A stretch of 64,000 nucleotides of DNA from assembly GCA_964016885.1 (NCBI GenBank), contig OZ024742.1, positions 164,300,001-164,364,000 on the forward strand, in the 5' to 3' direction. Under the pieces are notes generated by a model. The model was not told where the DNA came from. It searched no databases and was given only the letters and a program-made list of their open reading frames with translations. This DNA comes from Eledone cirrhosa (lineage: Eukaryota). Made by a program: the position numbers and the translations under genes. This document shows, piece after piece, positions 1 to 64,000 of the stretch. Within the stretch, counting starts at the first letter, position 1. Every line of letters starts with the position of its first letter.

Positions 1-396
1 AAATTATCTCCCCTTGGACGGCTGGAAATTATATCCCCTTGGAAGGATGGAAATTATCTCCCCTTGGACGGCTGGAAATTATCTCCCCTTGGACGGCTGG
101 AAATTATCTCCCCTTGGACAGCTGGAAATTATCTGCCCTTGATTTTGTTTTTACAAATTATCTCCCCCTGATTTTTTTTACAAATTATCTCCACCTGATT
201 TTTAAAAAAATTATCTCCCCTTGGACGGCTGGAAATTATCTCCCCTTGATTTTTTTTACAAATTATCTCCCCCTGATTTTTTTTTACAAATTATCTCCCC
301 CTGATTTTTTTTTACAAATTATCTCCCCCTGATTTTTTTTTACAAATTATCTCACCCTGATTTTTTTTACAAATTATCTCTCCCTGATTTTTTTAC

Positions 397-620
397 AAAT
401 TATCTCCCCTTGGCTGGCTGGAAATTATCTCCCCTTGGAGGCTGGAATTTATCTCCCCTTGGACGGCTAGAAATTACCTCTCCTTGGACGGCTGGAAAAT
501 ATGTCTCCTTGGACGGCTGGATATTATCTACCCTTGGACGGCTGGAAATTATCTCCCCTTGGACGGCTGGAAATTATCTCCTCTTGGACGGCTAGATATT
601 ACCTCCCCTTGGACGGCTGG
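397..620 (+). repeat. Representative long A-block cassette (9 ordered variant monomers, 224 bp), recurring dozens of times
   Basis: Fixed order: ..TTGGCTGGCTGG / ..TTGGAGGCTGG (24 bp) / AATTTATC..GGCTAG / AAATTACCTCTCC.. / AAAATATGTCTCC.. / ATATTATCTACCC.. / consensus / ..GGCTAG / ATATTACC.. . It corresponds to the recurring 61-aa MAGWKLSPLGGWNLSP... pseudo-ORF at 410, 923, 2483, 4221, 8335, 9895 and onward. Confidence 0.95.
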
Positions 621-2048
621 AAATTATCTCCCCTTGATTTTTTTACAAATTATCTCCCCCTGATTTTTTTACAAATTATCTCCCCCTGATTTTTTTTACA
701 AATTATCTCCGCCTAATTTTTTTAAATATTATCTTCCCTTGGCTGGCGGGAAATTATCTCCCCTTGGACGGCTGAAAATTATCTCCCCTTGGACGGCTGG
801 AAATTATCTCCCCTTGATTTTTTTTACAAATTATCTCCCCCTGATTTTTTTTTACAAATTATCTCCCCCTGATTTTTTTTACAAATTATCTCCCTCTGAT
901 TTTTTTTACAAATTATCTCCCCTTGGCTGGCTGGAAATTATCTCCCCTTGGAGGCTGGAATTTATCTCCCCTTGGACGGTTAGAAATTACCTCTCCTTGG
1001 ACTGCTGGAAAATATGTCTCCTTGGACGGCTGGAAATTATCTCCCCTTGGACGGCTGGAAATTATCTCCCCTTGGACGGCTGGAAATTATCTCTCCTCGG
1101 ACGACTAGAAATTACCTCTCCTTGGACAGCTGAAAATTATCTCCCCTTGGACGGCTGGAAATTATCTCCCCTTGATTTTTTTACAAATTATCTCCCCCTG
1201 ATTTTTTTTTACAAATTATCTCCCCCTGATTTTTTTTACAAATTATCTCCCCCTGATATTTTTTACAAATTATCTCCCCCTGATTTTTTTACAAATTATC
1301 TCCCCTTGGCTGGCTGGAAATTATCTACCCTTGGAGGCTGGAATTTATCTCCCCTTGGACGGCTAGAAATTACCTCGCCTTGGACGGCTGGAAAATATGT
1401 CTCCTTGGACGGCTGGAAATTATCTCCCCTTGGACGGCTGGAAATTATCTCCCCTTGGACGGCTGGAAATTATCTCCCCTTGGACGGCTAGATATTACCT
1501 CCCCTTGGACGGCTGGAAATTATCTCCCCTTGATTTTTTTTACAAATTATCTCCCCCTGATTTTTTTTTACAAATTATCTCCCCCTGATTTTTTTTTACG
1601 AAGTATCTCCCCCTGATTTTTTTTTACAAATTATCTCCGCCTGATTTTTTTTAAAAAATTATCTCCCCTTGAACGGCTGGAAATTATCTCCCCTTGGACG
1701 GCTGGAAATTATCTCCCCTTGGACGGCTAGAAATTACCTCTCCTTGGACGGCTGAAAATTATCTCCCATTGGACGGCTGCAAATTATCTCCCCTTGATTT
1801 TTTAACAAATTATCTCCCCCTGATTTTTTTTTACAAATTATCTCCCCCTGATTTTTTTTTACAAATTATCTACGCCTAATTTTTTTTACAAATTATCTCC
1901 CCCTGATTTTTTTTTACAAATTATCTCCCCCTGATTTTTTTTACAAATTATCTCCCCCTGATTTTTTTTTACAAATTATTTCCCCCTGATTTTTTTACAA
2001 ATTATCTCCCCCCTGATTTTTTTTACAATCTCCGCCTGATTTTTTTAA

Positions 2049-2198
2049 AAATTATCTTCCCTTGGCTGGCGGGAAATTATCTCCCCTTGGACGGCTGGAA
2101 ATTATATCCCCTTGGAAGGATGGAAATTATCTCCCCTTGGACGGCTGGAAATTATCTCCCCTTGGACGGCTGGAAATTATCTCCCCTTGGACAGCTGG
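2049..2198 (+). repeat. Representative 6-unit A-block cassette (150 bp)
   Basis: TATCTTCCCTTGGCTGGCGGG, consensus, TATATCCCCTTGGAAGGATGG, consensus x2, GGACAGCTGG, followed by TCTGCCCTTGATTTTGTTTTTAC. Recurs as the 60-aa pseudo-ORF at 2062, 9474, 11547, 15550, 17289 ... 63723. Confidence 0.93.
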
Positions 2199-3203
2199 AA
2201 ATTATCTGCCCTTGATTTTGTTTTTACAAATTATCTCCCCCTGATTTTTTTTACAAATTATCTCCACCTGATTTTTTAAAAAATTATCTCCCCTTGGACG
2301 GCTGGAAATTATCTCCCCTTGATTTTTTTTACAAATTATCTCCCCCTGATTTTTTTTTACAAATTATCTCCCCCTGATTTTTTTTTACAAATTATCTCCC
2401 CCTGATTTTTTTTTACAAATTATCTCACCCTGATTTTTTTTACAAATTATCTCTCCCTGATTTTTTTACAAATTATCTCCCCTTGGCTGGCTGGAAATTA
2501 TCTCCCCTTGGAGGCTGGAATTTATCTCCCCTTGGACGGCTAGAAATTACCTCTCCTTGGACGGCTGGAAAATATGTCTCCTTGGACGGCTGGATATTAT
2601 CTACCCTTGGACGGCTGGAAATTATCTCCCCTTGGACGGCTGGAAATTATCTCCTCTTGGACGGCTAGATATTACCTCCCCTTGGACGGCTGGAAATTAT
2701 CTCCCCTTGATTTTTTTACAAATTATCTCCCCCTGATTTTTTTACAAATTATCTCCCCCTGATTTTTTTTACAAATTATCTCCGCCTAATTTTTTTAAAT
2801 ATTATCTTCCCTTGGCTGGCGGGAAATTATCTCCCCTTGGACGGCTGAAAATTATCTCCCCTTGGACGGCTGGAAATTATCTCCCCTTGATTTTTTTTAC
2901 AAATTATCTCCCCCTGATTTTTTTTTACAAATTATCTCCCCCTGATTTTTTTTACAAATTATCTCCCCCTGATTTTTTTACAAATTATCTCCCCTTGGCT
3001 GGCTGGAAATTATCTCCCCTTGGAGGCTGGAATTTATCTCCCCTTGGACGGCTAGAAATTACCTCTCCTTGGAAGGCTGGAAAATATGTCCTTGGACGGC
3101 TGGATATTATCTACCCTTGGACAGCTGGAAATTATCTCCCCTTGGACGGCTGGAAATTATCTCCCCTTGGACGGCTAGATATTACCTCCCCTTGGACGGC
3201 TGG

Positions 3204-3585
3204 AAATTATCTCCACTTGATTTTTTTTACAAATTATCTCCCCCTGATTTTTTTTTACAAATTATCTCCCCCTGATTTTTTTTTACAAATTATCTCCCCC
3301 TGATTTTTTTTTACAAATTATCTACCCCTGATTTTTTTTTACAAATTATCTCCCCCTGATTTTTTTTACAAATTATCTCCCCCTGATTTTTTTTTACAAA
3401 TTATCTCCCCCTGATTTTTTTTTACAAATTATCTACCCCTGATTTTTTTTACAAATTATCTCCCCCTGATTTTTTTTACAAATTATCTCCCCCTGATTTT
3501 GTTTACAAATTATCTCCCCCTGATTTTTTTACAAATTATCTCCCCCTCATTTTTTTTACAAATTATCTCCGCCTAATTTTTTTAA
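3204..3585 (+). repeat. Long pure type-B (oligo-dT) run of 14 monomers with an internal 111-bp (4-monomer) duplication
   Basis: Fourteen consecutive TGA(T)nAC-type units. The variant TCTACCCC occurs at 3321 and 3432 (111 bp apart). Copies lie near 12.7, 20.5, 38.1 and 58.9 kb, with a shorter relative near 48.1 and 52.1 kb. Confidence 0.9.
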
Positions 3586-4859
3586 ATATTATCTTCCCTT
3601 GGCTGGCGGGAAATTATCTCCCCTTGGACGGCTGAAAATTATCTCCCCTTGGACGGCTGGAAATTATCTCCCCTTGATTTTTTTTACAAATTATCTCCCC
3701 CTGATTATTTTTTACAAATTATCCCCTGATTTTTTTTTTACAAATTATCTCCCCCTGATTTTTTTTACAAATTATCTCCCCCTGATTTTTTTACAAATTA
3801 TCTCCCCTTGGCTGGCTGGAAATTATCTCCCATTGGAGGCTGGAATTTATCTCCCCTTGGACGGTTAGAAATTACCTCCCCTTGGACGGCTGGAAAATAT
3901 GTCTCCTTGGACGGCTGGAAATTATCGCCCCTTGGACGGCTGGAAATTATCTCCCCTTGGACGGCTGGAAATTATCTCTCATCAGACGGCTAGAAATTAC
4001 CTCTCCTTGGACAGCTGAAAATTATCTCCCCTTGGACGGCTGGAAATTATCTCCCCTTGATTTTTTTTACAAATTATCTCCCCCTGATTTTTTTTTACAA
4101 ATTATCTCCCCCTGATTTTTTTTTACAAATTATCTCCCCCTGATTTTTTTTTACAAATTATCTCCCCCTGATATTTTTTACAAATTATCTCCCCCTGATT
4201 TTTTTACAAATTATCTCCCCTTGGCTGGCTGGAAATTATCTCCCCTTGGAGGCTGGAATTTATCTCCCCTTGGACGGCTAGAAATTACCTCGCCTTGGAC
4301 GGCTGGAAAATATGTCTCCTTGGACGGCTGGAAATTATCTCCCCTTGGACGGCTGGAAATTATCTCCCCTTGGACGGCTGGAAATTATCTCCCCTTGGAC
4401 GGCTAGATATTACCTCCCCTTGGACGGCTGGAAATTATCTCCCCTTGATTTTTTTTACAAATTATCTCCCCCTGATTTTTTTTTACAAATTATCTCCCCC
4501 TGATTTTTTTTTACGAATTATCTCCCCCCGATTTTTTTTTACAAATTATCTCCGCCTGATTTTTTTTTAAAAATTATCTCCCCTTGAACGGCTGGAAATT
4601 ATCTCCCCTTGGACGGCTGGAAATTATCTCCCCTTGGACGGCTAGAAATTACCTCTCCTTGGACGGCTGAAAATTATCTCCCCTTGGACGGCTGCAAATT
4701 ATCTCCCCTTGATTTTTTAACAAATTATCTCCCCCTGATTTTTTTTTACAAATTATCTCCCCCTGATTTTTTTTTACAAATTATCTCCCCCTGATTTTTT
4801 TTTACAAATTATCTCCCCCTGATTTTTTTACAAATTATCTCCCCCTGATTTTTTTTACA

Positions 4860-6250
4860 AATTATCTCCACCTGATTTTTAAAAAATTATCTCCCCTTGG
4901 ACGGCTGGAAATTATCTCCCCTTGATTTTTTTACAAATTATCTCCCCCTGATTTTTTTTTACAAATTATCTGCCCCTGATTTTTTTTACAAATTATCTCC
5001 CCCTGATTTTTTTACAAATTATCTCCCCTTGGCTGGCTGGAAATTATCTCCCCTTGGAGGCTGGAATTTATCTCCCCTTGGACGGCTAGAAATTACCTCT
5101 CCTTGGACGGCTGGAAAATATTTCTCCTTGGACGGCTGGATATTATCTACCTTTGGACGGGTGGAAATTATCTCCCCTTGGACGGCTGGAAATTATCTCC
5201 CCTTGGACGGCTAGATATTACCTCCCCTTGGACGGCTGGAAATTATCTTCCCTTGATTTTTTTTACAAATTATCTCCCCCTGATTTTTTTTTTACAAATT
5301 ATCTCCCCCTGATTTTTTTACAAATTATCTCCCCCTGATTTTTTTTACAAATTATCTCCGCCTGACTTTTTTAAATATTATCTTCCCTTGGCTGGCGGGA
5401 AATTATCTCCCCTTGGACGGCTGAAAATTATCTCCCCTTGGACGGCTGGAAATTATCTCCCCTTGATTTTTTTTACAAATTATCTCCCCCTGATTATTTT
5501 TTACAAATTATCTTTCCCTGATTTTTTTTTACAAATTATCTCCCCCTGATTTTTTTTACAAATTATCTCCCCCTGATTTTTTTACAAATTATCTCCCCTT
5601 GGCTGGCTGGAAATTATCTCTCCTTGGAGGCTGGAATTTATCTCCCCTTGGACGGCTGGAAATTATCTCTCCTTGGACGGCTAGAAATTACCTCTCCTTG
5701 GACGGCTGGAAAATATGTCTCGTTGGAGGGCTGGAAATTATCTCCCCTTGGACGGCTGGAAATTATCTCCCCTTGGACGGCTGGAAATTATCTCTCCTTG
5801 GACGGCTAGAAATTACCTCTCCTTGGACGGCTGAAAATTATCTCTCCTTGGACGGCTGGAAATTATCTCCCCTTGGACGGCTAGATATTACCTCCCCTTG
5901 GACGGCTGGAAATTATCTCCCCTTGATTTTTTTTACAAATTATCTCCCCCTGATTTTTTTTACAAATTATCTACACCTGATTTTTTTACAAATTATCTCC
6001 CCCTGATTTTTTTTACAAATTATCTCCGCCTCATTTTTTTAAATATTATCTTCCCTTGGCTGGCGGGAAATTATCTCCCCTTGGACGGCTGAAAATTATC
6101 TCCCCTTGGACGGCTGGAAATTATCTCCCCTTGATCTTTTTTACAAATTATCTCCCCCTGATTTTTTTTTACAAATTATCTCCCCCTGATTTTTTTTTAC
6201 AAATTATCTCCCCCTGATTTTTTTTTACAAATTATCTCCCCTTGGCTGGC
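4860..6250 (+). repeat. Diverged paralog of the first part of the 4,458-bp unit
   Basis: Shares rare variants AAAATATTTCTCC, GGACGGGTGG, TCTTTCCCTGA and TTGGAGGGCTGG with 23.7-25.4 kb. It also has private changes (CTACCTTTGG, CTGACTTTT, GTCTCGTTGG). Confidence 0.85.
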
Positions 6251-6494
6251 TGGAAATTATCTCCCCTTGGAGGCTGGAATTTATCTCCCCTTGGACGGCT
6301 AGAAATTACCTCTCCTTGGACGGCTGGAAAATATGTCCTTGGACGGCTGGATATTATCTACCCTTGGACGGCTGGAAATTATCTCCCCTTGGACGGCTGG
6401 AAATTATCTCCCCTTGGACGGCTAGATATTATCTCCCCTTGGACGGCTGGAAATTATCTCCCCTTGATTTTTTTTACAAATTATCTCCCCCTGA

Positions 6495-7420
6495 TTTTTT
6501 TTACAAATCTAATAATTTTTTAAAAAAAATTATCTCCCCTTCGCTGGCTGCAAATTATCTCCCCTTGGACGCTGGAAATTATAGCCCCTTGGAGGGCTGG
6601 AAATTATCTTCCCTTGGACGGCTGGAAATTATCTCCCCTCGGCTCGAAATTATCTCCCCTTGGACGGCTAGAAATTATCTCTCTTTGGACGGCTGGAAAT
6701 TATCTCCCTTTGATTTTTTTTACAAATTATCTCCCCCTGATTTTTTTTACAAATCTCCCCCTGATTTTTTAAAAAAAATTATCTCCCCTTCGCTGGCTGG
6801 AAATTATCTCCCCTTGGACACTGTAAATTATAGCCCCTTGGAGGGCTGGAAATTATCTTACCTTGGACGGCTGGAAATTATCTCTGCTTGATTTTTTTTA
6901 CAAATTATCTCCCCCTGATTTTTTTTTACAAATTATCCCCCCCGATTTTTTTTACAAATTATCTACCCCTGATTTTTTTTACAAATTATCTCCTCTTGGA
7001 CGGCTGGAAATTATCTCCCCTTGGACGGCTGGAAATTATCTCTCCTTGGACGGCTAGAAATTACCTCTCCTTGGACGACTGAAAATTATCTCCCCTTGGA
7101 CGGCTGCAAATTATCTCCCCTTGATTTCTTTTACAAATTATCTCCGCCTGATTTTTTTTTTTAAATTATCTCCCCTTGGACGGCTGGAAATTACCTCCCC
7201 TTGGACGGCTGGAAATTATCTCCCCTTGGACGGCTAGAAATTACCTCTCATTGGACGGCTGAAAATTATCTCCCCTTGGACGGCTGGAAATTATCTCCCC
7301 TTGATTTTTTTTACAAATTATCTCCCCCTGATTTTTTTTTTACAAATTATCTCCGCCTGATTTTTTTTTTAAATTATCTCTCCTTGGACGGCTGGATATT
7401 ATCTCCCCTTTCATTTTTTT
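6495..7420 (+). repeat. Single-copy, more degenerate satellite island outside the higher-order repeats
   Basis: Contains monomers I did not see elsewhere in the window: AAATCTAATAATTTTT, TTCGCTGGCTGC, TTATAGCCCC, GGACACTGT, CCTCGGCTCG, CCCCTTTCATTT. It has an internal diverged duplication (about 6527 vs 6776). Confidence 0.88.
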
Positions 7421-8029
7421 TACAAATTATCTCCCCCTGATTTTTTTTTACAAATTATCTCCCCCTGATTTTTTTTTACAAATTATCTCCCCCTGATTTT
7501 TTTTTACAAATTATCTCCCCCTGATTTTTTTTACAAATTATCTCCCCCTGATTTTTTTACAAATTATCTCCCCTTGGCTGGCTGGAAATTATCTCCCCTT
7601 GGAGGCTGGAATTTATCTCCCCTTGGACGGCTAGAAATTACCTCTCCTTGGACGGCTGGAAAATATGTCCTTGGACGGCTGGATATTATCTACCCTTGGA
7701 CGGCTGGAAATTATCTCCCCTTGGACGGCTGGAAATTATCTCCCCTTGGACGGCTAGATATTACCTCCCCTTGGACGGCTGGAAATTATCTCCCCTTGAT
7801 TTTTTTTACAAATTATCTCCCCCTGATTTTTTTTTACAAATTATCTCCCCCTGATTTTTTTTTACAAATTATCTCCGCCTGATTTTTTTTTACAAATTAT
7901 CTCCACCTAATTTTTTTTACAAATTATCTCTCCCTGATCTTTTTTTACAAATTATCTCCCCCTGATTTTTTTTTACCAATTATCTACCCCTGATTTTTTT
8001 TTACAAATTATCTCCCCCTTATTTTTTTT

Positions 8030-11000
8030 ACAAATTATCTCCCCCTGATTTTTTTTACAAATTATCTCCCCCTGATTTTTTTACAAATTATCTCCCCCCG
8101 ATTTTTTTTACAAATTATATCCGCCTAATTTTTTTAAATATTATCTATCCTTGGCTGGCGGGAAATTATCTCCCCTTGGACGGCTGAAAATGTTCTCCCC
8201 TTGGACGGCTGGAAATTATCTCCCCTTGATTTTTTTACAAATTATCTCCCCCTGATTATTTTTTACAAATTATCTCCCCCTGATTTTTTTTTACAAATTA
8301 TCTCCCTCTGATTTTTTTTACAAATTATCTCCCCTTGGCTGGCTGGAAATTATCTCCCCTTGGAGGCTGGAATTTATCTCCCCTTGGACGGTTAGAAATT
8401 ACCTCTCCTTGGACTGCTGGAAAATATGTCTCCTTGGACGGCTGGAAATTATCTCCCCTTGGACGGCTGGAAATTATCTCCCCTTGGACGGCTGGAAATT
8501 ATCTCTCCTCGGACGACTAGAAATTACCTCTCCTTGGACAGCTGAAAATTATCTCCCCTTGGACGGCTGGAAATTATCTCCCCTTGATTTTTTTACAAAT
8601 TATCTCCCCCTGATTTTTTTTTACAAATTATCTCCCCCTGATTTTTTTTACAAATTATCTCCCCCTGATATTTTTTACAAATTATCTCCCCCTGATTTTT
8701 TTACAAATTATCTCCCCTTGGCTGGCTGGAAATTATCTACCCTTGGAGGCTGGAATTTATCTCCCCTTGGACGGCTAGAAATTACCTCGCCTTGGACGGC
8801 TGGAAAATATGTCTCCTTGGACGGCTGGAAATTATCTCCCCTTGGACGGCTGGAAATTATCTCCCCTTGGACGGCTGGAAATTATCTCCCCTTGGACGGC
8901 TAGATATTACCTCCCCTTGGACGGCTGGAAATTATCTCCCCTTGATTTTTTTTACAAATTATCTCCCCCTGATTTTTTTTTACAAATTATCTCCCCCTGA
9001 TTTTTTTTTACGAAGTATCTCCCCCTGATTTTTTTTTACAAATTATCTCCGCCTGATTTTTTTTAAAAAATTATCTCCCCTTGAACGGCTGGAAATTATC
9101 TCCCCTTGGACGGCTGGAAATTATCTCCCCTTGGACGGCTAGAAATTACCTCTCCTTGGACGGCTGAAAATTATCTCCCATTGGACGGCTGCAAATTATC
9201 TCCCCTTGATTTTTTAACAAATTATCTCCCCCTGATTTTTTTTTACAAATTATCTCCCCCTGATTTTTTTTTACAAATTATCTACGCCTAATTTTTTTTA
9301 CAAATTATCTCCCCCTGATTTTTTTTTACAAATTATCTCCCCCTGATTTTTTTTACAAATTATCTCCCCCTGATTTTTTTTTACAAATTATTTCCCCCTG
9401 ATTTTTTTACAAATTATCTCCCCCCTGATTTTTTTTACAATCTCCGCCTGATTTTTTTAAAAATTATCTTCCCTTGGCTGGCGGGAAATTATCTCCCCTT
9501 GGACGGCTGGAAATTATATCCCCTTGGAAGGATGGAAATTATCTCCCCTTGGACGGCTGGAAATTATCTCCCCTTGGACGGCTGGAAATTATCTCCCCTT
9601 GGACAGCTGGAAATTATCTGCCCTTGATTTTGTTTTTACAAATTATCTCCCCCTGATTTTTTTTACAAATTATCTCCACCTGATTTTTAAAAAAATTATC
9701 TCCCCTTGGACGGCTGGAAATTATCTCCCCTTGATTTTTTTTACAAATTATCTCCCCCTGATTTTTTTTTACAAATTATCTCCCCCTGATTTTTTTTTAC
9801 AAATTATCTCCCCCTGATTTTTTTTTACAAATTATCTCACCCTGATTTTTTTTACAAATTATCTCTCCCTGATTTTTTTACAAATTATCTCCCCTTGGCT
9901 GGCTGGAAATTATCTCCCCTTGGAGGCTGGAATTTATCTCCCCTTGGACGGCTAGAAATTACCTCTCCTTGGACGGCTGGAAAATATGTCTCCTTGGACG
10001 GCTGGATATTATCTACCCTTGGACGGCTGGAAATTATCTCCCCTTGGACGGCTGGAAATTATCTCCTCTTGGACGGCTAGATATTACCTCCCCTTGGACG
10101 GCTGGAAATTATCTCCCCTTGATTTTTTTACAAATTATCTCCCCCTGATTTTTTTACAAATTATCTCCCCCTGATTTTTTTTACAAATTATCTCCGCCTA
10201 ATTTTTTTAAATATTATCTTCCCTTGGCTGGCGGGAAATTATCTCCCCTTGGACGGCTGAAAATTATCTCCCCTTGGACGGCTGGAAATTATCTCCCCTT
10301 GATTTTTTTTACAAATTATCTCCCCCTGATTTTTTTTTACAAATTATCTCCCCCTGATTTTTTTTACAAATTATCTCCCTCTGATTTTTTTTACAAATTA
10401 TCTCCCCTTGGCTGGCTGGAAATTATCTCCCCTTGGAGGCTGGAATTTATCTCCCCTTGGACGGTTAGAAATTACCTCTCCTTGGACTGCTGGAAAATAT
10501 GTCTCCTTGGACGGCTGGAAATTATCTCCCCTTGGACGGCTGGAAATTATCTCCCCTTGGACGGCTGGAAATTATCTCTCCTCGGACGACTAGAAATTAC
10601 CTCTCCTTGGACAGCTGAAAATTATCTCCCCTTGGACGGCTGGAAATTATCTCCCCTTGATTTTTTTACAAATTATCTCCCCCTGATTTTTTTTTACAAA
10701 TTATCTCCCCCTGATTTTTTTTACAAATTATCTCCCCCTGATATTTTTTACAAATTATCTCCCCCTGATTTTTTTACAAATTATCTCCCCTTGGCTGGCT
10801 GGAAATTATCTACCCTTGGAGGCTGGAATTTATCTCCCCTTGGACGGCTAGAAATTACCTCGCCTTGGACGGCTGGAAAATATGTCTCCTTGGACGGCTG
10901 GAAATTATCTCCCCTTGGACGGCTGGAAATTATCTCCCCTTGGACGGCTGGAAATTATCTCCCCTTGGACGGCTAGATATTACCTCCCCTTGGACGGCTG

Positions 11001-14000
11001 GAAATTATCTCCCCTTGATTTTTTTTACAAATTATCTCCCCCTGATTTTTTTTTACAAATTATCTCCCCCTGATTTTTTTTTACGAAGTATCTCCCCCTG
11101 ATTTTTTTTTACAAATTATCTCCGCCTGATTTTTTTTAAAAAATTATCTCCCCTTGAACGGCTGGAAATTATCTCCCCTTGGACGGCTGGAAATTATCTC
11201 CCCTTGGACGGCTAGAAATTACCTCTCCTTGGACGGCTGAAAATTATCTCCCATTGGACGGCTGCAAATTATCTCCCCTTGATTTTTTAACAAATTATCT
11301 CCCCCTGATTTTTTTTTACAAATTATCTCCCCCTGATTTTTTTTTACAAATTATCTACGCCTAATTTTTTTTACAAATTATCTCCCCCTGATTTTTTTTT
11401 ACAAATTATCTCCCCCTGATTTTTTTTACAAATTATCTCCCCCTGATTTTTTTTTACAAATTATTTCCCCCTGATTTTTTTACAAATTATCTCCCCCCTG
11501 ATTTTTTTTACAATCTCCGCCTGATTTTTTTAAAAATTATCTTCCCTTGGCTGGCGGGAAATTATCTCCCCTTGGACGGCTGGAAATTATATCCCCTTGG
11601 AAGGATGGAAATTATCTCCCCTTGGACGGCTGGAAATTATCTCCCCTTGGACGGCTGGAAATTATCTCCCCTTGGACAGCTGGAAATTATCTGCCCTTGA
11701 TTTTGTTTTTACAAATTATCTCCCCCTGATTTTTTTTACAAATTATCTCCACCTGATTTTTTAAAAAATTATCTCCCCTTGGACGGCTGGAAATTATCTC
11801 CCCTTGATTTTTTTTACAAATTATCTCCCCCTGATTTTTTTTTACAAATTATCTCCCCCTGATTTTTTTTTACAAATTATCTCCCCCTGATTTTTTTTTA
11901 CAAATTATCTCACCCTGATTTTTTTTACAAATTATCTCTCCCTGATTTTTTTACAAATTATCTCCCCTTGGCTGGCTGGAAATTATCTCCCCTTGGAGGC
12001 TGGAATTTATCTCCCCTTGGACGGCTAGAAATTACCTCTCCTTGGACGGCTGGAAAATATGTCTCCTTGGACGGCTGGATATTATCTACCCTTGGACGGC
12101 TGGAAATTATCTCCCCTTGGACGGCTGGAAATTATCTCCTCTTGGACGGCTAGATATTACCTCCCCTTGGACGGCTGGAAATTATCTCCCCTTGATTTTT
12201 TTACAAATTATCTCCCCCTGATTTTTTTACAAATTATCTCCCCCTGATTTTTTTTACAAATTATCTCCGCCTAATTTTTTTAAATATTATCTTCCCTTGG
12301 CTGGCGGGAAATTATCTCCCCTTGGACGGCTGAAAATTATCTCCCCTTGGACGGCTGGAAATTATCTCCCCTTGATTTTTTTTACAAATTATCTCCCCCT
12401 GATTTTTTTTTACAAATTATCTCCCCCTGATTTTTTTTACAAATTATCTCCCCCTGATTTTTTTACAAATTATCTCCCCTTGGCTGGCTGGAAATTATCT
12501 CCCCTTGGAGGCTGGAATTTATCTCCCCTTGGACGGCTAGAAATTACCTCTCCTTGGAAGGCTGGAAAATATGTCCTTGGACGGCTGGATATTATCTACC
12601 CTTGGACAGCTGGAAATTATCTCCCCTTGGACGGCTGGAAATTATCTCCCCTTGGACGGCTAGATATTACCTCCCCTTGGACGGCTGGAAATTATCTCCA
12701 CTTGATTTTTTTTACAAATTATCTCCCCCTGATTTTTTTTTACAAATTATCTCCCCCTGATTTTTTTTTACAAATTATCTCCCCCTGATTTTTTTTTACA
12801 AATTATCTACCCCTGATTTTTTTTTACAAATTATCTCCCCCTGATTTTTTTTACAAATTATCTCCCCCTGATTTTTTTTTACAAATTATCTCCCCCTGAT
12901 TTTTTTTTACAAATTATCTACCCCTGATTTTTTTTACAAATTATCTCCCCCTGATTTTTTTTACAAATTATCTCCCCCTGATTTTGTTTACAAATTATCT
13001 CCCCCTGATTTTTTTACAAATTATCTCCCCCTCATTTTTTTTACAAATTATCTCCGCCTAATTTTTTTAAATATTATCTTCCCTTGGCTGGCGGGAAATT
13101 ATCTCCCCTTGGACGGCTGAAAATTATCTCCCCTTGGACGGCTGGAAATTATCTCCCCTTGATTTTTTTTACAAATTATCTCCCCCTGATTATTTTTTAC
13201 AAATTATCCCCTGATTTTTTTTTTACAAATTATCTCCCCCTGATTTTTTTTACAAATTATCTCCCCCTGATTTTTTTACAAATTATCTCCCCTTGGCTGG
13301 CTGGAAATTATCTCCCATTGGAGGCTGGAATTTATCTCCCCTTGGACGGTTAGAAATTACCTCCCCTTGGACGGCTGGAAAATATGTCTCCTTGGACGGC
13401 TGGAAATTATCGCCCCTTGGACGGCTGGAAATTATCTCCCCTTGGACGGCTGGAAATTATCTCTCATCAGACGGCTAGAAATTACCTCTCCTTGGACAGC
13501 TGAAAATTATCTCCCCTTGGACGGCTGGAAATTATCTCCCCTTGATTTTTTTTACAAATTATCTCCCCCTGATTTTTTTTTACAAATTATCTCCCCCTGA
13601 TTTTTTTTTACAAATTATCTCCCCCTGATATTTTTTACAAATTATCTCCCCCTGATTTTTTTACAAATTATCTCCCCTTGGCTGGCTGGAAATTATCTCC
13701 CCTTGGAGGCTGGAATTTATCTCCCCTTGGACGGCTAGAAATTACCTCGCCTTGGACGGCTGGAAAATATGTCTCCTTGGACGGCTGGAAATTATCTCCC
13801 CTTGGACGGCTGGAAATTATCTCCCCTTGGACGGCTGGAAATTATCTCCCCTTGGACGGCTAGATATTACCTCCCCTTGGACGGCTGGAAATTATCTCCC
13901 CTTGATTTTTTTTACAAATTATCTCCCCCTGATTTTTTTTTACAAATTATCTCCCCCTGATTTTTTTTTACGAATTATCTCCCCCCGATTTTTTTTTACA

Positions 14001-15844
14001 AATTATCTCCGCCTGATTTTTTTTTAAAAATTATCTCCCCTTGAACGGCTGGAAATTATCTCCCCTTGGACGGCTGGAAATTATCTCCCCTTGGACGGCT
14101 AGAAATTACCTCTCCTTGGACGGCTGAAAATTATCTCCCCTTGGACGGCTGCAAATTATCTCCCCCTGATTTTTTTTTACAAATTATCTCCCCCTGATTT
14201 TTTTACAAATTATCTCCCCCTGATTTTTTTTACAATCTCCGCCTGATTTTTTAAAAAATTATCTTCCCTTGGCTGGCGGGAAATTATCTCCCCTTGGACG
14301 GCTGGAAATTATCTCCCCTTGGACGGCTGGAAATTATCTCCCCTTGGACAGCTGGAAATTATCTGCCCTTGATTTTGTTTTTACAAATTATCTCCCCCTG
14401 ATTTTTTTTACAAATTATCTCCACCTGATTTTTTAAAAAATTATCTCCCCTTGGACGGCTGGAAATTATCTCCCCTTGATTTTTTTACAAATTATCTCCC
14501 CCTGATTTTTTTTACAAATTATCTCCCCCTGATTTTATGTTACAAATTATCTCCCCCTGATTTTTTTTACAAATTATCTCCCCCTGATTTTTTTTACAAA
14601 TTATCTCCGCCTGATTTTTTTAAATATTATCTTCCCTTGGCTGGCGGGAAATTATCTCCCCTTGGACGGCTGGAAATTATCTCCCCTTGATTTTTTTTAC
14701 AAATTATCTCCCCCTGATTTTTTTTTACAAATTATCTCCCCCTGATTTTTTTTTACAAATTATCTCCCCCTGATTTTTTTTTACAAATCTCCCCCTGATT
14801 TTTTTATAAATTATCTCCCCTTGGCTGGCTGGAAATTATCTCCCCTTGGAGGCTGGAATTTATCTCCCCTTGGACGGCTAGAAATTACCTCTCCTTGGAT
14901 GGCTGGAAAATATGTCTCCTTGGACGGCTGGATATTATCTACCCTTGGACGGCTGGAAATTATCTCCCCTTGGACGGCTGGAAATTATCTCCCCTTGGAC
15001 GGCTAGATATTACCTCCCATTGGACGGCTGGAAATTATCTCCCCTTGATTTTTTTTACAAATTATCTCCCCCTGATTTTTTTTTACGAATTATCTCCCCC
15101 TGATTTTTTTTTACAAATTATCTCCGCCTGATTTTTTTTTTTAAATTATCTCCCCTTGAACGGCTGGAAATTATCTCCCCTTGGACGGCTGGAAATTATC
15201 TCCCCTTGGACGGCTAGAAATTACCTCTCCTTGGACGGCTGAAAATTATCTCCCCTTGGACGGCTGCAAATTATCTCCCCTTGATTTTTTTAACAAATTA
15301 TCTCCCCCTGATTTTTTTTTACAAATTATCTCCCCCTGATTTTTTTTTTACAAATTATCTACGCCTAATTTTTTTTACAAATTATCTCCCCCTGATTTTT
15401 TTTTACAAATTATCTCCCCCTGATTTTTTTTACAAATTATCTCCCCCTGATTTTTTTTACAAATTATCTCCCCCTGATTTTTTTACAAATTATCTCCCCC
15501 CTGATTTTTTTTACAATCTCCGCCTGATTTTTTTAAAAATTATCTTCCCTTGGCTGGCGGGAAATTATCTCCCCTTGGACGGCTGGAAATTATATCCCCT
15601 TGGAAGGATGGAAATTATCTCCCCTTGGACGGCTGGAAATTATCTCCCCTTGGACGGCTGGAAATTACCTCCCCTTGGACAGCTGGAAATTATCTGCCCT
15701 TGATTGTGTTTTTACAAATTATCTCCCCCTGATTTTTTTTACAAATTATCTACACCTGATTTTTAAAAAAATTATCTCCCCTTGGACGGCTGGAAATTAT
15801 CTCCCCTTGATTTTTTTACAAATTATCTCCCCCTGATTTTTTTT
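8030..15844 (+). repeat. ~7.8-kb higher-order repeat copy I (contains a 2,073-bp dimer at about 8290-12440)
   Basis: 8335/16150, 9524/17339 and 10224/18039 differ by 7,815. Internal pairs 8335/10408 and 9895/11968 differ by 2,073. Confidence 0.9.
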
Positions 15845-18800
15845 ACAAATTATCTCCCCCTGATTTTTTTTACAAATTATCTCCCCCTGATTTTTTTACA
15901 AATTATCTCCCCCCGATTTTTTTTACAAATTATATCCGCCTAATTTTTTTAAATATTATCTATCCTTGGCTGGCGGGAAATTATCTCCCCTTGGACGGCT
16001 GAAAATGTTCTCCCCTTGGACGGCTGGAAATTATCTCCCCTTGATTTTTTTACAAATTATCTCCCCCTGATTATTTTTTACAAATTATCTCCCCCTGATT
16101 TTTTTTTACAAATTATCTCCCTCTGATTTTTTTTACAAATTATCTCCCCTTGGCTGGCTGGAAATTATCTCCCCTTGGAGGCTGGAATTTATCTCCCCTT
16201 GGACGGTTAGAAATTACCTCTCCTTGGACTGCTGGAAAATATGTCTCCTTGGACGGCTGGAAATTATCTCCCCTTGGACGGCTGGAAATTATCTCCCCTT
16301 GGACGGCTGGAAATTATCTCTCCTCGGACGACTAGAAATTACCTCTCCTTGGACAGCTGAAAATTATCTCCCCTTGGACGGCTGGAAATTATCTCCCCTT
16401 GATTTTTTTACAAATTATCTCCCCCTGATTTTTTTTTACAAATTATCTCCCCCTGATTTTTTTTACAAATTATCTCCCCCTGATATTTTTTACAAATTAT
16501 CTCCCCCTGATTTTTTTACAAATTATCTCCCCTTGGCTGGCTGGAAATTATCTACCCTTGGAGGCTGGAATTTATCTCCCCTTGGACGGCTAGAAATTAC
16601 CTCGCCTTGGACGGCTGGAAAATATGTCTCCTTGGACGGCTGGAAATTATCTCCCCTTGGACGGCTGGAAATTATCTCCCCTTGGACGGCTGGAAATTAT
16701 CTCCCCTTGGACGGCTAGATATTACCTCCCCTTGGACGGCTGGAAATTATCTCCCCTTGATTTTTTTTACAAATTATCTCCCCCTGATTTTTTTTTACAA
16801 ATTATCTCCCCCTGATTTTTTTTTACGAAGTATCTCCCCCTGATTTTTTTTTACAAATTATCTCCGCCTGATTTTTTTTAAAAAATTATCTCCCCTTGAA
16901 CGGCTGGAAATTATCTCCCCTTGGACGGCTGGAAATTATCTCCCCTTGGACGGCTAGAAATTACCTCTCCTTGGACGGCTGAAAATTATCTCCCATTGGA
17001 CGGCTGCAAATTATCTCCCCTTGATTTTTTAACAAATTATCTCCCCCTGATTTTTTTTTACAAATTATCTCCCCCTGATTTTTTTTTACAAATTATCTAC
17101 GCCTAATTTTTTTTACAAATTATCTCCCCCTGATTTTTTTTTACAAATTATCTCCCCCTGATTTTTTTTACAAATTATCTCCCCCTGATTTTTTTTTACA
17201 AATTATTTCCCCCTGATTTTTTTACAAATTATCTCCCCCCTGATTTTTTTTACAATCTCCGCCTGATTTTTTTAAAAATTATCTTCCCTTGGCTGGCGGG
17301 AAATTATCTCCCCTTGGACGGCTGGAAATTATATCCCCTTGGAAGGATGGAAATTATCTCCCCTTGGACGGCTGGAAATTATCTCCCCTTGGACGGCTGG
17401 AAATTATCTCCCCTTGGACAGCTGGAAATTATCTGCCCTTGATTTTGTTTTTACAAATTATCTCCCCCTGATTTTTTTTACAAATTATCTCCACCTGATT
17501 TTTAAAAAAATTATCTCCCCTTGGACGGCTGGAAATTATCTCCCCTTGATTTTTTTTACAAATTATCTCCCCCTGATTTTTTTTTACAAATTATCTCCCC
17601 CTGATTTTTTTTTACAAATTATCTCCCCCTGATTTTTTTTTACAAATTATCTCACCCTGATTTTTTTTACAAATTATCTCTCCCTGATTTTTTTACAAAT
17701 TATCTCCCCTTGGCTGGCTGGAAATTATCTCCCCTTGGAGGCTGGAATTTATCTCCCCTTGGACGGCTAGAAATTACCTCTCCTTGGACGGCTGGAAAAT
17801 ATGTCTCCTTGGACGGCTGGATATTATCTACCCTTGGACGGCTGGAAATTATCTCCCCTTGGACGGCTGGAAATTATCTCCTCTTGGACGGCTAGATATT
17901 ACCTCCCCTTGGACGGCTGGAAATTATCTCCCCTTGATTTTTTTACAAATTATCTCCCCCTGATTTTTTTACAAATTATCTCCCCCTGATTTTTTTTACA
18001 AATTATCTCCGCCTAATTTTTTTAAATATTATCTTCCCTTGGCTGGCGGGAAATTATCTCCCCTTGGACGGCTGAAAATTATCTCCCCTTGGACGGCTGG
18101 AAATTATCTCCCCTTGATTTTTTTTACAAATTATCTCCCCCTGATTTTTTTTTACAAATTATCTCCCCCTGATTTTTTTTACAAATTATCTCCCTCTGAT
18201 TTTTTTTACAAATTATCTCCCCTTGGCTGGCTGGAAATTATCTCCCCTTGGAGGCTGGAATTTATCTCCCCTTGGACGGTTAGAAATTACCTCTCCTTGG
18301 ACTGCTGGAAAATATGTCTCCTTGGACGGCTGGAAATTATCTCCCCTTGGACGGCTGGAAATTATCTCCCCTTGGACGGCTGGAAATTATCTCTCCTCGG
18401 ACGACTAGAAATTACCTCTCCTTGGACAGCTGAAAATTATCTCCCCTTGGACGGCTGGAAATTATCTCCCCTTGATTTTTTTACAAATTATCTCCCCCTG
18501 ATTTTTTTTTACAAATTATCTCCCCCTGATTTTTTTTACAAATTATCTCCCCCTGATATTTTTTACAAATTATCTCCCCCTGATTTTTTTACAAATTATC
18601 TCCCCTTGGCTGGCTGGAAATTATCTACCCTTGGAGGCTGGAATTTATCTCCCCTTGGACGGCTAGAAATTACCTCGCCTTGGACGGCTGGAAAATATGT
18701 CTCCTTGGACGGCTGGAAATTATCTCCCCTTGGACGGCTGGAAATTATCTCCCCTTGGACGGCTGGAAATTATCTCCCCTTGGACGGCTAGATATTACCT

Positions 18801-21800
18801 CCCCTTGGACGGCTGGAAATTATCTCCCCTTGATTTTTTTTACAAATTATCTCCCCCTGATTTTTTTTTACAAATTATCTCCCCCTGATTTTTTTTTACG
18901 AAGTATCTCCCCCTGATTTTTTTTTACAAATTATCTCCGCCTGATTTTTTTAAAAAATTATCTCCCCTTGAACGGCTGGAAATTATCTCCCCTTGGACGG
19001 CTGGAAATTATCTCCCCTTGGACGGCTAGAAATTACCTCTCCTTGGACGGCTGAAAATTATCTCCCATTGGACGGCTGCAAATTATCTCCCCTTGATTTT
19101 TTAACAAATTATCTCCCCCTGATTTTTTTTTACAAATTATCTCCCCCTGATTTTTTTTTACAAATTATCTACGCCTAATTTTTTTTACAAATTATCTCCC
19201 CCTGATTTTTTTTTACAAATTATCTCCCCCTGATTTTTTTTACAAATTATCTCCCCCTGATTTTTTTTTACAAATTATTTCCCCCTGATTTTTTTACAAA
19301 TTATCTCCCCCCTGATTTTTTTTACAATCTCCGCCTGATTTTTTTAAAAATTATCTTCCCTTGGCTGGCGGGAAATTATCTCCCCTTGGACGGCTGGAAA
19401 TTATATCCCCTTGGAAGGATGGAAATTATCTCCCCTTGGACGGCTGGAAATTATCTCCCCTTGGACGGCTGGAAATTATCTCCCCTTGGACAGCTGGAAA
19501 TTATCTGCCCTTGATTTTGTTTTTACAAATTATCTCCCCCTGATTTTTTTTACAAATTATCTCCACCTGATTTTTTAAAAAATTATCTCCCCTTGGACGG
19601 CTGGAAATTATCTCCCCTTGATTTTTTTTACAAATTATCTCCCCCTGATTTTTTTTTACAAATTATCTCCCCCTGATTTTTTTTTACAAATTATCTCCCC
19701 CTGATTTTTTTTTACAAATTATCTCACCCTGATTTTTTTTACAAATTATCTCTCCCTGATTTTTTTACAAATTATCTCCCCTTGGCTGGCTGGAAATTAT
19801 CTCCCCTTGGAGGCTGGAATTTATCTCCCCTTGGACGGCTAGAAATTACCTCTCCTTGGACGGCTGGAAAATATGTCTCCTTGGACGGCTGGATATTATC
19901 TACCCTTGGACGGCTGGAAATTATCTCCCCTTGGACGGCTGGAAATTATCTCCTCTTGGACGGCTAGATATTACCTCCCCTTGGACGGCTGGAAATTATC
20001 TCCCCTTGATTTTTTTACAAATTATCTCCCCCTGATTTTTTTACAAATTATCTCCCCCTGATTTTTTTTACAAATTATCTCCGCCTAATTTTTTTAAATA
20101 TTATCTTCCCTTGGCTGGCGGGAAATTATCTCCCCTTGGACGGCTGAAAATTATCTCCCCTTGGACGGCTGGAAATTATCTCCCCTTGATTTTTTTTACA
20201 AATTATCTCCCCCTGATTTTTTTTTACAAATTATCTCCCCCTGATTTTTTTTACAAATTATCTCCCCCTGATTTTTTTACAAATTATCTCCCCTTGGCTG
20301 GCTGGAAATTATCTCCCCTTGGAGGCTGGAATTTATCTCCCCTTGGACGGCTAGAAATTACCTCTCCTTGGAAGGCTGGAAAATATGTCCTTGGACGGCT
20401 GGATATTATCTACCCTTGGACGGCTGGAAATTATCTCCCCTTGGACGGCTGGAAATTATCTCCCCTTGGACGGCTAGATATTACCTCCCCTTGGACGGCT
20501 GGAAATTATCTCCACTTGATTTTTTTTACAAATTATCTCCCCCTGATTTTTTTTTACAAATTATCTCCCCCTGATTTTTTTTTACAAATTATCTCCCCCT
20601 GATTTTTTTTTACAAATTATCTACCCCTGATTTTTTTTTACAAATTATCTCCCCCTGATTTTTTTTACAAATTATCTCCCCCTGATTTTTTTTTACAAAT
20701 TATCTCCCCCTGATTTTTTTTTACAAATTATCTACCCCTGATTTTTTTTACAAATTATCTCCCCCTGATTTTTTTTACAAATTATCTCCCCCTGATTTTG
20801 TTTACAAATTATCTCCCCCTGATTTTTTTACAAATTATCTCCCCCTCATTTTTTTTACAAATTATCTCCGCCTAATTTTTTTAAATATTATCTTCCCTTG
20901 GCTGGCGGGAAATTATCTCCCCTTGGACGGCTGAAAATTATCTCCCCTTGGACGGCTGGAAATTATCTCCCCTTGATTTTTTTTACAAATTATCTCCCCC
21001 TGATTATTTTTTACAAATTATCCCCTGATTTTTTTTTTACAAATTATCTCCCCCTGATTTTTTTTACAAATTATCTCCCCCTGATTTTTTTACAAATTAT
21101 CTCCCCTTGGCTGGCTGGAAATTATCTCCCATTGGAGGCTGGAATTTATCTCCCCTTGGACGGTTAGAAATTACCTCCCCTTGGACGGCTGGAAAATATG
21201 TCTCCTTGGACGGCTGGAAATTATCGCCCCTTGGACGGCTGGAAATTATCTCCCCTTGGACGGCTGGAAATTATCTCTCATCAGACGGCTAGAAATTACC
21301 TCTCCTTGGACAGCTGAAAATTATCTCCCCTTGGACGGCTGGAAATTATCTCCCCTTGATTTTTTTTACAAATTATCTCCCCCTGATTTTTTTTTACAAA
21401 TTATCTCCCCCTGATTTTTTTTTACAAATTATCTCCCCCTGATTTTTTTTTACAAATTATCTCCCCCTGATATTTTTTACAAATTATCTCCCCCTGATTT
21501 TTTTACAAATTATCTCCCCTTGGCTGGCTGGAAATTATCTCCCCTTGGAGGCTGGAATTTATCTCCCCTTGGACGGCTAGAAATTACCTCGCCTTGGACG
21601 GCTGGAAAATATGTCTCCTTGGACGGCTGGAAATTATCTCCCCTTGGACGGCTGGAAATTATCTCCCCTTGGACGGCTGGAAATTATCTCCCCTTGGACG
21701 GCTAGATATTACCTCCCCTTGGACGGCTGGAAATTATCTCCCCTTGATTTTTTTTACAAATTATCTCCCCCTGATTTTTTTTTACAAATTATCTCCCCCT

Positions 21801-23700
21801 GATTTTTTTTTACGAATTATCTCCCCCCGATTTTTTTTTACAAATTATCTCCGCCTGATTTTTTTTTAAAAATTATCTCCCCTTGAACGGCTGGAAATTA
21901 TCTCCCCTTGGACGGCTGGAAATTATCTCCCCTTGGACGGCTAGAAATTACCTCTCCTTGGACGGCTGAAAATTATCTCCCCTTGGACGGCTGCAAATTA
22001 TCTCCCCTTGATTTTTTAACAAATTATCTCCCCCTGATTTTTTTTTACAAATTATCTCCCCCTGATTTTTTTTTACAAATTATCTCCCCCTGATTTTTTT
22101 TTACAAATTATCTCCCCCTGATTTTTTTACAAATTATCTCCCCCTGATTTTTTTTACAATCTCCGCCTGATTTTTTAAAAAATTATCTTCCCTTGGCTGG
22201 CGGGAAATTATCTCCCCTTGGACGGCTGGAAATTATCTCCCCTTGGACGGCTGGAAATTATCTCCCCTTGGACAGCTGGAAATTATCTGCCCTTGATTTT
22301 GTTTTTACAAATTATCTCCCCCTGATTTTTTTTACAAATTATCTCCACCTGATTTTTTAAAAAATTATCTCCCCTTGGACGGCTGGAAATTATCTCCCCT
22401 TGATTTTTTTACAAATTATCTCCCCCTGATTTTTTTTACAAATTATCTCCCCCTGATTTTATGTTACAAATTATCTCCCCCTGATTTTTTTTACAAATTA
22501 TCTCCCCCTGATTTTTTTTACAAATTATCTCCGCCTGATTTTTTTAAATATTATCTTCCCTTGGCTGGCGGGAAATTATCTCCCCTTGGACGGCTGGAAA
22601 TTATCTCCCCTTGATTTTTTTTACAAATTATCTCCCCCTGATTTTTTTTTACAAATTATCTCCCCCTGATTTTTTTTTACAAATTATCTCCCCCTGATTT
22701 TTTTTTACAAATCTCCCCCTGATTTTTTTATAAATTATCTCCCCTTGGCTGGCTGGAAATTATCTCCCCTTGGAGGCTGGAATTTATCTCCCCTTGGACG
22801 GCTAGAAATTACCTCTCCTTGGATGGCTGGAAAATATGTCTCCTTGGACGGCTGGATATTATCTACCCTTGGACGGCTGGAAATTATCTCCCCTTGGACG
22901 GCTGGAAATTATCTCCCCTTGGACGGCTAGATATTACCTCCCATTGGACGGCTGGAAATTATCTCCCCTTGATTTTTTTTACAAATTATCTCCCCCTGAT
23001 TTTTTTTTACGAATTATCTCCCCCTGATTTTTTTTTACAAATTATCTCCGCCTGATTTTTTTTTTTAAATTATCTCCCCTTGAACGGCTGGAAATTATCT
23101 CCCCTTGGACGGCTGGAAATTATCTCCCCTTGGACGGCTAGAAATTACCTCTCCTTGGACGGCTGAAAATTATCTCCCCTTGGACGGCTGCAAATTATCT
23201 CCCCTTGATTTTTTTAACAAATTATCTCCCCCTGATTTTTTTTTACAAATTATCTCCCCCTGATTTTTTTTTTACAAATTATCTACGCCTAATTTTTTTT
23301 ACAAATTATCTCCCCCTGATTTTTTTTTACAAATTATCTCCCCCTGATTTTTTTTACAAATTATCTCCCCCTGATTTTTTTTACAAATTATCTCCCCCTG
23401 ATTTTTTTACAAATTATCTCCCCCCTGATTTTTTTTACAATCTCCGCCTGATTTTTTTAAAAATTATCTTCCCTTGGCTGGCGGGAAATTATCTCCCCTT
23501 GGACGGCTGGAAATTATATCCCCTTGGAAGGATGGAAATTATCTCCCCTTGGACGGCTGGAAATTATCTCCCCTTGGACGGCTGGAAATTACCTCCCCTT
23601 GGACAGCTGGAAATTATCTGCCCTTGATTTTGTTTTTACAAATTATCTCCCCCTGATTTTTTTTACAAATTATCTCCACCTGATTTTTTAAAAAATTATC
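15845..23700 (+). repeat. ~7.9-kb higher-order repeat copy II, tandem to copy I (contains a 2,073/2,072-bp dimer at about 16105-20250)
   Basis: The offset to copy I drifts 7,815 to 7,814 to 7,842 to 7,924 through a 1-bp T loss and gains of 28 and 82 bp (whole B monomers): 13678/21520, 14451/22375, 15550/23474. Confidence 0.9.
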
Positions 23701-26700
23701 TCCCCTTGGACGGCTGGAAATTATCTCCCCTTGATTTTTTTACAAATTATCTCCCCCTGATTTTTTTTACAAATTATCTCCCCCTGATTTTTTTTTACAA
23801 ATTATCTCCCCCTGATTTTTTTTACAAATTATCTCCGCCTGATTTTTTTAAATATTATCTTCCCTTGGCTGGCGGGAAATTATCTCCCCTTGGACGGCTG
23901 AAAATTATCTCCCCTTGGACGGCTGGAAATTATCTCCCCTTGATTTTTTTTACAAATTATCTCCCCCTGATTTTTTTTTACAAATTATCTCCCCCTGATT
24001 TTTTTTTACAAATTATCTTCCCCTGATTTTTTTTTACAAATTATCTGCCCCTGATTTTTTTTACAAATTATCTCCCCCTGATTTTTTTACAAATTATCTC
24101 CCCTTGGCTGGCTGGAAATTATCTCCCCTTGGAGGCTGGAATTTATCTCCCCTTGGACGGCTAGAAATTACCTCTCCTTGGACGGCTGGAAAATATTTCT
24201 CCTTGGACGGCTGGATATTATCTACCCTTGGACGGGTGGAAATTATCTCCCCTTGGACGGCTGGAAATTATCTCCCCTTGGACGGCTAGATATTACCTCC
24301 CCTTGGACGGCTGGAAATTATCTCCCCTTGATTTTTTTTACAAATTATCTCCCCCTGATTTTTTTTACAAATTATCTCCACCTGATTTTTTTTACAAATT
24401 ATCTCCCCCTGATTTTTTTTACAAATTATCTCCCCCTGATTTTTTTTTTACAAATTATCTCCCCCTGATTTTTTTACAAATTATCTCCCCCTGATTTTTT
24501 TTACAAATTATCTCCGCCTGATTTTTTTAAATATTATCTTCCCTTGGCTGGCGGGAAATTATCTCCCCTTGGACGGCTGAAAATTATCTCCCCTTGGACG
24601 GCTGGAAATTATCTCCCCTTGATTTTTTTTACAAATTATCTCCCCCTGATTATTTTTTACAAATTATCTTTCCCTGATTTTTTTTACAAATTATCTCCCC
24701 CTGATTTTTTTTACAAATTATCTCCCCCTGATTTTTTTACAAATTATCTCCCCTTGGCTGGCTGGAAATTATCTCCCCTTGGAGGCTGGAATTTATCTCC
24801 CCTTGGACGGCTGGAAATTATCTCTCCTTGGACGGCTAGTAATTACCTCTCCTTGGACGGCTGGAAAATATGTCTCTTTGGAGGGCTGGAAATTATCTCC
24901 CCTTGGACGGCTGGAAATTATCTCCCCTTGGACGGCTGGAAATTATCTCTCCTTGGACGGCTAGAAATTACCTCTCCTTGGACGGCTGAAAATTATCTCT
25001 CCTTGGACGGCTGGAAATTATCTCCCCTTGGACGGCTAGATATTACCTCCCCTTGGACGGCTGGAAATTATCTCCCCTTGATTTTTTTTACAAATTATCT
25101 CCCCCTGATTTTTTTTACAAATTATCTCCACCTGATTTTTTTACAAATTATCTCCCCCTGATTTTTTTTACAAATTATCTCCGCCTAATTTTTTTAAATA
25201 TTATCTTCCCTTGGCTGGCGGGAAATTATCTCCCCTTGGACGGCTGAAAATTATCTCCCCTTGGACGGCTGGAAATTATCTCCCCTTGATTTTTTTTACA
25301 AATTATATCCCCCTGATTTTTTTTACAAATTATCTCCCCCTGATTTTTTTTTACAAATTATCTCCCCCTGATTTTTTTTTACAAATTATCTCCCCCTGAT
25401 GTTTTTTACAAATTATCTCCCTTTGGCTGGCTGGAAATTATCTCCCCTTGGAGGCTGGAATTTATCTCCCCTTGGACGGCTAGAAATTACCTCGCCTTGG
25501 ACGGCTGGAAAATATGTCTCCTTGGACGGCTGGAAATTATCTCCCCTTGGACGGCTGGAAATTATCTCCCCTTGGACGGCTGGAAATTATCTCCCATTGG
25601 ACGGCTAGATATTACCTCCCCTTGGACGGCTGGAAATTATCTCCCCTTGATTTTTTTTACAAATTATCTCCCCCTGATTTTTTTTTACAAATTATCTCCC
25701 CCTGATTTTTTTTACAAATTATCTCCCCCTGATTTTTTTACAAATTATCTCCCCCCGATTTTTTTTACAAATTATATCCGCCTAATTTTTTTAAATATTA
25801 TCTTCCCTTGGCTGGCGGGAAATTATCTCCCCTTGGACGGCTGAAAATTATCTCCCCTTGGACGGCTGGAAATTATCTCCCCTTGATTTTTTTACAAATT
25901 ATCTCCCCCTGATTATTTTTTACAAATTATCTCCCCCTGATTTTTTTTTACAAATTATCTCCCTCTGATTTTTTTTACAAATTATCTCCCCTTGGACGGT
26001 TAGAAATTACCTCTCCTTGGACTGCTGGAAAATATGTCTCCTTGGACGGCTGGAAATTATCTCCCCTTGGACGGCTGGAAATTATCTCCCCTTGGACGGC
26101 TGGAAATTATCTCTCCTCGGACGACTAGAAATTACCTCTCCTTGGACAGCTGAAAATTATCTCCCCTTGGACGGCTGGAAATTATCTCCCCTTGATTTTT
26201 TTTACAAATTATCTCCCCCTGATTTTTTTTTACAAATTATCTCCCCCTGATTTTTTTTTACAAATTATCTCCCCATGATTTTTTTTACAAATTATCTCCC
26301 CCTGATATTTTTTACAAATTATCTCCCCCTGATTTTTTTACAAATTATCTCCCCTTGGCTGGCTGGAAATTATCTCCCCTTGGAGGCTGGAATTTATCTC
26401 CCCTTGGACGGCTAGAAATTACCTCGCCTTGGACGGCTGGAAAATATGTCTCCTTGGACGGCTGGAAATTATCTCCCCTTGGACGGCTGGAAATTATCTC
26501 CCCTTGGACGGCTGGAAATTATCTCCCCTTGGACGGCTAGATATTACCTCCCCTTGGACGGCTGGAAATTATCTCCCCTTGATTTTTTTTACAATTTATC
26601 TCCCCCTGATTTTTTTTTACAAATTATCTACCCTTGAACGGCTGGAAATTATCTCCCCTTGGACGGCTGGAAATTATCTCCCCTTGGACGGCTAGAAATT

Positions 26701-29700
26701 ACCTCTCCTTGGACGGCTGAAAATCATCTCCCCTTGGACGGCTGCAAATTATCTCCCCTTGATTTTTTAACAAATTATCTCCCCCTGATTTTTTTTACAA
26801 ATTATCTCCCCCTGATTTTTTTTTACAAATTATCTACGCCTAATTTTTTTTACAAATTATCTCCCCCTGATTTTTTTTACAAATTATCTCCCCCTGATTT
26901 TTTTTACAAATTATCTCCCCCTGATTTTTTTTTACAAATTATTTCCCCCTGATTTTTTTACAAATTATCTCCCCCCTGATTTTTTTAAAAATTATCTTCC
27001 CTTGGCTGGCGGGAAATTATCTCCCCTTGGACGGCTGGAAATTATATCCCCTTGGAGGCTGGAATTTATCTCCCCTTGGACGGCTAGAAATTACCTCGCC
27101 TTGGACGGCTGGAAAATATGTCTCCTTGGACGGCTGGAAATTATCTCCCCTTGGACGGCTGGAAATTATCTCCCCTTGGACGGCTGGAAATTATCTCCCC
27201 TTGGACGGCTAGATATTACCTCCCCTTGGACGGCTGGAAATTATCTCCCCTTGATTTCTTTTACAAATTATCTCCCCCTGATTTTTTTTTACAAATTATC
27301 TCCCCCTGATTTTTTTTTACGAATTATCTCCCCCTGATTTTTTTTTACAAATTATCTCCCCTTGAACGGCTGGAAATTATCTCCCCTTGGACGGCTGGAA
27401 ATTATCTCCCCTTGAAAGGCTAGAAATTACCTCTCCTTGGACGGCTGAAAATTATCTCCCCTTGGACGGCTGCAAATTATCTCCCCTTGATTTTTTAACA
27501 AATTACCTCGCCTTGGACGGCTGGAAAATATGTATCCTTGGACGGCTGGAAATTATCTCCCCTTGGACGGCTGGAAATTATCTCCCCTTGGACGGCTGGA
27601 AATTATCTCCCATTGGACGGCTAGATATTACCTCCCCTTGGACGGCTGCAAATTATCTCCCCTTGATTTTTTTAACAAATTATCTCCCCCTGATTTTTTT
27701 TTACAAATTATCTCCCCCTGATTTTTTTTTACAAATTATCTACGCCTAATTTTTTTTACAAATTATCTCCCCCTGATTTTTTTTTACAAATTATCTCCCC
27801 CTGATTTTTTTTACAAATTATCTCCCCCTGATTTTTTTTTACAAATTATCTCCCCCTGATTTTTTTACAAATTATCTCCCCCCTGATTTTTTTTACAATC
27901 TCCGCCTGATTTTTTTAAAAATTATCTTCCCTTGGCTGGCGGGAAATTATCTCCCCTTGGACGGCTGGAAATTATATCCCCTTGGAAGGATGGAAATTAT
28001 CTCCCCTTGGACGGCTGGAAATTATCTCCCCTTGGACGGCTGGAAATTATCTCCCCTTGGACAGCTGGAAATTATCTGCCCTTGATTTTGTTTTTACAAA
28101 TTATCTCCCCCTGATTTTTTTTACAAATTATCTCCACCTGATTTTTTAAAAAATTATCTCCCCTTGGACGGCTGGAAATTATCTCCCCTTGATTTTTTTA
28201 CAAATTATCTCCCCCTGATTTTTTTTACAAATTATCTCCCCCTGATTTTTTTTTACAAATTATCTCCCCCTGATTTTTTTTACAAATTATCTCCGCCTGA
28301 TTTTTTTAAATATTATCTTCCCTTGGCTGGCGGGAAATTATCTCCCCTTGGACGGCTGAAAATTATCTCCCCTTGGACGGCTGGAAATTATCTCCCCTTG
28401 ATTTTTTTTACAAATTATCTCCCCCTGATTTTTTTTTACAAATTATCTCCCCCTGATTTTTTTTTACAAATTATCTTCCCCTGATTTTTTTTTACAAATT
28501 ATCTGCCCCTGATTTTTTTTACAAATTATCTCCCCCTGATTTTTTTACAAATTATCTCCCCTTGGCTGGCTGGAAATTATCTCCCCTTGGAGGCTGGAAT
28601 TTATCTCCCCTTGGACGGCTAGAAATTACCTCTCCTTGGACGGCTGGAAAATATTTCTCCTTGGACGGCTGGATATTATCTACCCTTGGACGGGTGGAAA
28701 TTATCTCCCCTTGGACGGCTGGAAATTATCTCCCCTTGGACGGCTAGATATTACCTCCCCTTGGACGGCTGGAAATTATCTCCCCTTGATTTTTTTTACA
28801 AATTATCTCCCCCTGATTTTTTTTACAAATTATCTCCACCTGATTTTTTTTACAAATTATCTCCCCCTGATTTTTTTTACAAATTATCTCCCCCTGATTT
28901 TTTTTTTACAAATTATCTCCCCCTGATTTTTTTACAAATTATCTCCCCCTGATTTTTTTTACAAATTATCTCCGCCTGATTTTTTTAAATATTATCTTCC
29001 CTTGGCTGGCGGGAAATTATCTCCCCTTGGACGGCTGAAAATTATCTCCCCTTGGACGGCTGGAAATTATCTCCCCTTGATTTTTTTTACAAATTATCTC
29101 CCCCTGATTATTTTTTACAAATTATCTTTCCCTGATTTTTTTTACAAATTATCTCCCCCTGATTTTTTTTACAAATTATCTCCCCCTGATTTTTTTACAA
29201 ATTATCTCCCCTTGGCTGGCTGGAAATTATCTCCCCTTGGAGGCTGGAATTTATCTCCCCTTGGACGGCTGGAAATTATCTCTCCTTGGACGGCTAGTAA
29301 TTACCTCTCCTTGGACGGCTGGAAAATATGTCTCTTTGGAGGGCTGGAAATTATCTCCCCTTGGACGGCTGGAAATTATCTCCCCTTGGACGGCTGGAAA
29401 TTATCTCTCCTTGGACGGCTAGAAATTACCTCTCCTTGGACGGCTGAAAATTATCTCTCCTTGGACGGCTGGAAATTATCTCCCCTTGGACGGCTAGATA
29501 TTACCTCCCCTTGGACGGCTGGAAATTATCTCCCCTTGATTTTTTTTACAAATTATCTCCCCCTGATTTTTTTTACAAATTATCTCCACCTGATTTTTTT
29601 ACAAATTATCTCCCCCTGATTTTTTTTACAAATTATCTCCGCCTAATTTTTTTAAATATTATCTTCCCTTGGCTGGCGGGAAATTATCTCCCCTTGGACG

Positions 29701-32515
29701 GCTGAAAATTATCTCCCCTTGGACGGCTGGAAATTATCTCCCCTTGATTTTTTTTACAAATTATATCCCCCTGATTTTTTTTACAAATTATCTCCCCCTG
29801 ATTTTTTTTTACAAATTATCTCCCCCTGATTTTTTTTTACAAATTATCTCCCCCTGATGTTTTTTACAAATTATCTCCCTTTGGCTGGCTGGAAATTATC
29901 TCCCCTTGGAGGCTGGAATTTATCTCCCCTTGGACGGCTAGAAATTACCTCGCCTTGGACGGCTGGAAAATATGTCTCCTTGGACGGCTGGAAATTATCT
30001 CCCCTTGGACGGCTGGAAATTATCTCCCCTTGGACGGCTGGAAATTATCTCCCATTGGACGGCTAGATATTACCTCCCCTTGGACGGCTGGAAATTATCT
30101 CCCCTTGATTTTTTTTACAAATTATCTCCCCCTGATTTTTTTTTACAAATTATCTCCCCCTGATTTTTTTTACAAATTATCTCCCCCTGATTTTTTTACA
30201 AATTATCTCCCCCCGATTTTTTTTACAAATTATATCCGCCTAATTTTTTTAAATATTATCTTCCCTTGGCTGGCGGGAAATTATCTCCCCTTGGACGGCT
30301 GAAAATTATCTCCCCTTGGACGGCTGGAAATTATCTCCCCTTGATTTTTTTACAAATTATCTCCCCCTGATTATTTTTTACAAATTATCTCCCCCTGATT
30401 TTTTTTTACAAATTATCTCCCTCTGATTTTTTTTACAAATTATCTCCCCTTGGACGGTTAGAAATTACCTCTCCTTGGACTGCTGGAAAATATGTCTCCT
30501 TGGACGGCTGGAAATTATCTCCCCTTGGACGGCTGGAAATTATCTCCCCTTGGACGGCTGGAAATTATCTCTCCTCGGACGACTAGAAATTACCTCTCCT
30601 TGGACAGCTGAAAATTATCTCCCCTTGGACGGCTGGAAATTATCTCCCCTTGATTTTTTTTACAAATTATCTCCCCCTGATTTTTTTTTACAAATTATCT
30701 CCCCCTGATTTTTTTTTACAAATTATCTCCCCATGATTTTTTTTACAAATTATCTCCCCCTGATATTTTTTACAAATTATCTCCCCCTGATTTTTTTACA
30801 AATTATCTCCCCTTGGCTGGCTGGAAATTATCTCCCCTTGGAGGCTGGAATTTATCTCCCCTTGGACGGCTAGAAATTACCTCGCCTTGGACGGCTGGAA
30901 AATATGTCTCCTTGGACGGCTGGAAATTATCTCCCCTTGGACGGCTGGAAATTATCTCCCCTTGGACGGCTGGAAATTATCTCCCCTTGGACGGCTAGAT
31001 ATTACCTCCCCTTGGACGGCTGGAAATTATCTCCCCTTGATTTTTTTTACAATTTATCTCCCCCTGATTTTTTTTTACAAATTATCTACCCTTGAACGGC
31101 TGGAAATTATCTCCCCTTGGACGGCTGGAAATTATCTCCCCTTGGACGGCTAGAAATTACCTCTCCTTGGACGGCTGAAAATCATCTCCCCTTGGACGGC
31201 TGCAAATTATCTCCCCTTGATTTTTTAACAAATTATCTCCCCCTGATTTTTTTTACAAATTATCTCCCCCTGATTTTTTTTTACAAATTATCTACGCCTA
31301 ATTTTTTTTACAAATTATCTCCCCCTGATTTTTTTTACAAATTATCTCCCCCTGATTTTTTTTACAAATTATCTCCCCCTGATTTTTTTTTACAAATTAT
31401 TTCCCCCTGATTTTTTTACAAATTATCTCCCCCCTGATTTTTTTAAAAATTATCTTCCCTTGGCTGGCGGGAAATTATCTCCCCTTGGACGGCTGGAAAT
31501 TATATCCCCTTGGAGGCTGGAATTTATCTCCCCTTGGACGGCTAGAAATTACCTCGCCTTGGACGGCTGGAAAATATGTCTCCTTGGACGGCTGGAAATT
31601 ATCTCCCCTTGGACGGCTGGAAATTATCTCCCCTTGGACGGCTGGAAATTATCTCCCCTTGGACGGCTAGATATTACCTCCCCTTGGACGGCTGGAAATT
31701 ATCTCCCCTTGATTTCTTTTACAAATTATCTCCCCCTGATTTTTTTTTACAAATTATCTCCCCCTGATTTTTTTTTACGAATTATCTCCCCCTGATTTTT
31801 TTTTACAAATTATCTCCCCTTGAACGGCTGGAAATTATCTCCCCTTGGACGGCTGGAAATTATCTCCCCTTGAAAGGCTAGAAATTACCTCTCCTTGGAC
31901 GGCTGAAAATTATCTCCCCTTGGACGGCTGCAAATTATCTCCCCTTGATTTTTTAACAAATTACCTCGCCTTGGACGGCTGGAAAATATGTATCCTTGGA
32001 CGGCTGGAAATTATCTCCCCTTGGACGGCTGGAAATTATCTCCCCTTGGACGGCTGGAAATTATCTCCCATTGGACGGCTAGATATTACCTCCCCTTGGA
32101 CGGCTGCAAATTATCTCCCCTTGATTTTTTTAACAAATTATCTCCCCCTGATTTTTTTTTACAAATTATCTCCCCCTGATTTTTTTTTACAAATTATCTA
32201 CGCCTAATTTTTTTTACAAATTATCTCCCCCTGATTTTTTTTTACAAATTATCTCCCCCTGATTTTTTTTACAAATTATCTCCCCCTGATTTTTTTTTAC
32301 AAATTATCTCCCCCTGATTTTTTTACAAATTATCTCCCCCCTGATTTTTTTTACAATCTCCGCCTGATTTTTTTAAAAATTATCTTCCCTTGGCTGGCGG
32401 GAAATTATCTCCCCTTGGACGGCTGGAAATTATATCCCCTTGGAAGGATGGAAATTATCTCCCCTTGGACGGCTGGAAATTATCTCCCCTTGGACGGCTG
32501 GAAATTATCTCCCCT
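23600..32515 (+). repeat. Tandem duplication of a 4,458-bp higher-order unit (about 23600-28057 and 28058-32515)
   Basis: 23706/28164, 24544/29002, 26017/30475, 27387/31845 and 27932/32390 all differ by 4,458 with identical translations. Confidence 0.94.
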
Positions 32516-33479
32516 TGGACAGCTGGAAATTATCTGCCCTTGATTTTGTTTTTACAAATTATCTCCCCCTGATTTTTTTTACAAATTATCTCCACCTGAT
32601 TTTTTAAAAAATTATCTCCCCTTGGACGGCTGGAAATTATCTCCCCTTGATTTTTTTACAAATTATCTCCCCCTGATTTTTTTTACAAATTATCTCCCCC
32701 TGATTTTTTTTTTACAAATTATCTCCCCCTGATTTTTTTTACAAATTATCTCCGCCTGATTTTTTTAAATATTATCTTCCCTTGGCTGGCGGGAAATTAT
32801 CTCCCCTTGGACGGCTGAAAATTATCTCCCCTTGGACGGCTGGAAATTATCTCCCCTTGATTTTTTTTACAAATTATCTCCCCCTGATTTTTTTTTACAA
32901 ATTATCTCCCCCTGATTTTTTTTTACAAATTATCTCCCCCTGATTTTTTTTTACAAATTATCTCCCCCTGATTTTTTTTACAAATTATCTCCCCCTGATT
33001 TTTTTACAAATTATCTCCCCTTGGCTGGCTGGAAATTATCTCCCCTTGGAGGCTGGAATTTATCTCCCCTTGGACGGCTAGAAATTACCTCTCCTTGGAC
33101 GGCTGGAAAATATGTCCTTGGACGGCTGGATATTATCTACCCTTGGACGGCTGGAAATTATCTCCCCTTGGACGGCTGGAAATTATCTCCCCTTGGACGG
33201 CTAGATATTACCTCCCCTTGGACGGCTGGAAATTATCTCCCCTTGATTTTTTTTACAAATTATCTCCCCCTGATTTTTTTTTACAAATTATCTCCCCCTG
33301 ATTTTTTTTTACAAATTATCTCCGCCTGATTTTTTTTTACAAATTATCTCCACCTAATTTTTTTTACAAATTATCTCTCCCTGATCTTTTTTTACAAATT
33401 ATCTCCCCCTGATTTTTTTTTACCAATTATCTACCCCTGATTTTTTTTTACAAATTATCTCCCCCTTATTTTTTTTACA

Positions 33480-36400
33480 AATTATCTCCCCCTGATTTTT
33501 TTTACAAATTATCTCCCCCTGATTTTTTTACAAATTATCTCCCCCCGATTTTTTTTACAAATTATATCCGCCTAATTTTTTTAAATATTATCTATCCTTG
33601 GCTGGCGGGAAATTATCTCCCCTTGGACGGCTGAAAATGTTCTCCCCTTGGACGGCTGGAAATTATCTCCCCTTGATTTTTTTACAAATTATCTCCCCCT
33701 GATTATTTTTTACAAATTATCTCCCCCTGATTTTTTTTTACAAATTATCTCCCTCTGATTTTTTTTACAAATTATCTCCCCTTGGCTGGCTGGAAATTAT
33801 CTCCCCTTGGAGGCTGGAATTTATCTCCCCTTGGACGGTTAGAAATTACCTCTCCTTGGACTGCTGGAAAATATGTCTCCTTGGACGGCTGGAAATTATC
33901 TCCCCTTGGACGGCTGGAAATTATCTCCCCTTGGACGGCTGGAAATTATCTCTCCTCGGACGACTAGAAATTACCTCTCCTTGGACAGCTGAAAATTATC
34001 TCCCCTTGGACGGCTGGAAATTATCTCCCCTTGATTTTTTTACAAATTATCTCCCCCTGATTTTTTTTTACAAATTATCTCCCCCTGATTTTTTTTACAA
34101 ATTATCTCCCCCTGATATTTTTTACAAATTATCTCCCCCTGATTTTTTTACAAATTATCTCCCCTTGGCTGGCTGGAAATTATCTACCCTTGGAGGCTGG
34201 AATTTATCTCCCCTTGGACGGCTAGAAATTACCTCGCCTTGGACGGCTGGAAAATATGTCTCCTTGGACGGCTGGAAATTATCTCCCCTTGGACGGCTGG
34301 AAATTATCTCCCCTTGGACGGCTGGAAATTATCTCCCCTTGGACGGCTAGATATTACCTCCCCTTGGACGGCTGGAAATTATCTCCCCTTGATTTTTTTT
34401 ACAAATTATCTCCCCCTGATTTTTTTTTACAAATTATCTCCCCCTGATTTTTTTTTACGAAGTATCTCCCCCTGATTTTTTTTTACAAATTATCTCCGCC
34501 TGATTTTTTTTAAAAAATTATCTCCCCTTGAACGGCTGGAAATTATCTCCCCTTGGACGGCTGGAAATTATCTCCCCTTGGACGGCTAGAAATTACCTCT
34601 CCTTGGACGGCTGAAAATTATCTCCCATTGGACGGCTGCAAATTATCTCCCCTTGATTTTTTAACAAATTATCTCCCCCTGATTTTTTTTTACAAATTAT
34701 CTCCCCCTGATTTTTTTTTACAAATTATCTACGCCTAATTTTTTTTACAAATTATCTCCCCCTGATTTTTTTTTACAAATTATCTCCCCCTGATTTTTTT
34801 TACAAATTATCTCCCCCTGATTTTTTTTTACAAATTATTTCCCCCTGATTTTTTTACAAATTATCTCCCCCCTGATTTTTTTTACAATCTCCGCCTGATT
34901 TTTTTAAAAATTATCTTCCCTTGGCTGGCGGGAAATTATCTCCCCTTGGACGGCTGGAAATTATATCCCCTTGGAAGGATGGAAATTATCTCCCCTTGGA
35001 CGGCTGGAAATTATCTCCCCTTGGACGGCTGGAAATTATCTCCCCTTGGACAGCTGGAAATTATCTGCCCTTGATTTTGTTTTTACAAATTATCTCCCCC
35101 TGATTTTTTTTACAAATTATCTCCACCTGATTTTTAAAAAAATTATCTCCCCTTGGACGGCTGGAAATTATCTCCCCTTGATTTTTTTTACAAATTATCT
35201 CCCCCTGATTTTTTTTTACAAATTATCTCCCCCTGATTTTTTTTTACAAATTATCTCCCCCTGATTTTTTTTTACAAATTATCTCACCCTGATTTTTTTT
35301 ACAAATTATCTCTCCCTGATTTTTTTACAAATTATCTCCCCTTGGCTGGCTGGAAATTATCTCCCCTTGGAGGCTGGAATTTATCTCCCCTTGGACGGCT
35401 AGAAATTACCTCTCCTTGGACGGCTGGAAAATATGTCTCCTTGGACGGCTGGATATTATCTACCCTTGGACGGCTGGAAATTATCTCCCCTTGGACGGCT
35501 GGAAATTATCTCCTCTTGGACGGCTAGATATTACCTCCCCTTGGACGGCTGGAAATTATCTCCCCTTGATTTTTTTACAAATTATCTCCCCCTGATTTTT
35601 TTACAAATTATCTCCCCCTGATTTTTTTTACAAATTATCTCCGCCTAATTTTTTTAAATATTATCTTCCCTTGGCTGGCGGGAAATTATCTCCCCTTGGA
35701 CGGCTGAAAATTATCTCCCCTTGGACGGCTGGAAATTATCTCCCCTTGATTTTTTTTACAAATTATCTCCCCCTGATTTTTTTTTACAAATTATCTCCCC
35801 CTGATTTTTTTTACAAATTATCTCCCTCTGATTTTTTTTACAAATTATCTCCCCTTGGCTGGCTGGAAATTATCTCCCCTTGGAGGCTGGAATTTATCTC
35901 CCCTTGGACGGTTAGAAATTACCTCTCCTTGGACTGCTGGAAAATATGTCTCCTTGGACGGCTGGAAATTATCTCCCCTTGGACGGCTGGAAATTATCTC
36001 CCCTTGGACGGCTGGAAATTATCTCTCCTCGGACGACTAGAAATTACCTCTCCTTGGACAGCTGAAAATTATCTCCCCTTGGACGGCTGGAAATTATCTC
36101 CCCTTGATTTTTTTACAAATTATCTCCCCCTGATTTTTTTTTACAAATTATCTCCCCCTGATTTTTTTTACAAATTATCTCCCCCTGATATTTTTTACAA
36201 ATTATCTCCCCCTGATTTTTTTACAAATTATCTCCCCTTGGCTGGCTGGAAATTATCTACCCTTGGAGGCTGGAATTTATCTCCCCTTGGACGGCTAGAA
36301 ATTACCTCGCCTTGGACGGCTGGAAAATATGTCTCCTTGGACGGCTGGAAATTATCTCCCCTTGGACGGCTGGAAATTATCTCCCCTTGGACGGCTGGAA

Positions 36401-39400
36401 ATTATCTCCCCTTGGACGGCTAGATATTACCTCCCCTTGGACGGCTGGAAATTATCTCCCCTTGATTTTTTTTACAAATTATCTCCCCCTGATTTTTTTT
36501 TACAAATTATCTCCCCCTGATTTTTTTTTACGAAGTATCTCCCCCTGATTTTTTTTTACAAATTATCTCCGCCTGATTTTTTTTAAAAAATTATCTCCCC
36601 TTGAACGGCTGGAAATTATCTCCCCTTGGACGGCTGGAAATTATCTCCCCTTGGACGGCTAGAAATTACCTCTCCTTGGACGGCTGAAAATTATCTCCCA
36701 TTGGACGGCTGCAAATTATCTCCCCTTGATTTTTTAACAAATTATCTCCCCCTGATTTTTTTTTACAAATTATCTCCCCCTGATTTTTTTTTACAAATTA
36801 TCTACGCCTAATTTTTTTTACAAATTATCTCCCCCTGATTTTTTTTTACAAATTATCTCCCCCTGATTTTTTTTACAAATTATCTCCCCCTGATTTTTTT
36901 TTACAAATTATTTCCCCCTGATTTTTTTACAAATTATCTCCCCCCTGATTTTTTTTACAATCTCCGCCTGATTTTTTTAAAAATTATCTTCCCTTGGCTG
37001 GCGGGAAATTATCTCCCCTTGGACGGCTGGAAATTATATCCCCTTGGAAGGATGGAAATTATCTCCCCTTGGACGGCTGGAAATTATCTCCCCTTGGACG
37101 GCTGGAAATTATCTCCCCTTGGACAGCTGGAAATTATCTGCCCTTGATTTTGTTTTTACAAATTATCTCCCCCTGATTTTTTTTACAAATTATCTCCACC
37201 TGATTTTTTAAAAAATTATCTCCCCTTGGACGGCTGGAAATTATCTCCCCTTGATTTTTTTTACAAATTATCTCCCCCTGATTTTTTTTTACAAATTATC
37301 TCCCCCTGATTTTTTTTTACAAATTATCTCCCCCTGATTTTTTTTTACAAATTATCTCACCCTGATTTTTTTTACAAATTATCTCTCCCTGATTTTTTTA
37401 CAAATTATCTCCCCTTGGCTGGCTGGAAATTATCTCCCCTTGGAGGCTGGAATTTATCTCCCCTTGGACGGCTAGAAATTACCTCTCCTTGGACGGCTGG
37501 AAAATATGTCTCCTTGGACGGCTGGATATTATCTACCCTTGGACGGCTGGAAATTATCTCCCCTTGGACGGCTGGAAATTATCTCCTCTTGGACGGCTAG
37601 ATATTACCTCCCCTTGGACGGCTGGAAATTATCTCCCCTTGATTTTTTTACAAATTATCTCCCCCTGATTTTTTTACAAATTATCTCCCCCTGATTTTTT
37701 TTACAAATTATCTCCGCCTAATTTTTTTAAATATTATCTTCCCTTGGCTGGCGGGAAATTATCTCCCCTTGGACGGCTGAAAATTATCTCCCCTTGGACG
37801 GCTGGAAATTATCTCCCCTTGATTTTTTTTACAAATTATCTCCCCCTGATTTTTTTTTACAAATTATCTCCCCCTGATTTTTTTTACAAATTATCTCCCC
37901 CTGATTTTTTTACAAATTATCTCCCCTTGGCTGGCTGGAAATTATCTCCCCTTGGAGGCTGGAATTTATCTCCCCTTGGACGGCTAGAAATTACCTCTCC
38001 TTGGAAGGCTGGAAAATATGTCCTTGGACGGCTGGATATTATCTACCCTTGGACGGCTGGAAATTATCTCCCCTTGGACGGCTGGAAATTATCTCCCCTT
38101 GGACGGCTAGATATTACCTCCCCTTGGACGGCTGGAAATTATCTCCACTTGATTTTTTTTACAAATTATCTCCCCCTGATTTTTTTTTACAAATTATCTC
38201 CCCCTGATTTTTTTTTACAAATTATCTCCCCCTGATTTTTTTTTACAAATTATCTACCCCTGATTTTTTTTTACAAATTATCTCCCCCTGATTTTTTTTA
38301 CAAATTATCTCCCCCTGATTTTTTTTTACAAATTATCTCCCCCTGATTTTTTTTTACAAATTATCTACCCCTGATTTTTTTTACAAATTATCTCCCCCTG
38401 ATTTTTTTTACAAATTATCTCCCCCTGATTTTGTTTACAAATTATCTCCCCCTGATTTTTTTACAAATTATCTCCCCCTGATTTTTTTTACAAATTATCT
38501 CCGCCTAATTTTTTTAAATATTATCTTCCCTTGGCTGGCGGGAAATTATCTCCCCTTGGACGGCTGAAAATTATCTCCCCTTGGACGGCTGGAAATTATC
38601 TCCCCTTGATTTTTTTTACAAATTATCTCCCCCTGATTATTTTTTACAAATTATCCCCTGATTTTTTTTTTACAAATTATCTCCCCCTGATTTTTTTTAC
38701 AAATTATCTCCCCCTGATTTTTTTACAAATTATCTCCCCTTGGCTGGCTGGAAATTATCTCCCATTGGAGGCTGGAATTTATCTCCCCTTGGACGGTTAG
38801 AAATTACCTCCCCTTGGACGGCTGGAAAATATGTCTCCTTGGACGGCTGGAAATTATCGCCCCTTGGACGGCTGGAAATTATCTCCCCTTGGACGGCTGG
38901 AAATTATCTCTCATCGGACGGCTAGAAATTACCTCTCCTTGGACAGCTGAAAATTATCTCCCCTTGGACGGCTGGAAATTATCTCCCCTTGATTTTTTTT
39001 ACAAATTATCTCCCCCTGATTTTTTTTTACAAATTATCTCCCCCTGATTTTTTTTTACAAATTATCTCCCCCTGATTTTTTTTTACAAATTATCTCCCCC
39101 TGATATTTTTTACAAATTATCTCCCCCTGATTTTTTTACAAATTATCTCCCCTTGGCTGGCTGGAAATTATCTCCCCTTGGAGGCTGGAATTTATCTCCC
39201 CTTGGACGGCTAGAAATTACCTCGCCTTGGACGGCTGGAAAATATGTCTCCTTGGACGGCTGGAAATTATCTCCCCTTGGACGGCTGGAAATTATCTCCC
39301 CTTGGACGGCTGGAAATTATCTCCCCTTGGACGGCTAGATATTACCTCCCCTTGGACGGCTGGAAATTATCTCCCCTTGATTTTTTTTACAAATTATCTC

Positions 39401-42400
39401 CCCCTGATTTTTTTTTACAAATTATCTCCCCCTGATTTTTTTTTACGAATTATCTCCCCCCGATTTTTTTTTACAAATTATCTCCGCCTATTTTTTTTTA
39501 AAAATTATCTCCCCTTGAACGGCTGGAAATTATCTCCCCTTGGACGGCTGGAAATTATCTCCCCTTGGACGGCTAGAAATTACCTCTCCTTGGACGGCTG
39601 AAAATTATCTCCCCTTGGACGGCTGCAAATTATCTCCCCTTGATTTTTTAACAAATTATCTCCCCCTGATTTTTTTTTACAAATTATCTCCCCCTGATTT
39701 TTTTTTACAAATTATCTCCCCCTGATTTTTTTTTACAAATTATCTCCCCCTGATTTTTTTACAAATTATCTCCCCCTGATTTTTTTTACAATCTCCGCCT
39801 GATTTTTTAAAAAATTATCTTCCCTTGGCTGGCGGGAAATTATCTCCCCTTGGACGGCTGGAAATTATCTCCCCTTGGACGGCTGGAAATTATCTCCCCT
39901 TGGACAGCTGGAAATTATCTGCCCTTGATTTTGTTTTTACAAATTATCTCCCCCTGATTTTTTTTACAAATTATCTCCACCTGATTTTTTAAAAAATTAT
40001 CTCCCCTTGGACGGCTGGAAATTATCTCCCCTTGATTTTTTTACAAATTATCTCCCCCTGATTTTTTTTACAAATTATCTCCCCCTGATTTTATGTTACA
40101 AATTATCTCCCCCTGATTTTTTTTACAAATTATCTCCCCCTGATTTTTTTTACAAATTATCTCCGCCTGATTTTTTTAAATATTATCTTCCCTTGGCTGG
40201 CGGGAAATTATCTCCCCTTGGACGGCTGGAAATTATCTCCCCTTGATTTTTTTTACAAATTATCTCCCCCTGATTTTTTTTTACAAATTATCTCCCCCTG
40301 ATTTTTTTTTACAAATTATCTCCCCCTGATTTTTTTTTACAAATCTCCCCCTGATTTTTTTATAAATTATCTCCCCTTGGCTGGCTGGAAATTATCTCCC
40401 CTTGGAGGCTGGAATTTATCTCCCCTTGGACGGCTAGAAATTACCTCTCCTTGGATGGCTGGAAAATATGTCTCCTTGGACGGCTGGATATTATCTACCC
40501 TTGGACGGCTGGAAATTATCTCCCCTTGGACGGCTGGAAATTATCTCCCCTTGGACGGCTAGATATTACCTCCCATTGGACGGCTGGAAATTATCTCCCC
40601 TTGATTTTTTTTACAAATTATCTCCCCCTGATTTTTTTTTACGAATTATCTCCCCCTGATTTTTTTTTACAAATTATCTCCGCCTGATTTTTTTTTTTAA
40701 ATTATCTCCCCTTGAACGGCTGGAAATTATCTCCCCTTGGACGGCTGGAAATTATCTCCCCTTGGACGGCTAGAAATTACCTCTCCTTGGACGGCTGAAA
40801 ATTATCTCCCCTTGGACGGCTGCAAATTATCTCCCCTTGATTTTTTTAACAAATTATCTCCCCCTGATTTTTTTTTACAAATTATCTCCCCCTGATTTTT
40901 TTTTTACAAATTATCTACGCCTAATTTTTTTTACAAATTATCTCCCCCTGATTTTTTTTTACAAATTATCTCCCCCTGATTTTTTTTACAAATTATCTCC
41001 CCCTGATTTTTTTTACAAATTATCTCCCCCTGATTTTTTTACAAATTATCTCCCCCCTGATTTTTTTTACAATCTCCGCCTGATTTTTTTAAAAATTATC
41101 TTCCCTTGGCTGGCGGGAAATTATCTCCCCTTGGACGGCTGGAAATTATATCCCCTTGGAAGGATGGAAATTATCTCCCCTTGGACGGCTGGAAATTATC
41201 TCCCCTTGGACGGCTGGAAATTACCTCCCCTTGGACAGCTGGAAATTATCTGCCCTTGATTTTGTTTTTACAAATTATCTCCCCCTGATTTTTTTTACAA
41301 ATTATCTCCACCTGATTTTTTAAAAAATTATCTCCCCTTGGACGGCTGGAAATTATCTCCCCTTGATATTTTTACAAATTATCTCCCCCTGATTTTTTTT
41401 ACAAATTATCTCCCCCTGATTTTTTTTTACAAATTATCTCCCCCTGATTTTTTTTACAAATTATCTCCGCCTGATTTTTTTAAATATTATCTTCCCTTGG
41501 CTGGCGGGAAATTATCTCCCCTTGGACGGCTGAAAATTATCTCCCCTTGGACGGCTGGAAATTATCTCCCCTTGATTTTTTTTACAAATTATCTCCCCCT
41601 GATTTTTTTTTACAAATTATCTCCCCCTGATTTTTTTTTACAAATTATCTTCCCCTGATTTTTTTTTACAAATTATCTGCCCCTGATTTTTTTTACAAAT
41701 TATCTCCCCCTGATTTTTTTACAAATTATCTCCCCTTGGCTGGCTGGAAATTATCTCCCCTTGGAGGCTGGAATTTATCTCCCCTTGGACGGCTAGAAAT
41801 TACCTCTCCTTGGACGGCTGGAAAATATTTCTCCTTGGACGGCTGGATATTATCTACCCTTGGACGGGTGGAAATTATCTCCCCTTGGACGGCTGGAAAT
41901 TATCTCCCCTTGGACGGCTAGATATTACCTCCCCTTGGACGGCTGGAAATTATCTCCCCTTGATTTTTTTTACAAATTATCTCCCCCTGATTTTTTTTAC
42001 AAATTATCTCCACCTGATTTTTTTTACAAATTATCTCCCCCTGATTTTTTTTACAAATTATCTCCCCCTGATTTTTTTTTTACAAATTATCTCCCCCTGA
42101 TTTTTTTACAAATTATCTCCCCCTGATTTTTTTTACAAATTATCTCCGCCTGATTTTTTTAAATATTATCTTCCCTTGGCTGGCGGGAAATTATCTCCCC
42201 TTGGACGGCTGAAAATTATCTCCCCTTGGACGGCTGGAAATTATCTCCCCTTGATTTTTTTTACAAATTATCTCCCCCTGATTATTTTTTACAAATTATC
42301 TTTCCCTGATTTTTTTTACAAATTATCTCCCCCTGATTTTTTTTACAAATTATCTCCCCCTGATTTTTTTACAAATTATCTCCCCTTGGCTGGCTGGAAA

Positions 42401-45400
42401 TTATCTCCCCTTGGAGGCTGGAATTTATCTCCCCTTGGACGGCTGGAAATTATCTCTCCTTGGACGGCTAGTAATTACCTCTCCTTGGACGGCTGGAAAA
42501 TATGTCTCTTTGGAGGGCTGGAAATTATCTCCCCTTGGACGGCTGGAAATTATCTCCCCTTGGACGGCTGGAAATTATCTCTCCTTGGACGGCTAGAAAT
42601 TACCTCTCCTTGGACGGCTGAAAATTATCTCTCCTTGGACGGCTGGAAATTATCTCCCCTTGGACGGCTAGATATTACCTCCCCTTGGACGGCTGGAAAT
42701 TATCTCCCCTTGATTTTTTTTACAAATTATCTCCCCCTGATTTTTTTTACAAATTATCTCCACCTGATTTTTTTACAAATTATCTCCCCCTGATTTTTTT
42801 TACAAATTATCTCCGCCTAATTTTTTTAAATATTATCTTCCCTTGGCTGGCGGGAAATTATCTCCCCTTGGACGGCTGAAAATTATCTCCCCTTGGACGG
42901 CTGGAAATTATCTCCCCTTGATTTTTTTTACAAATTATATCCCCCTGATTTTTTTTACAAATTATCTCCCCCTGATTTTTTTTTACAAATTATCTCCCCC
43001 TGATTTTTTTTTACAAATTATCTCCCCCTGATGTTTTTTACAAATTATCTCCCTTTGGCTGGCTGGAAATTATCTCCCCTTGGAGGCTGGAATTTATCTC
43101 CCCTTGGACGGCTAGAAATTACCTCGCCTTGGACGGCTGGAAAATATGTCTCCTTGGACGGCTGGAAATTATCTCCCCTTGGACGGCTGGAAATTATCTC
43201 CCCTTGGACGGCTGGAAATTATCTCCCATTGGACGGCTAGATATTACCTCCCCTTGGACGGCTGGAAATTATCTCCCCTTGATTTTTTTTACAAATTATC
43301 TCCCCCTGATTTTTTTTTACAAATTATCTCCCCCTGATTTTTTTTACAAATTATCTCCCCCTGATTTTTTTACAAATTATCTCCCCCCGATTTTTTTTAC
43401 AAATTATATCCGCCTAATTTTTTTAAATATTATCTTCCCTTGGCTGGCGGGAAATTATCTCCCCTTGGACGGCTGAAAATTATCTCCCCTTGGACGGCTG
43501 GAAATTATCTCCCCTTGATTTTTTTACAAATTATCTCCCCCTGATTATTTTTTACAAATTATCTCCCCCTGATTTTTTTTTACAAATTATCTCCCTCTGA
43601 TTTTTTTTACAAATTATCTCCCCTTGGACGGTTAGAAATTACCTCTCCTTGGACTGCTGGAAAATATGTCTCCTTGGACGGCTGGAAATTATCTCCCCTT
43701 GGACGGCTGGAAATTATCTCCCCTTGGACGGCTGGAAATTATCTCTCCTCGGACGACTAGAAATTACCTCTCCTTGGACAGCTGAAAATTATCTCCCCTT
43801 GGACGGCTGGAAATTATCTCCCCTTGATTTTTTTTACAAATTATCTCCCCCTGATTTTTTTTTACAAATTATCTCCCCCTGATTTTTTTTTACAAATTAT
43901 CTCCCCATGATTTTTTTTACAAATTATCTCCCCCTGATATTTTTTACAAATTATCTCCCCCTGATTTTTTTACAAATTATCTCCCCTTGGCTGGCTGGAA
44001 ATTATCTCCCCTTGGAGGCTGGAATTTATCTCCCCTTGGACGGCTAGAAATTACCTCGCCTTGGACGGCTGGAAAATATGTCTCCTTGGACGGCTGGAAA
44101 TTATCTCCCCTTGGACGGCTGGAAATTATCTCCCCTTGGACGGCTGGAAATTATCTCCCCTTGGACGGCTAGATATTACCTCCCCTTGGACGGCTGGAAA
44201 TTATCTCCCCTTGATTTTTTTTACAATTTATCTCCCCCTGATTTTTTTTTACAAATTATCTACCCTTGAACGGCTGGAAATTATCTCCCCTTGGACGGCT
44301 GGAAATTATCTCCCCTTGGACGGCTAGAAATTACCTCTCCTTGGACGGCTGAAAATCATCTCCCCTTGGACGGCTGCAAATTATCTCCCCTTGATTTTTT
44401 AACAAATTATCTCCCCCTGATTTTTTTTACAAATTATCTCCCCCTGATTTTTTTTTACAAATTATCTACGCCTAATTTTTTTTACAAATTATCTCCCCCT
44501 GATTTTTTTTACAAATTATCTCCCCCTGATTTTTTTTACAAATTATCTCCCCCTGATTTTTTTTTACAAATTATTTCCCCCTGATTTTTTTACAAATTAT
44601 CTCCCCCCTGATTTTTTTAAAAATTATCTTCCCTTGGCTGGCGGGAAATTATCTCCCCTTGGACGGCTGGAAATTATATCCCCTTGGAGGCTGGAATTTA
44701 TCTCCCCTTGGACGGCTAGAAATTACCTCGCCTTGGACGGCTGGAAAATATGTCTCCTTGGACGGCTGGAAATTATCTCCCCTTGGACGGCTGGAAATTA
44801 TCTCCCCTTGGACGGCTGGAAATTATCTCCCCTTGGACGGCTAGATATTACCTCCCCTTGGACGGCTGGAAATTATCTCCCCTTGATTTCTTTTACAAAT
44901 TATCTCCCCCTGATTTTTTTTTACAAATTATCTCCCCCTGATTTTTTTTTACGAATTATCTCCCCCTGATTTTTTTTTACAAATTATCTCCCCTTGAACG
45001 GCTGGAAATTATCTCCCCTTGGACGGCTGGAAATTATCTCCCCTTGAAAGGCTAGAAATTACCTCTCCTTGGACGGCTGAAAATTATCTCCCCTTGGACG
45101 GCTGCAAATTATCTCCCCTTGATTTTTTAACAAATTACCTCGCCTTGGACGGCTGGAAAATATGTATCCTTGGACGGCTGGAAATTATCTCCCCTTGGAC
45201 GGCTGGAAATTATCTCCCCTTGGACGGCTGGAAATTATCTCCCATTGGACGGCTAGATATTACCTCCCCTTGGACGGCTGCAAATTATCTCCCCTTGATT
45301 TTTTTAACAAATTATCTCCCCCTGATTTTTTTTTACAAATTATCTCCCCCTGATTTTTTTTTACAAATTATCTACGCCTAATTTTTTTTACAAATTATCT

Positions 45401-46050
45401 CCCCCTGATTTTTTTTTACAAATTATCTCCCCCTGATTTTTTTTACAAATTATCTCCCCCTGATTTTTTTTTACAAATTATCTCCCCCTGATTTTTTTAC
45501 AAATTATCTCCCCCCTGATTTTTTTTACAATCTCCGCCTGATTTTTTTAAAAATTATCTTCCCTTGGCTGGCGGGAAATTATCTCCCCTTGGACGGCTGG
45601 AAATTATATCCCCTTGGAAGGATGGAAATTATCTCCCCTTGGACGGCTGGAAATTATCTCCCCTTGGACGGCTGGAAATTATCTCCCCTTGGACAGCTGG
45701 AAATTATCTGCCCTTGATTTTGTTTTTACAAATTATCTCCCCCTGATTTTTTTTACAAATTATCTCCACCTGATTTTTTAAAAAATTATCTCCCCTTGGA
45801 CGGCTGGAAATTATCTCCCCTTGATTTTTTTACAAATTATCTCCCCCTGATTTTTTTTACAAATTATCTCCCCCTGATTTTTTTTTTACAAATTATCTCC
45901 CCCTGATTTTTTTTACAAATTATCTCCGCCTGATTTTTTTAAATATTATCTTCCCTTGGCTGGCGGGAAATTATCTCCCCTTGGACGGCTGAAAATTATC
46001 TCCCCTTGGACGGCTGGAAATTATCTCCCCTTGATTTTTTTTACAAATTA
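33480..46050 (+). repeat. ~12.5-kb long-range duplicate of about 15850-28400 (offset 17,632): 7.9-kb copy III plus a third 4,458-bp unit
   Basis: 16150/33782, 18039/35671, 23706/41338 and 27932/45564 differ by 17,632 (17,633 in between). 28562/41736 differs by 13,174. In addition 7574/33021 and 8335/33782 differ by 25,447. Confidence 0.93.
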
Positions 46051-46589
46051 TCTCCCCCTGATTTTTTTTACAAATTATCTCCCCCTGATTTTTTTTTACA
46101 AATTATCTCCCCCTGATTTTTTTTTACAAATTATCTGCCCCTGATTTTTTTTACAAATTATCTCCCCCTGATTTTTTTACAAATTATCTCCCCTTGGCTG
46201 GCTGGAAATTATCTCCCCTTGGAGGCTGGAATTTATCTCCCCTTGGACGGCTAGAAATTACCTCTCCTTGGAAGGCTGGAAAATATTTCTCCTTGGACGG
46301 CTGGATATTATCTACCCTTGGACGGGTGGAAATTATCTCCCCTTGGACGGCTGGAAATTATCTCCCCTTGGACAGCTAGATATTACCTCCCCTTGGACGG
46401 CTGGAAATTATCTCCCCTTGATTTTTTTTACAAATTATCTCCCCCTGATTTTTTTTACAAATTATCTCCACCTGATTTTTTTACAAATTATCTCCCCCTG
46501 ATTTTTTTTACAAATTATCTCCCCCTGATTTTTTTACAAATTATCTCCCCTTGGCTGGCTGGAAATTATCTCCCCTTGGAGGCTGGAAT

Positions 46590-49500
46590 TTATCTCCCCT
46601 TGGACGGCTGGAAATTATCTCCCCTTGATTTTTTTTACAAATTATCTACCCCTGATTTTTTTTACAAATTATCTCCCCCTGATTTTTTTTACAAATTATC
46701 TCCCCCTGATTTTTTTACAAATTATCTCCCCCTGATTTTTTTACAAATTATCTCCCCCTGATTTTTTTTTACAAATTATCTACGCCTAATTTTTTTTACA
46801 AATTATCTCCCCCTGATTTTTTTTTACAAATTATCTCCCCCTGATTTTTTTTTACAAATTATCTCCCCCTGATTTTTTTTTACAAATTATCTCCCCCTGA
46901 TTTTTTTACAAATTATCTCCCCCCTGATTTTTATTACAATCTCCGCCTGATTTTTTAAAAAATTATCTTCCCTTGGCTGGCGGGAAATTATCTTCCCTTG
47001 GACGGCTGGAAATTATATCCCCTTGGAAGGATGGAAATTATCTCCCCTTGGACGGCTGGAAATTATCTCCCCTTGGACGGCTGGAAATTATCTCCCCTTG
47101 GACAGCTGGAAATTATCTGCCCTTGATTTTGTTTTTACAAATTATCTCCCCCTGATTTTTTTTACAAATTATCTCCACCTGATTTTTTAAAAAATTATCT
47201 CCCCTTGGACGGCTGGAAATTATCTCCCCTTGGCTGGAAATTATCTCCCCTTGGACGGCTAGAAATTATCTCTCTTTGGACGGCTGGAAATTATCTGCCT
47301 TTGATTTTTTTTACAAATTATCTCCCCCTGATTTTTTTTTACAAATTATCTCACCCTGATTTTTTTTACAAATTATCTCCCTCTGATTTTTTTACAAATT
47401 ATCTCCCCTTGGCTGGCTGGAAATTATCTCCCCTTGGAGGCTGGAATTTATCTCCCCTTGGACGGCTAGAAATTACCTCTCCTTGGACGGCTGGAAAATA
47501 TGTCTCCTTGGACGGCTGGATATTATCTACCCTTGGACGGCTGGAAATTATCTCCCCTTGGACGGCTGGAAATTATCTCCCCTTGGACGGCTAGATATTA
47601 CCTCCCCTTGGACGGCTGGAAATTATCTCCCCTTGATTTTTTTACAAATTATCTCCCCCTGATTTTTTTACAAATTATCTCCCCCTGATTTTTTTTACAA
47701 ATTATCTCCGCCTAATTTTTTTAAATATTATCTTCCCTTGGCTGGCGGGAAATTATCTCCCCTTGGACGGCTGAAAATTATCTCCCCTTGGACGGCTGGA
47801 AATTATCTCCCCTTGATTTTTTTTACAAATTATCTCCCCCTGATTTTTTTTTACAAATTATCTCCCCCTGATTTTTTTTACAAATTATCTCCCCCTGATT
47901 TTTTTACAAATTATCTCCCCTTGGCTGGCTGGAAATTATCTCCCCTTGGAGGCTGGAATTTATCTCCCCTTGGACGGCTAGAAATTACCTCTCCTTGGAC
48001 GGCTGGAAAATATGTCCTTGGACGGCTGGATATTATCTACCCTTGGACGGCTGGAAATTATCTCCCCTTGGACGGCTGGAAATTATCTCCCCTTGGACGG
48101 CTAGATATTACCTCCCCTTGGACGGCTGGAAATTATCTCCCCTTGATTTTTTTTACAAATTATCTCCCCCTGATTTTTTTTTACAAATTATCTCCCCCTG
48201 ATTTTTTTTTACAAATTATCTACCCCTGATTTTTTTTTACAAATTATCTCCCCCTGATTTTTTTTACAAATTATCTCCCCCTGATTTTTTTTTACAAATT
48301 ATCTCCCCCTGATTTTTTTTTACAAATTATCTACCCCTGATTTTTTTTACAAATTATCTCCCCCTGATTTTTTTTACAAATTATCTCCCCCTGATTTTGT
48401 TTACAAATTATCTCCCCCTGATTTTTTTACAAATTATCTCCCCCTGATTTTTTTTACAAATTATCTCCGCCTAATTTTTTTAAATATTATCTTCCCTTGG
48501 CTGGCGGGAAATTATCTCCCCTTGGACGGCTGAAAATTATCTCTCCTTGGACGGCTGGAAATTATCTCCCCTTGATTTTTTTTACAAATTATCTCCCCCT
48601 GATTATTTTTTACAAATTATCTCCCCCTGATTTTTTTTTACAAATTATCTCCCCCTGATTTTTTTTACAAATTATCTCCCCCTGATTTTTTTACAAATTA
48701 TCTCCCCTTGGCTGGCTGGAAATTATCTCCCCTTGGAGGCTGGAATTTATCTCCCCTTGGACGGTTAGAAATTACCTCTCCTTGGACGGCTGGAAAATAT
48801 GTCTCCTTGGACGGCTGGAAATTATCGCCCCTTGGACGGCTGGAAATTATCTCCCCTTGGACGGCTGGAAATTATCTCTCCTCGGACGGCTAGAAATTAC
48901 CTCTCCTTGGACAGCTGAAAATTATCTCCCCTTGGACGGCTGGAAATTATCTCCCCTTGATTTTTTTTACAAATTATCTCCCCCTGATTTTTTTTTACAA
49001 ATTATCTCCCCCTGATTTTTTTTTACAAATTATCTCCCCCTGATTTTTTTTTACAAATTATCTCCCCCTGATATTTTTTACAAATTATCTCCCCCTGATT
49101 TTTTTACAAATTATCTCCCCTTGGCTGGCTGGAAATTATCTCCCCTTGGAGGCTGGAATTTATCTCCCCTTAGACGGCTAGAAATTACCTCGCCTTGGAC
49201 GGCTGGAAAATATGTCTCCTTGGACGGCTGGAAATTATCTCCCCTTGGACGGCTGGAAATTATCTCCCCTTGGACGGCTGGAAATTATCTCCCCTTGGAC
49301 GGCTAGATATTACCTCCCCTTGGACGGCTGGAAATTATCTCCCCTTGATTTTTTTTACAAATTATCTCCCCCTGATTTTTTTTTACAAATTATCTCCCCC
49401 TGATTTTTTTTTACGAATTATCTCCCCCCGATTTTTTTTTACAAATTATCTCCGCCTGATTTTTTTAAAAAAATTATCTCCCCTTGAACGGCTGGAAATT

Positions 49501-52500
49501 ATCTCCCCTTGGACGGCTGGAAATTATCTCCCCTTGGACGGCTAGAAATTACCTCTCCTTGGACGGCTGAAAATTATCTCCCCTTGGACCGCTGCAAATT
49601 ATCTCCCATTGATTTTTTAACAAATTATCTCCCCCTGATTTTTTTTTACAAATTATCTCCCCCTGATTTTTTTTTACAAATTATCTCCCCCTGATTTTTT
49701 TACAAATTATCTCCCCCTGATTTTTTTTACAATCTCCGCCTGATTTTTTTAAAAATTATCTTCCCTTGGCTGGCGGGAAATTATCTCCCCTTGGACGGCT
49801 GGAAATTATATCCCCTTGGAAGGATGGAAATTATCTCCCCTTGGACGGCTGGAAATTATCTCCCCTTGGACGGCTGGAAATTATCTCCCCTTGGACAGCT
49901 GGAAATTATCTGCCCTTGATTTTGTTTTTACAAATTATCTCCCCCTGATTTTTTTTACAAATTATCTCCACCTGATTTTTTAAAAAATTATCTCCCCTTG
50001 GACGGCTGGAAATTATCTCCCCTTGATTTTTTTACAAATTATCTCCCCCTGATTTTTTTTACAAATTATCTCCCCCTGATTTTTTGTTACAAATTATCTC
50101 CCCCTGATTTTTTTAAAAATTATCTCCCCCTGATTTTTTTTACAAATTATCTCCGCCTGATTTTTTTAAATATTATCTTCCCTTGGCTGGCGGGAAATTA
50201 TCTCCCCTTGGACGGCTGAAAATTATCTCCCCTTGGACGGCTGGAAATTATCTCCCCTTGATTTTTTTACAAATTATCTCCCCCTGATTTTTTTTTACAA
50301 ATTATCTCCCCCTGATTTTTTTTACAAATTATCTCCCCCTGATTTTTTTTTACAAATTATCTCCCCCTGATTATTTTTTACAAATTATCTCCCCCTGATT
50401 TTTTTTTACAAATTATCTCCCTCTGATTTTTTTTACAAATTATCTCCCCTTGGCTGGCTGGAAATTATCTCCCCTTGGAGGCTGGAATTTATCTCCCCTT
50501 GGACGGTTAGAAATTACCTCTCCTTGGACTGCTGGAAAATATGTCTCCTTGGACGGCTGGAAATTATCTCCCCTTGGACGGCTGGAAATTATCTCCCCTT
50601 GGACGGCTGGAAATTATCTCTCCTCGGACGACTAGAAATTACCTCTCCTTGGACAGCTGAAAATTATCTCCCCTTGGACGGCTGGAAATTATCTCCCCTT
50701 GATTTTTTTTACAAATTATCTACCCCTGATTTTTTTTACAAATTATCTCCCCCTGATTTTTTTTACAAATTATCTCCCCCTGATTTTTTTACAAATTATC
50801 TCCCCCTGATTTTTTTACAAATTATCTCCCCCTGATTTTTTTTTACAAATTATCTACGCCTAATTTTTTTTACAAATTATCTCCCCCTGATTTTTTTTTA
50901 CAAATTATCTCCCCCTGATTTTTTTTTACAAATTATCTCCCCCTGATTTTTTTTTACAAATTATCTCCCCCTGATTTTTTTACAAATTATCTCCCCCCTG
51001 ATTTTTATTACAATCTCCGCCTGATTTTTTAAAAAATTATCTTCCCTTGGCTGGCGGGAAATTATCTTCCCTTGGACGGCTGGAAATTATATCCCCTTGG
51101 AAGGATGGAAATTATCTCCCCTTGGACGGCTGGAAATTATCTCCCCTTGGACGGCTGGAAATTATCTCCCCTTGGACAGCTGGAAATTATCTGCCCTTGA
51201 TTTTGTTTTTACAAATTATCTCCCCCTGATTTTTTTTACAAATTATCTCCACCTGATTTTTTAAAAAATTATCTCCCCTTGGACGGCTGGAAATTATCTC
51301 CCCTTGGCTGGAAATTATCTCCCCTTGGACGGCTAGAAATTATCTCTCTTTGGACGGCTGGAAATTATCTGCCTTTGATTTTTTTTACAAATTATCTCCC
51401 CCTGATTTTTTTTTACAAATTATCTCACCCTGATTTTTTTTACAAATTATCTCCCTCTGATTTTTTTACAAATTATCTCCCCTTGGCTGGCTGGAAATTA
51501 TCTCCCCTTGGAGGCTGGAATTTATCTCCCCTTGGACGGCTAGAAATTACCTCTCCTTGGACGGCTGGAAAATATGTCTCCTTGGACGGCTGGATATTAT
51601 CTACCCTTGGACGGCTGGAAATTATCTCCCCTTGGACGGCTGGAAATTATCTCCCCTTGGACGGCTAGATATTACCTCCCCTTGGACGGCTGGAAATTAT
51701 CTCCCCTTGATTTTTTTACAAATTATCTCCCCCTGATTTTTTTACAAATTATCTCCCCCTGATTTTTTTTACAAATTATCTCCGCCTAATTTTTTTAAAT
51801 ATTATCTTCCCTTGGCTGGCGGGAAATTATCTCCCCTTGGACGGCTGAAAATTATCTCCCCTTGGCTGGCTGGAAATTATCTCCCCTTGGAGGCTGGAAT
51901 TTATCTCCCCTTGGACGGTTAGAAATTACCTCTCCTTGGACGGCTGGAAAATATGTCCTTGGACGGCTGGATATTATCTACCCTTGGACGGCTGGAAATT
52001 ATCTCCCCTTGGACGGCTGGAAATTATCTCCCCTTGGACGGCTAGATATTACCTCCCCTTGGACGGCTGGAAATTATCTCCCCTTGATTTTTTTTACAAA
52101 TTATCTCCCCCTGATTTTTTTTTACAAATTATCTCCCCCTGATTTTTTTTTACAAATTATCTACCCCTGATTTTTTTTTACAAATTATCTCCCCCTGATT
52201 TTTTTTACAAATTATCTCCCCCTGATTTTTTTTTACAAATTATCTCCCCCTGATTTTTTTTTACAAATTATCTACCCCTGATTTTTTTTACAAATTATCT
52301 CCCCCTGATTTTTTTTACAAATTATCTCCCCCTGATTTTGTTTACAAATTATCTCCCCCTGATTTTTTTACAAATTATCTCCCCCTGATTTTTTTTACAA
52401 ATTATCTCCGCCTAATTTTTTTAAATATTATCTTCCCTTGGCTGGCGGGAAATTATCTCCCCTTGGACGGCTGAAAATTATCTCTCCTTGGACGGCTGGA

Positions 52501-54640
52501 AATTATCTCCCCTTGATTTTTTTTACAAATTATCTCCCCCTGATTATTTTTTACAAATTATCTCCCCCTGATTTTTTTTTACAAATTATCTCCCCCTGAT
52601 TTTTTTTACAAATTATCTCCCCCTGATTTTTTTACAAATTATCTCCCCTTGGCTGGCTGGAAATTATCTCCCCTTGGAGGCTGGAATTTATCTCCCCTTG
52701 GACGGTTAGAAATTACCTCTCCTTGGACGGCTGGAAAATATGTCTCCTTGGACGGCTGGAAATTATCGCCCCTTGGACGGCTGGAAATTATCTCCCCTTG
52801 GACGGCTGGAAATTATCTCTCCTCGGACGGCTAGAAATTACCTCTCCTTGGACAGCTGAAAATTATCTCCCCTTGGACGGCTGGAAATTATCTCCCCTTG
52901 ATTTTTTTTACAAATTATCTCCCCCTGATTTTTTTTTACAAATTATCTCCCCCTGATTTTTTTTTACAAATTATCTCCCCCTGATTTTTTTTTACAAATT
53001 ATCTCCCCCTGATATTTTTTACAAATTATCTCCCCCTGATTTTTTTACAAATTATCTCCCCTTGGCTGGCTGGAAATTATCTCCCCTTGGAGGCTGGAAT
53101 TTATCTCCCCTTAGACGGCTAGAAATTACCTCGCCTTGGACGGCTGGAAAATATGTCTCCTTGGACGGCTGGAAATTATCTCCCCTTGGACGGCTGGAAA
53201 TTATCTCCCCTTGGACGGCTGGAAATTATCTCCCCTTGGACGGCTAGATATTACCTCCCCTTGGACGGCTGGAAATTATCTCCCCTTGATTTTTTTTACA
53301 AATTATCTCCCCCTGATTTTTTTTTACAAATTATCTCCCCCTGATTTTTTTTTACGAATTATCTCCCCCCGATTTTTTTTTACAAATTATCTCCGCCTGA
53401 TTTTTTTAAAAAAATTATCTCCCCTTGAACGGCTGGAAATTATCTCCCCTTGGACGGCTGGAAATTATCTCCCCTTGGACGGCTAGAAATTACCTCTCCT
53501 TGGACGGCTGAAAATTATCTCCCCTTGGACCGCTGCAAATTATCTCCCCTTGATTTTTTAACAAATTATCTCCCCCTGATTTTTTTTTACAAATTATCTC
53601 CCCCTGATTTTTTTTTACAAATTATCTCCCCCTGATTTTTTTACAAATTATCTCCCCCTGATTTTTTTTACAATCTCCGCCTGATTTTTTTAAAAATTAT
53701 CTTCCCTTGGCTGGCGGGAAATTATCTCCCCTTGGACGGCTGGAAATTATATCCCCTTGGAAGGATGGAAATTATCTCCCCTTGGACGGCTGGAAATTAT
53801 CTCCCCTTGGACGGCTGGAAATTATCTCCCCTTGGACAGCTGGAAATTATCTGCCCTTGATTTTGTTTTTACAAATTATCTCCCCCTGATTTTTTTTACA
53901 AATTATCTCCACCTGATTTTTTAAAAAATTATCTCCCCTTGGACGGCTGGAAATTATCTCCCCTTGATTTTTTTACAAATTATCTCCCCCTGATTTTTTT
54001 TACAAATTATCTCCCCCTGATTTTTTGTTACAAATTATCTCCCCCTGATTTTTTTAAAAATTATCTCCCCCTCATTTTTTTTACAAATTATCTCCGCCTG
54101 ATTTTTTTAAATATTATCTTCCCTTGGCTGGCGGGAAATTATCTCCCCTTGGACGGCTGAAAATTATCTCCCCTTGGACGGCTGGAAATTATCTCCCCTT
54201 GATTTTTTTACAAATTATCTCCCCCTGATTTTTTTTTACAAATTATCTCCCCCTGATTTTTTTTACAAATTATCTCCCCCTGATTTTTTTTTACAAATTA
54301 TCTCCCCCTGATTATTTTTTACAAATTATCTCCCCCTGATTTTTTTTTACAAATTATCTCCCTCTGATTTTTTTTACAAATTATCTCCCCTTGGCTGGCT
54401 GGAAATTATCTCCCCTTGGAGGCTGGAATTTATCTCCCCTTGGACGGTTAGAAATTACCTCTCCTTGGACTGCTGGAAAATATGTCTCCTTGGACGGCTG
54501 GAAATTATCTCCCCTTGGACGGCTGGAAATTATCTCCCCTTGGACGGCTGGAAATTATCTCTCCTCGGACGACTAGAAATTACCTCTCCTTGGACAGCTG
54601 AAAATTATCTCCCCTTGGACGGCTGGAAATTATCTCCCCT
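46590..54640 (+). repeat. Tandem duplication of a 4,074/3,941-bp higher-order unit
   Basis: 46973/51047 and 47205/51279 differ by 4,074. After a 133-bp deletion near 51850, 47995/51936, 49766/53707 and 50450/54391 differ by 3,941. Confidence 0.93.
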
Positions 54641-55591
54641 TGATTTTTTTACAAATTATCTCCCCCTGATTTTTTTTTACAAATTATCTCCCCCTGATTT
54701 TTTTTACAAATTATCTCCCCCTGATATTTTTTACAAATTATCTCCCCCTGATTTTTTTACAAATTATCTCCCCTTGGCTGGCTGGAAATTATCTACCCTT
54801 GGAGGCTGGAATTTATCTCCCCTTGGACGGCTAGAAATTACCTCGCCTTGGACGGCTGGAAAATATGTCTCCTTGGACGGCTGGAAATTATCTCCCCTTG
54901 GACGGCTGGAAATTATCTCCCCTTGGACGGCTGGAAATTATCTCCCCTTGGACGGCTAGATATTACCTCCCCTTGGACGGCTGGAAATTATCTCCCCTTG
55001 ATTTTTTTTACAAATTATCTCCCCCTGATTTTTTTTTACAAATTATCTCCCCCTGATTTTTTTTTACGAAGTATCTCCCCCTGATTTTTTTTTACAAATT
55101 ATCTCCGCCTGATTTTTTTTTAAAAATTATCTCCCCTTGAACGGCTGGAAATTATCTCCCCTTGGACGGCTGGAAATTATCTCCCCTTGGACGGCTAGAA
55201 ATTACCTCTCCTTGGACGGCTGAAAATTATCTCCCATTGGACGGCTGCAAATTATCTCCCCTTGATTTTTTAACAAATTATCTCCCCCTGATTTTTTTTT
55301 ACAAATTATCTCCCCCTGATTTTTTTTTACAAATTATCTACGCCTAATTTTTTTTACAAATTATCTCCCCCTGATTTTTTTTTACAAATTATCTCCCCCT
55401 GATTTTTTTTACAAATTATCTCCCCCTGATTTTTTTTTACAAATTATTTCCCCCTGATTTTTTTACAAATTATCTCCCCCCTGATTTTTTTTACAATCTC
55501 CGCCTGATTTTTTTAAAAATTATCTTCCCTTGGCTGGCGGGAAATTATCTCCCCTTGGACGGCTGGAAATTATATCCCCTTGGAAGGATGG

Positions 55592-55905
55592 AAATTATCT
55601 CCCCTTGGACGGCTGGAAATTATCTCCCCTTGGACGGCTGGAAATTATCTCCCCTTGGACAGCTGGAAATTATCTGCCCTTGATTTTGTTTTTACAAATT
55701 ATCTCCCCCTGATTTTTTTTACAAATTATCTCCACCTGATTTTTTAAAAAATTATCTCCCCTTGGACGGCTGGAAATTATCTCCCCTTGGACGGCTGGAA
55801 ATTATCTCCCCTTGGACAGCTGGAAATTATCTGCCCTTGATTTTGTTTTTACAAATTATCTCCCCCTGATTTTTTTTACAAATTATCTCCACCTGATTTT
55901 TTAAA
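55592..55905 (+). repeat. Local 157-bp tandem duplication (3 A plus 3 B monomers)
   Basis: GGACAGCTGGAAATTATCTGCCCTTGATTTTGTTTTTAC starts at both 55657 and 55814. Confidence 0.92.
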
Positions 55906-58900
55906 AGATTATCTCCCCTTGGACGGCTGGAAATTATCTCCCCTTGATTTTTTTTACAAATTATCTCCCCCTGATTTTTTTTTACAAATTATCTCCCCCT
56001 GATTTTTTTTTACAAATTATCTCCCCCTGATTTTTTTTTACAAATTATCTCACCCTGATTTTTTTTACAAATTATCTCTCCCTGATTTTTTTACAAATTA
56101 TCTCCCCTTGGCTGGCTGGAAATTATCTCCCCTTGGAGGCTGGAATTTATCTCCCCTTGGACGGCTAGAAATTACCTCTCCTTGGACGGCTGGAAAATAT
56201 GTCTCCTTGGACGGCTGGATATTATCTACCCTTGGACGGCTGGAAATTATCTCCCCTTGGACGGCTGGAAATTATCTCCTCTTGGACGGCTAGATATTAC
56301 CTCCCCTTGGACGGCTGGAAATTATCTCCCCTTGATTTTTTTACAAATTATCTCCCCCTGATTTTTTTACAAATTATCTCCCCCTGATTTTTTTTACAAA
56401 TTATCTCCGCCTAATTTTTTTAAATATTATCTTCCCTTGGCTGGCGGGAAATTATCTCCCCTTGGACGGCTGAAAATTATCTCCCCTTGGACGGCTGGAA
56501 ATTATCTCCCCTTGATTTTTTTTACAAATTATCTCCCCCTGATTTTTTTTTACAAATTATCTCCCCCTGATTTTTTTTACAAATTATCTCCCTCTGATTT
56601 TTTTTACAAATTATCTCCCCTTGGCTGGCTGGAAATTATCTCCCCTTGGAGGCTGGAATTTATCTCCCCTTGGACGGTTAGAAATTACCTCTCCTTGGAC
56701 TGCTGGAAAATATGTCTCCTTGGACGGCTGGAAATTATCTCCCCTTGGACGGCTGGAAATTATCTCCCCTTGGACGGCTGGAAATTATCTCTCCTCGGAC
56801 GACTAGAAATTACCTCTCCTTGGACAGCTGAAAATTATCTCCCCTTGGACGGCTGGAAATTATCTCCCCTTGATTTTTTTACAAATTATCTCCCCCTGAT
56901 TTTTTTTTACAAATTATCTCCCCCTGATTTTTTTTACAAATTATCTCCCCTTGATATTTTTTACAAATTATCTCCCCCTGATTTTTTTACAAATTATCTC
57001 CCCTTGGCTGGCTGGAAATTATCTACCCTTGGAGGCTGGAATTTATCTCCCCTTGGACGGCTAGAAATTACCTCGCCTTGGACGGCTGGAAAATATGTCT
57101 CCTTGGACGGCTGGAAATTATCTCCCCTTGGACGGCTGGAAATTATCTCCCCTTGGACGGCTGGAAATTATCTCCCCTTGGACGGCTAGATATTACCTCC
57201 CCTTGGACGGCTGGAAATTATCTCCCCTTGATTTTTTTTACAAATTATCTCCCCCTGATTTTTTTTTACAAATTATCTCCCCCTGATTTTTTTTTACGAA
57301 GTATCTCCCCCTGATTTTTTTTTACAAATTATCTCCGCCTGATTTTTTTTAAAAAATTATCTCCCCTTGAACGGCTGGAAATTATCTCCCCTTGGACGGC
57401 TGGAAATTATCTCCCCTTGGACGGCTAGAAATTACCTCTCCTTGGACGGCTGAAAATTATCTCCCATTGGACGGCTGCAAATTATCTCCCCTTGATTTTT
57501 TAACAAATTATCTCCCCCTGATTTTTTTTTACAAATTATCTCCCCCTGATTTTTTTTTACAAATTATCTACGCCTAATTTTTTTTACAAATTATCTCCCC
57601 CTGATTTTTTTTTACAAATTATCTCCCCCTGATTTTTTTTACAAATTATCTCCCCCTGATTTTTTTTTACAAATTATTTCCCCCTGATTTTTTTACAAAT
57701 TATCTCCCCCCTGATTTTTTTTACAATCTCCGCCTGATTTTTTTAAAAATTATCTTCCCTTGGCTGGCGGGAAATTATCTCCCCTTGGACGGCTGGAAAT
57801 TATATCCCCTTGGAAGGATGGAAATTATCTCCCCTTGGACGGCTGGAAATTATCTCCCCTTGGACGGCTGGAAATTATCTCCCCTTGGACAGCTGGAAAT
57901 TATCTGCCCTTGATTTTGTTTTTACAAATTATCTCCCCCTGATTTTTTTTACAAATTATCTCCACCTGATTTTTTAAAAAATTATCTCCCCTTGGACGGC
58001 TGGAAATTATCTCCCCTTGATTTTTTTTACAAATTATCTCCCCCTGATTTTTTTTTACAAATTATCTCCCCCTGATTTTTTTTTACAAATTATCTCCCCC
58101 TGATTTTTTTTTACAAATTATCTCACCCTGATTTTTTTTACAAATTATCTCTCCCTGATTTTTTTACAAATTATCTCCCCTTGGCTGGCTGGAAATTATC
58201 TCCCCTTGGAGGCTGGAATTTATCTCCCCTTGGACGGCTAGAAATTACCTCTCCTTGGACGGCTGGAAAATATGTCTCCTTGGACGGCTGGATATTATCT
58301 ACCCTTGGACGGCTGGAAATTATCTCCCCTTGGACGGCTGGAAATTATCTCCTCTTGGACGGCTAGATATTACCTCCCCTTGGACGGCTGGAAATTATCT
58401 CCCCTTGATTTTTTTACAAATTATCTCCCCCTGATTTTTTTACAAATTATCTCCCCCTGATTTTTTTTACAAATTATCTCCGCCTAATTTTTTTAAATAT
58501 TATCTTCCCTTGGCTGGCGGGAAATTATCTCCCCTTGGAAGGCTGAAAATTATCTCCCCTTGGACGGCTGGAAATTATCTCCCCTTGATTTTTTTTACAA
58601 ATTATCTCCCCCTGATTTTTTTTTACAAATTATCTCCCCCTGATTTTTTTTACAAATTATCTCCCCCTGATTTTTTTACAAATTATCTCCCCTTGGCTGG
58701 CTGGAAATTATCTCCCCTTGGAGGCTGGAATTTATCTCCCCTTGGACGGCTAGAAATTACCTCTCCTTGGAAGGCTGGAAAATATGTCCTTGGACGGCTG
58801 GATATTATCTACCCTTGGACGGCTGGAAATTATCTCCCCTTGGACGGCTGGAAATTATCTCCCCTTGGACGGCTAGATATTACCTCCCCTTGGACGGCTG

Positions 58901-59239
58901 GAAATTATCTCCACTTGATTTTTTTTACAAATTATCTCCCCCTGATTTTTTTTTACAAATTATCTCCCCCTGATTTTTTTTTACAAATTATCTCCCCCTG
59001 ATTTTTTTTTACAAATTATCTACCCCTGATTTTTTTTTACAAATTATCTCCCCCTGATTTTTTTTACAAATTATCTCCCCCTGATTTTTTTTTACAAATT
59101 ATCTCCCCCTGATTTTTTTTTACAAATTATCTACCCCTGATTTTTTTTACAAATTATCTCCCCCTGATTTTTTTTACAAATTATCTCCCCCTGATTTTGT
59201 TTACAAATTATCTCCCCCTGATTTTTTTACAAATTATCT

Positions 59240-62200
59240 CCCCCTCATTTTTTTTACAAATTATCTCCGCCTAATTTTTTTAAATATTATCTTCCCTTGG
59301 CTGGCGGGAAATTATCTCCCCTTGGACGGCTGAAAATTATCTCCCCTTGGACGGCTGGAAATTATCTCCCCTTGATTTTTTTTACAAATTATCTCCCCCT
59401 GATTATTTTTTACAAATTATCCCCTGATTTTTTTTTTACAAATTATCTCCCCCTGATTTTTTTTACAAATTATCTCCCCCTGATTTTTTTACAAATTATC
59501 TCCCCTTGGCTGGCTGGAAATTATCTCCCATTGGAGGCTGGAATTTATCTCCCCTTGGACGGTTAGAAATTACCTCCCCTTGGACGGCTGGAAAATATGT
59601 CTCCTTGGACGGCTGGAAATTATCGCCCCTTGGACGGCTGGAAATTATCTCCCCTTGGACGGCTGGAAATTATCTCTCATCGGACGGCTAGAAATTACCT
59701 CTCCTTGGACAGCTGAAAATTATCTCCCCTTGGACGGCTGGAAATTATCTCCCCTTGATTTTTTTTACAAATTATCTCCCCCTGATTTTTTTTTACAAAT
59801 TATCTCCCCCTGATTTTTTTTTACAAATTATCTCCCCCTGATTTTTTTTTACAAATTATCTCCCCCTGATATTTTTTACAAATTATCTCCCCCTGATTTT
59901 TTTACAAATTATCTCCCCTTGGCTGGCTGGAAATTATCTCCCCTTGGAGGCTGGAATTTATCTCCCCTTGGACGGCTAGAAATTACCTCGCCTTGGACGG
60001 CTGGAAAATATGTCTCCTTGGACGGCTGGAAATTATCTCCCCTTGGACGGCTGGAAATTATCTCCCCTTGGACGGCTGGAAATTATCTCCCCTTGGACGG
60101 CTAGATATTACCTCCCCTTGGACGGCTGGAAATTATCTCCCCTTGATTTTTTTTACAAATTATCTCCCCCTGATTTTTTTTTACAAATTATCTCCCCCTG
60201 ATTTTTTTTTACGAATTATCTCCCCCCGATTTTTTTTTACAAATTATCTCCGCCTGATTTTTTTTTAAAAATTATCTCCCCTTGAACGGCTGGAAATTAT
60301 CTCCCCTTGGACGGCTGGAAATTATCTCCCCTTGGACGGCTAGAAATTACCTCTCCTTGGACGGCTGAAAATTATCTCCCCTTGGACGGCTGCAAATTAT
60401 CTCCCCTTGATTTTTTAACAAATTATCTCCCCCTGATTTTTTTTTACAAATTATCTCCCCCTGATTTTTTTTTACAAATTATCTCCCCCTGATTTTTTTT
60501 TACAAATTATCTCCCCCTGATTTTTTTACAAATTATCTCCCCCTGATTTTTTTTACAATCTCCGCCTGATTTTTTAAAAAATTATCTTCCCTTGGCTGGC
60601 GGGAAATTATCTCCCCTTGGACGGCTGGAAATTATCTCCCCTTGGACGGCTGGAAATTATCTCCCCTTGGACAGCTGGAAATTATCTGCCCTTGATTTTG
60701 TTTTTACAAATTATCTCCCCCTGATTTTTTTTACAAATTATCTCCACCTGATTTTTTAAAAAATTATCTCCCCTTGGACGGCTGGAAATTATCTCCCCTT
60801 GATTTTTTTACAAATTATCTCCCCCTGATTTTATGTTACAAATTATCTCCCCCTGATTTTTTTTACAAATTATCTCCCCCTGATTTTTTTTACAAATTAT
60901 CTCCGCCTGATTTTTTTAAATATTATCTTCCCTTGGCTGGCGGGAAATTATCTCCCCTTGGACGGCTGGAAATTATCTCCCCTTGATTTTTTTTACAAAT
61001 TATCTCCCCCTGATTTTTTTTTACAAATTATCTCCCCCTGATTTTTTTTTACAAATTATCTCCCCCTGATTTTTTTTTACAAATTATCTCCCCCTGATTT
61101 TTTTTACAAATTATCTCCGCCTAATTTTTTTAAATATTATCTTCCCTTGGCTGGCGGGAAATTATCTCCCCTTGGACGGCTGAAAATTATCTCCCCTTGG
61201 ACGGCTGGAAATTATCTCCCCTTGATTTTTTTTACAAATTATCTCCCCCTGATTATTTTTTACAAATTATCCCCTGATTTTTTTTTTACAAATTATCTCC
61301 CCCTGATTTTTTTTACAAATTATCTCCCCCTGATTTTTTTACAAATTATCTCCCCTTGGCTGGCTGGAAATTATCTCCCATTGGAGGCTGGAATTTATCT
61401 CCCCTTGGACGGTTAGAAATTACCTCCCCTTGGACGGCTGGAAAATATGTCTCCTTGGACGGCTGGAAATTATCGCCCCTTGGACGGCTGGAAATTATCT
61501 CCCCTTGGACGGCTGGAAATTATCTCTCATCGGACGGCTAGAAATTACCTCTCCTTGGACAGCTGAAAATTATCTCCCCTTGGACGGCTGGAAATTATCT
61601 CCCCTTGATTTTTTTTACAAATTATCTCCCCCTGATTTTTTTTTACAAATTATCTCCCCCTGATTTTTTTTTACAAATTATCTCCCCCTGATTTTTTTTT
61701 ACAAATTATCTCCCCCTGATATTTTTTACAAATTATCTCCCCCTGATTTTTTTACAAATTATCTCCCCTTGGCTGGCTGGAAATTATCTCCCCTTGGAGG
61801 CTGGAATTTATCTCCCCTTGGACGGCTAGAAATTACCTCGCCTTGGACGGCTGGAAAATATGTCTCCTTGGACGGCTGGAAATTATCTCCCCTTGGACGG
61901 CTGGAAATTATCTCCCCTTGGACGGCTGGAAATTATCTCCCCTTGGACGGCTAGATATTACCTCCCCTTGGACGGCTGGAAATTATCTCCCCTTGATTTT
62001 TTTTACAAATTATCTCCCCCTGATTTTTTTTTACAAATTATCTCCCCCTGATTTTTTTTTACGAATTATCTCCCCCCGATTTTTTTTTACAAATTATCTC
62101 CGCCTATTTTTTTTTAAAAATTATCTCCCCTTGAACGGCTGGAAATTATCTCCCCTTGGACGGCTGGAAATTATCTCCCCTTGGACGGCTAGAAATTACC

Positions 62201-62940
62201 TCTCCTTGGACGGCTGAAAATTATCTCCCCTTGGACGGCTGCAAATTATCTCCCCTTGATTTTTTAACAAATTATCTCCCCCTGATTTTTTTTTACAAAT
62301 TATCTCCCCCTGATTTTTTTTTACAAATTATCTCCCCCTGATTTTTTTTTACAAATTATCTCCCCCTGATTTTTTTACAAATTATCTCCCCCTGATTTTT
62401 TTTACAATCTCCGCCTGATTTTTTAAAAAATTATCTTCCCTTGGCTGGCGGGAAATTATCTCCCCTTGGACGGCTGGAAATTATCTCCCCTTGGACGGCT
62501 GGAAATTATCTCCCCTTGGACAGCTGGAAATTATCTGCCCTTGATTTTGTTTTTACAAATTATCTCCCCCTGATTTTTTTTACAAATTATCTCCACCTGA
62601 TTTTTTAAAAAATTATCTCCCCTTGGACGGCTGGAAATTATCTCCCCTTGATTTTTTTACAAATTATCTCCCCCTGATTTTATGTTACAAATTATCTCCC
62701 CCTGATTTTTTTTACAAATTATCTCCCCCTGATTTTTTTTACAAATTATCTCCGCCTGATTTTTTTAAATATTATCTTCCCTTGGCTGGCGGGAAATTAT
62801 CTCCCCTTGGACGGCTGGAAATTATCTCCCCTTGATTTTTTTTACAAATTATCTCCCCCTGATTTTTTTTTACAAATTATCTCCCCCTGATTTTTTTTTA
62901 CAAATTATCTCCCCCTGATTTTTTTTTACAAATTATCTCC
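59240..62940 (+). repeat. 1,850/1,849-bp tandem duplication
   Basis: 59297/61147 and 59919/61769 differ by 1,850. 60307/62156 and 60774/62623 differ by 1,849. Confidence 0.93.
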
Positions 62941-64000
62941 CCCTGATTTTTTTTTACAAATCTCCCCCTGATTTTTTTATAAATTATCTCCCCTTGGCTG
63001 GCTGGAAATTATCTCCCCTTGGAGGCTGGAATTTATCTCCCCTTGGACGGCTAGAAATTACCTCTCCTTGGATGGCTGGAAAATATGTCTCCTTGGACGG
63101 CTGGATATTATCTACCCTTGGACGGCTGGAAATTATCTCCCCTTGGACGGCTGGAAATTATCTCCCCTTGGACGGCTAGATATTACCTCCCATTGGACGG
63201 CTGGAAATTATCTCCCCTTGATTTTTTTTACAAATTATCTCCCCCTGATTTTTTTTTACGAATTATCTCCCCCTGATTTTTTTTTACAAATTATCTCCGC
63301 CTGATTTTTTTTTTTAAATTATCTCCCCTTGAACGGCTGGAAATTATCTCCCCTTGGACGGCTGGAAATTATCTCCCCTTGGACGGCTAGAAATTACCTC
63401 TCCTTGGACGGCTGAAAATTATCTCCCCTTGGACGGCTGCAAATTATCTCCCCTTGATTTTTTTAACAAATTATCTCCCCCTGATTTTTTTTTACAAATT
63501 ATCTCCCCCTGATTTTTTTTTTACAAATTATCTACGCCTAATTTTTTTTACAAATTATCTCCCCCTGATTTTTTTTTACAAATTATCTCCCCCTGATTTT
63601 TTTTACAAATTATCTCCCCCTGATTTTTTTTACAAATTATCTCCCCCTGATTTTTTTACAAATTATCTCCCCCCTGATTTTTTTTACAATCTCCGCCTGA
63701 TTTTTTTAAAAATTATCTTCCCTTGGCTGGCGGGAAATTATCTCCCCTTGGACGGCTGGAAATTATATCCCCTTGGAAGGATGGAAATTATCTCCCCTTG
63801 GACGGCTGGAAATTATCTCCCCTTGGACGGCTGGAAATTACCTCCCCTTGGACAGCTGGAAATTATCTGCCCTTGATTTTGTTTTTACAAATTATCTCCC
63901 CCTGATTTTTTTTACAAATTATCTCCACCTGATTTTTTAAAAAATTATCTCCCCTTGGACGGCTGAAAATTATCTCCCCTTGATTTTTTTACAAATTATC

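What the first reader, a model, noticed from the sequence alone, without database searches (positions are those of the whole stretch)
1..64000. Binary two-monomer satellite: one constant core with two unrelated alternative tails (GC-rich vs oligo-dT) arranged in blocks
Seen: a near-invariant 13-bp core AAATTATCTCCCC recurs every 25-28 bp and is followed by either TTGGACGGCTGG or (C/T)TGA(T)7-9AC. Beyond the shared TG the tails are not point variants of each other, and I saw no intermediates. The array reads as an A/B barcode with block lengths of 1-14. Known: well-studied higher-order satellites such as primate alpha satellite are built from diverged but alignable monomers. Inference: this constant-core/switchable-tail satellite may be an undescribed family in which the core is a protein-binding or recombination site and the tail sets local DNA physics. 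I do not recognise the family.
Basis: partly seen in the sequence, partly recalled or inferred. Interest (0 to 1): 0.75.

Follow-up and report, generated by a model that had tools for sequence, protein, structure and literature searches.

The report
Hybrid two-monomer octopod satellite
The window is 64 kb of a roughly 15-million-base repeat, in what is likely an octopus genome, built of alternating short blocks of two related units; it likely arose when two sister repeats that still exist separately in the genome were joined and then copied in kilobase pieces, and it likely lies in centromere regions, while the shared core shows no sign of special conservation.

Summary
The pattern is real. 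The whole window is 2,465 monomers (1,263 A, 1,202 B) in runs of 1-14, with no true intermediates. The interpretation mostly fails. The core is exact in only 62% of monomers and is not detectably more conserved than the tails in four array types. Tails are rarely swapped at the core: 216 of 217 A-to-B junctions carry one inherited base, and about 3.5% differ genome-wide. The 'barcode' is ordered variant blocks copied in kilobase duplications. The genome is a 3-Gb mollusc, likely octopod. The satellite totals about 15-17 Mb in interior arrays on four giant chromosomes, C21 and unplaced contigs. Both likely parents survive: a more diverged B-only array (C5) and A-like arrays with an AT-rich spacer, which lead back to a composite repeat found beside telomere-like tracts. 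All 21 mapped family sites lie 27-63% along 11 chromosomes, which suggests centromere regions; this is untested. The window's own 2.95-Mb piece lies between two scaffold gaps. No description was found in the papers searched; shared-box and two-unit satellites are known in nematodes and humans. The scan found this family before on other DNA (e1-10323831).

The parts
1..64000 (+). Continuous two-monomer satellite (1,263 A of 21-25 bp, 1,202 B of 22-29 bp); interior of a 2.95-Mb array piece, G000:C3:162,699,882-165,654,111, with a 200-N gap on each side
1..125 (+). Example A block (5 GC-rich monomers)
126..207 (+). Example B block (3 oligo-dT monomers); its first monomer has the junction-type T at position 14
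397..620 (+). Ordered 9-monomer A block; variants of this word recur through the window and on other chromosomes
3204..3585 (+). Longest B run (14 monomers), recurring five times in the window
14153..14180 (+). The only A-to-B junction in the window (1 of 217) with C at position 14, the signature expected of a crossover inside the core
1..4144 (+). Exact 4,144-bp repeat, second copy from 9,486
7413..12607 (+). Longest exact repeat (5,195 bp), second copy from 32,860

Best explanation
This is a non-coding, multi-megabase two-monomer satellite that likely formed when a run of one sister repeat (B) was joined into an array of another (A) through their shared 16-bp stretch, was then likely spread by kilobase-scale duplications, and likely sits in centromere-region heterochromatin of an octopod. 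Shown: the block structure, the inherited junction base, the ordered variant blocks shared between chromosomes, the separate B-only and A-like arrays, the older-looking layers at two array edges, and the interior positions. Inferred: the direction from parents to hybrid, one or few founding junctions, block-length change by slippage or unequal exchange between like monomers, occasional passive crossovers in the core, and the centromere-region role.
For: Junction rule: B after A has T14 in 216 of 217 cases, B after B has C14 in 980 of 985, and A after B has T14 in 216 of 216. Genome-wide exact junction counts are 32,611 with T against 1,175 with C. A toy simulation gave 48-76% C junctions with free core crossover, and 0.4-6% with blocks of about 4-6 when crossover is rare and duplications are long. 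The first A after B is a special variant in 480 of 769 cases against 50 of 3,180 inside A runs. Parents: a B-only array at C5:64.24-64.30 Mb has no A tail in 30.6 kb read and is more diverged (3.0 against 1.45 edits). A' arrays one base from A lie at C1:231.58, C1:251.77-252.21, C3:165.86-165.87, C3:179.43 and C25:17.48 Mb. At two downstream array edges AB passes without a gap into A'-plus-spacer units, and on C3 further into a 19-mer composite. Position: AB arrays lie 37-63% along C1-C4 and C21, and all 21 mapped family sites lie 27-63% along 11 chromosomes. No array was seen at 39 contig ends examined, 10 of which carry TTAGGG.
Against: Outside the window 52 of 549 A-to-B junctions have C14 (13 of 34 in one C2 sample), so core exchange or T-to-C change does recur. 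Copy-weighted, the A core is less variable than the A tail in 13 of 15 samples, which are not independent. Higher divergence of the B-only array suggests but does not prove that it is older, and the A' arrays are not more diverged than A (1.0-1.7 against 1.45 edits). No intermediate explains how the B tail arose. For the centromere: 137 rare-variant hits in three complete lists fall on no chromosome among C5-C20 or C22-C28. C1 and C4 each have two separate sites, and other satellites share the same clusters. The window's piece is placed only by scaffolding. One search scored 40 of 580 candidates, so distal sites of the composite may be missed.
Confidence: 0.62

Rival explanations
1. The core is a selected protein-binding or recombination site and tails are actively switched on it.
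For: The same core carries at least six tails in this genome. 3.5-9.5% of A-to-B junctions carry the crossover signature. The core holds a GATA-like hexamer (motif recalled), kept in 1,134 of 1,202 B. Precedent: nematode Box 1 (PMC3694981).
Against: No core-tail difference in four de-duplicated sets. The hexamer is lost in 332 of 1,263 A. Core-deleted monomers were amplified. The sister arrays were found with the core as query, which biases the count of tails.
Confidence: 0.1
2. B arose once inside an A array by replacement of the tail, and the C5 B-only array is a later offshoot rather than a parent.
For: A single founding junction fits the T14 rule equally well. The B-only array is small (about 56 kb) and single.
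Against: The B-only array is about twice as diverged, has deletion variants absent from the window, and shares only 8% of sampled 31-mers with it.
Confidence: 0.2
3. The arrays are the active CENP-A-bearing centromere DNA of these chromosomes, and the alternation of roughly nucleosome-sized GC-rich and A-tract blocks is kept by selection.
For: Multi-Mb, homogeneous arrays on several chromosomes with older-looking layers outside. Blocks average 145 and 150 bp. The A fraction stays 0.41-0.58 in 15 samples and runs never exceed 17 in about 760, tighter than most toy runs.
Against: Not found on most chromosomes. A+B cycles spread from about 50 to 630 bp. Samples share ancestry, so the tightness may reflect youth. 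No chromatin data.
Confidence: 0.2
4. The arrays are non-centromeric interstitial heterochromatin, for example scars of the fusions that may have made the four giant chromosomes.
For: Most of the mass is on the four 379-443-Mb chromosomes. Convergent array pairs occur on C1-C3, a degenerate telomeric tract lies at C2:251.2 Mb, and the core-less composite abuts telomere-like tracts at four sites.
Against: Small C21 also has an array at 50%. No telomeric tract was seen in 190 kb between the C3 arrays, which holds a strumpellin-like exon. Orientation across gaps is unreliable. Fusion points could not be mapped here.
Confidence: 0.2

Closest known systems
Meloidogyne chitwoodi/fallax box-containing satellites (PMC3694981; passages read)
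   Same: Divergent monomers share a short motif (17-bp Box 1), occur both in simple arrays and in mixed higher-order arrays, and join at the motif.
   Different: There the box is conserved above background and monomers are about 170 bp. Here the shared part is over half of a 25-28-bp monomer, is not extra-conserved, and the types form variable runs.
Human satellite 1A / SAR (PMC9909926; passages read)
   Same: Pericentromeric satellite of two short unit types (17 and 25 bp) with longer higher-order periods.
   Different: Described as a 42-bp unit of alternating A and B; AT-rich overall; no shared-core, variable-run design is described in the passages read.
Ditypic, intermixed and heterogeneous-HOR centromeric satellites (10.64898/2026.09.17.752431; passages read)
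   Same: Two related families mixed in one region, sub-nucleosomal monomers, irregular higher-order repeats, clusters of separate arrays.
   Different: Here the mixing is at the scale of 1-17 monomers and both parents appear to survive; the main text does not mention octopus, cephalopods or molluscs; its supplements were not seen.
Primate alpha satellite HORs with layered flanks (recalled, no call)
   Same: Ordered variant monomers, kilobase duplications, older layers at array edges.
   Different: 171-bp alignable monomers and a CENP-B box; the recalled box pattern has 0 matches in the window.

Membership tests
Higher-order-repeat satellite DNA | Long head-to-tail array of short monomers | tested here: met
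   2,465 monomers over 64 kb; arrays of 2-3 Mb on C3
Higher-order-repeat satellite DNA | Multi-monomer units more alike than neighbouring monomers | tested here: met
   Ordered blocks; exact repeats to 5,195 bp; 88% of window in repeats of 1 kb or more; irregular, no single period
Satellites with a conserved functional box (Meloidogyne Box 1 type) | Motif shared by otherwise unrelated monomers | tested here: met
   Core shared by 19-, 21-, 25- and 27-bp monomers; found by core-based search
Satellites with a conserved functional box (Meloidogyne Box 1 type) | Motif more conserved than the rest of the monomer | tested here: not met
   p=0.72, 0.46, 0.63, 0.96 in four de-duplicated sets; copy-weighted A core slightly lower in 13 of 15 dependent samples
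Satellites with a conserved functional box (Meloidogyne Box 1 type) | Monomer junctions are made within the motif | tested here: inconclusive
   Junctions lie in the shared 16 bp by construction, but 96.5% of exact A-to-B junctions carry one inherited form
Centromeric satellite | Long homogeneous arrays shared by several chromosomes | tested here: met
   C1-C4, C21, C123, C1058; mean 1.6-2.1 edits per monomer
Centromeric satellite | One site on each chromosome | tested here: not met
   None on C5-C20 or C22-C28 in 137 hits; two sites on C1 and C4; unplaced arrays cannot be assigned
Centromeric satellite | CENP-A occupancy or primary constriction | not testable with these tools
   No chromatin, Hi-C or FISH data
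Telomeric repeat | Located at chromosome ends | tested here: not met
   0 of 39 contig ends carry the array; 10 carry TTAGGG
Alpha satellite | 171-bp monomer with CENP-B box | tested here: not met
   25-28-bp monomers; 0 matches to the recalled box pattern

The most novel reading that the evidence does not exclude
A young centromere satellite caught at birth: two sister repeats descended from a telomere-associated composite hybridised into a binary GC-rich/A-tract array of roughly nucleosome-sized blocks, which took over the centromeres of the giant, probably fused, chromosomes of this octopod while its parents and each earlier stage remain in mid-chromosome clusters.
Probability: 0.2. Interest if true: 0.68.

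Novelty: new variant of a known kind. Interest (0 to 1): 0.36.

Why it matters
None of the cephalopod papers found here describes centromeric DNA: three genome papers have 0 occurrences of 'centromer' or 'satellite'. This family gives concrete FISH and CUT&Tag probes. It is also an unusually readable case of satellite birth, with likely parents, an inherited junction marker and edge layers in one genome. The junction base offers a direct way to measure how often exchange occurs across 13-16 bp of homology inside arrays.

Tried and rejected
Telomere role: rejected. Functional core: rejected on conservation. A mirror-image fusion geometry on C3 was set aside because the + array is gap-bounded on both sides. 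Origin of the B tail from the AT spacer or from the 196-, 91-, 88-, 71-, 20-, 11- or 9-bp neighbours: only T-run matches, the best 12 bases, so unresolved. The 11-13-bp neighbour has no contiguous junction with AB in the probes. Cross-species conservation: 20 runs of 14 studies hold some words, with organisms B-I at shares of 0.22-0.37. The four best holders are one study and may be the source. A rare-variant probe to map the 196-bp repeat found nothing; its exact 24-mer count of 4,659 suggests about 1.2 Mb, far less than AB. Rfam: 0 matches in 3 loci. Canonical G-quadruplex pattern: 0. No dominant block-scale period among the top 15 spectral peaks. Paper searches for the core string and for hybrid or alternating-block satellites found nothing relevant. 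Dfam, Repbase and nt could not be searched.

Full report
Observation. The window decomposes completely into 2,465 whole monomers, 1,263 A and 1,202 B, in 160 distinct sequences, all on the + strand. Runs are 1-13 (A) and 1-14 (B); 434 runs against 1,232 +/- 24 in 1,000 shuffles shows real blocks. The tails are 11 edits apart and 2,464 of 2,465 monomers fall clearly in one class. In 7,930 monomers from 15 samples, 26 were about equally far from both types, mostly decayed B. The shared stretch is 16 bp, not 13, with one variable base at position 14.

The core is not special. It is exact in 652 of 1,263 A and 883 of 1,202 B. After removing duplicate haplotypes, core and tail change at similar rates in A (0.107 against 0.120, p=0.72), B (0.086 against 0.113, p=0.46), the B-only array (0.074 against 0.067, p=0.63) and A' arrays (0.099 against 0.088, p=0.96). 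Against this, the copy-weighted A core is slightly less variable than the tail in 13 of 15 samples, while the B core is more variable in 10 of 15; the samples share ancestry. A GATA-like hexamer (motif recalled) is lost in 26% of A. Monomers with deletions in the core were amplified too.

The barcode is inherited. Position 14 is T in 216 of 217 B monomers that follow A, and C in 980 of 985 that follow B. A crossover in the 13-bp core would give C at an A-to-B junction. Genome-wide exact counts are 32,611 T and 1,175 C; in 14 samples outside the window 52 of 549 are C. So core exchange, or a T-to-C change, happens but is minor. A blocks are ordered words of variant monomers, some found on C1, C2, C3, C4, C21 and unplaced contigs. 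88% of the window lies in exact repeats of 1 kb or more, up to 5,195 bp, at many offsets, which also shows that T-run lengths are copied faithfully. A toy neutral model with long duplications and rare core crossover gave similar block means and 0.4-6% C junctions; free crossover gave 48-76% (three runs per setting, illustrative only). Real runs are tighter (maximum 17) than most simulated ones.

Organism and place. The window is G000:C3:164,300,001-164,364,000 in a 3.0-Gb genome, with four chromosomes of 379-443 Mb and many of 24-136 Mb. It has molluscan haemocyanin genes. One unit scores best per domain against PDB 1JS8 (855 bits) over 4YD9_C (738); that these are octopus and squid proteins is recalled. 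The exact A monomer occurs 74,679 times, which scales to 14.7-15.3 Mb; the B-B count of 153,450 scales to about 17 Mb by my arithmetic. Rare-variant lists place arrays at C1:251.2-252.2 and 279.2, C2:244.3-251.1, C3:162.7-169.1, C4:140.1 and 205.5-206.4, C21:17.6 Mb, and on C123, C1058 and C1499. The three complete lists (137 hits) have none on C5-C20 or C22-C28; small arrays can be missed, as C4:140.1 was. None of 39 contig ends examined carries the array and 10 carry TTAGGG. The window's piece (2.95 Mb) has a 200-N gap on each side, so its place and orientation rest on scaffolding. The neighbouring minus-strand array (165.87-167.89 Mb) joins other DNA without a gap in the stretches read (3 kb unread).

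Ancestry. A B-only array lies at C5:64.24-64.30 Mb: no A tail in 30.6 kb read, 3.0 edits per monomer against 1.45 in the window. A' (one base from A) forms runs separated by a 125-360-bp AT-rich spacer that starts right after a core, at the downstream edges of AB arrays on C1 and C3, and short arrays at C1:231.58, C3:179.43 and C25:17.48 Mb. Further out on C3, and at C2:192.18 Mb, an 850-1,000-bp composite has a 19-bp monomer with the same core, the same spacer and extra GC-rich blocks. The composite without any core occurs on C2, C3, C4, C8, C13 and C14 (14 of 17 loci read lack the core; a C6 hit was not read), next to degenerate telomeric tracts at four sites. The order composite, 19-mer, A', A is inferred from nesting and shared parts; A' is not more diverged than A. 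How the B tail arose is unresolved. That the core carries many tails is real but biased by core-based searching.

Function. All 21 mapped family sites lie 27-63% along 11 chromosomes, and octopod karyotypes are mostly metacentric (PMC5646656, passages). Long homogeneous arrays shared by several chromosomes are the features that a centromere atlas scores (10.64898/2026.09.17.752431, passages). I therefore put centromere-region heterochromatin at about 0.6 and CENP-A-bearing DNA at about 0.2-0.3. Against: absence from most chromosomes, two sites on C1 and C4, several other satellites in the same clusters, only 40 of 580 candidates scored, and no chromatin data.

Literature. The core string occurs in no searched paper. 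Searches joining octopus or cephalopod with centromere and satellite terms listed no cephalopod satellite description (listings only). Three cephalopod genome papers have no occurrence of 'centromer' or 'satellite' (term searches in the main text). The closest cases are Meloidogyne Box 1 satellites (PMC3694981, passages) and human satellite 1A (PMC9909926, passages). Repeat databases, subscription papers and the atlas supplements were not seen and may hold the family.

Earlier scan notes. I saw e1-10328835 before finding the A' layer. I saw e1-10323831, the same family on other DNA with a similar conclusion, before searching for the B parent; the tests above are my own calls.

Verdict. A real and apparently undescribed satellite of a known general kind, with an unusually legible origin; the functional-core reading is not supported. 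Interest 0.36.

Noticed in passing
L087 (G000:C2:244,305,001-244,310,580): A 196-bp satellite joins the AB array without a gap; about 4,659 exact 24-mer copies genome-wide, also at C1:279.7 Mb.
   Followed up: partly
L112, L147-L153, L184-L191 (C3:162.66-162.70 and 167.89-167.99 Mb): A 9-bp AT-rich satellite flanks the upstream end of both large C3 arrays; the minus-strand junction is gap-free through a short shared word.
   Followed up: partly
L029, L030, L117, L154, L155 (C3:168.0-168.74 Mb): An 11-13-bp AT-rich satellite in all probes across about 0.7 Mb between AB arrays.
   Followed up: no
L121, L130, L144, L122 (C2:192.18, C14:23.92, C13:26.39, C8:30.88 Mb): Composite repeat dense in GCGCATGCGC and CCGGAA words (NRF1- and ETS-like, recalled), beside degenerate telomeric tracts in mid-chromosome on C8, C13, C14 and C3.
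   Followed up: partly
L107 (C25:17.477-17.479 Mb): An A' run, an inverted 21-bp deletion derivative and a second 19-bp monomer lie side by side, followed by a 71-bp satellite.
   Followed up: partly
L105-L106 (C3:179.43 Mb) and L226 (C5:64.33 Mb): The same 20-bp satellite lies downstream of both an A' array and the B-only array.
   Followed up: no
L026:1-78 (C3:165.80 Mb): Strumpellin-like exon (Pfam PF10266, E=6e-6, just under the cut-off) in the 190-kb island between two arrays.
   Followed up: partly
L091 (C2:251.2 Mb): Degenerate telomeric tract just beyond the C2 minus-strand array.
   Followed up: no
L080 (C1:251.183-251.188 Mb); L101-L102 (C3:165.847-165.860 Mb): A 91-bp AT-rich satellite and an 88-bp satellite flank AB arrays.
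   Followed up: no
L016-L019 (C1:173.7-173.9 Mb, C26:21.9-22.0 Mb): Several haemocyanin gene copies on two chromosomes.
   Followed up: partly
L001 (C3:160.0 Mb); L219 (C5:64.242 Mb): Retrotransposon-like reading frames (recognised by eye); one such stretch directly borders the B-only array.
   Followed up: no
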